The notes beneath the pieces are model-generated. The model had not been told where the DNA came from. It saw only the letters and a list, made by a program, of their open reading frames with translations, and searched no databases. The position numbers were made by a program, and so were the translations under genes. A stretch of 64,000 nucleotides of DNA, from the sequence record MK250028.1, one strand, 5' to 3'. This document shows, in pieces, positions 1 to 64,000 of this stretch (positions are counted from its first letter, which is position 1; each line of letters opens with the position of its first letter).

Positions 1-11
1 TTACTCATAAC

Positions 12-380
12 TTATCTTACCCATTCATTAATATAACCATATTCATTACGTGCATTCTCTGGATAGCGGTTATCAACATCATGTTTCCAACTAAGAAATT
101 CTTCTTCTGTAAAATAACTGTTAGTATACCAGAAATTACAATCACTACCATCACTTGTCTGATGATGATACCTTATCAAATTTGTTCTATGATTCCAAGA
201 TAATGTATCATTATAATTGTATACAGTTTTACCTGTTTTTATATATGATAAAAGTTCTTCCCATGATTTAAAACCATGCTCTTTATAATGTTGTAATTCT
301 TTTATCTTTTTTTCTTTAAGACGAAAGGATTCTTCTTCAATAAACTTATTTTTTAAGTCACTTAAAATATGATTATCCAT
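12..380 (-). CDS. hypothetical protein (122 aa)
   Basis: ORF track; follows 383..565 in the same orientation. Confidence 0.7.
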   Translation of the reverse strand: MDNHILSDLKNKFIEEESFRLKEKKIKELQHYKEHGFKSWEELLSYIKTGKTVYNYNDTLSWNHRTNLIRYHHQTSDGSDCNFWYTNSYFTEEEFLSWKHDVDNRYPENARNEYGYINEWVR

Positions 381-382
381 AA

Positions 383-565
383 TTATTCAATTGTTTTAGA
401 TTCAACAACAAGACCATTACCTATACTAGTTGCAACACGAGATGCATATTCAATATTATTGTAAACTCCATAATACCAATAACCATCTGGACATTCTCTT
501 ACAACAGTATAAGGATATTCAGTTTTATACTCGTTAAACTTATTTGGTAAATTATTTACAACCAT
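383..565 (-). CDS. small hypothetical protein (60 aa)
   Basis: ORF track; TATCTTTG promoter motif upstream at 611-625. Confidence 0.65.
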   Translation of the reverse strand: MVVNNLPNKFNEYKTEYPYTVVRECPDGYWYYGVYNNIEYASRVATSIGNGLVVESKTIE

Positions 566-610
566 AATTTTTATATTTTAAATTATTATTTTTAATTGTT
601 ATTTTTATAA

Positions 611-625
611 TACAAAGATACACAT
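611..625 (-). promoter_or_regulatory. Bacteroidota-type -7 promoter element (ATGTGTATCTTTGTA)
   Basis: Matches TAnnTTTG consensus; near-identical copies at nine intergenic sites. Confidence 0.7.
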
Positions 626-644
626 TTTGTTTTAAATAAAAAAA

Positions 645-1586
645 TTAATCTGGTAAAACTTCAATATTTTTTAGCATTTTAAAGTCATTAATTTTATATT
701 TTAATGTAAACTTTATATTATTACCATTTCTAATAGAACCATTTCTATACATCCATAAGTAATTATAACTTTTACAATAAATGCCGGCTCCATTATTATA
801 TTTTTCACAACACATCAAACGTGTATGTTCTCTCAATGCAGTATCAGACCAAATAAATTCTACTTTATTACCTAAATTATCTTTTAATATAAAACTATAA
901 AACCCAAATACATTAAGTTTATTAACAATACCTTGATAATTATTTACTTGATACCTTACATATTCATCAGACATATCATATTTTTTATAAATATCTCTTA
1001 ATGAATTATTGTATATATTATTAAAGGTTTTCTGTTGTTCTATGTTATCTGTACATTTAATACAAATATTAAGATATACAAAATTTCCTTCGACTTTTGG
1101 TTCACCTACAGTTAATGAATAATTATACATTTTACATGCAGTTTCAGTAAGTTTTTCTAAGAAATGATTAAATGATATATCAGCATTTCCTCTATTCGTT
1201 GCTTTAATTTCTCTATTAGCAATTAATCTAGAACCATCAATAGAAACTGATGAACCATGATTTTCTACATAATTATTAAGTTTATCAAGTGATACGACAA
1301 CACTTAACTTAATAGTATGAGAAGATTCATTATATGATATTTCTTTATATGATTTGATATTACCATTTGTAATCATAACAGTTTCATCCGAAAACAAATC
1401 ATTTGTATCAATAGATGAACGAGATGATATATATGTACCATATGCTTCTGTTAATGCAAATCTTAATGCAGACATTGTTGCTTCTGATTTATTCTTACCA
1501 GTTCCCTCTGATACAATAGTAACATCATTTCCAAAACAACTAATTGTTATAATAGAAAGAAATAAAAATATAATAAATCTTCTCAT
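645..1586 (-). CDS. secreted/lipoprotein, LPP20/FlgT-N-like N-terminal domain (313 aa)
   Basis: N-terminal signal peptide (MRRFIIFLFLSIITISCFG); motif SEGTGKNKSEATMSALRFAL. Confidence 0.55.
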   Translation of the reverse strand: MRRFIIFLFLSIITISCFGNDVTIVSEGTGKNKSEATMSALRFALTEAYGTYISSRSSIDTNDLFSDETVMITNGNIKSYKEISYNESSHTIKLSVVVSLDKLNNYVENHGSSVSIDGSRLIANREIKATNRGNADISFNHFLEKLTETACKMYNYSLTVGEPKVEGNFVYLNICIKCTDNIEQQKTFNNIYNNSLRDIYKKYDMSDEYVRYQVNNYQGIVNKLNVFGFYSFILKDNLGNKVEFIWSDTALREHTRLMCCEKYNNGAGIYCKSYNYLWMYRNGSIRNGNNIKFTLKYKINDFKMLKNIEVLPD

Positions 1587-1593
1587 AATGAAT

Positions 1594-2139
1594 TTACTTT
1601 TTTAACTTAATATAATAAATGTAAACATTTGTATTTCGTTCAGTTATCTTCTTTAACATAGAAAGATTCCTAACTTCACCAATAGATGATTGAACTATTT
1701 CATCTGTAAACGTATAACTATCTGAATTATGCGAATTTTCATTCATATTCGTTGATGTTGATGCACTTATATCAGAATTACCCAAATCATTATTTCCATC
1801 AGAATTTTCTGTATAGAGATTTGATTCTGAATCTTCTACATTATATACAGAATAAGAACGGTTCCTAGCACCTTTTAGAAATTCAACGACTGAACGAGTT
1901 GCCTTCATATTAGCAATTCTATCAATGTATTCAGGATTCCTATTATTTGCAATTTTAATAATGGAAACAAGAACATTACCGTTTGATGTCTTATAAACAT
2001 TACATCCTGTTACACCATTTTCTATATATTCTGATACGACTTTATTACGAAGTTTTACTTTATTCTTTTCACTAATTGCTTGTGAAAAACTATTTGTATA
2101 CATAAAGATACAAATAAGGAAAGATAGAATATATTTCAT
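1594..2139 (-). CDS. secreted protein (181 aa)
   Basis: Signal peptide MKYILSFLICIFMYTNSFS; middle gene of a three-gene secreted cluster. Confidence 0.6.
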   Translation of the reverse strand: MKYILSFLICIFMYTNSFSQAISEKNKVKLRNKVVSEYIENGVTGCNVYKTSNGNVLVSIIKIANNRNPEYIDRIANMKATRSVVEFLKGARNRSYSVYNVEDSESNLYTENSDGNNDLGNSDISASTSTNMNENSHNSDSYTFTDEIVQSSIGEVRNLSMLKKITERNTNVYIYYIKLKK

Positions 2140-2198
2140 AACCTATAATATAATTAATGTTAAACTATATTTTACTTAATTTTATTTAATGTTATCAG

Positions 2199-2873
2199 TT
2201 AATCTTCTGATGAGACAGATTCATTATCATCAGATGCTTTTCTCTTTTTATCAGCTTGATAACTATCAAGTTCATCCCATGCTTCCATCATATCACGTTC
2301 AAATTCTTTTTCTTTCTTAAGAATCGTACGATCTTGCTTCTTCATTGTATCAATAATATTCTCCTTATCATACTTTACACAAACTTCAAATCGATACATA
2401 TTCTTATAACGATTATAATATTTTGCTACTTTAACAACAGAAATACCTTCAGTGATTCCCTTACATGCAGTTACGATATGCTCACGAGATTTATTACTGA
2501 TAGTTGATCCTTCATCTGTTTCCAATTCATCATTATATTGATCAATGCCATAGCGAATATAAAGTTCCATCTTTTGACGAATACTTGCAGATGCCGCAGC
2601 CTTTGCCTTGTTAAGTGCAAACATTTGGTTCTTTGATTCACCAATACCATAAGCACGGATTTCGCCTGTACCAGTTTCCAATGCATATTCCATTACTGGT
2701 GATATATCATCAAATGAATATCCATCATTTTTTGGACCATATTCATTAATATACTGTTGCAACTTTTGATTCTCTACACGGAGATTATGAATCTCTGTAG
2801 TATCCTTTTTACTTGCATAACTTGTAACCGTAATCGCAAACATTGCGATAATCATAAAAATAAATTTCTTCAT
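2199..2873 (-). CDS. LPP20-like secreted protein (224 aa)
   Basis: Signal peptide; RAYGIGESKNQMFALNKAKAAASASIRQ motif typical of LPP20-like domains. Confidence 0.55.
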   Translation of the reverse strand: MKKFIFMIIAMFAITVTSYASKKDTTEIHNLRVENQKLQQYINEYGPKNDGYSFDDISPVMEYALETGTGEIRAYGIGESKNQMFALNKAKAAASASIRQKMELYIRYGIDQYNDELETDEGSTISNKSREHIVTACKGITEGISVVKVAKYYNRYKNMYRFEVCVKYDKENIIDTMKKQDRTILKKEKEFERDMMEAWDELDSYQADKKRKASDDNESVSSED

Positions 2874-2924
2874 AACGTATAAGTTTTTTAAAAAATTAAT
2901 AATACTTTATTTAATTTAAACTAA

Positions 2925-2937
2925 TACAAAGATACAT
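2925..2937 (-). promoter_or_regulatory. TAnnTTTG promoter element
   Basis: ATGTATCTTTGTA on minus strand about 50 nt upstream of 2873. Confidence 0.65.
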
Positions 2938-3006
2938 AAAATAATTATAATAAAAAAATATAAACTACAAATATAAGTTAATAAATAAGAAAATATTTTA
3001 ATTAAT

Positions 3007-3257
3007 ATGGAAAGATTATATAAAGAATTAATTAAAGATATATCAATAAGTGTAAAGTAGGCAATAGAAGAATCAATAGGTACATTACAAACTGATAATG
3101 ATATAGATATAATATATATATACGTAATAATATTAATAATTTAGATTTAAGTGAGTTTAATTATGATATATTAAATTATCTGATACCTGATAAAGAAACA
3201 TTAATTAATACAGTATTATGTAAAATGTCGGTATCTAATGTTATAGATAAAAAATAA
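3007..3257 (+). pseudogene. small TAG-containing ORF frameshifted in a (TA)5 tract
   Basis: MERLYKELIKDISISVK(TAG)AIEES leader resembles other genes; removing one TA at 3113-3122 restores an open frame to TAA 3255-3257. Confidence 0.45.
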
Positions 3258-3325
3258 GTGTAAAAAATAACTTTTTAACATTTTTAGATATATAATAAAA
3301 AGATTTTTTCGATTAAATAAGATTT

Positions 3326-5230
3326 ATGGTAAGCAAGAAGAGTTTAGAAAGTAAGTATCAAAGTATGTCGGAATTAGATCATATCTTGAATAGATCAGGT
3401 ATGTATATAGGTTCCGTAAAGAATGAGAATAAGCAAATGTTTTTATATTCATCAGATGATGCAAAGATGAAATTAGTTGATGTTGAATATACACCAGCAT
3501 TGTTAAAGATGTTGGATGAGATTATATCAAATTCATGTGATGAGTATAGAAGAATAGATAATATGGGATTGACAGAAATGTCTGTTACCATTGATAAGCA
3601 TGGACGAGTAATCGTAAGAGATAATGGTGGTATTCCTGTTGTTAAACATAAGGAAGCAGGAATTTATATTCCTGAATTTATATTCTCACAACTAAGGACA
3701 AGTAGTAATTTTGATGATTCAGAAGATAGAGATGTAATAGGTACAAACGGTCTTGGTAGTAAAATTTGTAATATATTCTCTACGTTTTTTTCTATATATA
3801 CAGCAGATAAGAAACATTCATATTATAGATCATGGAAGAATAACATGCGAGAAATGAATGATGATTTACAAGTTAAGACCACGAAAGATCATTTTACAGA
3901 AAGTACATTTGACGTTGATTTTTCCAGATTTGAATGTGGTAATGAGTTCTCGGAAGATTTTATTAATATTATAGAAAAACGTTGTATTGATGCAGCTGCC
4001 GCTAATATAGGTTTAACTGTTCATTTTAAATATACAAATGGTAATGATGTTGTTAGAGAATCTGAATGGCATTTTCGTGCATTTGATGAGTATATTGATT
4101 TATTTTCTGATTATGTAGATACAGAACAAATGTTGAAGTTTTCTGATTCTATCATGCAAGTTTGGGTATTTCCTGATAATGGTATTAATGTTGGATTTGT
4201 GAATGGTGCTGAATGCTCAAGAGGAACACATATCAAAGCGGTTAGAAATGAAATTAATTCTGCTGTATCTGCATATCTTTTATCAAAAGAAAAAATTGAT
4301 ATTACACCAAAGAATGTAGATGGAAAATATTCAATGTTCTGTACATTCCATGTTAATAATCCGTCTTATGATTCACAGACAAAGGAATGTTTGACAACAG
4401 TAGTTGAAAGATTTTCAAATGATAATAAGTATACATTTAAGGTACCAGATTCATTTATTAAGTCTGTTTTGAAATCAGAGATTGTAGATATTGTAATAGA
4501 TTGGTATAAACAAAAATGTGAAGTAGAGGATCAAAAAACATTAAGAAAACTTAATAGACAAGCTAAAGCGAAAATTCGTAATAATGATAAATTCATTGAT
4601 GCAAATTCTAAAAGATCAGCTGATAGAGAGCTTTGGATATTCGAGGGTGATTCTGCACGCGCAGGATTTAGAGCAGCAAGAGACCCACAAACACAAGCAG
4701 CATATATGTTACGAGGAGTAATTCTTAATGTAATGGGACTTGCTCCAACAAAGATTATGGCAAATAAAGAGTTGTCTGATTTATTTAATATCATCGGTTT
4801 ACAATGGGGTGAACCTGTAGATGTGAAGAAATTGAATTTCAGTAAATTGGTTATAGCAACAGATGCTGATTTTGATGGTAGTAAAATCGCAGGTCTTCTT
4901 TTAACATTCTTTAATTTATGGCCAGAACTTTATGATGCAGGTTTAATTTGTAGATGTATTACACCTATTATTAAAGCTGTTAAAGGAAACGATGTTCAGA
5001 AATTTTATACGATGGATGAATTTAGGAAGAAAGAAAATTCATTGAAAGGATACAAGATAACATATTTAAAAGGTCTTGGTTCAAGTACGAATGAAGATTA
5101 TAAGGATATGATGAGAAATTCTGTTCTTCATTTCTTTAAGAAAGATGAACTTTCTGATATGACTATTAAAACATGGTTTGGAAAGGGTATTGCAAAAGAG
5201 AGAAAATCATTACTTAAGAATGAAGTTTAA
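3326..5230 (+). CDS. gp39/60: DNA topoisomerase II large (ATPase/TOPRIM) subunit, T4 gp39+gp60 fused type
   Basis: GHKL motifs (EIISNSCDE, DNGGIP, GTNGLGSK) and TOPRIM motifs (IFEGDSA, ATDADFDG, KGLGS). Confidence 0.95.
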   Translation: MVSKKSLESKYQSMSELDHILNRSGMYIGSVKNENKQMFLYSSDDAKMKLVDVEYTPALLKMLDEIISNSCDEYRRIDNMGLTEMSVTIDKHGRVIVRDNGGIPVVKHKEAGIYIPEFIFSQLRTSSNFDDSEDRDVIGTNGLGSKICNIFSTFFSIYTADKKHSYYRSWKNNMREMNDDLQVKTTKDHFTESTFDVDFSRFECGNEFSEDFINIIEKRCIDAAAANIGLTVHFKYTNGNDVVRESEWHFRAFDEYIDLFSDYVDTEQMLKFSDSIMQVWVFPDNGINVGFVNGAECSRGTHIKAVRNEINSAVSAYLLSKEKIDITPKNVDGKYSMFCTFHVNNPSYDSQTKECLTTVVERFSNDNKYTFKVPDSFIKSVLKSEIVDIVIDWYKQKCEVEDQKTLRKLNRQAKAKIRNNDKFIDANSKRSADRELWIFEGDSARAGFRAARDPQTQAAYMLRGVILNVMGLAPTKIMANKELSDLFNIIGLQWGEPVDVKKLNFSKLVIATDADFDGSKIAGLLLTFFNLWPELYDAGLICRCITPIIKAVKGNDVQKFYTMDEFRKKENSLKGYKITYLKGLGSSTNEDYKDMMRNSVLHFFKKDELSDMTIKTWFGKGIAKERKSLLKNEV

Positions 5231-5236
5231 TTATAT

Positions 5237-5278
5237 AATTCCATATGTTAATAAATTTTAAACATATGGAATTTTTTA
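5237..5278 (+). terminator. intrinsic terminator
   Basis: AATTCCATATG...CATATGGAATT hairpin followed by a T tract. Confidence 0.7.
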
Positions 5279-5293
5279 TTATATAATAATGTG

Positions 5294-5304
5294 TGTATCT
5301 TTGT
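5294..5304 (+). promoter_or_regulatory. TAnnTTTG promoter element
   Basis: TGTATCTTTGT about 33 nt upstream of 5337. Confidence 0.65.
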
Positions 5305-5336
5305 GATAATATATAAAATTAAATAAAAAATAAATT

Positions 5337-6281
5337 ATGAATAAAGAATTATTAAAAGAAAATATATCGGAATCCGTTAAAGATATATTAAAGAAATATA
5401 ATATTAGTGATATTAATGAATCAAATATATTAATATCTATAAATAATTGTATAGATAATATATTTGAAGGAATAGATATAGATCAAAGAAAACGACTTGT
5501 ATCATTTAATCCAAATCATCAGAATTATGTAGATACAAATGATCCATGGAATCCAAAACCTATATATAATGAAGTAGAAGGTTATAAGGTAATTTCAATA
5601 TTTAAACGTAAAGAAACTGAAGATAAACATGATGGAAATCCTGTTATATATGCACTTAAAGATATAAGAGGATGGAAATTTAAAAATCCATCATATGACA
5701 TATTTGCATTATTACGTAGATTTGTTTCAGTAACAAAAGAGCTTAAAGAAAATTTTGATGTTATTATTACCACACCATCTTCTAATAAATTAAATACCGA
5801 AGTTTTATATAGAATAAGGAGACTTATAAATCATGAAACATCATATGAGGATTTCTTTTATAAATATGGTGCTAATGATGTGTATGAAAATTTTCTTGAT
5901 ACTAATTATCTAGAAACACATTATAATGAAGATGAGCAGGAACATATACATGATTTATTATATGAAGCAATTTCTAATATGATGAAACCTAAAGAAAACA
6001 AAGGTAATGATGGTATTTTTTCTTATAAATTTATACCCCAACAAGAATTACGAAAATGTATTATAAAATCATTAGGCATTAATAAATTGTATAAAGATGA
6101 AATAACATATGGTAAGTATTTAAATGGTAAGAAAATACTGGTTATAGATGATACAGTCACATCGGGTAAAACCATATCTGATTCGGCGACAGCAATAAAA
6201 GATATGTATGATCCAGAATCTATAACATTTTTAACTTTATTTTCACCATTAGAACGAAATAAAAATAATTTAGAAAAATGA
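5337..6281 (+). CDS. phosphoribosyltransferase-fold protein, paralog 1
   Basis: PRPP-binding loop [18 protein letters not shown]; strongly similar to 9346..10272. Confidence 0.8.
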
Positions 6282-7156
6282 ATATTATAGATGGGAAATT
6301 AATATCAACTCAAATTAAAGAAGAAATAAAAAATGAAGTTGATAATATTATAAATAAAGGAGGACGACAACCACATCTTGTAGCAATAATAGTAGGTCAT
6401 GATGGAGGATCTGAAACATATGTACGAAATAAAGTTAAAGCTTGTGAAGCATGTGGATTTAAAAGTACAGTATACCAATATGAAGATAATATATCAGAAG
6501 AAGATTTAATTAATAAAATTATATTATTAAATAATAATCCGAATGTAGATGGTTTTATAGTTCAACTTCCATTACCTAAACATATTAATGAACAAAAAAT
6601 AATTGAAACAATTGATTATAAAAAGGATGTAGATGGTTTTCATCCAATTAATGTAGGACGATTAAATATAGGTTTACCTTGTTATATATCAGCTACGCCA
6701 AAAGGTATTTTTGAATTATTGAAAAGATATAATATTGAAACAAAAGGAAAACATTGTGTTATTATTGGACGTAGTAATATTGTTGGTAAACCTATGTCTA
6801 CATTGATGGTTCAAAAACAATATGGAGATTCAACAGTAACAGTATGCCATTCACATACTGAGAATTTAAAGGAAATAACAAAACATGCAGATATATTAAT
6901 TGTAGCTCTTGGTAAACCTGAATTTGTAACTGCAGATATGATAAAAGAAAATGCAGTTGTTATTGATGTTGGTACAACACGAATTCCTGATAATACAAAA
7001 AAGTCAGGATTTAGATTATGTGGAGATGTAAAATATAATGAAGTTGCACCGTTATGTAGTTATATTACACCTGTACCTGGAGGAGTCGGACCTATGACGA
7101 TTGCAATGCTTATGCAAAATACATTATCTGCGTATAAACATGAAATATATGATTAA
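6278..7156 (+). CDS. folD: bifunctional methylenetetrahydrofolate dehydrogenase/cyclohydrolase
   Basis: [47 protein letters not shown] motifs. Confidence 0.97.
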
Positions 7157-7175
7157 TTATTAAAATGAATAAATT

Positions 7176-7730
7176 ATGACTATTATATTTTCAAATATGT
7201 TAGATCCAGATTGTCAAGTTATTAGAAATGCATGGCAAGGATTAGATAATATACATCTTATAGAAATAACACCAGATATAGATGGTTATGAAGATATAGT
7301 TAATAATGCAATTATATCAGAAGATGATACTATATTATTTTTGGGACATGGTACAGCAAAAGGTTTATTATTTCCAAATTTTAATAAAGAAAAATATTTA
7401 TTACATGAATTTAATATAAATTTAGTTCATGCAAAAAATATAATATGTTGTTGGTGTTATGCATCAGATTTTGTAATTAATAATAACTTACATAATACAT
7501 TCTCAACATCTATGTTTATTTCTAATACAAATGAAGCAAATGATAATGGTATAGATAATTATACACAAAAACAAATTAATATAAATGGTGAGAGATTTTA
7601 TAGTAATATAAATCAATTATTGAAATATAATATACCATTGAATGAATGGGTAATGCAATTGGGTGCAAAGATGGATATTGAAAATGAAATAGATACATTT
7701 AATAGACAAGGATTATTTTATAAAGAATAA
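7176..7730 (+). CDS. hypothetical protein (184 aa)
   Basis: ORF track; contiguous with folD. Confidence 0.75.
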   Translation: MTIIFSNMLDPDCQVIRNAWQGLDNIHLIEITPDIDGYEDIVNNAIISEDDTILFLGHGTAKGLLFPNFNKEKYLLHEFNINLVHAKNIICCWCYASDFVINNNLHNTFSTSMFISNTNEANDNGIDNYTQKQININGERFYSNINQLLKYNIPLNEWVMQLGAKMDIENEIDTFNRQGLFYKE

Positions 7731-7765
7731 AAAAGGAAGATACAATAATAAGTATCTTCCTTTTT
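7730..7765. terminator. bidirectional terminator between convergent genes
   Basis: AAAAAGGAAGATAC...GTATCTTCCTTTTT hairpin. Confidence 0.75.
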
Positions 7766-7770
7766 ATATA

Positions 7771-9231
7771 TTAAATTAATTTACCTTTTATAATATCTTC
7801 TTTGATAATATTAAACAATTTTTCTCCAAAAGCATTTAAATCTTTAACAACACATGTATAAACTGCATCATCTGAATCTCTATAAGCATATGCATTATCA
7901 GATATATATTTGTTCCTATATGTATCAGATGGTGAAAGTTTTGTTAAATTAATTAATACATCAGATTTATTCATATCTGAACTTCCAGACTGTAAATAAC
8001 ATTGTATAATAAATTTACGCACATCGGTATTATAATATAATGATTTAATAGCTCCACTCCAATCATTATAATTAACATTAATTAATTTATCAGGATTATT
8101 CTTTAATATTTGCTTAATATTTTCTTTTACCCATTCAAAATAATTAGAAGGATTACTATCCATATTATATTTAATTAAAGTTTCTTCACTATGTTCTGCA
8201 TTTCCTGATTCATCTCCCGTTTGTTTATATTTAATATAAGGTTTAACGATATATAAAAATACTCCTTTTGAAAATAATTTTATTATATTAGGCTTATTTT
8301 CAAAATATCTACATGCAGTGAAATTATATTTAAATAAATTATTTCCATCAAATTTTTCATTGAAATCACGTCGTCTTGCATCTGGTGCGAATGACGCAGC
8401 TTCATTATGAATAAAACAATCATATGAATTTTCCTTTATATCAATAGTTAAATATTGATAAAATGTATCCCAACCTCTTTTTCTAGTGCCTACATTTTCA
8501 TAAATTTCAAATAATACATCATTTGTACTTTTAAATAATTTATTAAAATTAACAATATCATTTTGAAGTAAACTGATAAGTTTATCAAAGTTCTATCCAG
8601 ATTTTCTAACTAAACTATTTACATATTTTTCAATATCTACTTCACATTTATCAAATGCTTTGTTATAACTACCAACAAAACTGGTTTTTAAATCATTGCT
8701 ATCATATAATGATACAGGTATATGTTGTATAAGTGAATCTAGTATTGTAATATATTTTTTATTAATAGGTGAACGTTTAGCACGTGGTTTTGAAACATTA
8801 GGAGTTGAAATTACAGGTTCAGTTACACGTGTTTTTCTAGAAACCGGTTGTTTTTGTACAGGTTCAGATGAAATACCCATATTAATATTATATAGCTATT
8901 GAATTTCTTCTATAGTTCCACCCAAATCTAATATTCTGTGTCCAAATAATTTGAATACTTTAATTTTATCTATATCTCTTTCACTTTTTGGACATGGTTT
9001 TTTCATAATAATTAAAGCTGCAACATATCTGTTAAGTAAATCATCCTTAGTAAGTTTCTTCATAGGTTTTACCAACTCACATTCAGTAGCTTTATTTCTT
9101 GAACAAACTGACGCAACACTTAACCATAATTTCCTATCTAATGTTCTATGGTCAATACGTTTTGCCATTTCATTTAATGATTTCTTTAAACTATATGATA
9201 TACCATTCATTAATTCTTTATATAATGACAT
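7771..9231 (-). CDS. TAG-recoded hypothetical protein (486 aa, 2 in-frame TAG)
   Basis: Track fragments 8896..9231, 8593..8880 and 7771..8163 share one frame, separated only by TAG at 8896 and 8593; N-terminal about 115 aa paralogous to 39811..41436. Confidence 0.85.
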
Positions 9232-9307
9232 TGTGTTTAATATTAAAACTTTTTATATTTATTTGTTTTAATAGTAAAGACTTTATGTTTCCTAATTAAT
9301 AAAATAA

Positions 9308-9320
9308 ATGTATCTTTGTA
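9308..9320 (+). promoter_or_regulatory. TAnnTTTG promoter element
   Basis: ATGTATCTTTGTA upstream of 9346. Confidence 0.65.
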
Positions 9321-9345
9321 TATAAATTAAAAATAATAGTTAGTT

Positions 9346-10272
9346 ATGACTAAAGATGAATTGAAAAATATTGTTTCCTCTGTTATGAGTGAAACTTTAA
9401 AAAAATATAATATTAATGAAATTGAAACAAATAATATGTTATTTTCATTAAATGAATATATGGATAATCATATGTTTGAAGGAATAGATGTAGATGATGA
9501 AAATCATATTGTTTCATTTAATCCTAATCATCAAGAATATGTAGATACAAATGATCATTGGAATCCAAAACCTATATATAATGAAATAAATGGTTATAAG
9601 GTAATATCTATATTCAAACGAAAGGATACAGAAAATAATTTAGACGGTAATCCTTTAATTTATGCATTAAAAGGTCATAAATGGAAGTTTAAGAATCCAT
9701 CATATGATATATTCGCGTTATTACGTAGATTCGTTGCAGTAACAAAAGAACTTAAAGAAACATATGATGTAATTATAACAACACCATCATCTAATAAATT
9801 AAATACTGAAGTATTATATAAAGTTAGAAGGTTGATAAAACATGAAACTTCATATGAAGATTTCTTTATGAAGAATGATGCTATTTATGTATATGAAGAA
9901 TTATTGGATAATAATTGGATTGAAAAACATTATAATGAAAAAGATGCAAAACGAATAGATACTGAAATATATAGGGCTATTTGTCGCATACAAAAATCAA
10001 AAGATAACGGAGGTAATGATGGTGTTTTTTCATATAAGTTTATACGAAATAAAGATGTAAGAAATGCAATAATTCAATCCATGAGTATAAATGATATGTA
10101 TAAAGATGAAATAACATATGGTAAGTATTTAAATGGAAAGAAAATATTGGTTATAGATGATACAGTTACATCTGGTAAGACTATATCTGATTCTGCTGAA
10201 GCAATTATTGAAACATATGCACCAGAATCTATAACATTCCTAACTTTATTTTCACCTTTAATGTCTGAATAA
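9346..10272 (+). CDS. phosphoribosyltransferase-fold protein, paralog 2
   Basis: [18 protein letters not shown]; long identical blocks with 5337..6281. Confidence 0.8.
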   Translation: MTKDELKNIVSSVMSETLKKYNINEIETNNMLFSLNEYMDNHMFEGIDVDDENHIVSFNPNHQEYVDTNDHWNPKPIYNEINGYKVISIFKRKDTENNLDGNPLIYALKGHKWKFKNPSYDIFALLRRFVAVTKELKETYDVIITTPSSNKLNTEVLYKVRRLIKHETSYEDFFMKNDAIYVYEELLDNNWIEKHYNEKDAKRIDTEIYRAICRIQKSKDNGGNDGVFSYKFIRNKDVRNAIIQSMSINDMYKDEITYGKYLNGKKILVIDDTVTSGKTISDSAEAIIETYAPESITFLTLFSPLMSE

Positions 10273-10274
10273 TT

Positions 10275-11147
10275 ATGAAGAAATTATTTAATTTAAATAA
10301 TAATATTTGTGACCAAATATTAAATGAAGCACAAATACATTTTACAAAGAATTGTTCAAATAAATGTCCATTTTGTATAGATGCATTTAATAACGGTGTT
10401 GGAAATTCAAAACCTGATATTGATAAGATATTTTTATCAGTTTTAAATATAAAAGATAAAATTGATGAAATTGCAGTGTCTGGGGGCGAACCTATGCTTT
10501 ATATAGAAGACTTACTTAAGTTGGTAAAGAATATAAAAAGATTTGCTAAATTACCGGTTACTGTAATTACATCAATGCCTATACCATGCTGGACAGAAAA
10601 GGAAACATTCTTTGAAATTATAAAAGTGATAGATCATTTAATCATATCACCACAACATTACGATCAAGAAGTTGGTGACAAAATAAGACATAGTGTTTCA
10701 CTTTATAATAGAGATAGATTATTTGAAGAAATTCCATATAAGAATAAAGTTTCATTAACACTAAATGCTATTAAAGGATATTTAGATTCAAAAGAAGATT
10801 TTATTGATAATATTAAACATTTTGAAAAATTAGGGTATTCTCATTTTAAGTTAGCAGAAATGTTTGAACATGATGAACTTTATGTTTCATTAGAGGATAT
10901 ATTTGGATTTAAATTACCTAAACCATTCGCTTATGGTTGTAGTAATAAACATTTTGATTTATCACCATATTTAGGATATAAATCAAATTCAGATTTTACA
11001 ATAAAAAGATGTTGTTTTTATAAAACACATAAACAACATGCATCAATAAATGATTTATTGAAAATACTAATAAGACCATTATTTTCAAAGAAATATTTCT
11101 TTTGTATAATATATGAAAATGGTGAAATTGTTCAGAGATGGTCATAA
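10275..11147 (+). CDS. radical SAM protein
   Basis: CxxxCxxC (CSNKCPFC) and SGGEP motif. Confidence 0.88.
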   Translation: MKKLFNLNNNICDQILNEAQIHFTKNCSNKCPFCIDAFNNGVGNSKPDIDKIFLSVLNIKDKIDEIAVSGGEPMLYIEDLLKLVKNIKRFAKLPVTVITSMPIPCWTEKETFFEIIKVIDHLIISPQHYDQEVGDKIRHSVSLYNRDRLFEEIPYKNKVSLTLNAIKGYLDSKEDFIDNIKHFEKLGYSHFKLAEMFEHDELYVSLEDIFGFKLPKPFAYGCSNKHFDLSPYLGYKSNSDFTIKRCCFYKTHKQHASINDLLKILIRPLFSKKYFFCIIYENGEIVQRWS

Positions 11148-11165
11148 AATTAAATAAAAATAAAA

Positions 11166-11666
11166 ATGGATTATAAAAATATTATAGATACAATAACAAA
11201 ATATGTAGGTGATTATATAGCATCCCATGCAAATAGAAATGAATTACTTACAAGTTATGATTCTGTTAATAAGATAGATGAAGCTATAAAGAATATAGAT
11301 AATACTCTTAATTCTATAGATGATTCTGAATTATCAGAAAAACTTAAAGATTATAAACAAAAGAAGGAGGAAGAAAAACGAACTATAATGAATGACCTCA
11401 TGTATAAAATATTACCAAAACAACCGGTAATTGATATGGATGATTATGTTAGAATACAAGATAATAAAGGAGAACATTTAATTCTTAAAAATGTTGATGA
11501 TTCTTTTATAGATCCTTTATTTCCTTCAAAAATAACGGCAGTTAAACAAAAGGAAAAGAAGAAAACTGTTACAAAAACAGCAAGAGAATATTATGATGAT
11601 TATTCATCAGGAGGATGTGGTAATACATATGGTTCTCCATATCATCATTGGAGTGGTGGATGTTAA
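11166..11666 (+). CDS. hypothetical protein (166 aa)
   Basis: ORF track; coiled-coil-like middle, C-terminal GGC repeats. Confidence 0.7.
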   Translation: MDYKNIIDTITKYVGDYIASHANRNELLTSYDSVNKIDEAIKNIDNTLNSIDDSELSEKLKDYKQKKEEEKRTIMNDLMYKILPKQPVIDMDDYVRIQDNKGEHLILKNVDDSFIDPLFPSKITAVKQKEKKKTVTKTAREYYDDYSSGGCGNTYGSPYHHWSGGC

Positions 11667-11698
11667 AAAATATAAAGTTTTAATATATAAAGATTATT

Positions 11699-12640
11699 AT
11701 GTCAAAAGAAGAAATAATTAATAGTTTTCCAGAACCATTATATGGTTATAATTTATCTAAAGATAAAGTTATAGAACTAATAGAGTTATGTATGAATTCT
11801 AAATCAGCTAATATATTAAATAATATTTTAACTGATTTTATTAATAAAAATGTTTCACATATTGATTTTATAATTAGGGAAGATGATATAGATACCGGTA
11901 TTTTAAGTAAAAAAGATATTGATAGTAATTTAAAATTCGATCAATTTATGGCATGGTATTATGGTTTTTCTGATTATAATAAAATCATGTATGATAAGTA
12001 TTCAGATTATTTAAAAGATAAACATGTTATTGCACCTAAATATTGTGTAAAAGATTGGTTTAATGATGTAATAAAGTATTATAAAGAGCAACATCAACCA
12101 ATTCATACGTTATATGATGCATGTAAAATTGCTGCTGATATGCTTTATAAAGATGTATTCAATGAAGAATATCAAAGTATGAGGACGTCATATCATAATG
12201 ATCAAACATTGATGTGTCAAGCATTAGGATCATATCTTAAACAGAAATATATGTATAAAGTAAGTGTTTCTCAAAAGAAATTGTTCTATAAGGAAACAAT
12301 GAGATGCCTTATGTTTCCACGATATTTTGGTTATAATAATGATTATCTTTCATATATATTTAAAAAAGGAAAGTATCCTCGTAAAACAAAGAAATTTCTT
12401 AATAATCCAAATAGTCATAATATTTCTGGCAAAAATAGATTTAATAAAATTAGAAGAAATAAAACACATATGAATATTAGGAAATTATATTCTGATTATG
12501 GTCCTCAAATGGATTTATATCATATATTTAAAAATTCAGGTATTCCTGAAGAAATAACAAATAAGATTTGTCCTTGGAAAGAATATGTATCTATAAACAT
12601 CGATGATATGTCAGTTAATGTAAACGGAACATTTTATTAA
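11699..12640 (+). CDS. hypothetical protein (313 aa)
   Basis: ORF track. Confidence 0.75.
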   Translation: MSKEEIINSFPEPLYGYNLSKDKVIELIELCMNSKSANILNNILTDFINKNVSHIDFIIREDDIDTGILSKKDIDSNLKFDQFMAWYYGFSDYNKIMYDKYSDYLKDKHVIAPKYCVKDWFNDVIKYYKEQHQPIHTLYDACKIAADMLYKDVFNEEYQSMRTSYHNDQTLMCQALGSYLKQKYMYKVSVSQKKLFYKETMRCLMFPRYFGYNNDYLSYIFKKGKYPRKTKKFLNNPNSHNISGKNRFNKIRRNKTHMNIRKLYSDYGPQMDLYHIFKNSGIPEEITNKICPWKEYVSINIDDMSVNVNGTFY

Positions 12641-12649
12641 ATTAAAATT

Positions 12650-13822
12650 ATGGAAGAAAAACAATAGATAAATGATGAATATATAATTTCTTTATTTTTC
12701 ACATCAACTACAATGCCACATAGAATAAGATCATCATCCAATAAAATAATTGAAAATAATAATGATATAAAAAAATATTTGTTACATAGATTTAACGATT
12801 CTAATAATTGTAGTTATAAAGAAATACTTCATAGAATAAAATATAATATAGAAGAAAAACCTAAATGCCCAATTTGTGGAAAATATGTAAAATATTATGG
12901 TCTTTCAAATATGTTATATGGGAAAACATGTTCACGTAAATGTCAATACGAATATATGAAAACCGATGAATTTCAAAATAAAATAGATCATTCATATATG
13001 AAAGATCCTAATATTATAAAAAGAATATAGGATAAACGAAAATTAAAAATGAATGAAATTAGAGAAAAGACAAAATAGACTCTTTTTGTCAGATATGGTG
13101 ATTCACATTATAATAATAGAAATAAATGTAAACAAACATTATTAGAAAAATATGGTGTTGATAATATAATGTAGTTAGATTTTGTAAAAGATAAAATAAA
13201 GAAAACAAATTTGATTCGTTATGGTGTTGAATGGTCAGCACAAAATAAGCAAATAAATCAAAAAACAATAGATACACAAATAAAAAAATATGGTGGTGTA
13301 TTTAATCCAGAAAAAGTAAGAAAAACAAATATTGAAAAATATGGAGTGGAAAAACCATTTATGTCTGAAGAAATTCAAAATAAAGTTGAAAATAAACGAG
13401 ATATTATTCAAAAGAAAACTAATATAACAAAACGTTTAAGAGGTACATTTAATACATCAAAACCTGAAAATGAATCTAAAACTTTATTAGAAAATAAATT
13501 TGGCATTAATAATGTATTAACTCAATATAAAACCGAATTATATCCATTTTATTGTGACTTTTATGTCAAATCATTAAATTTATATATAGAATGTAATTAT
13601 CATTGGACACATGGTGGTCATGTATTTAATGAAAATGATTTAAATGATATAGAAAAACTTAATAAATGGAAAAATAAAAATACAAAATTTTATAATACAG
13701 CAATAGATGTTTGGACTGTAAGAGATCCATTAAAAATAAAAACCGCATATGATAATAATTTAAATTATAAAACTTTTTATTCTTTAGATGAATTAAAACA
13801 ATATTTAGAAAATACATTATAA
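12650..13822 (+). CDS. TAG-recoded free-standing homing-type endonuclease (Zn module + KYG repeats + PD-(D/E)XK/Vsr-like domain; 390 aa, 4 TAG)
   Basis: One frame from ATG 12650 to TAA 13822 with TAG at 12665, 13028, 13076, 13172; CPICGK...CSRKC module, T-L-EKYG repeats, C-terminal FYCDFY...IECNYHWTH. Confidence 0.8.
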
Positions 13823-13847
13823 ATATAAGAAACTATAATTTTAATAA

Positions 13848-15272
13848 ATGAAAGTAACAACAAAGAAAGTTAAAGGTTTAGACGCACATATTATTGAAGA
13901 TAGTAATAAGAAAGTAGTAAGAACTATAACAGATTTTTTAAATACAGATTATAAGGATTATACAAAATATGTAATTGCTACAAGAGCATTACCGAGTCTT
14001 CTTGATGGATTTAAAGTAGGAGCTAGAAAGATTATGCATGCTGCTTTCCATGGAGGTATGAAAAATGGGTCTGAGATCAAGAATTTGAATTTGGTTGGCG
14101 ATGTTTATAATTTAACATTATATCAACATGGTGACGCGAGTTTGGTAAATACAATGTTTACAATGTCTGCAGAGTTCCGTGATAACCTGCATCCTATTAC
14201 CATAACTGGTCAACATGGTTCGTTACGTGATGAAAAAGCTGTTTCAGCTCCACGTTATCTTTATTGTAAGTTATCTCCATACGCAAAACTTTATAAAGTA
14301 GATGAAGATCTTCTTGAATATGTTTTTGATGAAGGTGCTTATCTTGAACCAGTAAATTATTGGCCTATTATTCCTACTGTTATTACTGCACGTGCAGAAG
14401 GTATGGCACCAGGTTATAAATTCAGTTCATTTTCTTATAACCCTATTGATATTATCGACGCATGTACAGAAGTATTGAATACTGGAGATATTAAAGAAAC
14501 TATTATTAGACCTTATGTTAGAGGTATTGAAGAAGATAGATTTACATTTGATAAAGATGCTGGTAAATGGTTGAATTCAGGTGTATATAAGGTAGATATT
14601 AAGAATGATATATTTCAGGTAACAGACCTTCCATATGATATGGGATTTGATAAGTTTGAGAAGAAACTTAATGATATGGTAGAAAAAGGGTATCTTAAGG
14701 ATTGGAAGAATTATTCTCAGGATGATAAGTTGAATTATTGGTTGATATTTCCTAAGAAACAACTTGAACGTGAGATGAAACCAGAACGTAAAGATAAACT
14801 TTTTAAGAAAATTGGATTATATACATATGTACCAGATGATTTACTTTATGTTCTTGATGAACATAAGAAAGTAAAGCATTTTATCAATAAGGAAGAACTT
14901 ATTAAATATTTTGTTAATATTCGTCTTAACAAATATAATGATAGGAAAGATAGATTAGTTTCTGTCATGGAAAAACGTTATGAGGAAAACAATAATATTT
15001 GTAAATTTATAGAATTAGTTAACAGTGGTGAATTAGTTATCTCTAATAGAAAGAGAAAAGATGTAAAGGATGATTTGAAGAAATATAATTTACCTGAAAC
15101 TGTATTACAAATTCAGATTTCTAAGTTAACTGATGAAGAGAAGAAAGAATTGATTAAGAAGAATAAGGAGATTGAAAAAGAACTTAAGTATATTAAGAAA
15201 ACAACTATTAAGGACATGTATCTTAATGATTTAAGTGAATTGAGAAAATCTCTTGAAAATGATTTTAAATAA
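13848..15272 (+). CDS. gp52: DNA topoisomerase II breakage-reunion subunit (T4 gp52/GyrA/ParC-like)
   Basis: RALPSLLDGFKVGARK, YQHGDASL, SAPRY active-site Tyr. Confidence 0.95.
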   Translation: MKVTTKKVKGLDAHIIEDSNKKVVRTITDFLNTDYKDYTKYVIATRALPSLLDGFKVGARKIMHAAFHGGMKNGSEIKNLNLVGDVYNLTLYQHGDASLVNTMFTMSAEFRDNLHPITITGQHGSLRDEKAVSAPRYLYCKLSPYAKLYKVDEDLLEYVFDEGAYLEPVNYWPIIPTVITARAEGMAPGYKFSSFSYNPIDIIDACTEVLNTGDIKETIIRPYVRGIEEDRFTFDKDAGKWLNSGVYKVDIKNDIFQVTDLPYDMGFDKFEKKLNDMVEKGYLKDWKNYSQDDKLNYWLIFPKKQLEREMKPERKDKLFKKIGLYTYVPDDLLYVLDEHKKVKHFINKEELIKYFVNIRLNKYNDRKDRLVSVMEKRYEENNNICKFIELVNSGELVISNRKRKDVKDDLKKYNLPETVLQIQISKLTDEEKKELIKKNKEIEKELKYIKKTTIKDMYLNDLSELRKSLENDFK

Positions 15273-16036
15273 TGATAGATAATCTTTTTGATGATGATAT
15301 TTTAATTGGTGATGATTCATCTTCTGTATTTAATGATACAGGAGTTGAATCATTAACTAATTTAATAGGTAATAATATTACGGAACTTAAGAAAAATTCA
15401 TATCTTAATATGAGAGGAACTAATTATGATGTATGGAGAGCATATCTTAATGAGACAAAAGGAAGATACCATGATGGATATTGGAATAGTTTTTCATATA
15501 ATGTAAATGATCCTTATAATGTTACATTAAAAATTAAATCATTAAATGGATTTAAATTTCATAATAGACAAACAAATTATAGATTAGGTATTTTAGACAT
15601 TAATTTATTTAGATGCATTCCATATATACAGAAGATAGAATTAGAACCAATATATGATGATAGAACAATATTTAATGATATTATCTTTATGAATATGTTA
15701 AATAACAATAAACATAAAGATAATAATATGATAGATAAATCATTTGTTGATAATTTACAATGGTTAGAAGAAATACGGAATGAATATCAAATAAAGAATA
15801 ATATATCACAGTATATAGTATTTCAAGGATGTGTATTTGATGTTGATGCAATTCAATATTTAAATGATAATATTCCAGATAATTTTGATATTATCATAAC
15901 TTCAGACTGTGATATATTTATGAATGATGAATATATAAATGTTTTTAGATTACCATTGATGTTTAATACTAATTTTGATTGGAATACATGTAATAAAATA
16001 TCATTATATAGAGAACCTATATTTAAAATTCATTAA
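15272..16036 (+). CDS. hypothetical protein with LFDDD acidic N-terminal motif (254 aa)
   Basis: ORF track; starts MIDNLFDDDILIGDD. Confidence 0.75.
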   Translation: MIDNLFDDDILIGDDSSSVFNDTGVESLTNLIGNNITELKKNSYLNMRGTNYDVWRAYLNETKGRYHDGYWNSFSYNVNDPYNVTLKIKSLNGFKFHNRQTNYRLGILDINLFRCIPYIQKIELEPIYDDRTIFNDIIFMNMLNNNKHKDNNMIDKSFVDNLQWLEEIRNEYQIKNNISQYIVFQGCVFDVDAIQYLNDNIPDNFDIIITSDCDIFMNDEYINVFRLPLMFNTNFDWNTCNKISLYREPIFKIH

Positions 16037-16353
16037 AAAAGACCATTGTTTATAGAATTATTATCTTTTGTTAACTCATAAGCATATTCAATTAATTCTG
16101 ATGATGATTTACATTCAATAAGAATAACTTTAGACATCATACTATCTAAATATCCTTTATTTATATTTTCATATACAGGATATTTGTTATGTTCAAAGTC
16201 TTTATGAATAATAAGATATGGACAAAAACTAAAGTCGGATAAGTATGTTTCTGGATAACCTAATTTATGAAGTTTATCTAATAATTTTTTAATATCTTCT
16301 ACAATATGTAAATCAATATAATATATTTTATAAAACATTTTAATAATTTTCAT
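16033..16353 (-). CDS. hypothetical protein (106 aa)
   Basis: ORF track. Confidence 0.55.
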   Translation of the reverse strand: MKIIKMFYKIYYIDLHIVEDIKKLLDKLHKLGYPETYLSDFSFCPYLIIHKDFEHNKYPVYENINKGYLDSMMSKVILIECKSSSELIEYAYELTKDNNSINNGLF

Positions 16354-16388
16354 TTATAAATTATATAACAGAAATTAGTAAAAGATTT

Positions 16389-16697
16389 ATGGAAACTAAG
16401 AAAAGAATAGAATTATATAATAGATATTATAAAGGTGTTTATCTTGAGCAAATATCTGAACATGAATATCAGTTACATGGACCAGATGAAATATTTCATT
16501 ATATGAGAGTCGGATTTAATAATGATATTAATTGTAAACCAGATTATACAGATATTAATTTTATAGATCCAGATGGAGGACCATTTTTGAGTGTAGGAAA
16601 TAAAATAGATGAAGATAAAATTATCACATCTATTATTAGTATGAAAATTGAAAATAAATGTGTATATATTCTAGAAATTAAAAAGGAAGATCAATGA
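16389..16697 (+). CDS. hypothetical protein (102 aa)
   Basis: ORF track; ends in TGA inside a terminator hairpin. Confidence 0.7.
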   Translation: METKKRIELYNRYYKGVYLEQISEHEYQLHGPDEIFHYMRVGFNNDINCKPDYTDINFIDPDGGPFLSVGNKIDEDKIITSIISMKIENKCVYILEIKKEDQ

Positions 16698-16710
16698 TGA
16701 TCTTCCTTTT
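16681..16710. terminator. bidirectional terminator
   Basis: AAAAGGAAGATCA-ATGA-TGATCTTCCTTTT; outer stem matches the 7730 terminator. Confidence 0.7.
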
Positions 16711-16721
16711 ATATATTGTTA

Positions 16722-17846
16722 TTAATCGAAAATATCATGATATTGTTCTAAAGCATAATCTGATAGTTTAACAGTTATACATGAATTAGGAGTTGCATTT
16801 CTTAATATTATAGGATCTTTTGCCGTATTTTCATTATTTGCAAATCTTGTATCTATCATAGCATAAAAATCAAATGTTATACCCTTTGATGTTAATTCAT
16901 ATTCAGCAGAATCATCTTCTTTTTCTAATTCATTTAATGGATATATATCTTTCTATAATAACCATAATAAGAATACAGGTATTTTATATTGCTTTGATAC
17001 CTTTGATGCATTAATAGATTTATTCCAGTTAAAATACATAACTCCATAAGGCTCATTATTTTTATCTAAATCAAAATATTTAATAAATTGCGTTATTCCT
17101 GTACCTACTGTTTTTTTATACCTATTTTTTAAAAATGATAATCGTTTTTCTCTATCTTTAGTATTCTTAATGATATTTTTCTAATCATCAGAATCCTTCT
17201 CATCATATATAACTTTACCTGTTAATTTAATGGTTGCAATATCTTTAAATGAATATCTACCTTCATTTGTATATCGATGTTCCATAAAAATTATGCCTTC
17301 ATCTTCAGATAATAATATTTTATGACAATACATATCTTTTTTAAATATATCTTGAATAATTGACGGCATTTTAGGAAATGTATGACATACCCAAATTGTA
17401 TACTTTTCAATATCAGCATTATATGCATTAAACATTGGTTGCCCTGGTGAAGGAAAATTATAATTTGGACGAAGTAATTTCTGAGCTTTCATATAATCTA
17501 TGCCATGTGTAAATGCATATGGACAATTTGATGCTGTATATTCAGTAAATCCTTTTGCTTTAAGTTGGTTCATTACTTTTTCTCCATATGCATCCATACC
17601 ATATGATATTTTACTTTCATGTGTTAATATTTGATTTCCATCCTTATCTCTATCATATTTCCATGCACGAGGCTTATCAACACCTAATAAATCTATGATA
17701 ACTGGTTTTAAATCATTCGATGCTATTTTTGATGATATTTCCTAATCTATTAAGCCTGTATTTTCTTCATCTCCTAAAATATCATCATCAAATAGATCGG
17801 ACGATGATTCATATAATTTTAATAACTTATATATATTCTTTTTCAT
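16722..17846 (-). CDS. TAG-recoded hypothetical protein (374 aa, 3 TAG)
   Basis: Manually translated ATG 17846 to TAA 16722; homologous to the C-terminal part of 39811..41436 (KPRxWKY, LSxDEG, TGxVxxYDEKD). Confidence 0.85.
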
Positions 17847-17888
17847 ATATTAATATTCTTATATTATGTATAATATTTATTAAATAAA

Positions 17889-17926
17889 AAAGAACTGTAA
17901 ATCTTTTTGATAATTTACAGTTCTTT
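17889..17926. terminator. intrinsic terminator
   Basis: AAAGAACTGTAAAT...ATTTACAGTTCTTT hairpin downstream of the fibre gene. Confidence 0.7.
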
Positions 17927-17944
17927 AATTTATGTATTATTATA

Positions 17945-20900
17945 TTAACTTGCTAATATAAGAAGTATTGGTGTAAGTGCTGCAGACTTCCATATAGCAT
18001 AGAATGTTTTATTCGATGTAATTGCAGCTGAATTACCTGATGTGCTTCCGGAAGTTGCAGAATTTGATTCTGCCCAACCTTGGAATGTATATCCAGATTT
18101 AGTAGGTGTATAAGTACTGAATGATACTGTACTACCGGATTCAACAGATTGAGTAGGATTAGTGGTTGAACTATTATATGTACCACCATTAAGATTCCAT
18201 GTAACTGTAAATACTTGTTTCCATGCGGCATAATAAGGTGTAGCAGTTTTAATTGTAACAGTAGAAGTTGAACCTGATGTTGCAGAACTTGTTTCTGCCC
18301 ATCCTTTAAAGTTATATCCACTTCTCGTTGGAGTATAACTGCCTAAATTGATTGATTTTACATATATAACATATGGACTGGTTGTATATGTTGTATCACT
18401 TACTACTAATGAACCACCATTTGGATAAAGGCTAACTTTAGCTGATACATATGTAAACTATGTATATACAGATGTCGCAGTTGTTATTGCTGTTTCTGTT
18501 TTTGAAATTAAAGTACCACCGTATGGTTTTGTATACCATGCTGCAGTATATCGTATGAACGTAGCATCTTCAATAATATCAGCAAATGATGCTGGCGCTG
18601 ATAATTCATTATATTTTGTACCTTTTTTAACAGAACTTTTTTTATCTTCCGCTGTACCATCTGCCCATATTACCACAGCACCATTTGTGTGATTTCTCCA
18701 TGTAATTGTAACAGAATCTTTAGACCATGTTGCATAATATGTTTTTGCTTCTGAAACTTTCTATGAACCTGTTAATGTTCCAGATGTGTCAGTATCTCTT
18801 ATATTCCATCCTGCAAATGTATAATCAGTTTTAACAGGTTTATAATCATCATATTTAAATGATGTTACGTAAATTTCCCATTTTGTTGATTTATCTGAAC
18901 TAGATACTTGTCCGCCATTACAATCTAATATAACTTTATAATTTGTACTGAAATGTAAATAGAATGTAGTATCACCTGTTACTGTAGTGTCATTATCTTT
19001 AATAACTATATTACCAGTTTCAGTAGTATACCAACTTCCATTTGACTTATATTGCTCTGTTTTGTCTGAATTATATAAAGTAACCTTAACACCTGTAGGA
19101 ATAGATATATCTTTGTATTTTGTACCATAGTTTTCTGTTGTCGTTGTTGATGATTCATATGTTTGGTCATCTTTAGAATAGAAATTATATATAGGGTAAC
19201 TCTTCCATTCTATTGTATAACTTCTTGTTGAATTTGAATATATAGCATATAATGTTATTGAACCTGATGGATTTGTCAAACTATAAGGGAATGTTATAGT
19301 ATTTATAGAACTTGATGTTTCACCCCAGCCTTTAAACGTATATGTTTCAGAAGTTGTATTAGTTTTTGTAGGATTTGAACCATATGCATTTATTGTTTTC
19401 CCATATGTTCCTTTAGATGTTTGAGATAATTTTCCGTCATCCCATGTACCACCATTACCATTCCATGTAATTGTTATATTTGTTACAGCCCAAGTTGCAT
19501 AAAAATCCCAGACTATTCCTTGTTTATTATTTACACTAAGTGGAAATGTGTTTGAATAACATAATAAACCTGCATTAGTACACCATGTTTTAAATGTATA
19601 ATTTGTTTTTGTTGGATAGTTATTATATCCTAAATCAGAAGGTTGACATTTAAATGTTTTTCCATGATAATCATATATAGTAGATGTTGTTGTACTAGTT
19701 TTATCAGTTTTTGTAAATGTACCTCCTTTTGGGTCCCAATATACTTTAATATATGCGTCAGGTTGCGTCCATCGAGCATATAATGTAATGTCACTTTGTA
19801 ATGTAGATGAACTAGATACAGCGTTACCGTCTGTTTTAGTGGAATAATTATTAGCAAATGTATATTTATAATTACTTCCATCTATCCATGTTGGTGTTTC
19901 ATCCGGAGTTAAATCTGTATATTTAGTACCTTCACTAAATTTTTTTGTTACAGTTGTATCTGTTATTGCGGAACCATTTCTATACCATTTTGCATATGAA
20001 TTATTGATGCTAAATGTTACTGTATATGTTGTTGTATTACCTGTTTGTGATAATGTCGCCGTTCCAGTAAGGCCATTATAACTACCAGTAAATGTATATT
20101 TTCTACTGTCTTTACTTGTACCTAAATTTGGGATAGTGACACTTGAATCTGATACAGTAATACTATTATCAGTAGTACTCGAACCAATTTTATATGAGCC
20201 GGTAAAAGTAGTGACGTTAGTAACAGTTGTATCCGTATCTTTTGTACTTGTAGCTCCAGATGTCCATGATACATTATATGTTTTCGTCAGTACTGCTTTT
20301 AATGTTGCCGAACCACCTTTATAATCATAAGTAGTAGGGTCTACAGATACCTTTAGTTTAGATGATGATTCTATAGATGCCTGTGTTCCAGAATTACCCT
20401 ATCGTGTAAGTGTTGCAGTAGATGTAGCTGTTAATATTGTACCTGAATTATTTTTAACATCATATTGTTTCCCATCATATGTATGTTTAAGGCTTTTAAC
20501 TGTTACAGAAATTGTAGCGTAACTATTATTAGCTGATGCTGTAGTTGTACCTAAAGATTCAGCTGTTTTAGATGTTGGTGTAAATGTATACATTGAATTA
20601 GTTAAGTCACTTAATGACCAATTTACAGTTTCCTATGAAGTCTTACCTTCCATAGAAGTATAATGCCATATATATGTACCCTTCAATGTACAATCAGTTG
20701 CTGTTATAGTCCCTCCTGATGCTGGAAAATGATAACCAGATGAACCTTTTGCATAACTAAATGTTGTAATATTCAAATCAGTATAATAGAAAGCTTTAGA
20801 TGTATCAGGACCATCTAATTTCTGAGTTACTGTAGCTTCATTAGATTTTATATTATCATATGTTGTTTGAAATTTTATAGTTCTTGCAGATGATGTTGCA

Positions 20901-21946
20901 GGTATTGTATATGATCCTCCTCTTATATTAGTTGTTCCAGATATACCAGATACCGTATAATTACTATTAGCACTTAATGTTTCTGGACCTTGATTTGCAT
21001 CAGTTCCACCACCGGATGTTGAACCAGAAGAATATTGATATACAGTTTTATGTAATGTATATTTTCTACTTAAACTAAATGTTACAGTTCCACCGGAGCT
21101 ATATACTACAGTTGGACTTACAGAAAGAATAACGCTTTCTGTTGTTTTAGTTTCCCCTGTTTTAACTGATTTTACATTAGCGTCTTGTTTAACAGTAAAT
21201 TCAGGGTGTGTTAGTGTAACACTATCTATTGTTGTTGATTTTTGGATAGTTCCGCCTGCGGCAATTGTTTTAACATTTGTTACACCTGATTCTGTTGTAC
21301 CTTTTGTTGTTGCCGAAACGGTTGTAAACGTAACAGTTTCAGAAGCATCTTCTGTTTCACCGGAATTGAATGTTTTTCTGTATGTTAATTTACCAGAACT
21401 TACAGTTCCACCAGATGCAGGAATATTATCAACTGTGATAACGGCATTATCTAATTTAGTTACATACTTATCACGTTTTGTTTGAGTAATTGTTATATTT
21501 GCTTGTTCATGTATATCGCCACGTAACCCAACTGCATATATTATAATAGTTCTATCTGATGAAGCATTATCTCTTTGTTCAAATGTAACACTAAAAGGAT
21601 TATTATATGTATTTTGACCATACTAAGTTGGTGTATTATTTATTTTACAACCTGATGTCTCACCACTTTTAAAAGAGGCATTAGGATAGTTATATACTCT
21701 TTCTTCTGTTCTTGTAGAAAAGCCTTCGCGTATTAAATATGTCTCTTTACGATATAAATTAAATGTTTGTGTTGTACCACCTTCCCATGATATATTAGGT
21801 ACAGTATTTGGGTCAGAACCGTATTCTGTTTTAATTAAAGTTTCTGTTTTCTTTACATAGAATCTTTTACTGCTTTTCTAACCTTCCCATGATACGTGAC
21901 TATTTTTCTAAACATCTATTGCCTAATTACTATTTTTTATAATCAT
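17945..21946 (-). CDS. TAG-recoded tail fibre/adhesin-like protein with PASGG repeats and InlB-B (Listeria-Bacteroides, Flg_new) repeats (1333 aa, 8 TAG)
   Basis: Single frame ATG 21946 to TAA 17945 interrupted only by TAG; Thr/Ser-rich; repeated PT(K/R)xGYxFxGW...T(L/F)YAxW units; IPASGGT/FPASGGT. Confidence 0.8.
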
Positions 21947-21964
21947 GATTAAATAATATTATTT

Positions 21965-23035
21965 TTAAAACTAATCCTTATATGCATTATATGTAGCAAT
22001 TACATCTTTAAGATGAATATCAGGGAATAATTGTAATTTTTTCAATACCTATATATAATCCTATCTATTATAATATATATTTCTAGATATTCTATAAGGA
22101 TTCTTTCCAGTTATAACAGATATTAGAATATCGTCATTAAATGAAAGTTGCATATCTTTATAATCTCTATTCTTCGCACATATAAATAAAGCAGCAAGTC
22201 TCGCAACCATTTTATCAGGATTTGTTATCTTATCAAAACCACTATACTTACCGGTCATTAAGCATTTATCCATACGATCAATGTCTTTCTATGTAACTTT
22301 ATATACTTTACCTGTACATGTTAATTCATCAGCAAGTCTCTTTGTGCTAAATATAGTTTCAACTTGTCCTTTTAATGCAATACTAATTTCATTAATTTTC
22401 TTATTTACATTTGAAAACTATTCTTGATTAATCTTATCAATAACTTTATTAATAGGCGCATTTTTATCTTTATCACCTGGTCGGCGTAAAGGCGTTGATG
22501 GATATTTAATTAATTTCCATATAACTTTATAATCTGTTCCAAAATTATTAAATACAACAGCCCATGATTTTAATACTTTTTCTTTATTTCTATATGTAAT
22601 AGTATAAGGTTCCTATTTAATTGTAAATTCAATTTTTTTACTCTATTCCGAACCTATATAACATATAAAATAATATACTTCCTGAAATTTTCCTGTTTCT
22701 GGATCAATAACTGAATTACGGTTAATTATAACCATTTTATTTTTATCAGATAATTTATCTTTATCCATCTTTGATGCCCAAAAGAAACCATTATCCGTAC
22801 ATCTATCTATTTCATTCATAACAGCTACTACTGTATTGATTACCTAATTATTTAAATCGTATTTATTAATAAAATATTCATTTACCTCTTCTTGATTATC
22901 ACACTATCCTAACGATGTTATCTTTGTAGCATTTGAAATTAATTCAGATGTTTTATTTGATGCATCATCATTATATAAATCATCAAATTCATCATCAAAT
23001 AAACTTTCCAATAAAAGTTTGATATTCTTGTTCAT
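21965..23035 (-). CDS. TAG-recoded hypothetical protein (356 aa, 9 TAG)
   Basis: Manually translated; leader MNKNIKLLLESLFDDEFDD; includes track fragment 22061..22273. Confidence 0.8.
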
Positions 23036-23111
23036 AAAACGTTAAAAAATACTTTTATTATTTATTTTTGATATATTTTCATTAATGTGTTTTCTTATTT
23101 CAAATAAATGT

Positions 23112-23123
23112 TGTATCTTTGTA
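23112..23123 (+). promoter_or_regulatory. TAnnTTTG promoter element
   Basis: TGTATCTTTGTA upstream of 23149; heads the run of genes containing the TonB-dependent receptor. Confidence 0.65.
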
Positions 23124-23148
23124 TTGAATTAAATTAAACAATTAAGTT

Positions 23149-23526
23149 ATGATATTAAATATTGATAATTATGAAATATTAAACTTTTATGGATATACGT
23201 CTGTTATTAAACAGGATGAACGTATCTATGAAGTTTCATCATTAGATAATTCACCCAATGAACATATGCGATATGAGAAGTTAAATATTTTTTATAATAA
23301 AATAATAGATAAAATAAGAAATAAAATAGATAAGACAAATATTTTATATTATATATTAGACGATAATAAATGTGTATTTAAACTAAAACATGTTAAATCT
23401 GGAAACATTATCTATATCGGTAAATATGATTTTGAAATTTCCATAGGATTGGATTGTCATCAAAGATTTGGACATTCATATGATTTTATAACAAATAAGG
23501 AAACATATAAAACAGAAGAATTATGA
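23149..23526 (+). CDS. hypothetical protein (125 aa)
   Basis: ORF track. Confidence 0.7.
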   Translation: MILNIDNYEILNFYGYTSVIKQDERIYEVSSLDNSPNEHMRYEKLNIFYNKIIDKIRNKIDKTNILYYILDDNKCVFKLKHVKSGNIIYIGKYDFEISIGLDCHQRFGHSYDFITNKETYKTEEL

Positions 23527-23840
23527 TTATACATAATGCAAAGAATTGTAGAATTAAGGAAGAAGATAAACAAGTGTTAAAGAATGGAGGTATGTTCATT
23601 CTTATAACAATACTTATGATTGTTACTTATGCTTGTATTGTTATGCCTATTAGTATTATGCGAGAAAAGAAGTTTGTTGGTACTGATAATAAAACTGAAG
23701 CACAATTTAAAATTATATTGAGAGACAAATATATTGATGAAGATTTTGTTCAGCAAATTAGCACGAGCGGATGGAATTCATATGAAGTATATGATTCCAA
23801 TATGAAGAAACATAGAATTATATGGAAAGAAGTGGAATAA
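23523..23840 (+). CDS. membrane protein (105 aa)
   Basis: One hydrophobic segment (MFILITILMIVTYACIVMPISIM). Confidence 0.7.
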   Translation: MIIHNAKNCRIKEEDKQVLKNGGMFILITILMIVTYACIVMPISIMREKKFVGTDNKTEAQFKIILRDKYIDEDFVQQISTSGWNSYEVYDSNMKKHRIIWKEVE

Positions 23841-23926
23841 TGAATAGAAAAGAAACTTTATATACAACTATATCATTTATGTTAGGTATAATTATGATAT
23901 TAGTAGTAATTTATTTATTTTCTTGA
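23840..23926 (+). CDS. small membrane peptide (28 aa)
   Basis: ATG overlaps the previous stop; MNRKETLYTTISFMLGIIMILVVIYLFS then TGA. Confidence 0.45.
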   Translation: MNRKETLYTTISFMLGIIMILVVIYLFS

Positions 23927-23965
23927 TAATATAAAATAAGTTTAATTTTTAAATAAAATATCTAA

Positions 23966-26020
23966 ATGAATAAGATTATTTTTTCTATGCTCATTATGGT
24001 AATGAGTATTGCTAACATGTATGCAGAAAATGTTTCTGATACAGTGAAGTTGAAAGAGGTAACTGTTACTTCTCTTTTCCGTAATAATGTGCAGACAGGT
24101 AGTATGATTAATACATCTACACTTAAGTCTTTGAATCATGGTCAGGGAACAGATTATGTATTGCAAAGACTTCCTAATATTTATGCGTATAATGATAATG
24201 GAACACAAATGGGATACTGTTATTTCCGTATGCGTGGCATGGGTCAGGAACGTATGAATGTTACATTGGATGGAATGCCTTGGAACGAAGCAGAAGATTT
24301 TGGATGTTATTTTAGTAATTCTCCAGATCTTATGTCTTCTATGCATACTATTAAGGTAGAGAAAGGTGCATCTGTAACTAATAATGGAACAGCTGCTTAT
24401 GCAGGAAATGTTTCTCTTGAATCTGTAGATTTGAAGAAAGATACCGATTCTTATTTTGACCTTGGATATGGTTCATTTAATTCATCTCGAATTACAGGTG
24501 TTTATAATATGGGACAGAAAGGACATTGGGGATTACATGTTCGTGGCACTGCACAGCAAACTGATGGTTATAAGGAGAATACTTACAATAATTCGAAGGC
24601 AATTACTATTAAGACAGGATATTTCTTTAATGAACGACATTCATTGGATTTCTTGACAATGACTGGTTATCATAGGAATGGACAGGGATTTCAGGGAATT
24701 ACTGAAGATTTAATTCCGAAGCATCCGACACCATTTAAGCAGATGATTTCAGGTAATCGTCAACAGGAAACAGATGATTTCTTAACAACTTATAATAGGT
24801 TTCAATATAAGGGAGTTCTTTCAGACAAAGTATTTCTAACATCATCTGTGTATTGGCAACATCAGACAGGTAATTACCGTATTGGTTGGGATGATGAGAC
24901 ACGACCAACAGGAAGTGTATTGAATAACTATCATCTTAATTATAATTTAACAGGATTTAACACTATTGTAAAGTATTATCCTATTGATAATCTTTCTCTT
25001 ACATCTGGTGTAAATGCTTATGTATATCATCGTAGACATCAGGGATATGATATTGCAAATTCTGATAGTATTATCACTGCATGGAAAAATCCTGGACTTA
25101 CACCATATTATGATAATGCAGGAACAAAACCAGATGTGAATGTATTTGCAAATGTAAAGTATGCACCAGTAAATAAGTTCACTATTGATGCTGCTGTTCA
25201 ATATCGTTATACGTCATTGCATTATCGTGTAAATACACCAATGGATGAATATGATACAAAGTTTAATCATGATTGGAATTTTGTAAATTACAGTATTGGA
25301 CTTAATTATGATATTGATAAGTATTTAAAGGTATATGCACGTTATGCTGTAACAAACCGTGAACCATCTCGAACTGATTTATTCTGTGCAGAGTATCGTT
25401 CAAATGAATCGGAGATGAATACAAAGAATGAGAGAGTTCATGATATTGAAGCAGGTTATGAGATCCGTAACAATAAGGTTAATTTCAATATTAATGGTTT
25501 TTATATGAATTTCAGTAATGAACTTGTTGCAACCGGTGAACTTTCAAAGATGAATGGTCTTCCATTGCATAAGCAACATGATGCATACCGTCTTGGATTG
25601 GAACTTGCCCTTGATTATAATCCTATTAATACATTGCATTTCATTGCAAATGCGGCATGGTCAGAGAATAAATTAAAGAATATTGAAGGTAAGGAAATGA
25701 ATCATACATTCTCACCTTCATCTACATTGTTTGCTGAAGCTAATTATATGGTTAATAAAATTAAGTTTGGTTTGAATACAAATTTCCGTTCATCAATGTA
25801 TATGGATATTTATAATAAGAATAAACTTAAGGAGAATCTTACGTTAAATGCTTATGTAAATGCACGAGTATCAAAGATTGTAGAGTTGAACCTTGTATTG
25901 AATAACATTACAAATAGGCTTAACTTCTCTAATGGCTCTGTAGATATTCCAACCAATACTGCATATTATTTGGTTGATACACCATTTAATATGTTCGCTT
26001 CTGCAAAGTTTCATTTTTAA
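23966..26020 (+). CDS. TonB-dependent outer-membrane receptor, resembling the Bacteroidota thiamine/vitamin TBDR family (684 aa)
   Basis: Signal peptide, TonB-box-like LKEVTVT, plug motifs (RMRGMGQERMNVTLDGMP, IKVEKG), beta-barrel strands, C-terminal Phe (SAKFHF). Confidence 0.9.
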   Translation: MNKIIFSMLIMVMSIANMYAENVSDTVKLKEVTVTSLFRNNVQTGSMINTSTLKSLNHGQGTDYVLQRLPNIYAYNDNGTQMGYCYFRMRGMGQERMNVTLDGMPWNEAEDFGCYFSNSPDLMSSMHTIKVEKGASVTNNGTAAYAGNVSLESVDLKKDTDSYFDLGYGSFNSSRITGVYNMGQKGHWGLHVRGTAQQTDGYKENTYNNSKAITIKTGYFFNERHSLDFLTMTGYHRNGQGFQGITEDLIPKHPTPFKQMISGNRQQETDDFLTTYNRFQYKGVLSDKVFLTSSVYWQHQTGNYRIGWDDETRPTGSVLNNYHLNYNLTGFNTIVKYYPIDNLSLTSGVNAYVYHRRHQGYDIANSDSIITAWKNPGLTPYYDNAGTKPDVNVFANVKYAPVNKFTIDAAVQYRYTSLHYRVNTPMDEYDTKFNHDWNFVNYSIGLNYDIDKYLKVYARYAVTNREPSRTDLFCAEYRSNESEMNTKNERVHDIEAGYEIRNNKVNFNINGFYMNFSNELVATGELSKMNGLPLHKQHDAYRLGLELALDYNPINTLHFIANAAWSENKLKNIEGKEMNHTFSPSSTLFAEANYMVNKIKFGLNTNFRSSMYMDIYNKNKLKENLTLNAYVNARVSKIVELNLVLNNITNRLNFSNGSVDIPTNTAYYLVDTPFNMFASAKFHF

Positions 26021-26060
26021 TAAATAAGGTGTCTTTTATACATATTTTTTTAATTAATTT

Positions 26061-26100
26061 AATAAGGAGAATTAACACGGTAGTTAATTCTCCTTTATTT
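26061..26100. terminator. bidirectional terminator
   Basis: AATAAGGAGAATTAAC...GTTAATTCTCCTTTATTT. Confidence 0.75.
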
Positions 26101-26102
26101 TT

Positions 26103-26468
26103 TTATTCATATGTAATATAATAATCTTTATTAGTTCTAACTTTTAATTTCTTTGCATTAGAAGATGAAATAAAAATAGTAATATCTTCATCTTTTAATT
26201 CATTAAAATCCTTATTAGAATTGATTGTAAGTTTACCATCATTCACATTATATGTAATGTTAGTAAATTTTGATTTAGTTCTGACAGAAACACAATCAAT
26301 AATATCATTGTAAATTCTAACTTTTGCAGGGACATTTACATAAACGACATTAATAGAATCTGTTAATAATGTTGGATTAACTAATGAATTTTCATTAATG
26401 TTAATTTTACCAAAGCATACAGTGATGCTGAATATTCCTATAAGGAATAAAATAAATAATTTTTTCAT
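26103..26468 (-). CDS. secreted protein (121 aa)
   Basis: Signal peptide MKKLFILFLIGIFSITVCFG. Confidence 0.7.
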   Translation of the reverse strand: MKKLFILFLIGIFSITVCFGKININENSLVNPTLLTDSINVVYVNVPAKVRIYNDIIDCVSVRTKSKFTNITYNVNDGKLTINSNKDFNELKDEDITIFISSSNAKKLKVRTNKDYYITYE

Positions 26469-26607
26469 AACGTAATTTATTTAATTTTAAAATTTATTTT
26501 TAACTTTCTTTAACTATCATTTTATTTATCTGAATAATTCATATTTTTAATGTAAGAAAAAGTTTATTATAAATAATGAAATGAAAAATTGAAAACTAAT
26601 TTGATAA

Positions 26608-27867
26608 ATGAGTAAATTAAATGAATAGAATATAAATGAGTTTTTATGGACATGTGCAGGAGTTAATAAAGATGTATTAAGATTATACCCGAGTGAATAT
26701 GCTAAATATGCTGGTAGTGGCGGAACTATTTTATTCACAGCATTAATGGCTATGATTTCTGGTGGATATGCGATGTTTTTTGTATTCAGTAATGTTATTG
26801 TTGCTTTTATATTCGCTATATTTTGGGGATTGCTTATATTTAACCTTGATAGATTTATTGTTAATTCCATGTATACAGATGGTAAAGATTCAATAAGTTG
26901 GAGAAAATTAAAAGCAGCACTTCCTAGAATTATAATGGCAATATTTTTAGGTATAGTTATATCGACACCTCTCGAGATGAAGATATTTAATGATAGAATT
27001 GAATCATAGTTATTGAAAGATAATATAGAGAGAATAAATTCAGCAAAGAATGAATCATCTGATTATAAAACAATTTCATTATTACAAACTGAATAGAGTT
27101 AGTTATCAAAAGAAAGAAAACAACTGGTAGACGATTTACAAAAAGCATAGAAAGATTTAAAGGAAGAAGCAGAGGGAAATGCATTATCTGGTATGGTTGG
27201 GCATGGATCTATATATAGAGACAAAGAGATTTATGTTAACCAATGTAAATAGTCATTATCTGAATGGGATAAACTTCATAAAGAAAGATTAACAACTATA
27301 TAGAAAAGAATAGATGACGTTAATCAACATATCAATAAGTTTGAAGATAAAGTTGATAATTTAAAAGAAGATGGATTTAGCGCACGTTATGAAGCGTTTT
27401 CAAATTTAAGAAAATAGAATTCATCTTTAGAAATTGTTTCATTAATGATAACAATGTTGTTTATAATAATAGAGATAACTCCTACATTTTTTAAACTTAT
27501 TATGATAGCAGGACCTTATGATGAACATATGAGAATTGAACAATATAAGATTTCTGCATATGTATAGAAAGAAAAGAATAATGTAGATACAGATTTAAAA
27601 ATAGATGAATATAATAATAAACAAAAATTAAAATCTATTATAAAAGAAGATATTGATATAATTGAATTGAAAGATGAACAAAAACCTATTACATATTCAT
27701 CTATTAAACCATTAACAATAGATGAAGAACCTGAAATTGTACCTTATTAGGTAAAGTCAAATACAAAAATAGAAACAAAAACTATTACACCGAATAAAGA
27801 ACTTGAATTTAAGAGGAATTCAAAGGGATAGTTATTACTAGATTTTTCATCAAGACATAAAAGTTAA
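26608..27867 (+). CDS. TAG-recoded DUF4407-like membrane/coiled-coil protein (419 aa, 11 TAG)
   Basis: FLWTCAGV...PSEYAKYAG.GGTILFTA...SGGYAM, FNLDRFIV, AIFLGIVISTPLE, IEITPTFFKL motifs; open frame to TAA 27867 if TAG is read through. Confidence 0.8.
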
Positions 27868-27875
27868 AAATATTT

Positions 27876-27918
27876 AAAATGAACATTAGGTGATATAAAA
27901 CTTAATGTTCATTTTTTT
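27876..27918 (+). terminator. intrinsic terminator
   Basis: AAAATGAACATTAGG...CTTAATGTTCATTTTTTT. Confidence 0.7.
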
Positions 27919-27930
27919 ATATAAAGAAAT

Positions 27931-27945
27931 ATGTGTATCTTTGTA
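27931..27945 (+). promoter_or_regulatory. TAnnTTTG promoter element
   Basis: ATGTGTATCTTTGTA; implies the real start is ATG 27972, not 27933. Confidence 0.65.
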
Positions 27946-27971
27946 ATATAATAATTAAAACATTAAATAAT

Positions 27972-28979
27972 ATGGAAGAGAAACTTATTTTGAAAATGTG
28001 TAAGTCTGCAACGAAGCTTAATAAATATATCATTACTGTTAAAGGCAAGTATAATAATATGTTACCTTATGAAACAAAAATGGTAACAGTAGATGCTGAT
28101 ATGATGAATGATTTTGTATTGTTGTTCTTATCATATATGGGTAATAGAAATTGGAAGCATACATGGAAGGATTGTAAGTTTGGAGAAGACTTCAAACATG
28201 GACCATTGCAGACATATCTCGGAGCATTTACAGATGATTGTCATTATCCTTGTATTGATATTAATTGGAATGATGTTATTTCTGTAAAACTTTCATATAT
28301 TGATGAAAATTCCACTTATTATGAGTGTACACTTCCTGATGTGGAAGAGTTGTATGAAACAGAGGAATATTTCTTGAAAGAACTTAAAGAAAAGTTTAAT
28401 GTATTCAATAAGAATGATAAGAGAGACGATTTGGATGATGGTACAGAACTAGTAGATTCATATGAGTTGGAACTTGTTCGTAACATTCTTCGTTCGACTG
28501 GTAAGTGGGATGATAGAGATATTGATAATTTGTTCTTTATCAATAACGATATTGGGTTTACTTCAATATGTGCAAGAGATTCTTATTATGATGATTTATT
28601 GAAGGTCATTAAACAGGAATATGCAAAGAGTGCAACCGGTGTTGAATATGGTGGATTTAAACCAGAAACTTTTGAAAAAGTTCATAATGCTATTATGAAG
28701 TCTGATCTTCCAGATGAAACAAAATCTTTTGCTATCGACATTTGTGGTAAGTACAATAAGAATAATATTTTATCTGAAAATCAGAAGAAAGAATTAAAAA
28801 AGATTATTGAGTCTTTTAATATTCTTAATGGTACTTATGGTTGTGTTGGACCTAATGGTTGGAGTGGTATTTACATTCAGCATGTTATTGATCCAGAACA
28901 GATTGATTTTGATGATTTTGATGAGAATGAAGTCATTAAATATGAAGGTGAAACTTATATTATTCATGAAGGAGATTAA
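27972..28979 (+). CDS. hypothetical protein (335 aa)
   Basis: ORF track 27933..28979; start moved to MEEKL because the track start lies inside the promoter motif. Confidence 0.8.
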   Translation: MEEKLILKMCKSATKLNKYIITVKGKYNNMLPYETKMVTVDADMMNDFVLLFLSYMGNRNWKHTWKDCKFGEDFKHGPLQTYLGAFTDDCHYPCIDINWNDVISVKLSYIDENSTYYECTLPDVEELYETEEYFLKELKEKFNVFNKNDKRDDLDDGTELVDSYELELVRNILRSTGKWDDRDIDNLFFINNDIGFTSICARDSYYDDLLKVIKQEYAKSATGVEYGGFKPETFEKVHNAIMKSDLPDETKSFAIDICGKYNKNNILSENQKKELKKIIESFNILNGTYGCVGPNGWSGIYIQHVIDPEQIDFDDFDENEVIKYEGETYIIHEGD

Positions 28980-28982
28980 TAT

Positions 28983-29393
28983 ATGATTTTAACAGAAATA
29001 ATATCAATAATAGTCTTATTCTATGGAATTTTTATAGGATTCTTTAGCGGAGTTCTTGGTGAAAAAGGAGATAGTGAAGAATATACATATAAGTTAGGAC
29101 CTATAGATGATTTATCACCATTATTTAAATGTGGAAATCGTTTTATAATTCCATGTGTATTATTTGCTTCACCAATAGGTTTTCTTGGAATTCCTTTATT
29201 GTATTTAGGCTTATGTATAATTTTCGCATGTTTTGGAATTGATATTTATATATTAAGTGATAATACATTGAATATTATAGGACCTTATATATTACTATAT
29301 TTTATATCATTGATGATAGGATATAGTATAGGATGTTTTGTGACTAAAAAAGTAATATCTAATTTAATAAAGAAATATAATTATGAAAAATAA
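28983..29393 (+). CDS. multi-pass membrane protein (136 aa)
   Basis: Three to four hydrophobic segments. Confidence 0.7.
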   Translation: MILTEIISIIVLFYGIFIGFFSGVLGEKGDSEEYTYKLGPIDDLSPLFKCGNRFIIPCVLFASPIGFLGIPLLYLGLCIIFACFGIDIYILSDNTLNIIGPYILLYFISLMIGYSIGCFVTKKVISNLIKKYNYEK

Positions 29394-29895
29394 TAAATTT
29401 TATATTATTTTAGGATATAATGCACTTGATGAATCATATTGTGGTTATGTAGAGAATTCATTCTCTATGGGATGTGATGATGAGAGAGTACAGTTGTATT
29501 CTGTAAGTAAAGGAGATTTTCCGTGGAAGAATCGAGATTTTCCTGAGAGAAAGAAAAAAGCAAAGAAATATCTAAAAGAAAATGGTGGTAGAAAAGCTTC
29601 TTTTGCACATGATTATATTCCTGATGCTTATATGAATCCAAATTCTCCAAACCAATGGATTTGGTTTTATTTGCGTGATATTGCAGACAATTTGAATAAG
29701 AAACATTATAATAATTGTTATTGGCAAGTATTTCGTGTTAACAGTAAACATTGCCCTGTTAATATAGATATGAAAGAATATTATAAGATTCAACATAATA
29801 AGAAATATAGAATGACATTAACGAAATATGAAATAAGAAATATTAAATTTACAGTACAAGATCCTTTATTATTAGACTTTATACGTAATATTTAA
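29383..29895 (+). CDS. hypothetical protein (170 aa)
   Basis: ORF track; overlaps the previous gene. Confidence 0.75.
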   Translation: MKNNKFYIILGYNALDESYCGYVENSFSMGCDDERVQLYSVSKGDFPWKNRDFPERKKKAKKYLKENGGRKASFAHDYIPDAYMNPNSPNQWIWFYLRDIADNLNKKHYNNCYWQVFRVNSKHCPVNIDMKEYYKIQHNKKYRMTLTKYEIRNIKFTVQDPLLLDFIRNI

Positions 29896-29907
29896 TATAA
29901 AAAATAT

Positions 29908-30186
29908 ACAGTATATAATTTTGTTATCTAAGTACATGATAATAAAATAGTGCATATCTAGTAAGACTATATGTATTTCAGTAATGGTACTGAAAGTGTT
30001 AATCGTTACTCACGAAACAATATAAGAGTTATATGTTATATAGTAAAGACTAATATTGCAAAAGGTTAATACGCATATATAACATATATACCATTTGAGA
30101 TTATGGTGAATAATTGCAATTAGAATGTAACCATAATAATATGGCGGACCAATATAACATTCTGGGTTCGATTCCCTATATACTGT
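29908..30186 (+). ncRNA. structured RNA of about 280 nt with a tRNA-like T-arm/acceptor 3' end
   Basis: ACAGTATATA (29908-17) pairs with TATATACTGT (30177-86); GGG-TTCGATT-CCC T-loop; several 6-11 bp internal hairpins. Confidence 0.45.
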
Positions 30187-30238
30187 CTAAATAAAAAATT
30201 AAAAAAAGATTCATAATTATTTTTTTAATTAAAAAAGA

Positions 30239-30253
30239 ATGTGTATCTTTGTA
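30239..30253 (+). promoter_or_regulatory. TAnnTTTG promoter element upstream of non-coding elements
   Basis: ATGTGTATCTTTGTA with no ORF downstream. Confidence 0.6.
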
Positions 30254-30268
30254 TTGTAAGAAATAAAA

Positions 30269-30388
30269 ATGGTGATACAACCTATAAGCCATAGGTAACA
30301 TGAGTTCGGTAACCTCATGGTTCGTAAGTCGTGATAACGAATAGTCTCGGTAATAGTTGAAAAACCTTCATCGGTTATGTATCATTAT
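30269..30388 (+). ncRNA. multibranch structured RNA, unknown class
   Basis: 11-bp closing stem ATGGTGATACA/TGTATCATTAT enclosing CCTAT/ATAGG, CATGAG/CTCATG, TTCGT/ACGAA and TGAA/TTCA hairpins. Confidence 0.45.
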
Positions 30389-30593
30389 TTAACATTCATA
30401 TGAGAATTAACGAAATGTCTCATATGAGCATGAGGAGTATTCCAACGGAGCCGGTGTGTTTGGATTTTTAGTTGTGCATTTTTAATCTGACTATATTGTT
30501 GAGAAACAATGAAAAAGAAGATACGTCGTCAGTACAAGTCCATATAATAATTTCGAAATAAAAATGGAAACTGTTAAAAATCGTATCTATTTT

Positions 30594-30691
30594 GGTTATG
30601 TTACATAATGGTTAATGAGGTATCTAATTGATATTTTAATATCAATGGAAGAAAGGTATTGCGGTGACGAGTTCGAGTCCCTCCATAACCA
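30594..30691 (+). tRNA. degenerate tRNA-like element (possible AAT anticodon, long variable arm)
   Basis: Acceptor GGTTATG/CATAACC, D-loop AATGGTTA, TTCGAGT T-loop; T-stem imperfect, no CCA. Confidence 0.35.
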
Positions 30692-30911
30692 CTCCTTATA
30701 ATAATGAAAAGGATGCAATTATCTAACATAGATATTATTATAGTATAAGAAATTATGATAATTCTTAAAATGATAATCAAGAGATTGAAGTAACTAATTA
30801 ATGTATAGTTACTAAGGCGAAAGTATAACTGCAATTATATTAGTAGTTGACGTTTAAAAGATTGAAGAAAATTATTTGTAGATAATTTTTGGATTGATAT
30901 TAAATGTAAAA

Positions 30912-31005
30912 ATTATAATAGTGTAGCGGGAATGCACGCTCGATGATAAATCGAGAAGGGATTAACGGTATGAGGTTATTAAGGGTTCGACTCCCTCTTA
31001 TAAAC
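30912..31005 (+). tRNA. atypical tRNA-like element, anticodon ATA (Tyr-like, long variable arm)
   Basis: D-stem GTGT/GCAC, anticodon stem CTCGA/TCGAG with loop TGATAAA, T-arm AAGGG-TTCGACT-CCCTC, 6/7-bp acceptor, no CCA; G at position 33 is non-canonical. Confidence 0.5.
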
Positions 31006-31011
31006 AAATTT

Positions 31012-31166
31012 AAATACATATATTCTCACGAAGAGCGAGTAAGAGAAGGTGAGCAAATTATGTCTAATGTTATAAGTGATCATAATAACAGATAAAACAT
31101 AACAGAATTATCTTAACGTAGGAGCTGTAAAAGGATGAACGTATGGTAACATCATTATATGTATTT
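31012..31166 (+). ncRNA. structured RNA, unknown class
   Basis: AAATACATAT/ATATGTATTT closing stem with internal TTCTC/GAGAA and other stems. Confidence 0.35.
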
Positions 31167-31293
31167 TTATTGAATTTTTAATTGTTTGAAAATAACTTAA
31201 TATATGTTACTACATCAAACTAATGACATATAAAATCAAACCAAGATGATAAGACAGAATTAAGTTATTTTTAATTTGTTTTGTTTATTTTCT

Positions 31294-31327
31294 AAAAGTC
31301 TATAATGGTTTTCATTATAGACTTTTT
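31294..31327 (+). terminator. intrinsic terminator ending the RNA island
   Basis: AAAAGTCTATAATG-GTTTT-CATTATAGACTTTTTT. Confidence 0.75.
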
Positions 31328-31340
31328 TATTTAAAATAAA

Positions 31341-31353
31341 ATGTGTATCTTTG
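31341..31353 (+). promoter_or_regulatory. TAnnTTTG promoter element heading the nadR-pnuC run
   Basis: ATGTGTATCTTTG upstream of 31394. Confidence 0.65.
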
Positions 31354-31393
31354 AAATATAAATTATAAGTAAAATAAAGTTGAATTATTAATT

Positions 31394-31807
31394 ATGTATT
31401 ATATAAATCATGAATTAGTTAATGTAGTAGAGATTGATCCTTTTGAAATTGAATCTGGAAACTTTCCTGATGAGATGATAACTATAGATGAATTAATAGA
31501 TAGAATAAAGAATAAGAAACCTATTAAACAAGGTATTAAAATTCATTTTAATATGTATGACATCATTTATGATGTAAATTCACATATATTTATGCATGAC
31601 ACATTCATTCATATTCCTACTAATACAAAGATATTTGTAGAATATGATGAGAATTGGGGATGGGAACGTACATTTCTTCTTATTCCTAATTATTCAGAAA
31701 AAATATGGATAGGAGATAATAATGAAGATTGTTGGTGGGATGCTACTCACAATGAAGGTTCTTATTCTTTTGAGATGAAATCTTTTATTGAAATAGAAAT
31801 AGATTAA
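31394..31807 (+). CDS. hypothetical protein (137 aa)
   Basis: ORF track. Confidence 0.75.
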   Translation: MYYINHELVNVVEIDPFEIESGNFPDEMITIDELIDRIKNKKPIKQGIKIHFNMYDIIYDVNSHIFMHDTFIHIPTNTKIFVEYDENWGWERTFLLIPNYSEKIWIGDNNEDCWWDATHNEGSYSFEMKSFIEIEID

Positions 31808-31827
31808 TATATTTAAATTTAATAAAA

Positions 31828-32985
31828 ATGAGTAAGAATATAGGAATTTGTTTTGGCGGATATTGTCCAATGCATCAAGGTCATCTTGATGTTATTATGC
31901 GAGCAAAGAAAGAATCAGATATTGTTTATGTTGTTGTATGTGGATATACAGATGAACCACGTGCAAATGAAATAGGTTTGAATATAAAGCAACGAGAACG
32001 ACTTATTAGAGAATATTTTAAAGGCGATGAGATTATAAAAGTTGTTACTGTTAATGATACAGAATTAGGTATTGATGAAAGTATGTCTGAACATAATTGG
32101 AAAGTATGGACTGATTATGTGAAGAAACTTATTGTTAACAAAGTTTTAGACCATAAAGATAATTGGCCTTTTACAGTAGACGATACTATTAACGCATTTG
32201 AGTTGAAACTTACTTTTTATGTTGGCGAGAAGTTTTATGTTAAATCATTAGAGAAATTAAATTATAATGTTGTATTGGTAGGATATGACAGCAATTCACC
32301 TTCTAACAGAAGTAATGATATTTCTGCAACTCTTATACGTCAAAGACCACAACTTTACTGGAATAAGATTGTATCTACATTCAAACCAAAACTAACAAAG
32401 AAGATTCTTGTATTAGGAACAGCATCAGAAGGCAAATCAACTCTTGTAAAAGATATTGGTAATTATTTTCAGGTTCCATATACTACTGAATTTGGTAGGG
32501 ATTATATGGCGAAACATTGTATGTTAGATCCAGATATTACAGTAAACGATTTTGTTGAATTCCTTATAGGACAAAGACAATATTATTTTGATGCGCTTAA
32601 CAGTGATAAGAATAAAGGTGTTATTATTTCTGATACTGATAATCTCGTTACTCTTATGTATGCGAAAGCATATACAATGGATAAGAACATGCAGATTACT
32701 GAAAAAGAATATAATGATATATTGTTACCACTTGCAAAATCATTGCAGACTAATGTAGATTGGGATGTAATTTATCTTATCAAACCACATAATACATTTG
32801 TCGATGATGGAACACGTTATATGGAGCAAAGTTCTATTGAAGAACGTATGAAAAATTATCATATTCTTGTTAAACTATTGGAGGACTTTGATTTACTTCA
32901 TAAGGTTATAGAACTAGATGGTACATATCTTGAACATTTTGATTATGTAAAGAATTATATAAATACACTCTATGAAAAGTATTAA
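31828..32985 (+). CDS. nadR: NadR-type NMN adenylyltransferase / ribosylnicotinamide kinase (no HTH)
   Basis: N-terminal HxGH (PMHQGH) nucleotidyltransferase; C-terminal P-loop GTASEGKST, EFGRDY, SDTD; overlaps pnuC. Confidence 0.92.
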   Translation: MSKNIGICFGGYCPMHQGHLDVIMRAKKESDIVYVVVCGYTDEPRANEIGLNIKQRERLIREYFKGDEIIKVVTVNDTELGIDESMSEHNWKVWTDYVKKLIVNKVLDHKDNWPFTVDDTINAFELKLTFYVGEKFYVKSLEKLNYNVVLVGYDSNSPSNRSNDISATLIRQRPQLYWNKIVSTFKPKLTKKILVLGTASEGKSTLVKDIGNYFQVPYTTEFGRDYMAKHCMLDPDITVNDFVEFLIGQRQYYFDALNSDKNKGVIISDTDNLVTLMYAKAYTMDKNMQITEKEYNDILLPLAKSLQTNVDWDVIYLIKPHNTFVDDGTRYMEQSSIEERMKNYHILVKLLEDFDLLHKVIELDGTYLEHFDYVKNYINTLYEKY

Positions 32986-33634
32986 TAATATTTTATATAC
33001 AGAGTTTATAAAAGGAAGAAACATATTTGAACATATGTTTCTTCTTGTAGGTATAATATTACAATTTATTGTATATTATATTACAAACGATACAATGATT
33101 TCATTAATATCTGGAGTAACAGGTATTATATCTGTTGTATTATGTTCACAGAGAAAAATTTCATTTTATTTCTTTGGATTTATACAATTATTTACTTATA
33201 TGTATTTAGCATGGCAGCAGAAATTTTATGGTGAATTAGTAGAAAATATATTCTATATAATTACCATGATTATAGGTATTGTTACATGGTTAAAGAATTA
33301 TAATAAGGATGAACAAATAGTAGAATCTAAAAGACTTTCTAATATACAGTTAAGTATAATAAGTAGTATAATGATTTTATTGTGTATTTTATTTGGGTAT
33401 TATATGAGTAATTATACAGATAATACACAACCATATATGGATGCTTTTTCTACAATACCGGCATTTATAGCACAAACATTATTGATGATGAGATATAGGG
33501 AACAATGGATATTTTGGATTATAATTGATATTGTATCTATATTTATGTGGGGAATCGCTGATAATTGGATAATGGTAATTCAATTCATATTTTGGACATT
33601 AAATTGTTTATACGGTTATATAAAATGGAAATAA
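32972..33634 (+). CDS. pnuC: PnuC-family nicotinamide riboside transporter
   Basis: Seven-TM profile; PYMDAF...AQTLLMMRYREQWIFWIIIDIV motifs. Confidence 0.92.
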   Translation: MKSINNILYTEFIKGRNIFEHMFLLVGIILQFIVYYITNDTMISLISGVTGIISVVLCSQRKISFYFFGFIQLFTYMYLAWQQKFYGELVENIFYIITMIIGIVTWLKNYNKDEQIVESKRLSNIQLSIISSIMILLCILFGYYMSNYTDNTQPYMDAFSTIPAFIAQTLLMMRYREQWIFWIIIDIVSIFMWGIADNWIMVIQFIFWTLNCLYGYIKWK

Positions 33635-33641
33635 TGTAAAC

Positions 33642-33863
33642 ATGGCAGGATTTGTTATTATTGTAATTGTTATTTGCATAACTGTTTATGCGATATATGA
33701 TTCTAAGCATACATCGGAAGTAGAGCAAACATTCTGGGGTAAAGATAAAAGCGATTCATCCAGATTAAAAAAAGTTAATGAAAGAATTACATCATTAGTA
33801 AGTAGAGTGGAATTACTTGAAAATAAAGTAAAGAGATTAGAAAATAATAATATAATAGAATAA
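33642..33863 (+). CDS. small membrane-anchored coiled-coil protein (73 aa)
   Basis: N-terminal TM segment, heptad C-terminus. Confidence 0.65.
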   Translation: MAGFVIIVIVICITVYAIYDSKHTSEVEQTFWGKDKSDSSRLKKVNERITSLVSRVELLENKVKRLENNNIIE

Positions 33864-33864
33864 A

Positions 33865-34317
33865 ATGGAGCGGATAAATTTTGAAGTATATGATTGGTTG
33901 AAAGAACATCAAAAAGAAAATAATTATTCAGACCAATTTATTGAAGCATATAAAGAATGTTATTTTTTAAATAGGTTATCTGGTAAATTCTTTCTTGGAA
34001 CATACGCGGGTTATTCAGTAAAGCCTGATAATAGTGATAAATCTTATTTCGTAGAAGACGGAATTAGAGGACAAGTAAAAGGATATTTTACCGTTTTAAA
34101 TGGTAAACTTATTCAACTTGATCCTTTATCTGATATTCAAAATTATGATAAGTATACCAAATTAAAGGATAATCTACATAAATATATGTATACTAGACTT
34201 GAAAATATTGAGATGCTGAGAAAAATTTATTCAGATAGAACTGATGAAATAAAAACACAAATAGATGAACATATTAATTCATTGAATACAATAATTTATC
34301 TATTATCTAAATATTAA
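33865..34317 (+). CDS. hypothetical protein (150 aa)
   Basis: ORF track. Confidence 0.7.
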   Translation: MERINFEVYDWLKEHQKENNYSDQFIEAYKECYFLNRLSGKFFLGTYAGYSVKPDNSDKSYFVEDGIRGQVKGYFTVLNGKLIQLDPLSDIQNYDKYTKLKDNLHKYMYTRLENIEMLRKIYSDRTDEIKTQIDEHINSLNTIIYLLSKY

Positions 34318-34330
34318 TAATTAACAAAAT

Positions 34331-34501
34331 ATGATTATGAATTTTATAAGTTGGATCTGTATTATATATACAGCATTTACATTGGTTTGTTTTGTATGGC
34401 TAACATATGCTATTAAGAAAGCTCCATTAGTAGATCCTCAAGAACCATTTTTAAAAGGTGATATAAAATCTGAAGATCTAGAAGAAGATAAGGAGGAATA
34501 A
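34331..34501 (+). CDS. small membrane protein (56 aa)
   Basis: Manual translation MIMNFISWICIIYTAFTLVCFVWLTYAIKKAP...; fills the gap between neighbours. Confidence 0.6.
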   Translation: MIMNFISWICIIYTAFTLVCFVWLTYAIKKAPLVDPQEPFLKGDIKSEDLEEDKEE

Positions 34502-34504
34502 GTT

Positions 34505-35266
34505 ATGGCTTACATAGATAAAACATATATATCTGATTATCAGCAGTTTATACAAGTTAGAGATTGGTGTAAAGATAAAAAAGTAGAATTAAAAAATGGA
34601 TTAGTGTATAATGCTATTGATTTCCTTATGTATCCTGATATAACAGAAGAAGAATTCAATAGTTGGAAAAATGAAATTATTCAACGACATATAAAAACAT
34701 ATAATGAATCAAAGGAAGACGCTGAAAAACATTTTGAAATTCCTCTTTGGAATACATCAACATATTTCGATATTTGGCTTATAAGAAATTGCCCTATTGA
34801 TTTTATTCAAAATAGGTTAAAAGAACAATATGGTGAAGAATATAATCAAATAAAGAATTATAGATCTGAACATGATACATATCAGAGAAATGGATTAGGG
34901 AAGAATTTTCATTATAAGGTAATTGAAAAACCTAATTGGAAACCAAGATATAATTTTATTTATACTGATAGACATAGTAATAAGAAAGTATATAAAGAAA
35001 GTAGGAAATCTTGGTGGTTTGTTGAACTTCGAGATTTATCAGGTAATGATATAATGTGGGAAGCAAATCAGGAGTATAATTATTGGACTAATTGGATTGA
35101 ATCATTACCATTTACATCTAATATGATGGATATTAGGAAAAAGAAAAATCTTAATATTCACTCTATTATTAGAATGATAAAACATTGGGATTTACCTGCT
35201 AATACACAAGTTAAAGTTGTAAATAGATACTTTAATTATGGGTGGATAATTAACATTAAGAAATAA
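34505..35266 (+). CDS. hypothetical protein (253 aa)
   Basis: ORF track. Confidence 0.75.
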   Translation: MAYIDKTYISDYQQFIQVRDWCKDKKVELKNGLVYNAIDFLMYPDITEEEFNSWKNEIIQRHIKTYNESKEDAEKHFEIPLWNTSTYFDIWLIRNCPIDFIQNRLKEQYGEEYNQIKNYRSEHDTYQRNGLGKNFHYKVIEKPNWKPRYNFIYTDRHSNKKVYKESRKSWWFVELRDLSGNDIMWEANQEYNYWTNWIESLPFTSNMMDIRKKKNLNIHSIIRMIKHWDLPANTQVKVVNRYFNYGWIINIKK

Positions 35267-35339
35267 TATTAATAGGATGATATAAACTAATATATCATCC
35301 TATTATTTTAATAAATATTTAAATGTTAATTTTTATTAA

Positions 35340-36404
35340 ATGAATAAATTAATTAAGAAATTAATGGAGGGATTATTTGATGATTTTGATGATGAAATTT
35401 TATCAAATTCAGATAATTCAAATAATGTATCTCAATAGATAATTGAAACGGAAGATAAACCTAAAATTAAAGAATGGTTGTTAGATAATATTATTTGTAA
35501 ATATGGAACATCATTTAAATGTGATGAAGGTAATGATATTGAATATACATTTGAATCAGATGGATTACATTGTAATTTAAAATTTAATGTACAAGTTGCA
35601 AAATTTATGAATTCTATTCCAGATTATGTTAAAATTAATAAAATAACTTGTAATACTGTAGAATTTGCAGACTTTATTAATTTACCTAAAGAAATAGATG
35701 GGACATTAAATATAAAAGGATGTAAGGAAAAAGATTTAAATGTACAATTACCAGAGAAATTAGGTGTATTATCGCTTATTAATTGTAAAATACGTTCATT
35801 GAAAGGATTAAGTAATACATGTAAATCAATAGAGCATCTTTATATAGAAAATTGTAATATGTTTACTTCATTTAATGGAATTCCAGATAATGTTGGATTT
35901 ATATAGTTAATTAAATGTAAGAAAATAGTAGATTTAGAAGGAATTCCAGATTCAGTAGAGAGAATTGTATTAGTTTCATTACCTTCATTTGAAAGTTTAA
36001 AAGGATGTCCAAATAAATTAAGTAATGGATTGTATATATAGGAGTGTCCATATTTAACCACATTAGCATATTGTCCATCATTAATAATGGACCAATGTGA
36101 AATACATGATTGTATGTTATATCAGTTAGATATGAAAAATACAAGAATTTGTGGTACATTTAAATTAAGTAATAATAATTTATCAGATTTAGAAAATGGA
36201 CCAAAACAGATAGACGGATCATATATAGTTTCGGAACTGTATTTAGCAAAATTTAAAGCTAATGAAACTATTATGACAAATGCGTATAATAATGCGGAAT
36301 TTATATATCAAGTTAGGAAAAAATATTTTAAAGGAAATAAAAATGACATGCCATAGATGAACAATGGTGTAAAAATTGTATGTCAATATTTTGAAGACCT
36401 TTAA
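35340..36404 (+). CDS. TAG-recoded leucine-rich-repeat protein (354 aa, 4 TAG)
   Basis: Joins track fragments 35478..35906 and 36087..36356; repeats SLKGLS, SFNGIP, DLEGIP, SLKGCP, DLENGP; LFDD leader. Confidence 0.8.
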
Positions 36405-36413
36405 TTAAAAATA

Positions 36414-36452
36414 AAAAGAGAATAACTAACACAATATAGTTATTCTCTTTTA
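36414..36452. terminator. bidirectional terminator
   Basis: AAAAGAGAATAACTA...TAGTTATTCTCTTTT. Confidence 0.75.
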
Positions 36453-36472
36453 CTTTTATTATATATTATTAA

Positions 36473-37273
36473 TTACTTACCGTAATGGATATAATCAATA
36501 AGAGCATTTGTATCAAGATTTGACTCAACTGTTTCTTGATCATTAACTTCCTTAAGAGCAGCGATTACAGCCTTAAGCAACTTACTACGACGAGCAAGCA
36601 AATCAGCACGTTGCTTTTGTGACCACTCACCAGTAAACTTTTGCAATGTATAATCACCGATTTCAACTGTCTTCTTACGTTGAACAACCGCCGCACGATA
36701 ATTAGCTGGAATATTAGCAGGATCAATATTAGGATCCTTCAAAATCTCTTCTGTTGTCTCTGTAGTACGGGAAACACCCTTTACAAGTTCATTCTCAAGA
36801 ATCTCTCGACCATTATATTCTGTATTATGTGTTGGTGTCCAAATCTCTGAATCTGAATAAACAGGGATTCTCTCATACATTGTTACCAACTCTTTAGAAG
36901 TAAGAATACTCTTAAGACGCATAAGGTCCAATGCAGTTAGTTCACCGAATGAATGACCATCAACTACAAGCTCTACCTTCTTTGCACCGAGAGAATTCGT
37001 AGCTTCAACTGAAAATACCTCATTAAGATAATTAGTAGCAATATCCTTAAACCAATTCAACTGTTCTGAAACTGTAGTCTGTACAGCAGTTACACCCTTC
37101 TTTGTAGGATCCTCTGGATAACCCTCACGAGGAACATAAGTCTTCTTCTCACCACGGAATGCGCCTTGTGAATTCTTAAAATAAGATGCATACTCATTAA
37201 TTTCCTTTGCATACACTGATGCAGAATGGTCGACCTTCGCAAGTACGACATTCATCTTTTCTACTTTTGCCAT
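36473..37273 (-). CDS. conserved hypothetical protein (266 aa)
   Basis: Higher-GC, well-formed ORF; FRGEKKTYVPREG, VQTTV motifs recall a widespread bacterial/phage family (possibly DUF7873-like; not verified). Confidence 0.75.
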   Translation of the reverse strand: MAKVEKMNVVLAKVDHSASVYAKEINEYASYFKNSQGAFRGEKKTYVPREGYPEDPTKKGVTAVQTTVSEQLNWFKDIATNYLNEVFSVEATNSLGAKKVELVVDGHSFGELTALDLMRLKSILTSKELVTMYERIPVYSDSEIWTPTHNTEYNGREILENELVKGVSRTTETTEEILKDPNIDPANIPANYRAAVVQRKKTVEIGDYTLQKFTGEWSQKQRADLLARRSKLLKAVIAALKEVNDQETVESNLDTNALIDYIHYGK

Positions 37274-37392
37274 AATTTATTAAAATTAAATGTTAATGTT
37301 AAATCTAAATTTTTTAATTACTTAATGTATATGATAAGTATAAGAAAAAGTCTATTATAAATAGAATAAAATATAAAATATTAAAGTAAATA

Positions 37393-38550
37393 ATGATTAA
37401 TAACAAATAGAATTTAATGGATGATATATTAGATGCAATATCAAAAGGATTAAAAGAAAGTTTAAATATAGAAGAGCAAATCCATCCATATAATGGTGTT
37501 TTAACGGATATAAGAGATTACGAATCTGTATTTCATTCTCCAAATTTTGAATTATATAAATTAAATGAAAAATATCATGAAGTATGTATATCTCAATAGA
37601 TATTAAATAATATTATAAAAATAATTAAAGATAATAAAAATAATTTAGGAAAAGACATATATACAAATTATTGCTTTAAAATATATAAAGTTAATAATCA
37701 TAAAACATATAAAATATATAAATCAATTAATATTAATAAAGATCACCCTATATATGTAAATTTATATTCTAATAAAAGTAATGTATATGGTAAAACAGAA
37801 AATAGAATTATATCTAATGATATAAATTTAGATAATGATCATATAAGAATATATATAAATGTTTATTATATTAATATGGAAAAATTTATATATTCTGTAT
37901 TAAAACATGAATTAACACATGTTGTTGAAATGTATTCTGCTAAAAAGTTTAATAATATTAATAATTTAAAAAATACTATAGGAATTGATAAGGATAATGA
38001 TATAATGTTAGATATAAATCCATTAGCAAAAAATATGTTAAATAGGATGGTTTACTTATTCTCTAATACTGAACATAATGCACACATAAATGGTTTAGCT
38101 GAATTTATCAATAAATTATCACCAACAGAAATAAAAAAATATACAAAATATATACAACATGAAGATGATGATGAAAATATTAAAGTAATTAATAATATAA
38201 ATAATCCTATATATAATTTTATGAGAAATTATGATGATTTAGATATATTAACAAATTATCAGGAATTTGAAGATTATATGTTTGATTTAAAAAGTTATTT
38301 AGAAAACAATGATTTATTACCAATTTTTTATTTAGGTTATTTATTATAGAAACATCATTTAATATATAACAAAACTTAGATAAATTGGGATTTTATTAAA
38401 AATTATATGGATAAAAAATATAAAAATTATAGTAAATATCATAATATTGCTGTATAGATAGTAAGTTTCTATGATTATAAAATAAAACAATATAGAGAAG
38501 ACATATATAAAATAATATATAAGAAATTTAAAGAAAAGAAAATTATTTAA
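37393..38550 (+). CDS. TAG-recoded HExxH zinc metallopeptidase-like protein (385 aa, 5 TAG)
   Basis: Open frame with TAG only; VLKHELTHVVE plus downstream FSNTEHNA. Confidence 0.75.
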
Positions 38551-38552
38551 TC

Positions 38553-39077
38553 ATGATAACAGTAAATAAATCAATAGATATAAATAAAGAATCATATCCA
38601 AAATGTCCATACACTAATATTTTTTGTGATCCGAATATATTATATAATGATTACTCTATTATTAAAAAAGATAAATGTTTAACATGTGAACATTGGAGAA
38701 CTAATTATGATTATATTCTTAATAAATCTTTAGAGTCTGCAAAGAAAAATAAGAAATCAAATTATAATCTTATTGTTAATGAGGTAAACAGAGACGGTGG
38801 AAAATATATAAAGTTTGATAGCGATGACATAGGGTTTCTTATATGTGCGACGTCTACAATAGAAGATTATTATTATGTTTACATGGATAAAGATAAAAAT
38901 ATAAAGATGTCTTCATGCGTAGGTGGATATGAAGTTATAAAGTCTTCAGAAATACCACAGAATCTCTCTGTATTGAGTTATATTCGTCAACATGATAAAT
39001 TATATATAAAAGAAATTATAACGCGATACATAAAGAATTTGAAGTATGATAAGGTAATTACGAAAATCTTTTACTAA
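38553..39077 (+). CDS. hypothetical protein (174 aa)
   Basis: ORF track. Confidence 0.7.
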   Translation: MITVNKSIDINKESYPKCPYTNIFCDPNILYNDYSIIKKDKCLTCEHWRTNYDYILNKSLESAKKNKKSNYNLIVNEVNRDGGKYIKFDSDDIGFLICATSTIEDYYYVYMDKDKNIKMSSCVGGYEVIKSSEIPQNLSVLSYIRQHDKLYIKEIITRYIKNLKYDKVITKIFY

Positions 39078-39127
39078 AAACAAATTAACCATTATTTTAT
39101 ATAACATATAAACATTTAATATAGTTT

Positions 39128-39475
39128 ATGTCTAATATAGAAAAAGGAAGAAAAGAAATTATAGATAGATATTCTCCAGATATTACAAATAGTATGACTC
39201 ATGTTTTGGAAAATATCTATAATGCTGGATGGCATGCAGGCAGGAAAGCAGAACGAGAGAAATGGAGTAAATGCGAATATCTCATGATTGCTCCTGAAAA
39301 AATGGAGAAGATTAAACAAATATGTGAAAATCCACCATGTAAAAATTGTAAATGTAAAACAATGGATAGGCTAACAGGATGTTTAGCAAATCCTCAAACA
39401 TGTGAAGAATATCAAGAATATTCTTTAGTTTGTGAATTAATTAAATATTTTAAAACATGTGCTTATAAATCATAA
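39128..39475 (+). CDS. hypothetical Cys-containing protein (115 aa)
   Basis: ORF track. Confidence 0.65.
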   Translation: MSNIEKGRKEIIDRYSPDITNSMTHVLENIYNAGWHAGRKAEREKWSKCEYLMIAPEKMEKIKQICENPPCKNCKCKTMDRLTGCLANPQTCEEYQEYSLVCELIKYFKTCAYKS

Positions 39476-39543
39476 GACTTTATTTTGGAATTTCATTATA
39501 ATATGTAAAATAATAAACTAATAAATTTTACATAATAATTAAT

Positions 39544-39711
39544 ATGAAACAGATTAAAACTAATCAATTCAATTCCGATAAAGTACAGGTAAAGATGCCT
39601 TGGACTGTTTATGATAACTATAATATAAAGAAAGATCCAAAGGTAACAATAGGTGTTCCTATTAATGAAAATTTGAAACTAATAGATACTGATAAAACAA
39701 TTTGGTATTAA
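39544..39711 (+). CDS. small hypothetical protein (55 aa)
   Basis: Manual translation MKQIKTNQFNSDKVQVKMPW...; followed by a terminator. Confidence 0.5.
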   Translation: MKQIKTNQFNSDKVQVKMPWTVYDNYNIKKDPKVTIGVPINENLKLIDTDKTIWY

Positions 39712-39719
39712 TAGATATA

Positions 39720-39760
39720 AAAAAGTCTGAATTATATATGATTATAATTCAGACTTTTTA
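39720..39760 (+). terminator. intrinsic terminator
   Basis: AAAAGTCTGAATTATA...TATAATTCAGACTTTT. Confidence 0.75.
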
Positions 39761-39810
39761 TTTTATTTATATATGTAAAATAAATAATATAATAATTTAT
39801 TATATTAAAA

Positions 39811-41436
39811 ATGAATCAAAAATTATATAGAAGTTTAATTGAAAGTATAGGTATTGCTATTAAGAAATCAATAAATGAAATGGCAAGACTTTCTGTATAG
39901 AGAACCATAGATAAGAAACTTTGGTTAAGCGTAGCATCTACATGTTCTAGAAATAAATCAACAGAAGCAGAGAATATTAAACCAGGTAAAGGAGATAAAG
40001 ATAATCTTCTCAATAGATATGTTGCAGCTCTTATTATAATGAGAAAACCATGTCCATAGACTGAAGATGATATTGATGATATTAAAACATTTAAATTGGT
40101 AGGACATAAGTATTTAGAATTAGGTGGTACTATTGAAGAAATTCAAGCTCTATATAATAAAAATACAGGAAAACCTTCTACTAATAATACATCTACAAAA
40201 AAACAAGTTGAAACAAAAGATAATACGGAAAACAATAAAGGTTTTGATAATGCAGTAGAATAGAAAACATCTGGAGGCGGATTATTCGACGATGATGATA
40301 TATTTGGAGACGATGAAGTTAATAGAGCATTAACATCTGACTTACAAAAAAAGATTTTAGATCTACCAAAAGAAACATCATTAGAAAATGTATTAATGTA
40401 GAGTATAGGTATTACAAAACCACGTGGATGGAAATATATCAAGCATACAAATGAAGAATATGATAAATTTGTATTTAATATGAGTGGTACAAGCATAACA
40501 CCAGAATACACATGGAATTATCCTAAATATTTGAAAGATTTCATAAACCTTATAAACAGTAAAGGATGGAAATTATATAAGGTTGAAGCACCGTCTTTAT
40601 TCGGTTATTATAGATTTGAAAATATGACACCTGCATAGGTAAAACAATAGATACAATACGCATGTGAATCTCGTTATAGTATTAGTAAAGATTTAACAGA
40701 AACTATAAATAAAAGATTTAAGGAATACGAAGATTTTATAAATAAACGCAGACATGATATATAGGCAATTGATAATAATTTTGTGAAACAAATGTTTGAA
40801 TAGGATGAAAATGTATATCGAGTTTTTTTATCACCTGATGAAGGACTTATGTTGACATGTACAAGACCTAAACCGGTAAATGTATCATATGGTAATTTAA
40901 ATATTTCAAAAAATTATTATACTAATTATACAGAATGGATATGGACTGTAACATTTACAGGAAATGTAAATGATTATGATGAAAAAGATAAAACAGATAT
41001 AAAAAAATTAAAGGAAGATAATAAGAAATATAATAAGCGCAAAAAAATATTTAGAACATTATTAGATAAACGATGTGGCTTGCCAGGATATAAGTGGACA
41101 ATGTTTAATGATGGTAATGGTTATCCTATAATGGTTAAGATATGTAGTAAAGGACAATGTAAGATTACATATGATAATTTTACTAAAAAATATTATAATC
41201 CTTATACAAGTAAATCAAACTATTACTATATACCTACAGATGATAAGACATTTCCTAATTCATTTAAGGAGGCTGTTTAGAATAAAGATCATTGGGGTGT
41301 ATCATTGGTGAAATTGATATGTTGTAATAATGACGGGAAATATGGTCATTCCCTATATGGTGGAAGTGATGATGAAGCATATATGATTATAATGCCTACA
41401 TATTATGGTAAAGCCATGATTGATTCTCTATTATAA
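39811..41436 (+). CDS. TAG-recoded two-module hypothetical protein (541 aa, 9 TAG)
   Basis: Manual translation; N-module paralogous to 7771..9231, C-module paralogous to 16722..17846. Confidence 0.85.
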
Positions 41437-41485
41437 TGAATACAAATAAATATATATGAATTAAAATATAATTTTTAATAATAAA

Positions 41486-41902
41486 ATGAAAGTTAGTGAA
41501 AAGAAGAAATTATATGAGTCTATCATGATGAATGTATCAAAGATAGTTAAGAAAAAGTTAAATGAATATGGCGATGGTATCGAGCAGGATGTTGATCCAG
41601 ATGATGATATTACTGTATATGTTCCTTTGATTGGTTGTGAATGCACTGTTATTCCTTGTTATGATGAGGAAACAGGTGGAACATTCTACGAGGTTCATGA
41701 TGATAATGATGAATATGTATGTGAGATTCATGATGATGTGGATACATCAGATGAAGACGCATTGGTAGATGCTATTGAAGACAATTACCAATGGGAATCA
41801 AAATCAGGTGATTATGAAAATGTTGATCCATTAGGTCCTGATGATTCTGATGTAGATGATGAGTTCGACACTTATGAAGAAGACGAAGATTATGATGTTT
41901 AA
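41486..41902 (+). CDS. acidic protein with LYESIM...LNE leader (138 aa)
   Basis: ORF track; Asp/Glu-rich. Confidence 0.8.
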   Translation: MKVSEKKKLYESIMMNVSKIVKKKLNEYGDGIEQDVDPDDDITVYVPLIGCECTVIPCYDEETGGTFYEVHDDNDEYVCEIHDDVDTSDEDALVDAIEDNYQWESKSGDYENVDPLGPDDSDVDDEFDTYEEDEDYDV

Positions 41903-41905
41903 TAA

Positions 41906-42259
41906 ATGAAAAGAATTATTAATATAAGACCATTATCAGAAAATACAATAAGGAAATCTTTTGGTGCTTCATTAGAAGATAAACTGAGAGAATTAAGAGA
42001 TGAAGTAAATGATAGTAGATTACTTGAAGATACTTTAGTATTTCAGATAGGAAGAGAAGTATATACAGATAATGGTACAAGATATAAATTATTGGGAGGT
42101 CATCTATCATACCAGGAAATGGGATTAACATAGATGGACCAACAGTTATATAGTAATATTGTTTCCGGTAAAACTGATGTTGATACAGTGCTATATAACT
42201 GGAAGAATAAAAAGGTTAAAAAATTGAACTTTTCTTCAAGAAAAATATAGAAAAAGTAA
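41906..42259 (+). CDS. TAG-recoded hypothetical protein (117 aa, 2 TAG)
   Basis: Track fragment 41906..42133 extends through TAG to TAA 42259. Confidence 0.7.
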
Positions 42260-42261
42260 AA

Positions 42262-42306
42262 TAAAATGGTGAATATTTAACATAAAATTAAATATTCACC
42301 ATTTTT
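42262..42306. terminator. bidirectional terminator
   Basis: AAAATGGTGAATATTTAA...TTAAATATTCACCATTTT. Confidence 0.75.
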
Positions 42307-42308
42307 TA

Positions 42309-42716
42309 TTAATATGTAGATAATTCTTGTGTAAATGTACTTAATGCATCATCTATAGATGAAAACTCTCCAAATGATACTTCTGTATCAGGATCAGAAA
42401 ATACTTCAAATTCGAAATCTATTTTATCAACAGGACCAACGGCTAATGTATATGTTCCATTATTATTCTATTGAATAGTTAAATGACTATTTTCTCCTCC
42501 ACAAAAATCATCGAATTTCTATTGTAAATTATAATTATTTGCAAATATTCTCAATAATGATTCTGGTTCTCTATGTGTACCTTTTGAACCTCTCATAATT
42601 CTAACTTCAGATGAATTAAAATATGATAAAATTATTTTCTTTAAATTATTTAAAGACATAGGTATATTAGAGTTTTCATTAAGCGCTCTTTTTACTGTTT
42701 TTGAAACAGATTTCAT
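42309..42716 (-). CDS. TAG-recoded hypothetical protein (135 aa, 2 TAG); upstream leader broken by TAA
   Basis: Open from ATG 42716 to TAA 42309 with TAG read-through; an upstream in-frame ATG at 42755 is followed by TAA at codon 5. Confidence 0.7.
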
Positions 42717-42838
42717 TATAGATTCATAAAGTGATTTCTTTTAATTTTTATTCATAGTAATTATTTATATTTTAATTTTCATTTATATATTTATACTGAA
42801 AATATAATTATAAAAATCCTATGTCTTTATTTACATAA

Positions 42839-43315
42839 TCAAAATAGTGCTTCACATTTATTCTCTTTTATCGGACACCAATTCTCAAAATCCCATTTGA
42901 AAAAATCTGCGCAAACGAGATTATTGTTTAATATTGATTTTGCTGTATCAACATTATAATCTATATTAAGTTTAGATAACATTTCTAATATTCGTCCATG
43001 TGTTTCTATAACATTATCTTGCATTAGTTCTGTTCCGTATGTATGTTCTAATGCTTGTTTCCATGTTGAACCATGTTGTATCTTATTATATATTATATAG
43101 ATAACGAAATTTCCATTTCCGAATGATGGCTCTAAGAAATTTGATTCTGTATTATTCCACTGATCTTCTGAAACTTTATCAGACATACGCTTAATTAATT
43201 CAAACGGTGTAAAAAACTCCTGGGAACCTGCTGATCCCTTTCTTCGGGAAACTCTCTCTTCCGTTGCATAACTATCTAAACACAAAAACTATTCTATATC
43301 AAAACTACTATTCAT
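42839..43315 (-). CDS. DNA adenine methyltransferase, SAM-binding (motif X/I) half (158 aa, 1 TAG)
   Basis: QEFFTP, FLEPSFGNGNF, YGTELMQDNV, CADFF; no NPPY; ATG 43315 with TAG at codon 9. Confidence 0.8.
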
Positions 43316-43329
43316 ATTACATTAATTAA

Positions 43330-43644
43330 TCATTTCAATGTATTTAAAACACGTTCAACAAGATTTTTTATATATACTTTATCTGTATTATATAAAAAAC
43401 AATGTGTATAATGTTGTAATTCTGGATCCTCGTTATCCCAATATGCAATACCAGACATACCTCCAAACTTTGGACAATTTAAGTGATATAGAGAAAATGT
43501 ATCTGGAATATTATTCCAATATGTACATATATTATAATTTGGATAACTTTCTTTATATTCATCAAAATCTAAATCAGAAAGTTCTAAATTATATATATTA
43601 TCTGTATTACCTTCTTGATAATATAAATATAGATATTTTTCCAT
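43330..43644 (-). CDS. hypothetical protein (104 aa)
   Basis: ORF track. Confidence 0.65.
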   Translation of the reverse strand: MEKYLYLYYQEGNTDNIYNLELSDLDFDEYKESYPNYNICTYWNNIPDTFSLYHLNCPKFGGMSGIAYWDNEDPELQHYTHCFLYNTDKVYIKNLVERVLNTLK

Positions 43645-43702
43645 AATTAAATTATATTTATTTATTATTTATATAATTAATAACTTAAATTGTTTATCGT
43701 AT

Positions 43703-43778
43703 TAGACGTTATATATTATTTGATGGAAAGAAATATGATAAATGTAATGAAATAACATTAGCTAGTAATGATTCTTTA
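43703..43778 (+). repeat. left 76-bp inverted repeat of the invertible cassette
   Basis: Base-by-base identical to the reverse complement of 44927-45002. Confidence 0.97.
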
Positions 43779-44375
43779 CTTAATTCTTTTATTGAAAAAA
43801 CAAATATAGATAAATTAACAAATAAATTAAGTGATTATATTAAAGTAACAAATAATGGTAAAGCATATACATATGCTCCACATGTAAAATTTCCATCAAA
43901 TAAATATATTTGTAGAATTAAAGCATTTAGCGGGCATTCGAATACCCGCTCTAAATTGATAGGTGAGTTCTATAATTTATTTTCAAATAAAGAAAAATAT
44001 ACAGATGTTTGTGGTATTGCAGATAAATTAAATAGTAAAATAAGTAGAAATGGTAATCAATATGTTCAATATTTTATTGAATTTGATAATGAAAATGAAT
44101 TACAAAATTTTTGGAAATATACGCATACATTATTTGTTAGTACATGTATATATTGTTTTAAGAAAAATTTACATTTAGATGATGATACATTAACACATAT
44201 TCCATGGGTTGATTTTAATAATAAAATATTTAGTAAGACAATAGAAGATATTGATATATATTTGTTTGACAAATATAATATATTAAATAATATTGTTAAT
44301 CATATATTAAAAATTGTACCAAACTATTATAGTTTAGATTTAAATAAATATAAAAATATAAAGGTAGAGAATTAA
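43704..44375 (+). other. silent alternative methyltransferase C-terminal (specificity) cassette
   Basis: Open frame RRYILFDGKKYDKCNEITLASNDSL + 198 aa; in-frame TAA at 43686 and no ATG before the repeat; homologous to the C-terminus of 44372..45724. Confidence 0.85.
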
Positions 44376-44386
44376 TCTCTACCTTT
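44360..44386. terminator. palindromic hairpin centred on the shared TTAA stop of both cassettes
   Basis: AAAGGTAGAGA-ATTAA-TCTCTACCTTT, 11-bp arms. Confidence 0.65.
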
Positions 44387-45724
44387 TCTTATATTATAAT
44401 AATCCGGAAGTATTTCTTCAATATGCGTCCTTATTTCCTGAGATATGTGATATTTCTTAAATAAATAATCATCTATTTCAGAAGGTGATTTATTAAATAT
44501 ATCATCAGAAAAATCAAAATAAGGAATACATTTACACTCTCCTCTCCCTAATTCATATGACGTTTGAATTAAATATAAGCAAATTCTACAAAAATCAGTT
44601 TGTATATAATTATTAAGATTTTTAACATCTTGTTTATTATTAAAAGGTATATAATATTTTAAAAATTGATTTCCTTTTTCTACTTTATTTTTTATATCTT
44701 TAAATTTATATATACATAAATTATTTCGAGAATTAATGCACCAATTAGTATGTTTACCATCCGGATGTACACTAAATCTTGTAATTCTAAAAATCCACCA
44801 ATTATCATCTGGGTTATATTCAACTGGTGCATTACCGAATACGTGTACATTTGGTATACTTTTTATATGATTTTGTAAATTATCATTTAAATATAATGGT
44901 TCAACAATATTTTTAAATTCTGTTAATAAAGAATCATTACTAGCTAATGTTATTTCATTACATTTATCATATTTCTTTCCATCAAATAATATATAACGTC
45001 TATTATGATGAGCACTATTATTCTGTTGAATAAAATGATTTATTGTTATTCGTCCTGCAATAGCTGCATCAAAATATTCATTACCATCAACTGTTTCAAT
45101 TTCTACAAAATCACAATTATCCACATTATTTGTAATTTTTTTATTTTGACTTTTTGTAATTAACCAATTAGATGGCTGTATACTTACTATTTCATTTGCA
45201 ATATTAAAAAAATTATAAAGCATTTTTTTACCAATATTTCCATATGGTGGATTTGCAAGTATTACATCAAATTTTTTATTCTTTTCAATTATCTTATTCA
45301 CTTCATATTCATAACTATTTTTATTCTCATCGAAATTAAGCATTCTAAAATTTTTAATTTCAATTCCATTATTTTGTATTACATAATATTCATATATATC
45401 TTCCCAATACGTTTTCGTTACATCATTACCACAAATAATAAGTATATCCACATTATTATCTATTAATTTATCAAAAATATCTAAATTATCAATAGAATTT
45501 TCTAAGTTACCAATTTTTGGTAAAGGACATGGATTATCATATAATATACCATTATATTCGTAACCAATCTCATTTTCTTTATCAGAGTATACACGTTCAA
45601 ATGTTCCTAATAAATTTGTAGTGTTACCAAATATAACAATATTATGAATATTATTAATATCCTTAATATATTGCTTAATATTTATTGTTTTATTTGTAAA
45701 CTTATATATTTTATTTTGTTTCAT
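44372..45724 (-). CDS. DNA adenine methyltransferase, catalytic NPPY + specificity subunit (450 aa)
   Basis: KFDVILANPPYG motif IV, IQPSNWL; C-terminal 184 aa lie inside the invertible segment. Confidence 0.85.
   Translation of the reverse strand: MKQNKIYKFTNKTINIKQYIKDINNIHNIVIFGNTTNLLGTFERVYSDKENEIGYEYNGILYDNPCPLPKIGNLENSIDNLDIFDKLIDNNVDILIICGNDVTKTYWEDIYEYYVIQNNGIEIKNFRMLNFDENKNSYEYEVNKIIEKNKKFDVILANPPYGNIGKKMLYNFFNIANEIVSIQPSNWLITKSQNKKITNNVDNCDFVEIETVDGNEYFDAAIAGRITINHFIQQNNSAHHNRRYILFDGKKYDKCNEITLASNDSLLTEFKNIVEPLYLNDNLQNHIKSIPNVHVFGNAPVEYNPDDNWWIFRITRFSVHPDGKHTNWCINSRNNLCIYKFKDIKNKVEKGNQFLKYYIPFNNKQDVKNLNNYIQTDFCRICLYLIQTSYELGRGECKCIPYFDFSDDIFNKSPSEIDDYLFKKYHISQEIRTHIEEILPDYYNIRKGRD
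44927..45002 (-). repeat. right 76-bp inverted repeat, inside the MTase coding sequence
   Basis: Encodes RRYILFDGKKYDKCNEITLASNDSL of 44372..45724. Confidence 0.97.
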
Positions 45725-45753
45725 AATAAATGTCTTTATATATTAATTATTAT

Positions 45754-45766
45754 TACAAAGATACAT
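45754..45766 (-). promoter_or_regulatory. TAnnTTTG promoter element upstream of the MTase
   Basis: ATGTATCTTTGTA about 30 nt upstream of ATG 45724. Confidence 0.65.
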
Positions 45767-45793
45767 ATATTATTTTAAATATAAAAATAGAAT

Positions 45794-45991
45794 TTAATCT
45801 AAATTAATTAAATCATTTATTTTTTGAATAATTTCATAAATAATTCCATCTGATTTATTAATTTTTATTGTATTAATATCAATAAATTTTGTACATTTAT
45901 TTAATATATCAGCACGTTTCAACCATTTACTTACATCTTTGTCTGTACCAAACCAACAAATAAATGTATTTACTTTTTCTAAATTAAACAA
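45794..45991 (-). CDS. possible small hypothetical protein (start uncertain)
   Basis: ORF track with TTG start; upstream frame closed by TAA. Confidence 0.35.
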   Translation of the reverse strand: MFNLEKVNTFICWFGTDKDVSKWLKRADILNKCTKFIDINTIKINKSDGIIYEIIQKINDLINLD

Positions 45992-46127
45992 AAAAGAATT
46001 AGCGTATAAACATTCCTATTATTTATTAATGAAAAAAACGTTATATCACTAATTATACATTATCTTATATTATGTAATAATTAAAAAGTTCAATATATAA
46101 ATAAAGAAAATATTATTATTTTTAATA

Positions 46128-47111
46128 ATGATAAAAAAGAAATATCCTAATTTACATGGTGCATGTATAGACAATTTTCATAAATTATATTCTGATGATT
46201 TATATGAATAGTATGGTATATTAAATTATAATGATTAGTCATTTCGTTTAAAAATTGAAACAATAGCAACCGGAATATATGATATGACAAAGACTGAAAA
46301 ACAACCGTATTATAAAGAATTTTATGTAAAAAACGTATTTAATTTTATATGGAAATTAAATATTGTAGTTGATTCCACATTTAATTTTACATCGGTATTT
46401 ACACCTGAAGTTGAATTTAAATATAATTATTAGAATCATATAGTTGAACACACAGTGATATTTATAAATCCGTTAAAATTTACTAATATAGATTCTATTG
46501 TACCAGCAATATATCATGAGATAAAACATATATTTGATCACACAATTAAAATTACAAATGATATACAATAGAAAGAAGTATTATTTAGAGATTATTTAAT
46601 ACAAACATATGAATTATAGGATGAACCAGAAATAAGTTTTACAACATATAATAAAAATCTTATACAAAATAATGAAACGTCAATTATGTATTATTTAAGT
46701 TCATTTATAGATTATGTTGCATATTCAGAATATACTGCATATTTAGAAAATATAGATGATAGTTATAAACATGATTTAAACAATATAAGAAGAATAAAAT
46801 TTTTAAAAAGTAAGTATACATATACACAAATTAAAAAATTTATATATTTAAATATACAATCTGGTAATTTTTTATTAATATATTATAATATTGAAAAATA
46901 TATTAATGATATATTAATGATGAATAATTTAAATATAATAAATCAGAAATATAAATAGAATTTTAATGATATATACGGTATTAATACTATACAACAAGTA
47001 TTGAAGATTTATTTAAAAAGAATACAAAAAGTAAAAATACGTGCAAAAAAACTATTTTATAATAGATATAATAATTCAAAATTTGAGCGTATGATAAATG
47101 AAAAAGGTTGA
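46128..47111 (+). CDS. TAG-recoded HExxH zinc metallopeptidase-like protein (327 aa, 6 TAG)
   Basis: Manual translation; AIYHEIKHIFD plus AYSEYTAY; TATAAATA at 46096-46103. Confidence 0.75.
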
Positions 47112-47127
47112 ATATTAAGAGTAATAT

Positions 47128-49071
47128 TCAACCTTTAATATTTTGTATAATCTTATCCCGTTCTTCTTTCGTTATTATAACAACATATTCTTTATTGGAA
47201 CCAAAATGAGATCTGTTTGTCAACGTTTCTTTTATATATGGCACATATTTTGTAATCAAATCATCTGTCACAAACAAATATTTCTGACAATCATAATTCT
47301 TAAGACAAATATCTATCCATCCGTCACATCCTCTGTTAACAGACTCTACTCCAGGCCAATTTTCAATATTTCCATATGGCGAACATGTCAACAAACATTG
47401 GTATTTACCAGTATTCTTACAACAATCTGCAATTCCTAAATCACATGTAACGTTAACTAATAAATCAGAATCAATTATAGGTTTCAAAAACTTATATATC
47501 TCCTTACTTTCCTTAACACTTGATTCACATAAATCTCTACCTATATATGATTTATTACATGCCAATGTTCCTATCATTCTTCCACTATATCCCGAGAACG
47601 GATCAAATATTGTATCAAATTCATTAAGATATTTCTTTATAAGATATTTTGCTAAATCCGGTTTGAAATATGTAACAGTCTGAAACATCCTAGATGCATT
47701 CAATCCAATTCCATATATAAAATCAGGAACATAACATAAATCAATATATTTCCTATGCTCTTCTGATTTATACCAATCAGCAAATTTCAATCTATTACAT
47801 AATAACTTCCTGAATAATTCCTTATCATTTTTAATCATATTCCATCCATCAAAAGGTGAAACACTATTTTCAATATGTGCATATATAATAGACTTATGAA
47901 ACATCTTAATAATCTTGGATGGTGTCTTCAAATTCCTATCCTTTGATTTTATATATTCAAATTCCTTGATACAATCTAATTCTGTAACAGGATGAACAGT
48001 AGAAGGTGGGAAATATATATTCTGAATTTTTTCAAACTCTCTATCTAAATACTTATCGACAATCTCATTAACATGTGCGGATGTAGCATTAGCGCTCTTA
48101 CACATATTTTCTTCTGTCTCTTCTTCACCGTTAATCAATACAGGTTTGTATTTAGGCTTACTTAATAAATCAGATATAGGTGTATTCTTATCAACTATTT
48201 TTTCTTTTTTCTTTTCTGATTTAATATCTAAACTATTTGTCTCAGTCTTAATAGGAAATACATCATTGATACTTGATGTTTTTTTCGTTTCCTTATCCTT
48301 ATTATGAATTGATTTCTTTAATTTCTCCTGCTTTTCTTTTTCTATATCAATCTTATCTTGTTTCTCAATAATCTCATTTATATTATCATCAACAGTATAC
48401 TTAATCAATAGTGTCGGAATATATTTAAATCTTGGAGCCTTACTGGAACAACTTGTTGAACAATATTTAGTATACAACTTTGTATTCTTACCAACCCAAA
48501 TAACAGGTTTTCCACATACGGGACATGTAGGTTTTTCTTCTACGCCTTTCCTTATTCGTTGAACAGTTTCCAATATAGATGCAGAATCTTTATATCTATT
48601 ATTAAGATAATCCAATATGTACTTATTAGTAATCAATGGAACATATTTATCATATATGATATGATTCTTAATAATATAATCATTCATTTCATCTAATTCA
48701 GTAATTGAATTCTGCCAATCTACGAATTTTGAATCCCTGTGTTTAGCAATCTCAAAACTATCCTTGTATTTTTCACGAGTCATAGAAGCATGCATCGCTT
48801 TACATATATAAGATCCACATGTAGTTTTGTATCCGTTTCCTATACGTCCACTCCATACTGCTTTCTTACTGCAATACTTACATGTTACTATCTCATGCAA
48901 ATCATGAATAACATAATAAAGTCTCTCTAATATATCTTCATCATTCTTTAAAAAATCTGTAAACTCATATACTTCTTTATTAATATCTTCATGATTTCTA
49001 ACTATATATATTAATTGTCTTAAACTTATTTCATTATTATTATATTGCTTTATATAATCATTTAATTGCAT
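47128..49071 (-). CDS. DNA methyltransferase-like protein with two N-terminal Cys-rich Zn modules (647 aa)
   Basis: IFDPFSGYSGRMIG motif I, YIGRDL, LLTCSPYG motif IV-like; N-terminal CKYC...CGSYIC and CPVCG...CSTSC. Confidence 0.7.
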   Translation of the reverse strand: MQLNDYIKQYNNNEISLRQLIYIVRNHEDINKEVYEFTDFLKNDEDILERLYYVIHDLHEIVTCKYCSKKAVWSGRIGNGYKTTCGSYICKAMHASMTREKYKDSFEIAKHRDSKFVDWQNSITELDEMNDYIIKNHIIYDKYVPLITNKYILDYLNNRYKDSASILETVQRIRKGVEEKPTCPVCGKPVIWVGKNTKLYTKYCSTSCSSKAPRFKYIPTLLIKYTVDDNINEIIEKQDKIDIEKEKQEKLKKSIHNKDKETKKTSSINDVFPIKTETNSLDIKSEKKKEKIVDKNTPISDLLSKPKYKPVLINGEEETEENMCKSANATSAHVNEIVDKYLDREFEKIQNIYFPPSTVHPVTELDCIKEFEYIKSKDRNLKTPSKIIKMFHKSIIYAHIENSVSPFDGWNMIKNDKELFRKLLCNRLKFADWYKSEEHRKYIDLCYVPDFIYGIGLNASRMFQTVTYFKPDLAKYLIKKYLNEFDTIFDPFSGYSGRMIGTLACNKSYIGRDLCESSVKESKEIYKFLKPIIDSDLLVNVTCDLGIADCCKNTGKYQCLLTCSPYGNIENWPGVESVNRGCDGWIDICLKNYDCQKYLFVTDDLITKYVPYIKETLTNRSHFGSNKEYVVIITKEERDKIIQNIKG

Positions 49072-49200
49072 AACTATACTTGCTGTTTAATTTCTTACCT
49101 TATATTTATAGTTAAAAAATACCTATTTGTTTTTAAAAAATAAACATAAACTTCGAGTATTCTTTTATATATAAATAATGTGAAATATACTTAAAAATTT

Positions 49201-50856
49201 ATGAACACTATTCAAGAAATATTTACCAATGATATAATAAAAGGATTAAAAGAAACTTATATAATAGATAATGAAATAAAATCAAAATCATTAATTAAAA
49301 AATCTGTATTTAATAAATTTCCTGAATTTTATAATGTATATAAACAACATTTTTCTGAAGATGAATTCAGAGAAATACTTTATTGTATATTAAAAGATAT
49401 TCCTACTATACCTAAATGTAAAAATCCTAATTGTAACAATAACACGAAATTACGGAATTTCAAAATAGGATTTCAACAATGTTGTTGTAAAGAATGTACA
49501 GCAGAATATCAACATTTGTCTAATGAGCATGCTGATAAATGTAAACAAGGTGCATTGAAACATTATGTCAATATACATAAAGTAGATTCATATACAGAAA
49601 ATATGAACTGTGATTATTCAAAACCAAATTATTATATATTCAATAATTATTGTATTCATGGTAATATACCGGTTTATAAAACTACGGCAAATAAAATACA
49701 TGAATATAATAACGGAACATTCTGTATTCAATGTAACAAAAACATAATAGATACATATATACCTACAGAAAAAGAAATAAATGAATTCCAAAAGATATTT
49801 CCTGAGTTTTATAAGAAATATTCACATAATATGAAATATAAATGGTGGTTAACTTATTTTCCTAAATATTATAAAATTCTAATAACTTATTTTGAAAAAT
49901 ATGTAGAATCATTTAATGATAATATAGTTATGAAAGAAGTATATTATCAATTTCTTCATGATTTAAAAGGAAGACCACATTGTTGTATATGTGATACTAA
50001 AGTTTCATTTTCACCAACAGCAAATGAATATAGAAAATTCTGTGATAAACACTTATATGGATTTAATAAATCATCTCAAGAAATAGAATTAGGAAAATTT
50101 ATTGATTCATTAAATTTAAATGTAATTAAAAATACACAAGATATTATTAAAGGTGAATTGGATTTTTATTTTCCTAATAATAATGTTGCTATAGAATATA
50201 ATGGCTGTTGGTGGCATTCCGATAAATTTAAAACAAAAAATTACCATTATAATAAATGGAAACAATGTAAAGATAAAGGAATTCAATTAATATTCATATG
50301 GGAAGATGATCTCTTATATAAAAGAGATATAGTATATTCACTTATTAAATCAAAATTAGGAATATATAATATCAGAATATATGCAAGGAAAACAATAATT
50401 AAAGAAGTTCCTTATAATATAGCAAAAGAATTTATAAATAAAAATCACCTTCAAGGATATTCGATAGATAAAATACGATTAGGACTTTATTATAATGATG
50501 AATTAATTTCAATAATGACATTTGGTAAATCCAGATTCAAATCTGATAATGATGATATAGAGATAATAAGATTTTGTAATAAACTTAATTATCAAATAAT
50601 TGGAGGCGCCAGTAAATTATTTTCACATTTTAAAAAACATTATGATTATAAAAATATTATCAGTTATGCAGAATGTGATATATCAAACGGTAAACTTTAT
50701 GAGAATCTTGGAATGACTTATATAAGCAGAAGTGATAATTGGAAATGGATGTATAAAGGAATAAGATATAATAGATTAAATAAAATTAAAGATTCTGAAC
50801 ATAAACAAGATTTAGTTAAATGTTATAGTGCAGGAATTTTAAAATATAAATTATAA
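49201..50856 (+). CDS. homing-type PD-(D/E)XK endonuclease with Zn modules and a conserved C-terminal domain (551 aa)
   Basis: ELDFY...AIEYNGCWWHS, IFIWEDD; C-terminal YARK...NHLQG...IGGASKLF...ISYA. Confidence 0.75.
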   Translation: MNTIQEIFTNDIIKGLKETYIIDNEIKSKSLIKKSVFNKFPEFYNVYKQHFSEDEFREILYCILKDIPTIPKCKNPNCNNNTKLRNFKIGFQQCCCKECTAEYQHLSNEHADKCKQGALKHYVNIHKVDSYTENMNCDYSKPNYYIFNNYCIHGNIPVYKTTANKIHEYNNGTFCIQCNKNIIDTYIPTEKEINEFQKIFPEFYKKYSHNMKYKWWLTYFPKYYKILITYFEKYVESFNDNIVMKEVYYQFLHDLKGRPHCCICDTKVSFSPTANEYRKFCDKHLYGFNKSSQEIELGKFIDSLNLNVIKNTQDIIKGELDFYFPNNNVAIEYNGCWWHSDKFKTKNYHYNKWKQCKDKGIQLIFIWEDDLLYKRDIVYSLIKSKLGIYNIRIYARKTIIKEVPYNIAKEFINKNHLQGYSIDKIRLGLYYNDELISIMTFGKSRFKSDNDDIEIIRFCNKLNYQIIGGASKLFSHFKKHYDYKNIISYAECDISNGKLYENLGMTYISRSDNWKWMYKGIRYNRLNKIKDSEHKQDLVKCYSAGILKYKL

Positions 50857-50858
50857 TT

Positions 50859-52556
50859 ATGGAATTAAATTTAGATGAATATAGAAAAGATTTCAATATA
50901 AAAAGATTTAATAATTTATTACGATACCATGAAGATTTATTAGATACATTAAAAAAGAAAACATCATTTTTAGATGAACATAATCCGGAGAAATCTGAAC
51001 GTGTATATTGTTGGTATAATAATATAACAGAAATTCAAAAATGTCCTCATTGTGGTAAATCTAGAAAATTCCATAAATTTCCTGTTGGTTATTTTCCTAC
51101 ATGTGGTACAAAGGAATGTAGAGCAAAATCAGTTGCATATGGAAATAAATATCACCATGACTTTAAAGAAATTCAGAAAAAGATGAGAGAAACATATGCG
51201 AAAAATCATAATGGAATTACACATAATATGCAAGATCCTGAATTTAAGAAAAAATTCTTTGAAGATTTTAAGAAGAAACATAATGGTGCATCATGTGGTG
51301 TTCAAACAGAATTAGCAAATAAGAATAGAGAAAAATCAACATTAGAAAAATATGGTGTTAAATGTGCATTAGAATCAAAGGAAGTTCGTAATAAAATATA
51401 TGAAAAATATGGGAATAATGCACATAAAGTAATTACTGATAAATCAGCAAAAGCTAGAAAAATAAATTCATTAAATGATATTATTAAAAAAATATCAGAA
51501 ATGAATTATACATATATTTCTAATAATAATGATACATTTCAAATTAAATGTAATAAATGTGGTCATATAAATGAAATTAATAGACAAGCAATAAATTATT
51601 ATTACAGAAATATAAAGCATATATATTGCAATAAATGTGAATATAAAGAATTAACGTTTATGAGTAATTTTGAAAAAGATGTTGTAAATGAAATTGGTAA
51701 ATTAATAAAAGATACAAAATATTCTATATTAACTAATAAACATATTTATAATGGTAAGGAACATTATGAAGTAGATATATTAATTCCTGAATTAAATTTA
51801 GCAATAGATTGTAATGGTTTATATTGGCATTCTGAATTACAAAAATCAGATAATTATTATCATTATAAAAAGAAAGAATTTATAGAAAAATTAGGTTATT
51901 CTTTAATTTNNNNNNNNNNNNNNNNNNNNNATGATATTAATAAGAAAGAAATTATATTAAGTCGTTTATCTAGTAAATTAAAATTAAATAAACATGTATA
52001 TGCAAGAAAATGTATAATTAAAGAATTAACTCCTAAATTATATAGAGATTTTTGTAATGAAAATCATTTACATGGATCTGTTAATGCATCTATAAAAGTT
52101 GGATTATATTATAATAATGAATTAGTTGAAGTAATAGGATTAGGTAAATCTCGAAACTTAATAGGACATAATAAAGACACTGTTTCATATGAGCTATTAC
52201 GTTTATGTACAAAAAAATATATTAATGTTATTGGTGGTTTTTCTAAATTAATGAAATATATTATTACTAATTTTAATATATCATCTATATATAGTTATGC
52301 GGATTTATCATGGATTGATTTAAAAGGATCATCATATATTAATAGTGGATTTATTATAGATAAAATAATAGATAATGAATATTGGTGGGTAGTTAATAAT
52401 ATAAGAGAAAATCGTTTGAATTATACTAAAAATAAATTAGTATCATTAGGATATGATAAGAATTTAACAGAAATAGAAATTATGCATTCATTAAAACATT
52501 ATAGAGTATTCGGCCCTGGTAATTTAAAATTTATATATAAAAAGAAAAGTCTCTAA
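50859..52556 (+). CDS. paralogous homing-type PD-(D/E)XK endonuclease (565 aa; spans an N gap)
   Basis: EVDIL...AIDCNGLYWHS; YARK...NHLHG...VIGGFSKL...YSYAD; 21 Ns at 51910-51930. Confidence 0.7.
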   Translation: MELNLDEYRKDFNIKRFNNLLRYHEDLLDTLKKKTSFLDEHNPEKSERVYCWYNNITEIQKCPHCGKSRKFHKFPVGYFPTCGTKECRAKSVAYGNKYHHDFKEIQKKMRETYAKNHNGITHNMQDPEFKKKFFEDFKKKHNGASCGVQTELANKNREKSTLEKYGVKCALESKEVRNKIYEKYGNNAHKVITDKSAKARKINSLNDIIKKISEMNYTYISNNNDTFQIKCNKCGHINEINRQAINYYYRNIKHIYCNKCEYKELTFMSNFEKDVVNEIGKLIKDTKYSILTNKHIYNGKEHYEVDILIPELNLAIDCNGLYWHSELQKSDNYYHYKKKEFIEKLGYSLIXXXXXXXXDINKKEIILSRLSSKLKLNKHVYARKCIIKELTPKLYRDFCNENHLHGSVNASIKVGLYYNNELVEVIGLGKSRNLIGHNKDTVSYELLRLCTKKYINVIGGFSKLMKYIITNFNISSIYSYADLSWIDLKGSSYINSGFIIDKIIDNEYWWVVNNIRENRLNYTKNKLVSLGYDKNLTEIEIMHSLKHYRVFGPGNLKFIYKKKSL

Positions 52557-52578
52557 GAAATTAATCTTAGAGACTTTA
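52545..52578. terminator. bidirectional terminator between the endonuclease and MCP
   Basis: AAAAGTCTCTAAGA...TCTTAGAGACTTT. Confidence 0.75.
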
Positions 52579-52602
52579 TTATATAATTGTTTGATAAAAT
52601 TA

Positions 52603-54606
52603 TCAAAGACCTGCAACATCTACACAGAATGTAAGATATTGTGTTTCTGGATAGAAACCAGCGTCTACAAGAGCATATCTTGATTTTATCATAAGCTTAG
52701 GACTCATTGTACCTTCTGCAATAATCTGAACTGATTCAGCCATTACATATGGACAGAAGTGAACACCTGGTTCATCCTTGCCACCCTTACGACCAACAAG
52801 TACACGGTTATCAGAACCACCCATAAGAGGGTCAACATAGATTGTCAAACCGAACATACCACCGATTGGATAAAGTGAACCGCCATTCTGAGAAATAGTG
52901 TTAGCAACAGGTGAGAATGTATAGTTAGCGTTACTCTGAAGGAGTGTAGCGATTGTGATGTTAGTTACAGCGAATGTAGCTGCACCATAACGACCTCTCT
53001 GAAGAATCCAGTTAGAAGCAGCCAAGAAGTTAACAGCAAGTCTCTTAAGAAGAGTATCACGGTTTTCGAAAGCTGCGCCAGAAGGAATATACATTGGCTT
53101 GTATGGAAGAGCAACATTTACATAGCTCTTATAAGCAACACCAGTTGCATCATTCATATCTGACTGAGGAATTGCAAGAGCAGGAGTCATACGAACACCA
53201 GAAGTTGCAGTATAAGAAGGATCGAAGCTAAGATTCAAGTTAGCTGCAGGACCTTCAACCTCAACAAGTTTGTAATGGTTCTTCCAACCAAGAGCGAACA
53301 AACGAGATGTGATGTGACGGTTAATAGTTGCAGAAAGCTCGTTGATACCAGCATTCTCTACCATCTTGATAACATCGATACCCCATTGTTTCTGAAGGTC
53401 TGTTACCTGTTCCTGTGTTACAGCGCAACCCACCATAATTGTACCAACCTGTACGTTCTTTGTGAACAACTGAAGTGAAAGTTGACGAGCCATTGTTTGC
53501 TCACCAGTACCACGACTCATTGGTTCATAAAGTGTTGTACCATCCTGATATGTACCATACCAAGCGTCACGATCACGCTCACCAGCACCTGTGAAACCTT
53601 GAATTTGATCCTCAAGCATTGAGATAAGACGAGGAGCGTGAAGTGTAAGAACTACATTTACTTCCTCAGAAGAACCAACTGGAGTATAAACTGCAGTAAA
53701 ATCAAGTGAACCACCATTGAAATATGCACCAAGTGACTGTGTACCAGAAACTACCTTGAACATAGGATCACCATCGATACGAGACCAACCAATGAACTCA
53801 ACTACAAGTTCGTTAGAAGCACCTACATGTGGATGAGAAGAATCGAAATCTACAAAATCAGATGCAGATACAAGTGTTGTACCAGCAGGCATTGCAGAAG
53901 CGCCCTTCAACATACGCTTAATCTGTGCAGGAGACAACTTAACAGCAGTAGAAGAATCTGTTGTAGAACCATCAGCAACAGTAGCCTCACCAGGAGCAAT
54001 AGAAGCCTTGAATGAATGAGGAAGACCATACATCTCGAAAGGAGCGTTAGTCTGAGAGTTAGCCTGAGGATTCTGTGTACGAGCTGAATAAGCAGGAGTA
54101 GCACCATAAGGTTGCTTTGAACCTGAATATACATAATCCATATAAGGAAGAACACCGGTAGGACCATCAAGTGGAGTTGTGTTTACAAGTTCGAAACCGA
54201 TAGTCTTAGCAGCGACCTTAAGAGCAAGAGGTAACAAAGTAGGATACTTGTCACCAGAACCAAGGTTCTTGTTATCAGCGTAGTCAGCGCCAGTCAAAGC
54301 AGGTTTGCCAGCAGGAACTGGATCACCAACACCGAGTGTATTATAAAGGTTGTTATATGGTTGATATGTACCACCGAACTGTGAATATGCGTTAGATGGC
54401 ATTACGAATGCATCCTCATTCAACTTTGCTGTATTATGTGCAAGCTGAGACATCCAAGCAAGTTTATCAGCATCTTCAACACCTGTGATTTTCTTAATAG
54501 TAGGTGCCCATGATTCATAGATAGCTTTGTCGCTATTCTTAGCAGTTGCACGATTTACATATGATTCGTAAGCCTATGCAACAGACTTATTACTTTTTAC
54601 TTTCAT
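52603..54606 (-). CDS. gp23: major capsid protein, T4 gp23-like (667 aa, one TAG at codon 11)
   Basis: QEQVTDLQKQWGID, INELSATINRHI, FCPYV...KSRYAL; frame extends 51 codons upstream of the track start through TAG 54574-54576 to ATG 54606; higher GC and strong codon bias. Confidence 0.92.
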
Positions 54607-55040
54607 ATTAAAATTTTGTTTATTAATTTTTTGTTAAATTTTATATTGAATTTCTTAAAATATTTATCTAAGTTATTTTTATTAATATTTACGTTTTAAT
54701 TTGATAATTTAATAACTTATAATATTTATTCAATATAATAATGGATATAAAATAAAAATATCCGTATTAAAGTTTAACTCAGATTACTTTTTACAAATTA
54801 TTTATATAATTAAATCACTATATTAAAATTTTGATTTATATATAATTACACTTTTTGTTTTCTAAGTATACTTTATTAAAATCTGTTCTTTAAATATAAC
54901 CATTTTAATTTGGTATGGTTAATTCAGTAGAATTGATTATTATAATTAATTTATTAAGTATTCTGTTATTTAAATTATTTATCTAATTATTTATCTATAT
55001 TAAATTTAGTTAAAATTAAATTTAGTATATTTTAATTAGA

Positions 55041-55313
55041 TTATTTATTATTTTGTGTTTGCTGTTTTTCTTCTTGTTTCAACATATTATATGCTTTCAT
55101 AAATTCTATAGTATCATTAGAAAGCTTTGTATTTAACTTTTGATGTATATCTTTTACTTCTACACGTATATCATCTATAGAATCACGCATAGCAGGTTTA
55201 GTTATACAAATATCCCAAATAATAGATCCCAATACAAATATAATAATTAGGATAGAACCTATACAACTAAATGAATTATAACATTTTTGAGTTGTCTAAT
55301 TAGCATTTATCAT
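55041..55313 (-). CDS. TAG-recoded single-TM coiled-coil protein (90 aa, 1 TAG)
   Basis: ATG 55313, TAG at codon 6, TM IGSILIIFVLGSIIWDICI. Confidence 0.65.
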
Positions 55314-55371
55314 TTTTCATTAAAGTTATTATTTTTAATATATTTTCTCCCACTGTAATAACTTCTTTTAA

Positions 55372-55896
55372 TTATTTATCTTCTATTTTTAAAGTATCTT
55401 CTATTGCTTTATATTTTGTTAACTTATTGCATTTATCTAATGCTTTTTTATATTTTTCAGTAAAGAACTTATATGTATAATCATTTCGTTCTTTCATTGA
55501 ATATAAATCTTGAAGAATAGGATCATTTGGGTGATTCTATGAAATAAATCTATACATTAAATCAATTTCAAGCTATGTTGTATTATAAGCATGATGTAAT
55601 ACTTCTTCTTCAATATTTATTACATCTAAAATATAATATATATCATCTGCATAATCATCTTTTGTTACTGCAGTATTTACTATTTCATTTAAATCTTTAA
55701 CTTCTGTATGTAATTCTTGGATTTCATTATTATATATTTTTGAATAACTAAAATATATAACACCCAATAAAATAACAATACCCAATAAATTTCTTAATAC
55801 TTTAGGAATTTTAAATAAGGAATCAATGAATTCTTTTATTGCTTCTTGATCCCCTACTTTCTTAAAAAAATAGGATAAAATCTAAAATATATACAT
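55372..55896 (-). CDS. TAG-recoded single-TM helical protein (174 aa, 3 TAG)
   Basis: Manual translation ATG 55896 to TAA 55372; TM LLGIVILLGVIYFSY. Confidence 0.7.
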
Positions 55897-55954
55897 TTGT
55901 ATTTTTAAGTAATTAATATTATTTTAATATTTATTTCGATAGATATGTATAAAA

Positions 55955-55997
55955 AGAAAAGGGATATAAACGTAGAAGTTGAACGTTTATATCCCTT
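55955..55997 (-). terminator. intrinsic terminator
   Basis: AAAAGGGATATAAACG...CGTTTATATCCCTT downstream of the DUF2828-like gene. Confidence 0.7.
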
Positions 55998-56024
55998 AAT
56001 ATATATTAGCGCTTTTAAAATAGG

Positions 56025-57380
56025 TTATTTATTTATCGCAACTGAATACTCATCAATAAGAGCATCCAAAAACTTTTGTCCATTAAATCCAACCTTAAGA
56101 AACTTAAGTAACATTGGTGAATATCCAGACATATAAATATTTCCATAATTATCTGTTTCTGGTACTGTAGTATTTCTTGAATTAAAATTCCACCAAACAA
56201 TATGAGTATTCATATTATTCTTTTTAAAAATATCCATCATCTCATCTTTTGTTTGATTACTACCACAATCCATTTCCATATCAGATAATACAATAATCCA
56301 TTCTGGTGCATTCTCTTTATCAAGATTCTTCAATGCTTCACATACAGCAGCAAAATCTGTATTTGAACAATCACCTGTATACATAGATTGAATCTCTCTC
56401 ATATATTGTGAAGTTTCCGTAATCTTCTGTGTTTTTGTAACAGAAGTTCTCCAATAATATTCTTGATATGTATTTTCAATACCAAGTTTCAATAACTGCG
56501 GATGACTTGAAAAACTCAATACAGTATCAGGTGCATAAGATGAACATTTAGCAAGATAATGACCTACTGCATAAGCCTTACCCATACTATCATTAGAATC
56601 ATGCATAGATCCTGATGTATCTACTACTGGAATCCAACTTCCTGAAATCTTTTCAATTTTACTAAAGAAAAGATCTGGATCAATCTTCTCACGATTCTTG
56701 TAAATATCATATACATTAGTAGTAGAAATCTTCAATTCTGCTTTACCAGAGCGTACATCTTCCTGATATTTAGCAAATCTTTCCTTTGTATCGTCACCTG
56801 TTGCAAAACGGTTAAAATACTTAATCATCGCAAGTGAAGGCACTTGTTCAAACTTAATAGCTTCTGTATTATGTCTTGAAAGTTTCTGCTCTGTTGTATC
56901 AGATTTAATGAAATGTCCATATGTCTGTTTATTCATTCTAAACTGCTTTGCAATCTTACGAGCAAGCATAAGGTTCTTAGATGAATATCGTGGCATCCAC
57001 TTCTTACAAAGTTCATTACCATTACGAATTTCCTTATACAAATATTCACACATATTTGCAAAGGCGTCATCTGGCATAGTCTCCCAACCAATAAACAAGT
57101 CATCATATCGACCAGCTTTAACAACCATATCTGGTGTTACATCAGTCATCAACATAAGTCTGCGTCCAAGTTCACGTCTACCCAAACCAAATCTAGGATC
57201 TCGCATCATCATAGCAAACAGTTTCTCTCTATCTGATTTTCCAATCATAGGAATCTCATCAAGATGCTTACTATAATACTCAGACATAAACAAAATATCC
57301 AACATAGGATTCATTGTTGTACTATATGCCTTGTCACCATTCTCTGTAGTCTTTAATGCAAAAATCTCTTCAAGTTTCAT
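56025..57380 (-). CDS. DUF2828/TROVE(Ro60)-like protein with a C-terminal vWA domain (451 aa)
   Basis: TTENGDKAYSTT, RDPRFGLGRRE, CKKWMPR, VPSLAM, PVVDTSGSM (MIDAS), LSDME, VWWN; start at ATG 57380. Confidence 0.8.
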   Translation of the reverse strand: MKLEEIFALKTTENGDKAYSTTMNPMLDILFMSEYYSKHLDEIPMIGKSDREKLFAMMMRDPRFGLGRRELGRRLMLMTDVTPDMVVKAGRYDDLFIGWETMPDDAFANMCEYLYKEIRNGNELCKKWMPRYSSKNLMLARKIAKQFRMNKQTYGHFIKSDTTEQKLSRHNTEAIKFEQVPSLAMIKYFNRFATGDDTKERFAKYQEDVRSGKAELKISTTNVYDIYKNREKIDPDLFFSKIEKISGSWIPVVDTSGSMHDSNDSMGKAYAVGHYLAKCSSYAPDTVLSFSSHPQLLKLGIENTYQEYYWRTSVTKTQKITETSQYMREIQSMYTGDCSNTDFAAVCEALKNLDKENAPEWIIVLSDMEMDCGSNQTKDEMMDIFKKNNMNTHIVWWNFNSRNTTVPETDNYGNIYMSGYSPMLLKFLKVGFNGQKFLDALIDEYSVAINK

Positions 57381-57406
57381 AAAATTATTCGTTTTAATTT
57401 TGTTAT

Positions 57407-57560
57407 TCAAAAGTCATTAATTTAATTAATTATCCAAAAATTATTAAAATAAAAAGTTGCGGTATTAACTTTCATATTAATAACAAAAATTCAAGAGTCT
57501 TGTTGTTACCTATCAATCATAAAATATAGTATAATAAAATAGTTTGCTGTATTGACTCTC
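57407..57560 (-). repeat. two tandem stem-loop repeats with an ATAC(A/C)GCAA core
   Basis: GAGAGTC-AATACAGCAAAC...GACTCTTGA (57560-57491) and GAAAGTTA-ATACCGCAAC...TGACTTTTGA (57473-57407). Confidence 0.6.
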
Positions 57561-57606
57561 ATTATTATGTATATAATGATAAATTAAAAATGTCTATTAT
57601 CTATCA

Positions 57607-58152
57607 TTATTTTTTCTTTATTAAATGTCCATGTGATATACACCACATCATTAAATCATATATGAGCGTTATAAGTTCATCTCCTTCTAGTACAGGATCT
57701 TTAAACTCATATTTCTTTAATTTTATATGTTTATATATACCTTTTGTCTCTAATGGTTTATACATTACTTTATACATATAATCAATATCATTGTTTGTAT
57801 CTTTTCTTTTAATTATATGTAATTTTAATGCATGATAATTTTTTGTTGTTTCTACATTAACAGCATTATATTCATTATCACAATATATAGTAGATGGTAA
57901 TAATTCTATTAGTTGGTCTAATGTAAAACTTTTATAAGACATCTTTGCACTTAACCTATAATTACCATTACTGAATCTTAATTCATTATAAGAACTTGTA
58001 TTTGCATTATCTAATATTATATCAAATTCATATGGTGAATTTGTTCCACATGTATATTGGTAATAAAGGTGAACATGCTTATATTTCGGCATATACCCAC
58101 CATATATTTCATTTAATTTTACTTGTTCATCTGCTAATAACCAATTTCTCAT
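57607..58152 (-). CDS. hypothetical protein (181 aa)
   Basis: ORF track. Confidence 0.7.
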   Translation of the reverse strand: MRNWLLADEQVKLNEIYGGYMPKYKHVHLYYQYTCGTNSPYEFDIILDNANTSSYNELRFSNGNYRLSAKMSYKSFTLDQLIELLPSTIYCDNEYNAVNVETTKNYHALKLHIIKRKDTNNDIDYMYKVMYKPLETKGIYKHIKLKKYEFKDPVLEGDELITLIYDLMMWCISHGHLIKKK

Positions 58153-58171
58153 ATCTTAAAAATTATTAAAA

Positions 58172-58216
58172 TAAAAAGAGTAGATAAATGATTTATTATC
58201 AAATACCTACTCTTTA
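58172..58216 (-). terminator. intrinsic terminator
   Basis: AAAAAGAGTAG...CTACTCTTTTA hairpin downstream of the giant gene. Confidence 0.6.
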
Positions 58217-58251
58217 TATTATTTAGAATATAATTAAAAGTCTAGTTTAAA

Positions 58252-61200
58252 TTAAACTAAAATTCTTATTGCATGCTTTGGTAACTATGTTAATTTACCG
58301 CCTACTGTACAATCAACTAATCCTGTATCATCTGTTGTATCAACATATGATTTTGGATTAACTTTTATTTTACGTAATGGTTCATCATTTTCTGAAGCAA
58401 TAACAGCATTTATCCAATCTTCAACAGGAATGTCTATATTATCCTTATGCCATGTTTCTTCATTACCATCAACATAAACTCTTACATCATCTACACCTTC
58501 TAGAATATCTTTAAGATTTGCCTTGAATCTTTTACCATTTAATGTATTAGTTAAAACTTGTGAGTCTACAACTATATTGCATTCAACAGTTTTACCATTC
58601 AAATCATTCATCTTTTCTGCTTTAGGATTTTCTGGTGTTTTATTCAAGTTATTCTTATCAAATTCAAATTGATCTGGCGTATTGTCAATATCTTTGAATT
58701 GAGAAGGATCTGGTTTAATCTCATTTGAAGTTACATCAATAGTTTTACCATTTTTTGTAATCTTCAACTTTTGTTTATCACCAGTTTCTTCTTCAACTGC
58801 ATATACAGTCCATGGTTCATTCTTATAAAGAATCTTATCATTTACCTCATATTCAATAATTGCGCCTTCCTCTAAGAAAGGATTTTTCTTTTGTTTTTCA
58901 GTTACAAGATTAACATTAGGAAGTTTTGGTTTCACTGCTTCATTTTCATCCTGTTGTGGATCTAATGCTCCAACTAAACCGTCTTTCTTTTGTTTATCTT
59001 CGATTTCCTATTTAAAATCGTTATCTTCTTGCGTACCATATTTAGCATCATTTGCAGCTTTTGAATTATCAAGATCATTATCAGCGTCAACCTTTGTTGA
59101 ACGTTTAATCTTACAATTCTCATTTATATACTTATTATTAGCGTCATATGATTTCCCTGTTAATGCGCTGAATATAGAAGAAACAACAAACATACAATCA
59201 TCAGTATCAGTTATATTATAAGATGTAAGTTGTTCACCCTTATCTGAATAATCAACTTTTAAAGACTCTATTGTTTGTCCAGGAACTTCATCTTTGAAAT
59301 CTTCTAATATTTGATAAAATTCTTTTGCATCCCTGTAATAAATATCTGCACCAATTTGATATATTGCATATGATTCAGAATCACCATCATACTCTTCTGA
59401 TATTACGAAATACTTTACAGTATCTGAATCTTCACCATAAGAATCAATATCTGTAACAATTATATTATGTTCATCATTAATTGCTTTTTCTGCAGACTTT
59501 ATTGCTTTATCATGCATTTTACCTAATGTATCAAAATCTGTTTCTTCATTATAATCTTCTATTGGATCATTACCTTTAGAATCGGATGTAGAAATCTCGT
59601 TTGTGGTACTTCCATCAATTATCTCTTCTGTGAGAGGAGTACCTTTCTAATCCTTTGATTTAGAAGCCTTGATGGTAGCTTCATTTAAGAAAAAACTTTT
59701 ACCTGCTTTATTTTTGAATACAGGTGTAATCTTGATAGATTTATGTTCTTTTAAAGGTTTCTTATCAGTTTTTACTACTTTCTTTTCTGGTATCTCTGTA
59801 CCATCAGCGGAAGGTGCTGGTAATTCAATCTCAGTATTACCTGATTTATATGTTGGAATAATTACATCTTCATCGTCTGAATCTTCATCGTCTGAATCAG
59901 CATCATCTACTTCCTTCATATTAAAACCAAAAGTATCATCGTCATCAGAATCATCTTCATTTGATTCTTCATCATCTTCCATTTTACTTAAAGGATAATC
60001 CCACTCCCAATCATCATCGTCATCATCAGAATCAAGTTTCTGTGAAAATACATCACGGTCTTCATCATTACCGTCTCTTAAATATGCATCTTCCCAATCT
60101 TCATCATTGTCATCATCTGAACCACGTAAAGCGGCAATTGTTGGACCAACTTCCTCATTTGCAGGTTCAGCAGTATCACAAATAGATGTATAATCAGGAT
60201 GTCCCTTAATTGCGTCGATAACAGCGGCATAAAGTTCATTAGTCATAGGTTCGTTATCAAGAATAGGATTATTGTTATCATCAAGATAGAATTCTATAGT
60301 CTTGTTCTCTACATACTTCTTACCTGTGCCATCAATCATAGGAACGATTACGATAACAGAACCTGATTTTTCTTTCTTACCTTCCTTAACATTCTCATCA
60401 AACATTACATCTGCAATCTTATAAGAGAATTTAGGTTGGTATGCATCTTCTTTTTCTTCTTCCTCTGTTTTAGGTGTATTCTCTGGATTTTCTTCAACAT
60501 CCGTATTTGTTCCAAGAGGATCTTCTGTATCGCCACCAAATACATCTGTAGCTTCGTCACCTGGTTCAGCAACTTCATCATCAGACGTTTCATCATCTGT
60601 ACCCATATCAACAGTTGTCATACCTGTATTTTCAGGTTCATCCTCATCAGAAGTGTCACCAATAGTATCATCTTCAGAATTCATTTCATCATTATCTTCA
60701 TCAGAAATTGTATCATCTTCTGTTTCTTCTGGTTCGAAAATATCGTCATCGTCCTCTGAATCAATTGAAGAATTATTATCGTCATCGAAACTTACTTCCT
60801 TAAATGCTTCTTCATCATCTTGATCATTATCATCATCAGAAGTAAACATATCTTCATCTGAATCTTCATCATCTGAATCCTCAAAATCTGGTTCATCTTC
60901 TGTTTCATCATTATCAGCATCTATTGCATCGGCGGCAGCATCATCAAAACCAGTACCATCTTCCTCAGAATCTTCATCATCAGAATCACTACCTAAGAAC
61001 TTAGCGAATTCATCATCAGATACTCTATCATCAGATTCATCAGACTCTTCATCACTAAAGTTATCAGTTGCTTCAGAATCTCCATTTTCTCCACTTAACG
61101 GTTGTGAAAGTTCATCTTTATTTGCGTCAACTTCATCATCAGACATTGGTTCATTTGGTTTTTCCTTAGTTACAGAACCATCATTTGTATCATCATCTGT

Positions 61201-63300
61201 ATCTTCTGTATCCGCTTCTGAATCAGTATCTTCATCATCTGAATGATCTTCGCCTGTTGCATCATCTGCTTGTTTTTGCCATTCTTTATATTCAGCTTTA
61301 ATATCATCAAGTTTCTCTTCTGCGTCAGAAATAGCTTTCTCAAGTTTCTCTTTATTTTCATCAGAAGCAGACTCAAGAGCCTTATTAAGTTTATCAATCA
61401 TATCTTCATATTTCTCGATAGAATCTTCATATTGATTCTTTGTCTCATTAAGTTTAAGAATGATCTTATCTTGAGATGGAAGCAAATCACTAAACAATGA
61501 AGATACGTTAATACCCATATGTTCATTCAACTTATTCTTACAGAAAATAGGATTTACATTTCTATAGAATGTATGTTGTCCAATAGCATCGTTATGAGTT
61601 GCAATGAAAATATTTTGGTCAAGTCTAAACAAATCTGCATTAATATTATTATTCTCATTAAGAGTTACATGCTTTGCCCAATCAATCTTTGCGATATTAT
61701 TAAAGTTCTCCAAAAGGCATGAACACATAATATAGAAGTTTGTATCGTAATCATCATACTTCATGCACATTTCTCTAAGATTACGAAGTGACTCTCTTGA
61801 CTCCTTATGTCCATAAAGGTCTACATAGCCTTCATAAATCGTAGCATACTTATCATTACCATGAAGAATAATATTATCCTCATTAATCTCTACATGTGGA
61901 TCATTTACAAGTCTACAAAGTTCAACAAATCTCTCATCAAGTTCATCTACATACTTCTCATCAAGAACTGTAATGTTATTTCCTTTCTTTACATAGAATT
62001 GACCATTAACATTGAAAATTGCTTCATTTTCCTTAACATATTGTACTGGTGTATAAATGTTAGAAACTGTAGCGTTCTCTCTAATAATATTAATTTGGTC
62101 CTTAATATTCAATGCTTTCTCTGTAAGTTCATTAGCTCTACGTGAGTTATCAGAATAAATAACATTGAACATTTCGTTAATATATGGATCAGAAGCATAT
62201 GGCATTAAAGCATTACGTAACTGAACTCTATTAATTGCATTTGGCTCCTTTACATAACGTGCAACATCTTCTTGAATAAGATCTACATAAATGAATGAAG
62301 AATGATCATCCTTCATTTCCTCCAAAATCTTAGTAAGTGTGATTTCCTCTCGTTTTGAATCTACTTTCTCGACAATAGATTTCATTGCCTTACTAACAGG
62401 AAGAAGATAATTAAACTTAGATACGTTCTGAAGGAAAGTCTCATAAAGTCTCTCTTCATATGCACCTTGATTAATTGCGTTTGAATAAAGATTAATAACC
62501 TCCATAAGACGTTGGTTGGAAGAAGCGTCTGAATGACGGATATTATTAATATGTTCGGAAAGATTAATACCTTGATTATTAGCAATAGCATTCAAACAGT
62601 AATTTTCTTTTTCTGTTAACTTTGCTTTTTCATCTTCATCAAGTTTTTCATCGATATAACGTTGGACCTTTGAGAAAATTTGGTCCATTGTTTTCTTATC
62701 ACGTTTTTCCTGAAGCTTCTTCTCAAAATCTCTTTGTTCTGATTCATTTACATAATCTGCATGAATAAAATTAGCGGACATTGAAGATTCTTCTGTAATA
62801 AGAATATTTAATTTTGTAGCAATAGGATTTCCTTCTTCTACAAGCGGTGACAATACATCTACCAATGTATCCTTTGTTTCCTGACATTTATTTGCTACAT
62901 ATTGATTATAAGCATACTTAACCTCATCCTTTATATAAGGATCATTAAGTTGTTCAATAAGTTGATAACCTACAAGATTAGCACCATCTGTTGCTAAGGT
63001 ATTGTTCATCTGCTCAATAACAGATTTAACAGACTTATTGCCTTTTGCATATTTAGTAAGTCCTTGTCCGAACTGTTCAAAAAGCATAAAGTCCTATGCA
63101 CCATTAGAAAGTGCGTTATTATATTCAACCAAATAGTTCATCAAATCGGGGTTCTTATGACCTTCTTCGATAAGACCATTCACATATCTATGAATATTGA
63201 ACTTAGTAGTGCCATCAAAGTTTTCTGTATCTCTATTAAAACTTTCTTGAATAATATTACGAACACCTGCTAAAAGCTCGTCTTTATTTAATTTTCCCAT
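58252..63300 (-). CDS. TAG-recoded giant acidic protein, candidate prohead core/scaffold (1682 aa, 4 TAG)
   Basis: Track fragments 63094..63300, 59647..63087, 59008..59517 and 58285..58935 share one frame, separated by TAG; long Asp/Glu-rich linker; same strand as and upstream of MCP. Confidence 0.8.
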
Positions 63301-63369
63301 TAAGTTTAAATATTATTTTATTTTTATTATTTATTTATGTAAAAAATAAGCATATTTCACAAAATATGC

Positions 63370-63999
63370 TTAAACTATTAATATAGAATCACTTATGCAT
63401 TTATTCTCTGTATTATAATGATCTCTTAATATTAATTTAACTTGTTTTGTATTTACTTCTCTTGGATATACGAAACATTTGAATTCAATAGGATTTGTTT
63501 CATCTATCATGAAATTCTTAAGATTAAGTTTCGCTGGAATTTCTTTTACCTATCCTTTATTATCTTCATATGATATTATACAATCAACTTGCGAATTTGC
63601 CGTAATAAAATATCCTTTATTTAATACATATACAGTCGATTCATCTACTATACGAGTTTCTGGATCCGGATACATATAGATTTCAGGATTTGTATATACT
63701 GTACATTCTTCTGTATTAGGTACGAGAATATCTATACGTGAGGGATTATCTATAAAATCTGTTGGTATTTTCCAATGATAGAAATTATGGTTATCTACTG
63801 AATCCAATACGAACTATTCGCCTTTTTCATCTTCATATAGAATATCAACTTGAAGAAGATCTCTATCTTGATATGAATATTTCCATTCAACTAAAAGGTC
63901 CTAACCTGATACCAATATCATATCTTCAAAATCTGTTACCCAATGTAATGGCCCTGTTACTTTTTCTGGATGATTTCTATTTACCCATATAGCATAACC
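63370..63999 (-). CDS. TAG-recoded hypothetical (probably structural) protein, 5'-truncated by the window edge
   Basis: Open frame from the window edge to TAA 63370 with 3 TAG (63550, about 63814, about 63901). Confidence 0.65.
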
Positions 64000-64000
64000 A

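Follow-up and report, generated by a model that had tools for sequence, protein, structure and literature searches.

Approximately 27-30 of the 643 ORFs in the genome of Prevotella phage Lak-B9 begin with a shared N-terminal leader, and this leader is probably (at a probability of roughly 60%) a cleavable capsid-targeting propeptide of a T4-type head assembly system. If it is a T4-like tag, it would mark the proteins that are packed into the phage head. This T4-like reading is partly supported, in that all of its prerequisites that can be addressed by sequence analysis appear to be present. Lak phages, which are common in the guts of animals and humans, have genomes among the largest of any known phage. 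None of them has been cultured, and most of their genes lack a functional assignment. The window, which means the whole stretch of DNA presented here, is the first 64 kb of the Lak-B9 genome (MK250028.1, 550 kb). TAG is read as Gln, because the gaps between ORFs close under this reading, Pfam matches extend across in-frame TAG codons (Portal_T4, 197 bits, 9 TAG; Peptidase_S77, 2 TAG), and code 15 is assigned to Lak in its genome paper (PMC6784885). All leader peptides quoted in the earlier note are recovered at their positions when TAG is translated in this way.

Two types of leaders are distinguished. Type 1 is represented by (K/R)(K/R)-x-LYESIMKSVSKTVKKKLNE, has the consensus KKxLYESIMKDVSKTVKKHLNE, and is 21-33 residues long (mode, 27). 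Type 2 is represented by L-x-E-SLFDD followed by acidic residues, and is 10-24 residues long if it is cut at L-x-E. The earlier note held that the leaders end in L/I-x-E. This is the case for type 1, which ends in (L/I)-N-E, but type 2 has L-x-E ahead of the conserved SLFDD acidic block, and therefore both types share a single junction, LNE↓SLFDD (arrow, junction). Hybrid type 1/type 2 leaders also occur, for example in the gene at genome position 277170. The leaders and leader-like sequences in the window are as follows.

3007..3150 (+): relic 47-aa ORF opening with type-1 leader MERLYKELIKDISISVKQAIEE, no body
9169..9231 (-): type-1 leader MSLYKELMNGISYSLKKSLNE; gene 7771-9231, 486 aa
15272..15313 (+): weak type-2-like start MIDNLFDDDILIGD; gene 15272-16036, profile 10.6 bits
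17766..17846 (-): type-2 leader MKKNIYKLLKLYESSSDLFDDDILGDE; gene 16722-17846
22973..23035 (-): type-2 leader MNKNIKLLLESLFDDEFDDLY; gene 21965-23035
35340..35402 (+): type-2 leader MNKLIKKLMEGLFDDFDDEIL; gene 35340-36404, LRR-like body (LRR_4 25.4 bits, just under the cut-off)
37393..38550 (+): HExxH (Zn-metallopeptidase-like) family-B gene with a weak N-terminal leader; KLNE at 37558-37569, HELTH at 37906-37920
39811..39879 (+): type-1 leader MNQKLYRSLIESIGIAIKKSINE; gene 39811-41436, 541 aa, 9 TAG
40282..40317 (+): internal LFDDDDIFGDDE block within gene 39811-41436, ahead of the region homologous to the body of gene 16722-17846
41486..41566 (+): type-1 leader MKVSEKKKLYESIMMNVSKIVKKKLNE; gene 41486-41902, 138 aa, very acidic body
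42675..42755 (-): type-1 leader MNKN*KKSLYESIMKSVSKTVKRALNE, interrupted by TAA; present ORF 42309-42716

When the genome is scanned with profiles of both leaders, 23 of the 25 matches are N-terminal (12/14 for type 1 and 11/11 for type 2 in the 643-ORF proteome), although the N-terminal zone represents only 7.8% of proteome positions. The profiles give zero matches against the reversed proteome and five shuffled proteomes. The motif [LI]NE is likewise more common at N-termini than elsewhere, as 58 copies are located in the first 40 residues versus 23.9 expected (p=3e-9), whereas the control motifs [LI]ND, [LI]NQ and [LI]NK are not enriched at N-termini. LYES and LFDD are enriched there 14-fold and 28-fold, respectively. 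Over 137 protein clusters, the positions from P22 to P1 each carry 1.8-4.4 bits of information, and this value drops to 0.6 at P1' and to <0.25 from P6' on. P3 is L or I in 137/137 clusters, P2 is N in 131/137 and P1 is E in 137/137; these three positions are partly fixed by the pattern with which the clusters were selected, whereas neither the remaining leader positions nor the drop behind P1 was set by this pattern.

Comparison with other Lak strains shows how the individual leaders are retained. The orthologs of the 41486-41902 protein keep the leader, which is followed by a variable acidic linker, and a low-confidence structural model predicts a helix at residues 3-25 and then a disordered stretch. 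In the 21965-23035 protein, the first 25 alignment columns are 0.76 identical to those of Lak-A1 versus 0.08-0.56 in the next eight blocks, and these columns are among its best-conserved blocks. The Lak-A1 ortholog of 7771-9231 retains ILNE↓MAK, while the remainder of its leader has diverged. Some of the leaders described in the earlier note are not intact. The peptide at 42755(-) is present, but it is truncated by a TAA after codon 4, and the present gene therefore starts at 42716. This gene is located at the edge of a strain-variable island, and the leader is lost in strain Lak-B7. The peptide at 3007 opens a relic ORF and is not fused to the gene downstream (3326-5230), which encodes a Toprim/GyrB topoisomerase II B-type subunit and has its own start. 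Relic leaders thus occur in Lak. The start at 15272 is type-2-like but the weakest member of this type, and its gene abuts the topoisomerase A-subunit gene 13848-15272. The leader at 37393 is a weak member missed by the profile, and the cleavage point first proposed for it is incorrect. The conserved site of its family is KLNE at residue 58. A paralog of this HExxH gene adjoins the prohead protease gene.

The leader is widespread among relatives of Lak. A profile built from five window leaders, run against 1.84 billion proteins, matches at least 367 protein clusters, in nearly every case at the N-terminus and on contigs of up to 782 kb. Among the bodies joined to the leaders are a sigma-70 factor, HExxH and LRR proteins, a protein with a lysozyme domain, small acidic proteins and numerous ORFans. 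The earlier view that the bodies are unrelated holds for at least 20 body families, which are unrelated by BLASTP, but not for 9231(-) and 39811, which are paralogous for approximately 90 aa past the leader. Nor is the body of 17846(-) independent, as it matches the C-terminal part of the 39811 protein. A domain at the start of the body ("domain A") is common to the 39811 gene, 7771-9231 and two genes beyond the window. Leader lengths within this family are 27, 21, 16 and 11 aa, whereas the end is constantly L/I-N-E↓(M/A). The sigma-70 body carries the leader in Lak-A, -B and -C, and non-Lak sigma homologs align only from residue ~52. The presence of a lysozyme domain and a sigma factor among the bodies would fit proteins delivered by the virion.

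The leader genes belong to a late, TAG-recoded class. The motif ATAAATA is present upstream of 24 of the 29 leader genes versus 93 of the 451 other genes (21%; p=1e-11), and its position peaks at 30-39 nt before ATG. It is located at the following sites in the window.

39780..39786 (+): ATAAATA late-promoter-like motif, 31 nt upstream of ATG 39811
13819-13825, 35311-35317, 37357-37363 and 41446-41452 (+): further ATAAATA sites
9256-9262, 17874-17880, 23059-23065 and 42788-42794 (-): further ATAAATA sites

ATAAATA is also associated with TAG-containing genes (p=1e-16), and Lak encodes a gp55-like late sigma factor (phrog_234, 4e-11). TAG codons are present in 19/27 leader genes versus 177/455 others (p=0.002); a few leader genes have none. 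TAG recoding is a mark of structural and late genes (PMC6784885; bioRxiv 10.1101/2021.08.26.457843).

Lak encodes the T4-type head proteins with which such a leader would function. The gp20-family portal is identified by Portal_T4, and the gp21-family prohead protease by Peptidase_S77 (PF03420; 55-56 bits versus a cut-off of 27) and phrog_207 (2e-30). His84, Ser140 and Asp163 of the protease align with the catalytic residues of T4 gp21, His and Ser at nearly equal positions. The protein consists of 581 aa with a long acidic tail, and its protease domain is flanked by invariant LNE21, (V/I)NE180↓S and YLNE192↓S amid varying neighbour residues. It ranks first among the 643 proteins in [LIV]NE density (6 versus 1.0 expected), which is not significant after correction for 643 tests. 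The capsid protein is encoded in the window.

52603..54606 (-): gp23-family major capsid protein (PF07068); K-L-N-E, residues 61-64, at 54415-54426, candidate propeptide end

This KLNE64 is invariant across Lak. T4 gp23 reads FLTE65↓AEIGG in the T4 record, and the two sites are not aligned at the residue level, as the Pfam model begins past this region; a PDB sequence search with the Lak capsid protein gives no match. The T4 protease substrates in the same record all end in (L/I)-x-E (IAE, LTE, LRE and LIE). T4 proteins are processed C-terminal to Glu, the gp23 propeptide has 65 residues, and the targeting tags have 10-20 residues (PMC5694885).

From these features we infer the following scheme. 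Late in infection, the gp55-like sigma factor would transcribe the genes behind ATAAATA promoters, including those for the capsid protein, portal and prohead protease and the approximately 30 leader-bearing genes. The leader, a predicted basic amphipathic helix, would dock its protein on some strongly conserved part of the prohead core during assembly, for which the acidic tail of the protease protein and the 64-residue capsid propeptide are candidates, so that the protein would be enclosed once the shell closes. The protease, with its His84/Ser140/Asp163 triad, would then cut after (L/I)-N-E and thereby remove the leaders, the capsid propeptide (at KLNE64) and its own flanks (at LNE21, (V/I)NE180 and LNE192). 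The mature cargo, which would comprise the bodies listed above, would remain in the head and presumably be ejected with the DNA. Rather doubtful is the broader proposal that a single portable 27-residue tag serves Lak-type megaphages to bring dozens of diverse, fast-evolving effectors per genome into the head, among them a complete sigma-70 factor that, on injection, would immediately redirect host RNA polymerase. The 19-residue core of the leader is far longer and more conserved than would be needed for recognition by a protease or for a tag of the T4 kind (10-20 aa), and therefore the leader may do something additional or different. Conservation of type 2 past L-x-E (SLFDD and acidic residues) is likewise not explained by simple leader removal.

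The extreme conservation of the whole 19-residue helix, beyond its last three residues, would be expected if the leader is an uncleaved docking helix that is kept on the mature protein, binds to a virion or assembly structure (inner body, scaffold, tail lumen or baseplate) and uses LNE as a binding surface. The type-2 conservation past L-x-E, the membership of the leader genes in the late-promoter class and the absence of [LI]NE depletion in mature leader-protein bodies (9 versus 10.6 expected) also agree with this possibility. It is nevertheless unlikely, because conservation ends exactly at the Glu that matches the rule of T4-family proteases, LNE also flanks the protease domain and is located at the expected end of the capsid propeptide, and the end of the leader remains LNE while its length ranges from 11 to 33 aa. 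Alternatively, the leader may have no connection with the capsid and serve as a pro-sequence or localisation tag that keeps enzymes inactive, or confined to a site in the cell, until processing, as is the case for the pro-sigma factors in sporulating Bacillus. The leader is carried by a complete sigma-70 factor, a lysozyme-domain protein and HExxH proteins, all of which have activities that gain from timed activation. This explanation is quite improbable, since the same tag is attached to hundreds of ORFan bodies, including tiny acidic proteins, and the sole matching protease found is the prohead protease, which is active inside proheads in T4. Sec, Tat and lipoprotein signals consist of a basic N-region and a hydrophobic core of ~7-15 residues, with a lipobox Cys in lipoproteins. 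In the leader consensus, charged or polar residues recur at every second or third position, uncharged hydrophobic stretches do not exceed 2-3 residues and Cys is absent; judged from this consensus, the leader does not belong to these classes of signal peptides.

The ATAAATA motif accompanies the leader, some copies of the leader are relics or truncated, and one leader gene is located at the edge of a strain-variable island. These observations would also be accounted for if the shared start is a functionless by-product of gene birth, in which a cassette of promoter and first codons is copied or recombined before new genes. The leaders are 54% identical in amino acid sequence and 63% in nucleotide sequence, and codons differ at 35% of the identical residues, including Ser encoded by AGT versus TCN. 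The leader is therefore conserved at the protein level, on which selection acts, and homologous recombination is not driven by the leader DNA, because its nucleotide identity is too low. The peptide is also near-invariant over the 137 clusters and in a relative with 38% GC, and this origin is very improbable.

If the leader is a head-targeting tag, it would label ~5% of Lak genes, and hundreds of protein clusters in relatives, as virion-delivered, and would provide a testable list of candidate host-takeover and anti-defence effectors. The T4 tag principle would then be scaled up many-fold in the largest phages, and with the tag, the set of proteins that uncultivated giant phages inject could be recognised in metagenomes from sequence alone (contigs of relatives are up to ~780 kb). 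It could also serve to load foreign proteins into large capsids, for which the T4 tag has already been used (PMC5694885). By combining the ATAAATA motif with the gp55-like sigma factor, the late genes of Lak can be given a first working definition. A description of such leaders in Lak was not found in the literature searched.

The Lak leader would resemble the encapsulin tag, in that a short conserved peptide directs diverse cargo to an HK97-fold shell, but encapsulin tags are usually C-terminal and uncleaved, and no maturation protease is involved. The phiKZ-like giant phages have a gp21-related protease (phiKZ gp175, SPN3US gp245) that cuts after Glu and acts on the capsid protein, on itself and on several proteins that are internal or ejected, and the SPN3US paralogs gp53 and gp54 share an identical 15-residue N-terminus (PMC5694885). 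However, their motif is A/S/G-x-E, their propeptides are mostly >100 residues without a single portable tag, and only 8 of the ~50 head proteins of SPN3US are processed (PMC5694885). The Lak leader is not assigned to this propeptide class, because L or I always occupies P3 in place of A, S or G, and it is a short tag shared by many unrelated bodies. It is similar to the capsid-targeting sequences of T4 (IPI-III and Alt; removed by gp21), which are short N-terminal peptides common to unrelated fast-evolving proteins and end in (L/I)-x-E (PMC3012670, PMC5694885). Both phages have the gp20 portal, gp21 protease and gp23 capsid families, late genes with a TATAAATA-like promoter and a gp55-like sigma factor, and relic duplicated gene starts (alt.-1/alt.-2 in T4). 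The type-1 and type-2 profiles give no meaningful match to the N-termini of T4 IPI-III, Alt and gp24 (including MKTYQEFIAE and MELITELFDE), and the resemblance of LFDD to LFDE of Alt is anecdotal. The Lak leaders differ from the T4 tags in that those of type 1 exceed the T4 length range, and in that they are much more strongly conserved with P2 fixed as Asn and far more numerous (~30 genes per genome and at least 367 clusters); Lak also has a second sub-class with an acidic SLFDD block, and its cargo includes a sigma-70 factor. The principle is known from T4, and the Lak leaders probably represent a variant with its own sequence, length and scale.

The leaders fall into two types, which were collected by genome-wide pattern and profile scans. 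Type 1, (K/R)(K/R)-x-LYESIMKSVSKTVKKKLNE, opens nine genes clearly and about five more in divergent form, and type 2, L-x-E-S-LFDD followed by acidic residues, opens ten to twelve genes. A junction is common to both types: ...LNE/SLFDD (here and below, the slash follows the terminal Glu) is the sequence in the genes at genome 74012 and 77328, and in the gene at genome position 277170 the type-1 helix passes directly into SLFDD. The peptides quoted in the earlier note are all found in the sequence. When the genome is scanned with the leader profiles, as that note had proposed, 23 of the 25 matches begin in the first 20 residues, as compared with 7.8% of positions, and the reversed proteome and five-fold shuffled proteomes give no leader-profile match. 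The tripeptide [LI]NE is commoner at N-termini, with a 2.4-fold enrichment in the first 40 residues (58 observed, 23.9 expected, p=3e-9), whereas the controls [LI]ND, [LI]NQ and [LI]NK are not enriched there.

These scans were done with TAG read as Gln. From 23000 to 47000 the window matches Prevotella phage Lak-B9 from baboon faeces (MK250028.1, 550,053 bp) with 100% identity at the same coordinates, and Lak-B1, Lak-B3 and Lak-B6 are also identical over this 24-kb stretch. The GC content is about 26%. Long ORFs are missing from many regions when the standard code is used. These gaps are filled by TAG=Gln, and stay open when code 4 (TGA=Trp) is used.

Examples of window ORFs closed by TAG=Gln
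7771-9231, minus strand
16722-17846, minus strand
17945-21946, minus strand
21965-23035, minus strand
35340-36404, plus strand
37393-38550, plus strand
39811-41436, plus strand

In-frame TAGs are spanned by the Pfam matches Portal_T4 (197 bits, nine TAG) and Peptidase_S77 (two TAG), and code 15 is assigned to Lak, with TAG used chiefly where structural proteins are encoded (PMC6784885). TAG was read as Gln throughout for these three reasons, and a simple ORF call over the window, in which 51910-51930 is masked as N, and the genome from position 64001 onward then gives 643 ORFs at a coding density of 91%. ARAGORN calls no CUA suppressor tRNA. A 93-nt 'tRNA-Tyr (ata)' is called in a gene-poor part of the window (30913-31005, plus strand), and of the odd tRNA calls at local coordinates L006:30993-31065 and L003:37424-37498, one has the anticodon UUA and one a four-base anticodon; intron-containing tRNAs are mentioned for Lak (PMC6784885).

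Membership is uneven. The leader peptide is present at 3007, but in a 47-aa relic ORF ahead of a topoisomerase gene, and at 42755 (minus strand), but with TAA after codon 4; membership is weak for 37393 and 15272. Other relic leaders are located at genome 236718-236861 (minus strand) and at the C-terminal end of ORF 203155-204507, while the relic at 3007 spans 3007-3150. That the bodies downstream of the leaders are unrelated, as previously proposed, is true of at least 20 body families, but the proteins starting at 9231 (minus strand) and 39811 are paralogs, as are that at 17846 (minus strand) and the C-terminal part of that at 39811. In paralog family A, leaders of 27, 21, 16 or 11 residues invariably end with L/I-N-E, followed by M or A. 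The genes 5337-6281 and 9346-10272 encode a vaguely similar N-terminal helix without late motif (ATAAATA upstream of ATG), TAG or profile match, and are not regarded as members. A 487-aa ORF with 19 TAG (genome 271878-273341, minus strand) carries a full in-frame type-1 leader (MNNKKELYKSLIESIAVSVKKSLNE) at residue 279, with a TAG five codons ahead of its Met; it represents a fusion or polyprotein, or else a pair of genes with just a recoded TAG between them.

Five leaders of the window were combined in a 27-position profile, which matches 367 protein clusters at E<=0.001 among 1.84 billion representative proteins. In the best 150 of the 367, the match is nearly always at the extreme N-terminus, and apparent internal matches are mostly preceded within a few residues by a Met, and are thus probably over-extended gene calls. 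When 137 clusters are aligned on the terminal Glu (P1), each position from P22 to P1 carries 1.8-4.4 bits, and the information falls to 0.6 at P1', where N, S, D, M or A is mainly found, and to <0.25 from P6' on. Leader length is 21-33 residues, with a mode of 27. The contigs of these clusters reach 525-782 kb, so that the leader is a trait of the whole Lak-type megaphage group; one cluster lies on a 732,687-bp scaffold (38% GC), in which ATAAATA is again located 31 nt before ATG. Pfam and PHROGs flag the leader in none of the proteins scanned. A word-based search with a 138-aa leader protein, which sees 0.55-1.75x the query length and in whose database a short motif alone cannot reach significance, finds Lak orthologs alone, and no protein that matches just in the leader.

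The bodies are mostly ORFans, and most of about 45 leader proteins have no Pfam or PHROGs family. Several are small and very acidic, one contains a phage lysozyme domain, and the type-2 set includes two LRR or BspA-like proteins. The type-1 set includes a complete sigma-70 family factor (Sigma70_r2, 44 bits; phrog_351, 6e-43). It keeps its leader in Lak-A, Lak-B and Lak-C, whereas homologs from other phages align only from residue ~52, indicating that leader and linker were added specifically in Lak. Five paralogs form a further family with a conserved (L/I/V)-N-E-E-Y-H site near the N-terminus; four of them, including 37393 and a copy that adjoins the prohead protease gene, keep HExxH and a downstream conserved Glu and are Zn-metallopeptidase-like.

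Leader-bearing sigma-70 factor and the HExxH family
genome 198344-199357 (L003:34347-35357), minus strand, sigma-70 factor
window 37393-38550, plus strand, HExxH family
genome 497796-498815, minus strand, HExxH family
genome 318179-319171, plus strand, HExxH family
genome 133268-134260, plus strand, HExxH family
genome 505682-506653, minus strand, HExxH family

Among neighbouring genes, a type II topoisomerase is encoded by two genes about 8.6 kb apart, B-type (GyrB/Toprim, 3326-5230, plus strand) and A-type (DNA_topoisoIV, 220 bits, 13848-15272, plus strand), the latter with ATAAATA 29 nt upstream. A 1333-aa protein with eight TAG and C-terminal Listeria-Bacteroides repeat domains (17945-21946, minus strand) has a type-2 leader gene on either side, both on its own strand. 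Window 42792-45989 is a strain-variable island, deleted in Lak-B5 and swapped for another 5.3-kb segment in Lak-B7, whose ORFs look methyltransferase- and helicase-type by sequence motifs only; its left edge is 36 nt upstream of the leader gene at 42755.

Leader genes resemble late genes in two respects. TAG is present in 19 of 27 of them, as compared with 177 of 455 other genes (p=0.002), and ATAAATA lies within 60 nt of ATG in 24 of 29, as compared with 93 of 451 others (p=1e-11). Each leader gene of the window has it upstream, 15272 by way of the preceding gene 13848. Genome-wide, ATAAATA is tied to TAG-containing genes (86/196 vs 30/283, p=1e-16), in many of which it lies 29-40 nt upstream of ATG, with a peak at 30-39 nt. 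It is located 61 nt upstream of the capsid gene, and also upstream of the portal and protease genes outside the window.

ATAAATA sites in the window, and the gp55-like factor
13819-13825, plus strand
35311-35317, plus strand
37357-37363, plus strand
39780-39786, plus strand
41446-41452, plus strand
9256-9262, minus strand
17874-17880, minus strand
23059-23065, minus strand
42788-42794, minus strand
54661-54667, minus strand
genome 402938-403324, plus strand, position listed for the ATAAATA and gp55-like sigma factor observation

T4 late promoters have the sequence TATAAATA. The Lak genome contains a gene for a gp55-like late sigma factor (tblastn E=0.007; phrog_234 E=4e-11), and motif and factor together resemble a late promoter system of the T4 type, which would define a candidate late gene set. 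The leader proteins would then be made along with the head proteins.

Lak-B9 contains a T4-type set of head genes.

Head genes
52603-54606, minus strand, in the window, gp23-family capsid protein
415 kb, outside the window, gp20-family portal
genome 496003-497748, minus strand, gp21-family prohead protease (581 aa)

His84, Ser140 and Asp163 of the protease align to the catalytic residues of T4 gp21, whose triad has been described (PMC5694885). All T4 substrates taken from the T4 record fit (L/I)-x-E: IPII/IPIII MKTYQEFIAE/A, gp23 ...FLTE65/AEIGG, gp24 MAKINELLRE/S, gp22 MLKEQLIAE/A, gp21 MNEPQLLIE/T and Alt MELITELFDE/D. Candidate sites of this kind are K-L-N-E at residues 61-64 of the Lak capsid protein, invariant among the homologs examined, and LNE21, (V/I)NE180/S and YLNE192/S flanking the protease domain, invariant while adjacent residues vary; the capsid-protein and protease homologs among the matches listed are all at least 89% identical and offer little diversity for testing site conservation. 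The protease ranks first in the genome in [LIV]NE density (6 vs 1.0 expected), an excess that is lost on correction for 643 proteins. The capsid protein has no match in a sequence search of the PDB. The sole TAG of the capsid gene is codon 11 (54574-54576, minus strand), and under the standard code translation would begin at Met52 (54453). All homologs (662-667 aa) keep the long form. Residues ~230-400 of the protease form a long Asp/Glu/Ser-rich low-complexity region, which is accompanied by a C-terminal domain; this part of the protein may act in the manner of a scaffold and is a candidate receptor for the basic leaders.

We consider it probable, at roughly 0.6, that the leaders are T4-like capsid-targeting propeptides, as the earlier note proposed; docking, LNE cleavage and head delivery are all inferred from sequence patterns. 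An amphipathic basic helix would bring late proteins to the core of the prohead and dock them there, the S77 protease (T4 gp21 family) would remove the leader after LNE, and the cargo would remain in the head for delivery. Four features are awkward for this reading: the conservation of the helix goes far beyond the needs of a cut site, type-2 conservation runs on past L-x-E, [LI]NE shows no depletion in the bodies, and the leaders are unrelated in sequence to the T4 tags. The first implies a specific, equally conserved receptor. Few stretches of the type-2 proteins are as well conserved as their leaders, with 0.6-0.84 identity to Lak-A1 and Lak-C1 as compared with 0.08-0.56 in the following blocks. 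The leader may instead be a docking helix that stays uncleaved, which we regard as unlikely. [LI]NE occurs nine times in mature bodies against 10.6 expected, an underpowered test of site avoidance. When the protease domain (residues 22-200) is modelled in complex with the leader, from a 50-leader alignment, the score of 0.02 is evidence neither way. For the 138-aa leader protein, AlphaFold2 (11 orthologs) predicts a helix at residues 3-25 followed by disorder, and this model is weakly informative at a mean pLDDT of 56 (about 40 in the leader).

A pro-sequence that has no link to the capsid is quite improbable in our view. It is very improbable that the leader is a functionless by-product of cassette-like gene birth, because codons differ at 35% of identical leader residues, including Ser AGT versus TCN, and conservation is thus at the level of protein, not DNA.

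T4 already provides the principle of a capsid-targeting propeptide (PMC3012670, PMC5694885), and phiKZ-like phages have related propeptides (PMC5694885). The Lak papers searched mention neither such leaders nor a prohead protease nor a late promoter. The Lak leaders have no sequence kinship to the T4 tags, and their profiles do not match about 70 kb of T4 containing IPI-III, Alt and genes 20-24. They differ from the T4 tags also in their modal length of 27 aa, a fixed Asn at P2, a near-invariant core, a second, acidic sub-class, their number, with about 30 genes in each genome and 367 clusters or more, and a putative cargo that includes a sigma factor. In one respect the two systems are alike: the relic leaders of Lak parallel the alt.-1 and alt.-2 relics of T4.

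What the first reader, a model, noticed from the sequence alone, without database searches (positions are those of the whole stretch)
23966..26020. Phage-encoded full-length TonB-dependent outer-membrane receptor
Seen: an intact 684-aa TBDR with signal peptide, plug, barrel and terminal Phe, TAG-free, in a promoter-headed run with two small membrane proteins. Its plug motifs recall the Bacteroides thiamine TBDR family that normally sits with PnuC-type transporters (from memory, unverified). Inference: the outer-membrane step for the PnuC/NadR module 6 kb away, which would give a phage-encoded two-membrane vitamin uptake chain. Alternatives are thiamine uptake or superinfection exclusion by receptor replacement.
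Basis: partly seen in the sequence, partly recalled or inferred. Interest (0 to 1): 0.68.

Follow-up and report, generated by a model that had tools for sequence, protein, structure and literature searches.

The report
Megaphage outer-membrane gate for NAD precursor uptake
A giant gut phage (Prevotella phage Lak-B9) carries an intact outer-membrane transporter gene that, across dozens of related and unrelated large phages, travels with the inner-membrane transporter and enzyme that turn nicotinamide riboside into NAD+, so it is most likely the missing outer-membrane step of a phage-run NAD+ supply line.

Summary
Window 23966-26020(+) is an intact 684-aa TonB-dependent transporter with signal peptide, TonB box, plug, 22-strand barrel (AF2 pLDDT 89) and terminal Phe. 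It has no in-frame TAG.

The window is the first 64 kb of Prevotella phage Lak-B9. The gene sits at the same place in all 15 Lak genomes, has phage-like GC3, and is under purifying selection (dN/dS 0.13). It is not host contamination.

In 29 of 32 distinct phage-borne loci that carry this TBDR family, a NadR homologue lies 0-9 kb downstream, and PnuC is detected beside it in 22. In many loci the genes abut or overlap. Bacterial members from Prevotella, Barnesiella, Dysgonomonas, Cytophagales and Cellvibrio form TBDR-PnuC-NadR operons.

In Lak-B9 the TBDR unit and the NadR-PnuC unit carry the same rare promoter-like motif. The phage has no TonB or ExbB, so it must use the host's.

Thiamine remains a minority rival. 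A few cellular members follow TPP riboswitches, but no riboswitch, PnuT or thiamine kinase is present here.

PnuC+NadR is the recently shown two-gene NARP3 system. An October 2026 preprint already lists a transcribed TBDR in Lak phages. This is therefore a new three-part variant of a known kind. Transport was not tested.

The parts
23112..23121 (+). Promoter-like motif TGTATCTTTG (contains the Bacteroidota -7 element TAnnTTTG) heading the TBDR transcription unit
   Evidence: There are 9 exact copies in the window against 0.33 expected, and 0 of 100 shuffles reach 9. In the stretch examined here (22-36 kb) every copy precedes a TAG-free run of ORFs, and elsewhere the copies precede mostly TAG-free ORFs. 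That it acts as a promoter is inferred.
23149..23526 (+). 125-aa ORF, no TM segment, no family match; first gene of the unit
   Evidence: Conserved at 60% in Lak-A/C-like loci L036/L037, but not detected beside the TBDR in more distant phages.
23523..23840 (+). 105-aa ORF with one predicted TM helix (residues about 21-48)
   Evidence: 44-45% identical in L036/L037. No Pfam or NCBIfam match.
23840..23926 (+). 28-aa hydrophobic mini-ORF (one TM-like helix)
   Evidence: Read from the sequence; hydropathy. Whether it is a real gene was not tested.
23966..26020 (+). TonB-dependent outer-membrane transporter, 684 aa (P0001): signal peptide 1-20, TonB box about 28-36, plug about 46-160, 22-strand barrel about 163-684
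   Evidence: Family motifs PWNEAED (105-111, plug) and REPSRTDLF (465-473, at the start of extracellular loop 7) are invariant or nearly so across phage and bacterial members.
26064..26095 (+). Intrinsic-terminator-like hairpin (13 bp stem) plus T-run, 44 nt after the TBDR stop
31344..31353 (+). Second copy of the same promoter-like motif, heading the p137-NadR-PnuC unit; preceded by hairpin 31294-31326
31828..32985 (+). NadR-type bifunctional NMN adenylyltransferase / ribosylnicotinamide kinase, 385 aa, no HTH domain
   Evidence: Pfam CTP_transf_like 8-173 and AAA_28 192-367. Motifs GGYCPMHQGH, ISATLIR and Walker A GTASEGKST are present. Full-length match to L. lactis NadR 6GYE (6e-47), E. 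coli NadR 8X7F (1e-24) and the NARP3 enzyme Bas30_86 9X6F (3e-15).
32972..33634 (+). PnuC-type nicotinamide riboside transporter, 220 aa; its start overlaps the NadR stop by 14 nt
   Evidence: PF04973 4.3e-44. Matches 4QTN, the N. mucosa NR transporter, at 4.5e-26 over residues 11-219.
35270..35305 (+). Terminator-like hairpin closing the NadR-PnuC unit

Best explanation
The gene encodes a working TonB-dependent outer-membrane transporter. The phage makes it early in infection and inserts it into the Prevotella host's outer membrane. There, energised by the host's own TonB-ExbBD, it carries a pyridine nucleoside NAD+ precursor into the periplasm. That precursor is most likely nicotinamide riboside, possibly NMN. 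The phage's PnuC then moves it across the inner membrane, and the phage's HTH-less NadR phosphorylates and adenylylates it to NAD+. Together the three genes form a two-membrane version of the NARP3 (PnuC+NadR) NAD+ reconstitution pathway, adapted to Bacteroidota, which commonly take up vitamins through TonB-dependent transporters rather than porins. The likely benefit is NAD+ for phage replication (the phage has an NAD-dependent ligase) and/or resistance to NAD+-depleting host defences. Shown here: gene integrity, fold, family membership, phage residence, purifying selection, conserved linkage with nadR/pnuC, and a shared promoter-like motif. Inferred: the substrate, TonB dependence, timing of expression and the benefit to the phage.
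For: (1) Intact TBDT with high-confidence plug and 22-strand barrel.
(2) Linkage in phages. Of 32 distinct phage-borne loci with this TBDR family (TBDR 26-86% identical to Lak-B9), 29 have a NadR homologue downstream within 0-8.9 kb, and PnuC is detected beside it in 22. In L005, L042, L047 and L057 the genes abut or overlap. The three exceptions are a contig end (L059), a truncated TBDR that still has PnuC (L050), and L002. L002's close relative L069 shows NadR 8.9 kb downstream.
(3) Linkage in bacteria. TBDR-PnuC-NadR operons occur in Prevotella, Barnesiella, Dysgonomonas, Cytophagales, Cellvibrio and Cyclobacteriaceae genomes, Pfam-confirmed.
(4) Tree. Lak and other megaphage TBDRs form one clade of 18 (SH-aLRT 99). 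Sixteen of its rows, Lak-B9 included, have both genes within the flanks held. L069 shows NadR 8.9 kb away for the remaining lineage (L002). The clade is sister to a gut Bacteroidales clade.
(5) Partners are NR-type. NadR has intact NMNAT and kinase motifs and matches solved NadR enzymes, including the NARP3 enzyme. PnuC matches the NR transporter 4QTN.
(6) The same rare promoter-like motif heads the TBDR and NadR-PnuC units, and both units lack TAG codons while recoded genes lie between them.
(7) The plug is the most conserved region (41% of positions at least 90% conserved in the phage clade) and the TonB box is kept. dN/dS is 0.13.
(8) The whole Lak-B9 record has one Plug domain and no TonB_C or ExbB, so host energisation is required.
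(9) NARP3 (PnuC+NadR) is experimentally shown to import NR and rebuild NAD+ against Sir2-HerA (PMC13464706).
(10) A Lak TBDR is reported as transcribed in gut metatranscriptomes (bioRxiv 10.64898/2026.10.24.761521).
Against: No transport assay exists for any member of this TBDR family that is linked to PnuC-NadR, so the substrate rests on genomic context only. The family also contains TPP-riboswitch-controlled members, so specificity can switch within it. In Lak-B9 the TBDR and NadR-PnuC are 5.8 kb apart in separate predicted transcription units, not one operon. Phage lineages are related, so the 29 loci are not 29 independent events. Several deep viral clades show NadR but no detectable PnuC near the TBDR (L052-L054, L056, L060). 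The tree used the quick search only.
Confidence: 0.6

Rival explanations
1. Superinfection exclusion or receptor remodelling. The phage TBDR is placed in the outer membrane mainly to displace, mask or mimic a host TBDT that Lak or competing phages use as a receptor. Transport is irrelevant.
For: TBDTs are common phage receptors (FhuA-T5 and FhuA-Llp structures appear among the fold matches). The preprint that lists the Lak TBDR together with phage OmpA and OmpX favours this idea, citing lambda Lom. Loops L4-L6 are variable.
Against: It does not explain the conserved linkage with nadR/pnuC across deep phage clades and bacteria. The plug and TonB box, which a decoy would not need, are the best conserved parts. 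The closest cellular relatives are only 34-37% identical, so it is not a mimic of a current host protein.
Confidence: 0.13
2. Thiamine uptake. The gene is an OMthi-type thiamine or thiamine-precursor transporter, and its nearness to NadR-PnuC is coincidental or reflects a PnuT-like role of the PnuC homologue.
For: TPP riboswitches sit directly upstream of family members L014 and L028 (Muribaculaceae/Bacteroidales, 37% identical, in the sister clade) and of L027 and L030. OMthi (BT2390) with PnuT is the established Bacteroides pairing (PMC5613172).
Against: No TPP riboswitch is found in the 64-kb window. Only the window was scanned; the other phage loci were not. No thiamine pyrophosphokinase was seen next to the phage TBDRs, whose invariable partner is NadR with a ribosylnicotinamide kinase domain. 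Lak PnuC matches the NR transporter 4QTN. Most of the family on the tree is PnuC-NadR-linked, and riboswitch-linked members form one small nested subclade plus distant outliers.
Confidence: 0.08
3. A transporter of some other small solute, such as another cofactor, a metal complex or a nucleoside, that merely shares an 'uptake island' with the NAD genes.
For: Formate/nitrite-family transporters recur 1-4 kb upstream of the TBDR in three other megaphage lineages. The best structural match by TM-score is the PQQ importer PqqU/YncD. PDB sequence matches are weak siderophore receptors.
Against: The recurring immediate neighbours are NadR and PnuC, including overlapping stop/start codons. Fold similarity among TBDTs does not report substrate. 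The FNT gene is absent from Lak-B9.
Confidence: 0.15
4. Host contamination or mis-assembly: the gene is bacterial DNA wrongly joined into a phage bin.
For: Local GC (0.33) is higher than the flanks (0.235). The TBDR family is otherwise typical of Bacteroidota.
Against: The gene has an identical position in nine Lak-B genomes and conserved synteny in Lak-A/C (84.7% nt) in curated circular genomes. GC3 is 0.225 against 0.18-0.19 for neighbouring phage genes, while bacterial homologue loci are at 40-49% GC. The nearest bacterial protein is only 37% identical. The gene is flanked by phage-specific promoter and terminator cassettes.
Confidence: 0.01

Closest known systems
NARP3 (phage PnuC + NadR NAD+ reconstitution pathway; Bas30_87/Bas30_86 of Escherichia phage TrudiRoth; Sci Adv 2026, PMC13464706)
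   Same: An adjacent, co-oriented PnuC-type transporter and an HTH-less bifunctional NadR (NMNAT + ribosylnicotinamide kinase). Lak NadR matches the Bas30_86 structure 9X6F (3e-15), and Lak PnuC matches 4QTN, as Bas30_87 does.
   Different: NARP3 is defined as a two-gene system in enterobacterial phages, and the paper nowhere mentions an outer membrane, TonB or porin. Here, and in about 30 other Bacteroidota-type large phages, a dedicated TonB-dependent outer-membrane transporter is linked to it. Lak NadR is closer to L. lactis NadR (6e-47) than to Bas30_86. The anti-defence role is untested here.
Bacterial TBDR-PnuC-NadR operons (Prevotella, Barnesiella, Dysgonomonas, Cytophagales, Cellvibrio genomes found here)
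   Same: The same TBDR family (shared motifs PWNE[AS]ED and [RK]EP[ST]R..D[ML]F; 27-37% identity) and the same three functions side by side.
   Different: Gene order is TBDR-PnuC-NadR in bacteria and TBDR-NadR-PnuC in the megaphage clade. Phage NadR and PnuC are only 21-27% identical to these bacterial neighbours but 45-51% identical among phages, which suggests that the phage module is old and possibly mosaic. I found no paper in the held library that characterises these bacterial operons.
OMthi (BT2390) / PnuT thiamine uptake of Bacteroides thetaiotaomicron (PMC5613172)
   Same: A TonB-dependent outer-membrane transporter paired with a Pnu-family inner-membrane transporter for a cationic vitamin. 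TPP-riboswitch-headed members occur in the same TBDR family and in the sister clade.
   Different: There is no TPP riboswitch, no pnuT-tnr3 and no thiamine genes near the phage copy. The partner enzyme is NadR. Direct orthology to BT2390 was not tested.
Phage-encoded outer-membrane proteins of huge phages (bioRxiv 10.64898/2026.10.24.761521) and the SusC-like TBDR of marine megaphage Mar_Mega_1 (PMC9723777)
   Same: The preprint reports that a Lak genome cluster (HP2985) encodes a transcribed 22-strand TonB-dependent receptor. It also notes NMN-transport genes among the neighbours of 22-strand phage OMPs. Mar_Mega_1's TBDR is the only full-length viral match in BFVD.
   Different: The preprint discusses receptor interference and superinfection exclusion. 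In the passages I searched it does not connect the TBDR to NadR/PnuC as one pathway, though I did not read the whole text. Mar_Mega_1's protein is SusC-like (805 aa, 14% identity) and was interpreted as carbohydrate uptake.
PqqU/YncD, Fiu, FecA (solved TBDTs)
   Same: The same plug-in-22-strand-barrel architecture. TM-score is 0.81/0.84 to PqqU, an importer of a small organic cofactor.
   Different: Sequence identity is 12-15%. No single-sequence match to any PDB chain was found. Substrate cannot be inferred from these folds.

Membership tests
TonB-dependent transporter superfamily | N-terminal plug domain (PF07715) | tested here: met
   Pfam Plug 3.5e-8, 34.4 bits against a cut-off of 23.9. 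AF2 places the plug inside the barrel.
TonB-dependent transporter superfamily | 22-strand C-terminal beta-barrel (PF00593) | tested here: met
   Pfam 4.8e-17. Model pLDDT is 89. Foldseek gives E 1e-30 to 1e-38 and TM 0.7-0.84 to Fiu, PqqU, FhuA, FecA and BtuB.
TonB-dependent transporter superfamily | Signal peptide, TonB box near the mature N-terminus, C-terminal aromatic residue | tested here: met
   The sequence shows MNKIIFSMLIMVMSIANMYA|EN, KLKEVTVTS and a terminal F. The TonB-box pattern L-x-E-V-x-V-x-S is conserved in phage and bacterial members. These are motif-level readings only.
TonB-dependent transporter superfamily | Energy coupling through TonB-ExbB-ExbD | not testable with these tools
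   The Lak-B9 record has no TonB_C or MotA_ExbB match, so host proteins would be needed. ExbD was not searched.
NARP3-type NR salvage module, here extended by an outer-membrane component | PnuC-family NR transporter | tested here: met
   PF04973 4.3e-44; 4QTN 4.5e-26.
NARP3-type NR salvage module, here extended by an outer-membrane component | HTH-less bifunctional NadR with NMNAT and RNK active-site motifs, adjacent to pnuC | tested here: met
   Domains at 8-173 and 192-367. HxGH, ISxTxxR-like and Walker A motifs are present. The NadR stop overlaps the PnuC start.
NARP3-type NR salvage module, here extended by an outer-membrane component | Conserved genomic linkage of the TBDR with the two NARP3 genes | tested here: met
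   29 of 32 phage-borne loci have NadR nearby, and bacterial operons show the same linkage. In Lak-B9 itself the spacing is 5.8 kb, in separate predicted transcription units that share one promoter-like motif.
NARP3-type NR salvage module, here extended by an outer-membrane component | NR import and NAD+ restoration against NAD+-depleting defence | not testable with these tools
   Shown only for Bas30_86/87 in E. coli (PMC13464706).
OMthi-type thiamine TBDT | TPP riboswitch upstream | tested here: not met
   No Rfam match at gathering score anywhere in the window. The same search finds RF00059 upstream of L014, L028, L027 and L030.
OMthi-type thiamine TBDT | Linkage to pnuT and thiamine pyrophosphokinase (tnr3) | tested here: not met
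   The neighbours are NadR and an NR-type PnuC. None of the neighbouring ORFs I scanned with Pfam (23149-23840, 26103-29895, 31394-36404) matched a thiamine kinase. ORFs between 29895 and 31394 were not scanned.
OMthi-type thiamine TBDT | Orthology to BT2390 | not tested
The sister clade contains riboswitch-linked members, so the relationship is close but unresolved.
Superinfection-exclusion outer-membrane proteins (Lom-like) | Blocks adsorption of incoming phage at the receptor | not testable with these tools
   Indirect evidence only: the conservation pattern favours transport.

The most novel reading that the evidence does not exclude
Large phages of Bacteroidota have assembled a complete, self-encoded, two-membrane import-and-conversion line for NAD+: TonB-dependent outer-membrane transporter, then PnuC, then NadR. 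This is a three-component 'NARP3-OM'. It turns the infected cell into a scavenger of gut-lumen nicotinamide riboside and lets the phage outrun NAD+-depleting immunity. The same TBDR family would then identify the so far uncharacterised outer-membrane NR transporter of Bacteroidota themselves, a sister specificity to the thiamine transporter OMthi.
Probability: 0.5. Interest if true: 0.72.

Novelty: new variant of a known kind. Interest (0 to 1): 0.6.

Why it matters
Phage-encoded TonB-dependent transporters are rare in reference data. BFVD holds one full-length match, and none has an assigned substrate.

If this one imports NR, three things follow:
- Phage NAD+ counter-defence (NARP3) extends to the outer membrane in Bacteroidota, which rely on TonB-dependent uptake.
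- It gives a concrete, testable function to a conserved gene of the Lak megaphages, whose roughly 550-kb genomes are mostly unannotated.
- It points to a family of bacterial outer-membrane NR transporters relevant to vitamin B3 economy in the gut.

It would also be a case where a phage depends on the host's TonB machinery for an auxiliary function.

Tried and rejected
- **PDB by sequence.** A single-sequence search found nothing. A profile search gave only weak siderophore-receptor barrel matches, which say nothing about substrate.
- **NCBIfam.** Only far sub-threshold matches, so no named equivalog.
- **Riboswitch upstream of the phage gene.** None in the window. A permissive Rfam search of three 'orphan' Bacteroidaceae loci (L009, L010, L017) also found no TPP element, so the sister clade is not uniformly thiamine-type.
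- **Expression from public reads.** I did not try another route and did not use read laying. Expression rests on the preprint's statement only.
- **Phage-encoded TonB or ExbB.** None found.
- **The two upstream ORFs as TonB/ExbD-like partners.** They have no family match and are conserved only within Lak, so I rejected them as part of the conserved module.
- **FNT transporter as a fourth module member.** It recurs in other megaphages but is absent from Lak-B9.
- **Sigma-70-type promoter scan.** Uninformative in this AT-rich DNA: 98 found against 116 expected.
- **Searches not used.** The large representative protein search, complex prediction and the protein atlas were not used, because the word search and family scans left the protein's identity in no doubt and no direct binding claim is made.
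- **Host contamination.** Considered and rejected (see rival explanations).
Full report
**What the window is**

The 64-kb window is very AT-rich (GC 0.20-0.36). Many of its long genes are open only if TAG is read as a sense codon. Megablast shows that window 23000-27000 is 100% identical, at the same coordinates, to the circular 550,053-bp genome of Prevotella phage Lak-B9 (MK250028; baboon faeces). Eight other Lak-B genomes match at 99-100%. The TBDR part is 84.7% identical in Lak-A1, Lak-A2 and Lak-C1. The record carries no annotation.

**Check of the observation**

ORF 23966-26020(+) is intact: 684 aa, no internal stop in table 11, no TAG, and a TAA stop.
- Pfam finds Plug (48-147) and TonB_dep_Rec_b-barrel (227-648), both above their cut-offs.
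- NCBIfam offers only far sub-threshold matches.
- The N-terminus is a typical signal peptide. A Bacteroidota-type TonB box (KLKEVTVTS) follows and is conserved across the family. The last residue is Phe.
- An AlphaFold2 model built on a 48-sequence alignment has mean pLDDT 89.1 and pTM 0.87. It shows a plug inside a 22-strand barrel.
- Foldseek matches solved TBDTs at E 1e-30 to 1e-38: Fiu, PqqU (TM 0.81/0.84), YncD, FyuA, FhuA, FecA and BtuB.
- By sequence alone no PDB chain matches. A profile finds only weak siderophore-receptor barrels.

The 'promoter-headed run' is real in the following sense. TGTATCTTTG contains the Bacteroidota -7 element TAnnTTTG. It occurs 9 times in the window against 0.33 expected. 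One copy, at 23112, precedes the run 23149-26020. A 13-bp hairpin with a T-run follows the TBDR at 26064-26095.

Of the 'two small membrane proteins', only one holds up. The 105-aa ORF has one TM helix, while the 125-aa ORF has none. A 28-aa hydrophobic mini-ORF (23840-23926) lies just before the TBDR. These small ORFs are conserved only within Lak.

**Not contamination**
- The gene keeps its place in 15 curated Lak genomes.
- Its third-position GC (0.225) is close to that of neighbouring phage genes (0.18-0.19), whereas bacterial homologue loci have 40-49% GC.
- dN/dS between Lak-B and Lak-A/C-like copies is 0.13.
- The nearest cellular proteins are only 34-37% identical.

**Relatives and their neighbours: the main result**

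The word-based protein search returned a continuum of homologues from 97% down to 41% identity. Every context I fetched for these was a large-phage-like contig of up to 473 kb, dense with small unannotated ORFs and phage markers.

| Relative (identity of its TBDR to Lak-B9) | Arrangement |
|---|---|
| P0006 / L068 (65%) | TBDR, DUF4407, two ORFs, NadR, PnuC |
| P0009 (61%) | TBDR, two ORFs, NadR, PnuC; PARG, NUDIX and NAD synthase nearby |
| P0028 / L067 (54%) | TBDR, three ORFs, NadR, two ORFs, PnuC; terminase and prohead protease nearby |
| P0038 / L005-7 (46%) | TBDR stop overlaps the NadR start; PnuC follows |
| P0046 / L004 and P0106 / L070 (about 43%) | TBDR, NadR, PnuC within 1-5 kb |

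The abundant 675-aa group (L002/L069) has NadR 8.9 kb downstream, beyond an inserted helicase block.

A scan of IMG/VR with the family's two most conserved peptides gave 29 loci. tblastn and an iterated HMM search of all loci then showed the pattern. Of 32 distinct phage-borne loci, 29 have a NadR homologue downstream of the TBDR, and PnuC is detected beside it in 22. The exceptions are L059 (contig ends inside the TBDR), L050 (truncated TBDR followed by PnuC) and L002 (resolved by L069). This holds also for deep viral clades whose TBDR is only 26-29% identical to Lak's (L052-L062).

**Cellular members**

A scan of one genome per prokaryotic species found 26 loci.
- TBDR-PnuC-NadR operons, confirmed with Pfam, occur in two Prevotella MAGs, Barnesiella, Dysgonomonas, Cytophagales, Cellvibrio and Cyclobacteriaceae.
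- Other Bacteroidaceae members stand alone next to housekeeping genes such as DnaA and IF-2.
- Four members are directly preceded by a TPP riboswitch: L014 and L028 (Muribaculaceae/Bacteroidales, 37% identical) and L027 and L030 (Pseudomonadota, Gemmatimonadota).
- The orphan Bacteroidaceae loci have no riboswitch even at a permissive threshold.

The family therefore spans thiamine-type and NR-type contexts.

**Tree**

On a 51-sequence maximum-likelihood tree (quick search, LG+C20):
- Lak and the other megaphage TBDRs form one clade of 18 (SH-aLRT 99).
- This clade is sister (100) to a gut Bacteroidales clade of 14. That clade contains a PnuC/NadR-linked subclade (L011, L029, L015), the small riboswitch-linked pair, and the orphans.
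- Further out lie more viral NadR-linked clades and the bacterial TBDR-PnuC-NadR clade.
- The distant riboswitch-linked L027 and L030 were used as the outgroup, and both are long branches.
- L020, a contig binned as 'Clostridia bacterium' (GC 0.27), falls inside the phage clade and carries the full triad. It is probably a mis-binned phage contig.

Linkage to NadR/PnuC is thus the majority and probably older state around the phage clade. The riboswitch state is nested and rare. The root was set by my choice of outgroup, so I do not claim a direction of transfer.

**The partners are NR-type**
- Lak NadR has no HTH domain. It keeps the NMNAT motifs (GGYCPMHQGH, ISATLIR) and the kinase Walker A motif (GTASEGKST).
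- It aligns over its full length to L. lactis NadR 6GYE (6e-47), E. coli NadR 8X7F (1e-24) and the NARP3 enzyme Bas30_86, 9X6F (3e-15).
- Lak PnuC aligns over residues 11-219 to the N. mucosa NR transporter 4QTN (4.5e-26).
- Among phages, NadR and PnuC are 45-51% identical to Lak's. The bacterial operon neighbours are only 21-27% identical, and the gene order differs: NadR-PnuC in the megaphage clade, PnuC-NadR in bacteria. This hints at a mosaic origin, which I did not test with trees.

**Regulation and dependence on the host**

The motif TGTATCTTTG heads the TBDR unit (23112) and the p137-NadR-PnuC unit (31344). It also heads two units in between (27934, 30242). The copies at 27934 and 31344 lie just after a hairpin/T-run. 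The units it heads in this region lack TAG. The DUF4407 gene between them (26608-27867) needs 11 TAG codons read as sense. A host-like promoter element plus standard-code compatibility fits early expression by the host machinery, but that is inference. The whole Lak-B9 record has a single Plug domain and no TonB_C or ExbB, so the transporter would have to use the host's Ton system. The phage also has an NAD-dependent DNA ligase and a NAPRTase-family enzyme elsewhere.

**Conservation pattern**

In the phage clade the plug is the most conserved region. Its mean top-residue frequency is 0.75, and 41% of its positions are at least 90% conserved. Strands score 0.59, extracellular loops 0.54 and periplasmic turns 0.42. 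The two family signature peptides lie in the plug (PWNEAED) and at the start of loop 7 (REPSRTDLF). Loops 4-6 vary. This is what one expects of a working transporter rather than an inert surface decoy.

**Literature**
- The Lak papers of 2019 and 2021 do not mention TonB, and the 2019 paper contains no mention of outer membrane, receptor, NAD or PnuC.
- NARP3, the two-gene PnuC+NadR system, was shown in August 2026 to import NR and rebuild NAD+ against Sir2-HerA in enterobacterial phages. That paper contains no mention of an outer membrane, TonB or porin.
- A 2024 survey of gut jumbo phages notes pnuC and nadR but no TBDR.
[quoted passage not shown] It remarks that NMN-transport genes occur among neighbours of 22-strand phage OMPs, and it discusses superinfection exclusion.
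- A marine megaphage has a SusC-like TBDR read as carbohydrate uptake. It is the only full-length viral match in BFVD.
- OMthi/PnuT of B. thetaiotaomicron is the thiamine precedent.
- I found no paper characterising bacterial TBDR-PnuC-NadR operons.

**Verdict**

The gene is real, phage-resident and functional-looking. Its most likely role is the outer-membrane step of a phage-encoded NR-to-NAD+ pathway (confidence 0.6). Rivals are a different substrate (0.15), superinfection exclusion as the main role (0.13), thiamine (0.08) and contamination (0.01).

The existence of the Lak TBDR is already in a preprint and NARP3 is known. What is new is the conserved three-part, two-membrane arrangement and its bacterial counterpart, so I rate it a new variant of a known kind.

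**Limits**

The tree used a quick search. Orthology to BT2390 was not tested. The phage loci are phylogenetically non-independent.

Noticed in passing
window 26608-27867 (+), overlapping the table-11 ORF 26547-26870 (-): A DUF4407 gene (Pfam 1e-70) is readable only with TAG as a sense codon (11 TAGs). It sits between two TAG-free, promoter-headed units. The minus-strand ORF listed under table 11 is probably its antisense shadow. The same TBDR-then-DUF4407 order is seen in L068.
   Followed up: partly
window 27876-27943 and 31294-31353; also 613, 2927, 5294, 9309, 30242, 45756: There is a repeated regulatory cassette: a hairpin plus T-run, followed about 20 nt later by (A)TGTGTATCTTTG. The 10-mer occurs 9 times against 0.33 expected and precedes mostly TAG-free gene runs. 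It looks like a host-type (Bacteroidota -7 box) early promoter class of Lak phages.
   Followed up: partly
window 30913-31005 (+): ARAGORN calls a 93-nt tRNA-Tyr with anticodon ATA, but Rfam finds no tRNA at gathering score anywhere in the window. The call is doubtful, or the tRNA is unusual.
   Followed up: no
L002/L069 about 5147-5746, L004 6288-6887, L070 8297-8851: A formate/nitrite-transporter-family gene (PF01226, about 185-200 aa) recurs 1-4 kb upstream of the TBDR in three other megaphage lineages. It is absent from Lak-B9.
   Followed up: partly
L002/L069 (ADP_ribosyl_GH), P0009 contig (PARG, NUDIX, NAD synthase), L005 13410-14042 (isochorismatase, faint): Other NAD/ADP-ribose metabolism genes cluster around the TBDR-NadR-PnuC triad in related phages. 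This suggests wider NAD 'islands'.
   Followed up: no
Lak-B9 record MK250028: 194634-195521 (-) and 257448-258131 (-): Outside the window the phage also encodes a NAPRTase-family enzyme (530-aa frame) and an NAD-dependent DNA ligase (712-aa frame). So it has a second NAD salvage entry point and an NAD consumer.
   Followed up: no
L020 (JAFRDD010000051.1, 'Clostridia bacterium' MAG, goat ileum): This contig has GC 0.27 and carries a phage-clade TBDR-NadR-PnuC triad. It is probably a megaphage contig mis-binned into a bacterial MAG.
   Followed up: partly
window 26103-26468 (-): A 121-aa ORF has an N-terminal hydrophobic signal-like segment ending in ...ITVCFGK (possibly a lipoprotein) and a weak DUF2807/adhesin-head match (E 0.0017). 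It is found only in Lak-B, not in the Lak-A/C-like loci.
   Followed up: no
window 28983-29393 (+) and 33642-33863 (+): Further small predicted membrane proteins lie between and after the transport genes: a 136-aa ORF with several hydrophobic TM-like segments and a 73-aa ORF with one N-terminal TM. Neither has a family match.
   Followed up: no

Follow-up and report, generated by a model that had tools for sequence, protein, structure and literature searches.

Organization of the Methyltransferase Locus

We analyzed a 64,000-nucleotide stretch of sequence record MK250028.1 (hereafter the window), which is Prevotella phage Lak-B9 or a near-identical genome. The window contains a DNA methyltransferase gene on the minus strand, whose 3' part lies in a 1.3-kb segment flanked by inverted repeats. 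The features of the locus are as follows.

45794..45991, minus strand: remnant (65 codons) of a 286-aa nuclease-like gene, next to a 3,043-bp deletion scar at about 45980.
45003..45724, minus strand: constant 5' part of the methyltransferase gene (codons 1-240), with an N-terminal alpha/beta region and motif IV NPPY (residues 158-161), through the end of the catalytic domain.
44927..45002, minus strand: right inverted-repeat arm, which encodes residues 241-266 (..RRYILFDGKKYDKCNEITLASNDSL), the linker at the start of the target-recognition domain (TRD).
44372..44926, minus strand: cassette A, the TRD expressed in this window (184 codons plus stop).
44360..44386, no strand assigned: bidirectional terminator-like hairpin (11-bp stem, 5-nt loop), which travels with the invertible segment.
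43779..44375, plus strand: cassette B, the silent, start-less alternative TRD (198 codons plus stop).
43703..43778, plus strand: left inverted-repeat arm.
43330..43644, minus strand: 104-aa ORF of unknown function, between the switch and the downstream subunit gene.
42839..43315, minus strand: 158-aa subunit (one in-frame TAG read as Q), the probable SAM-binding half of a split enzyme, outside the invertible segment.

Bases 43703-43778 are 100% reverse-complementary to 44927-45002 over 76 nt. With imperfect outer ends, the repeat is 88 nt at 95% (43691-43778 / 44927-45014). It is the only long inverted repeat in the window: the next longest exact one is 18 nt, and the maxima in 20 Markov-simulated windows were 16-26 nt. 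The minus-strand ORF 44372..45724 begins with ATG and encodes 450 aa, whereas the plus-strand frame 43689..44375 is open for 228 codons without a start codon. The 198 codons after the repeat are homologous to the expressed 184-codon C-terminus (39% identity including the repeat, E 9e-41).

The two stop codons overlap as TTAA at 44372-44375. An earlier note on this sequence had placed them inside an 11-bp palindrome. However, the TTAA lies in the 5-nt loop of an 11-bp-stem hairpin, which scores as an intrinsic terminator on both strands (3 sites found against 0.3 expected; fold energy −15 kcal/mol, z −4.6 to −4.8). The other observations of the note, namely the exact repeats, the homologous start-less frame and the in-frame 464-aa protein that inversion would give, were confirmed. 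The note also stated that the window has no recombinase gene; we found none at the locus itself, although the rest of the window was not searched as such.

Predicted Structure of the Methyltransferase

Sequence searches against Pfam, PADLOC and PDB gave only sub-threshold methyltransferase hits for the 450-aa protein (Pfam Eco57I, 16.8 against a cut-off of 25.3 bits) and nothing for cassette B. An AlphaFold (AF2) model was then calculated (pLDDT 85, pTM 0.80). Residues 1-261 align with the MTase domains of DrdV, LlaGI and HsdM at Z 13.5-14.2. Residues 7-409 align with M.TaqI 21-413 (Z 13.4) and residues 5-450 with LlaBIII 865-1523 (Z 13.8), and M.BseCI and CamA give Z of about 13. Cassette A aligns with the C-terminal recognition domains of M.TaqI, M.BseCI, CamA and LlaBIII. 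The model thus supports the swapped part being the TRD, with the right arm at the boundary between the two domains.

Motifs X and I (SAM binding) are not found upstream of motif IV in the same chain. The canonical motif X (FFTP) and motif I (EPSFGNGNF) are in the separate 158-aa protein. This protein matches phrog_21201 DNA methyltransferase (2e-17) and positions 288-381 of phrog_11371, whose positions 2-117 match the NPPY module; fused relatives have the order IV-VIII, TRD, X, I-III. The gene pair is conserved in an unrelated contig (53% identity), the complex prediction score was 0.74 against a best control of 0.00, and the 158-aa gene shows 92-94% nucleotide identity across Lak-A, -B and -C. 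The enzyme is therefore most likely a two-gene split of a permuted methyltransferase, cut where the TRD ends, so that the SAM-binding half is encoded outside the switch and every inversion state is functional. However, the AF2 monomer model folds the protein's own N-terminus as the first half of the Rossmann fold, whereas the complex model puts the separate subunit there, and which half is used is unresolved. The 104-aa ORF had no Pfam or PHROG match.

Orientation of the Segment in Related Genomes

To explore whether the segment inverts, we compared the window with public assemblies. The predicted 464-aa isoform is present in the public protein collection: one protein (P0131) is 464/464 identical to it and another (P0127) is 463/464. 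Cassette B is expressed as the C-terminus of these two and of a third 464-aa protein (P0002). In three ENA contigs, L020, L021 and L022 (ERZ26859200, ERZ26858444, ERZ26858509), the flanks are 100% (4,701 nt) and 99.97% (7,454 nt) identical to the window, and the 1,148-nt interior is inverted with 0-1 mismatches. Genomes in the orientation of the window (the A state) occur in the same accession series (ERZ26858465, ERZ26858363, ERZ26859172). The constant 5' part of the gene is collinear in every assembly.

Two further relatives, L017 and L018, are about 96% identical to each other and about 95% to the window, lack the 104-aa ORF, and differ by the same inversion. Lak-A genomes have a nested three-cassette version that is rearranged between strains; one of them (L026) is Lak-A2 with both the outer (108-nt repeat) and inner (64-nt repeat) segments inverted, at 99.5-100% identity per segment. 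The centre of the segment is also reversed between Lak-B9 and Lak-C1/A2 (80-83% reversed against 65-70% forward). Thus, at least two independent flips occurred in Lak-B, plus a nested double flip in Lak-A. A search of IMG/VR with the 450-aa protein found nothing, and a 35-nt repeat pattern found nothing among viral contigs and only one Lak-B contig, in the A state, among metagenome contigs.

The two arms stay identical within each genome while they differ between lineages. There are three different repeat alleles, and in L017 and L018 the arms are identical over 83 nt. In a wastewater relative, the repeat unitig has twice the depth of its neighbours. dN/dS was 0.10-0.17 for cassette A and 0.21-0.28 for cassette B, with no indels, which indicates purifying selection on both cassettes.

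Recombination Genes

No recombinase match was found in G001 (249 kb), and the full Lak-B9 record was therefore searched. It contains no Phage_integrase match, one RecA-like gene, and one Resolvase-domain gene that sits 79 kb away, directly upstream of a 449-aa ORF without a Pfam match. We read this pair as IS607-like (transposase-like) from its layout only, because no transposase domain was detected. By eye, the repeat did not appear to fit the Bacteroides Mpi-type consensus, and that stretch is not conserved between lineages.

A Gene-Altering Inversion in a Lytic Megaphage

These results are best explained, with fairly high confidence, by a gene-altering inversion switch in a lytic megaphage. 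Recombination between the two 76-nt arms (83 nt in relatives) inverts the 1.3-kb segment, and whichever cassette faces the constant 5' part of the gene becomes the C-terminus of the N6-adenine (NPPY) methyltransferase. This gives a 450-aa A form or a 464-aa B form, and the other cassette is silent because it has no start codon. The central claim of the earlier note is supported by natural alleles and not only by sequence anatomy. However, every assembly shows a single orientation, and the Logan k=31 contigs from 22 runs, in which no joints were reported, cannot span the repeat. It is inferred rather than observed that flipping is frequent enough to give mixed progeny, that the two forms methylate different motifs, and that inversion runs on general homologous recombination (phage RecA-like protein or host). 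The suggestion of the note that the switch protects progeny against different host restriction systems likewise remains a hypothesis.

It is possible, though only tentatively, that the switch retargets a phage-borne restriction-modification enzyme (helicase, nuclease, methyltransferase and TRD, like Type ISP/IIG) rather than a protective orphan methyltransferase, the copy in the window being a degraded remnant. In Lak-C1, the homologous module ends a 1446-aa protein that matches PADLOC REase_MTase_IIG (1e-84) and Pfam ResIII, and the Lak-A-like L026 has a comparable 1423-aa ResIII ORF that runs off the locus. In sister Lak-B genomes, a 587-aa SF2 helicase and the 286-aa PD-(D/E)XK-like gene lie directly upstream, and the window has lost them through the 3,043-bp deletion, whose junction is not explained by microhomology. 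However, the Lak-B helicase and the 286-aa protein show no BLASTP similarity to the Lak-C1 fusion, and the nuclease assignment is only a lead (Z at most 5.6, model pLDDT 66). In the window, only the methyltransferase genes remain, and they are intact.

It is more doubtful that the same switch is catalyzed by a site-specific recombinase acting in trans, such as the IS607-like serine recombinase of the phage or a Prevotella invertase. Known hsdS, PglX and tail-fibre inversions use dedicated tyrosine or serine invertases (PMC7672463, PMC9881135), Lak-B9 encodes one Resolvase-domain protein, and Bacteroidales hosts probably encode many invertases. However, that gene is distant and no Phage_integrase match exists in the genome. 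In addition, the arms are homogenized over their whole 76-83 nt, and the repeat sequence differs between lineages by up to about 6 substitutions, a pattern that fits homology-driven exchange better than a conserved core site.

It is unlikely that the inversion is only a rare rearrangement, by illegitimate or homologous recombination, that became fixed in different strains. In favour of this view, each assembly has a single orientation, no read-level heterogeneity could be shown with the k=31 contigs, no adjacent invertase was found, and the four Lak-B genomes of Devoto et al., the IMG/VR record and one ENA contig are all in the A state. However, flips separate genomes with 0-1 substitutions in 13 kb, the events in Lak-B were at least two and a double event occurred in Lak-A at 98-100% identity, the arms are homogenized within genomes, and the silent cassette stays open and under purifying selection. 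All of this argues for inversion much faster than point mutation.

Finally, it is very unlikely that the flipped contigs, which are SPAdes-style NODE contigs, are assembly artefacts: although orientation across a 76-nt repeat depends on read or pair support in short-read assemblers, the k=31 graph is identical for both orientations, and Logan contigs and contig L022 break exactly at the repeat, the contigs run through the repeat at 60-1800x coverage, which needs read or pair support, both orientations recur in different lineages and assembly pipelines, the Lak-A rearrangement needs two nested inversions, and concerted evolution and selection on the silent cassette are independent of assembly.

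Comparison with Known Systems

Milman, Yelin and Kishony (2023, PMC9881135) have described gene-altering programmed inversions of Type II/IIG-like methyltransferases in bacteria (Eco57I-domain proteins, Cj0031 homologues, BREX PglX, DISARM class 1). As in those cases, long inverted repeats (44 bp or more) lie inside the coding sequence, a start-less convergent cassette replaces the specificity part of a single-chain NPPY methyltransferase, and the orientation varies between closely related genomes. However, the present locus is in the genome of a lytic 550-kb phage and not in a bacterial defence island, no invertase is adjacent, the enzyme appears to be a permuted split, and the family has no Pfam model over threshold.

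In Type I hsdS epigenetic invertons (S. pneumoniae SpnIII/cod, B. fragilis, Mycoplasma pulmonis; PMC7672463, PMC7641763, PMC4948785), inversion between repeats in conserved coding segments also swaps TRDs and so changes methylation specificity, and the repeats are of comparable length (15-333 bp in SpnIII). Here, no HsdS, HsdM or HsdR architecture is present, with no HsdS or HsdM family match over threshold, the TRD is part of the methyltransferase chain, and no locus-encoded tyrosine invertase is present.

In the invertible tail-fibre segments of phages Mu (G/Gin) and P1 (C/Cin), a phage-encoded inversion exchanges alternative C-termini behind a constant N-terminal part and gives mixed progeny. 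Those systems switch host-receptor binding and use an adjacent serine invertase, 26-bp sites and an enhancer, whereas here the target is a DNA methyltransferase, the repeat is 76-83 nt and no Resolvase match was found near the locus.

The predicted fold resembles M.TaqI, M.BseCI, CamA and the MTase-TRD part of the Type ISP enzymes LlaGI/LlaBIII (Z 12.5-14, 280-335 residues aligned), with an N6-adenine NPPY catalytic domain followed by a C-terminal DNA-recognition domain. However, sequence identity is only 10-15%, and the 450-aa protein has neither the motor nor the nuclease of a Type ISP or helicase-containing Type IIG fusion.

Implications for Lak Megaphages

Phase-variable methyltransferase specificity is known as a bacterial strategy, used for defence (Type I, BREX, DISARM, Type IIG) and for epigenetic regulation. 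We found no report of a phage using the same device: the Lak papers that we searched mention neither methyltransferases nor inversions, and wider literature searches found only bacterial cases. The locus also gives a clean natural example of the design in which a protein is split at the end of its variable domain and the C-terminus is then inverted. It further suggests that a 76-83-nt repeat without a dedicated invertase can sustain reversible switching in a phage that encodes its own RecA-like protein. In practice, the 1.3-kb segment is a marker whose orientation should be scored in Lak genomes, and a caution for assemblies that report only one state.

It is about as likely as not that Lak megaphages run a recombinase-less, homology-driven epigenetic phase-variation system of their own, a two-state switch in Lak-B and a nested three-cassette shufflon in Lak-A, the shufflon sitting on a Type ISP/IIG-like helicase-methyltransferase fusion. 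A single burst would then contain progeny with different methylation (and, in some clades, restriction) specificities, and this would be phage-side bet-hedging against the phase-variable restriction systems of Prevotella and other Bacteroidales hosts. If the two isoforms protect against different host restriction enzymes, the switch would help explain how uncultured megaphages persist on hosts whose own restriction specificities vary.

Sequence Organization of the Locus

The 3.5 kb around the locus is 100% identical to Prevotella phage Lak-B1, B3, B6 and B9, and the coordinates equal those of Lak-B9 (MK250028.1, 550,053 bp, baboon faeces). GC content is 20-36%. Lak phages read TAG as glutamine and, in line with this, the neighbouring 158-aa gene and the genome's recombinase genes carry in-frame TAGs. 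However, the methyltransferase and both cassettes contain no TAG, so their reading does not depend on the code.

The features of the locus and its surroundings are as follows.

43703..43778: left arm of the inverted repeat
44927..45002: right arm, exact reverse complement of the left arm, codons 241-266 of the methyltransferase ORF
44372..45724 (-): 450-aa ORF with NPPY at residues 158-161
43689..44375 (+): frame open for 228 codons with no start codon
44360..44386: hairpin with an 11-bp stem, with the overlapping stops (TTAA) in its loop
43330..43644 (-): 104-aa ORF without any family match
45794..45991 (-): remnant ORF next to a deletion scar at ~45980
47128..49071 (-): 647-aa ORF with CxxC zinc-ribbon-like pairs
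42243..42325: inverted repeat with 38-nt arms and a 7-nt spacer

With imperfect outer ends, the arms are 88 nt at 95%, and identity drops to background immediately outside them. We searched for further inverted repeats and found that the next longest exact one within 10 kb anywhere in the window is 18 nt, while 20 simulated windows gave maxima of 16-26 nt. After the repeat, the plus-strand frame (cassette B) encodes 198 residues homologous to the 184 expressed by the minus-strand ORF (cassette A), with an E-value of 9e-41 over 212 aligned residues including the repeat. Only these two cassettes exist in the Lak-B9 genome. The hairpin looks like an intrinsic terminator on both strands. The inverted repeat at 42243-42325, between convergent genes ending at 42259 (+) and 42309 (-), is probably another bidirectional terminator.

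The 104-aa ORF is present in Lak-B9-like genomes, but it is replaced by 13 bp in the 95%-identical relatives L017 (ERZ15610110, 550,050 bp) and L018 (ERZ28641866), in which the called subunit gene (181 aa) starts 5 nt inside the outer end of the repeat arm. A 50-90-nt AT-rich intergenic element lies upstream of the methyltransferase start (~45694-45797) and upstream of the 104-aa ORF (~43620-43690). It recurs many times in the genome, with more than 25 further copies in record G001 (249 kb) at 73-90% identity, and may be a Lak promoter or regulatory repeat. By eye, the C-terminal part of the 647-aa ORF has DPFSGYSG and SPYG motifs, which suggests a second DNA methyltransferase, although only weak Pfam hits (Lar_restr_allev, Zn_ribbon) were found.

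Predicted Structure of the Swapped Domain

To explore what the invertible part encodes, an AlphaFold2 model of the methyltransferase was built on 54 homologues (mean pLDDT 85, pTM 0.80). Residues 1-261 align with the methyltransferase domains of DrdV, LlaGI and HsdM (Z 13.5-14.2). The whole chain aligns with enzymes that have a catalytic domain followed by a C-terminal recognition domain, namely M.TaqI 21-413 (Z 13.4, 282 residues), LlaBIII 865-1523 (Z 13.8), and M.BseCI and CamA (Z about 13, 325-337 residues). Thus, in this model, the repeat encodes the linker at the domain boundary, and the invertible part is the whole target-recognition domain (TRD). In the family alignment, the segment encoded by the repeat and the last 90 or so residues are conserved, and the core between them is variable. 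The same pattern appears as depth peaks at the repeat and the tail in a metagenome with many variants.

Occurrence of the Flipped State in Public Assemblies

A protein search returned a 464-aa protein (P0002) made of the constant part plus cassette B. Among its cluster members, protein P0131 is 464/464 identical to the isoform predicted by inverting the window, and protein P0127 is 463/464. Their contigs are L020 (ERZ26859200, 99.6 kb), L021 (ERZ26858444, 550,082 bp, about 1800x coverage) and L022 (ERZ26858509). We found that these contigs are 100% identical to the window over 4,701 nt on one side and 99.97% over 7,454 nt on the other, and that the 1,148-nt interior is present as the reverse complement with 0-1 mismatches. 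This evidence for flipping comes from assemblies. Genomes in the A state, that is, the orientation of the window, occur in the same ENA accession series. The A-state contig L029 and the B-state contig L021 differ in the flanks by one substitution and two 1-nt gaps in 5.2 kb, plus the inversion. L017 and L018 are about 95% identical to the window, and their interiors are 96.3% identical to each other only as reverse complements. On any tree of these four genomes, at least two inversion events are needed.

The conserved 158-aa gene led to the homologous loci of Lak-A2 and Lak-C1, both of which have an expressed cassette and a convergent silent cassette. Lak-A2 (MK250019.1 492784-505426, locus L013, positions 6708-9568) has a third silent cassette that begins at motif IV, an outer 108-nt repeat (95%) and an inner 64-nt repeat (83%). 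A 434-kb Lak-A-like scaffold (L026, ERZ28640776 scaffold_2, locus positions 3968-6828) has the same pieces in another arrangement. The pieces between the outer and inner repeats are reversed and exchanged (99.9% and 100%), the inner piece is in the original orientation (99.5%), and the flanks are collinear (98-99%). That arrangement is the product of an outer plus an inner inversion, so that a different cassette ends the giant ORF of about 1420-1450 aa. The centre of the segment is also reversed between Lak-B9 and Lak-C1/A2 (80-83% reversed against 65-70% forward).

Signs of Exchange between the Arms and of Selection on the Cassettes

The repeat differs between lineages, by 2 substitutions between the window and L017 and by about 6 between L017 and L018. 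However, within L017 and within L018 the arms are identical over 83 nt, and in the window they are identical over 76 nt, with two mismatches in the outer 7 nt. In a wastewater relative, the repeat forms one 83-nt unitig at depth 227, against 120 for its neighbours, which means two identical copies. Both cassettes keep their lengths and show dN/dS of 0.10-0.28 between lineages, whether they were assembled as expressed or silent, although the counts are small (8-24 synonymous and 8-15 non-synonymous differences). These are signs of ongoing exchange and selection.

Recombination Genes

The genes around the locus show no recombinase domain, and the whole Lak-B9 record has no Phage_integrase match. 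The only serine recombinase found in the genome is a 201-aa protein with a Resolvase catalytic domain after a 58-residue N-terminal extension, followed directly by a 449-aa ORF without any Pfam match (MK250028.1 514.8-516.8 kb; 1327..1932 and 1982..3331 of L003). Both have in-frame TAGs. We read this pair, which lies 79 kb from the switch, as IS607-like from its layout only. The record also has one RecA-like gene, and RecA/RadA is listed among conserved Lak functions (PMC8346664). Homogenisation of the full arm length, together with lineage-specific repeat sequences, fits homology-driven exchange better than a conserved crossover site. However, we consider this explanation only about as likely as not, because a trans-acting phage or host invertase is not excluded.

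A Probable Split Enzyme

The 158-aa protein downstream carries FFTP and EPSFGNGNF (motifs X and I). It matches positions 288-381 of phrog_11371, while the NPPY module matches positions 2-117 and cassette B matches positions 190-243 of the same profile. Fused relatives therefore have the order IV-VIII, TRD, X, I-III. An unrelated contig has a 303-aa module gene followed by a 176-aa homologue of the subunit (53% identity).

A complex prediction scored 0.74 (runs 0.71-0.76) against a best control of 0.00. The three runs agreed in at least 74% of contacts, and the partner's pLDDT was at least 77; that mark was reached by 51 of 78 solved complexes and 2 of 108 mismatched pairs. In the predicted complex, the subunit's first strand (SNFLEPS) lies against the strand before NPPY (residues 152-156), as in an intact Rossmann fold. 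This result supports binding but does not show it, and it conflicts in part with the monomer model, which uses the protein's own N-terminus for that half.

Relation to Known Inversions and Genomic Context

Inversions of hsdS (PMC7672463, PMC7641763) and of Eco57I-like, Cj0031-like, PglX and DISARM methyltransferases (PMC9881135) are described for bacteria, and invertible tail fibres are described for phages. The Lak papers and the phage-methylome and jumbo-phage papers that we searched mention neither methyltransferase inversions nor this locus. Thus, the kind of inversion is already known, and what appears to be new is its occurrence in a methyltransferase gene of a phage.

Compared with its sister genomes at least 99.9% identical (L020, L021, L029) and with Lak-B4, the window lacks 3,043 bp upstream of the gene, and there is no microhomology at the junction. 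The missing piece encodes a 155-aa ORF, a 587-aa SF2 helicase and most of a 286-aa protein. The 286-aa protein has invariant D/E/QxK residues, and its fold matches are weak but uniformly to PD-(D/E)XK nucleases, including the Mrr domain of LlaBIII (Z 5.5).

In Lak-C1 (MK250029.1, locus L014), the ORF 7989..12329 (-) encodes 1446 aa with 29 in-frame TAGs and matches the PADLOC Type IIG restriction-methyltransferase model REase_MTase_IIG (1e-84) and Pfam ResIII. Its last 310 or so residues are the homologue of the window's NPPY + TRD module. In other Lak genomes the switch may thus retarget a restriction-modification enzyme, while in this window only the methyltransferase genes remain. Lak-B4 (MK250023.1, locus L002, 3861..5252 (-)) has the same N-terminal 160 residues as the window's methyltransferase, but an unrelated 300-aa C-terminus, no inverted repeats and no 104-aa ORF; this is a third, non-invertible allele at the same locus. 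Lak-B2, B5, B7 and B8 lack the gene. The locus is therefore a hot spot of variation.
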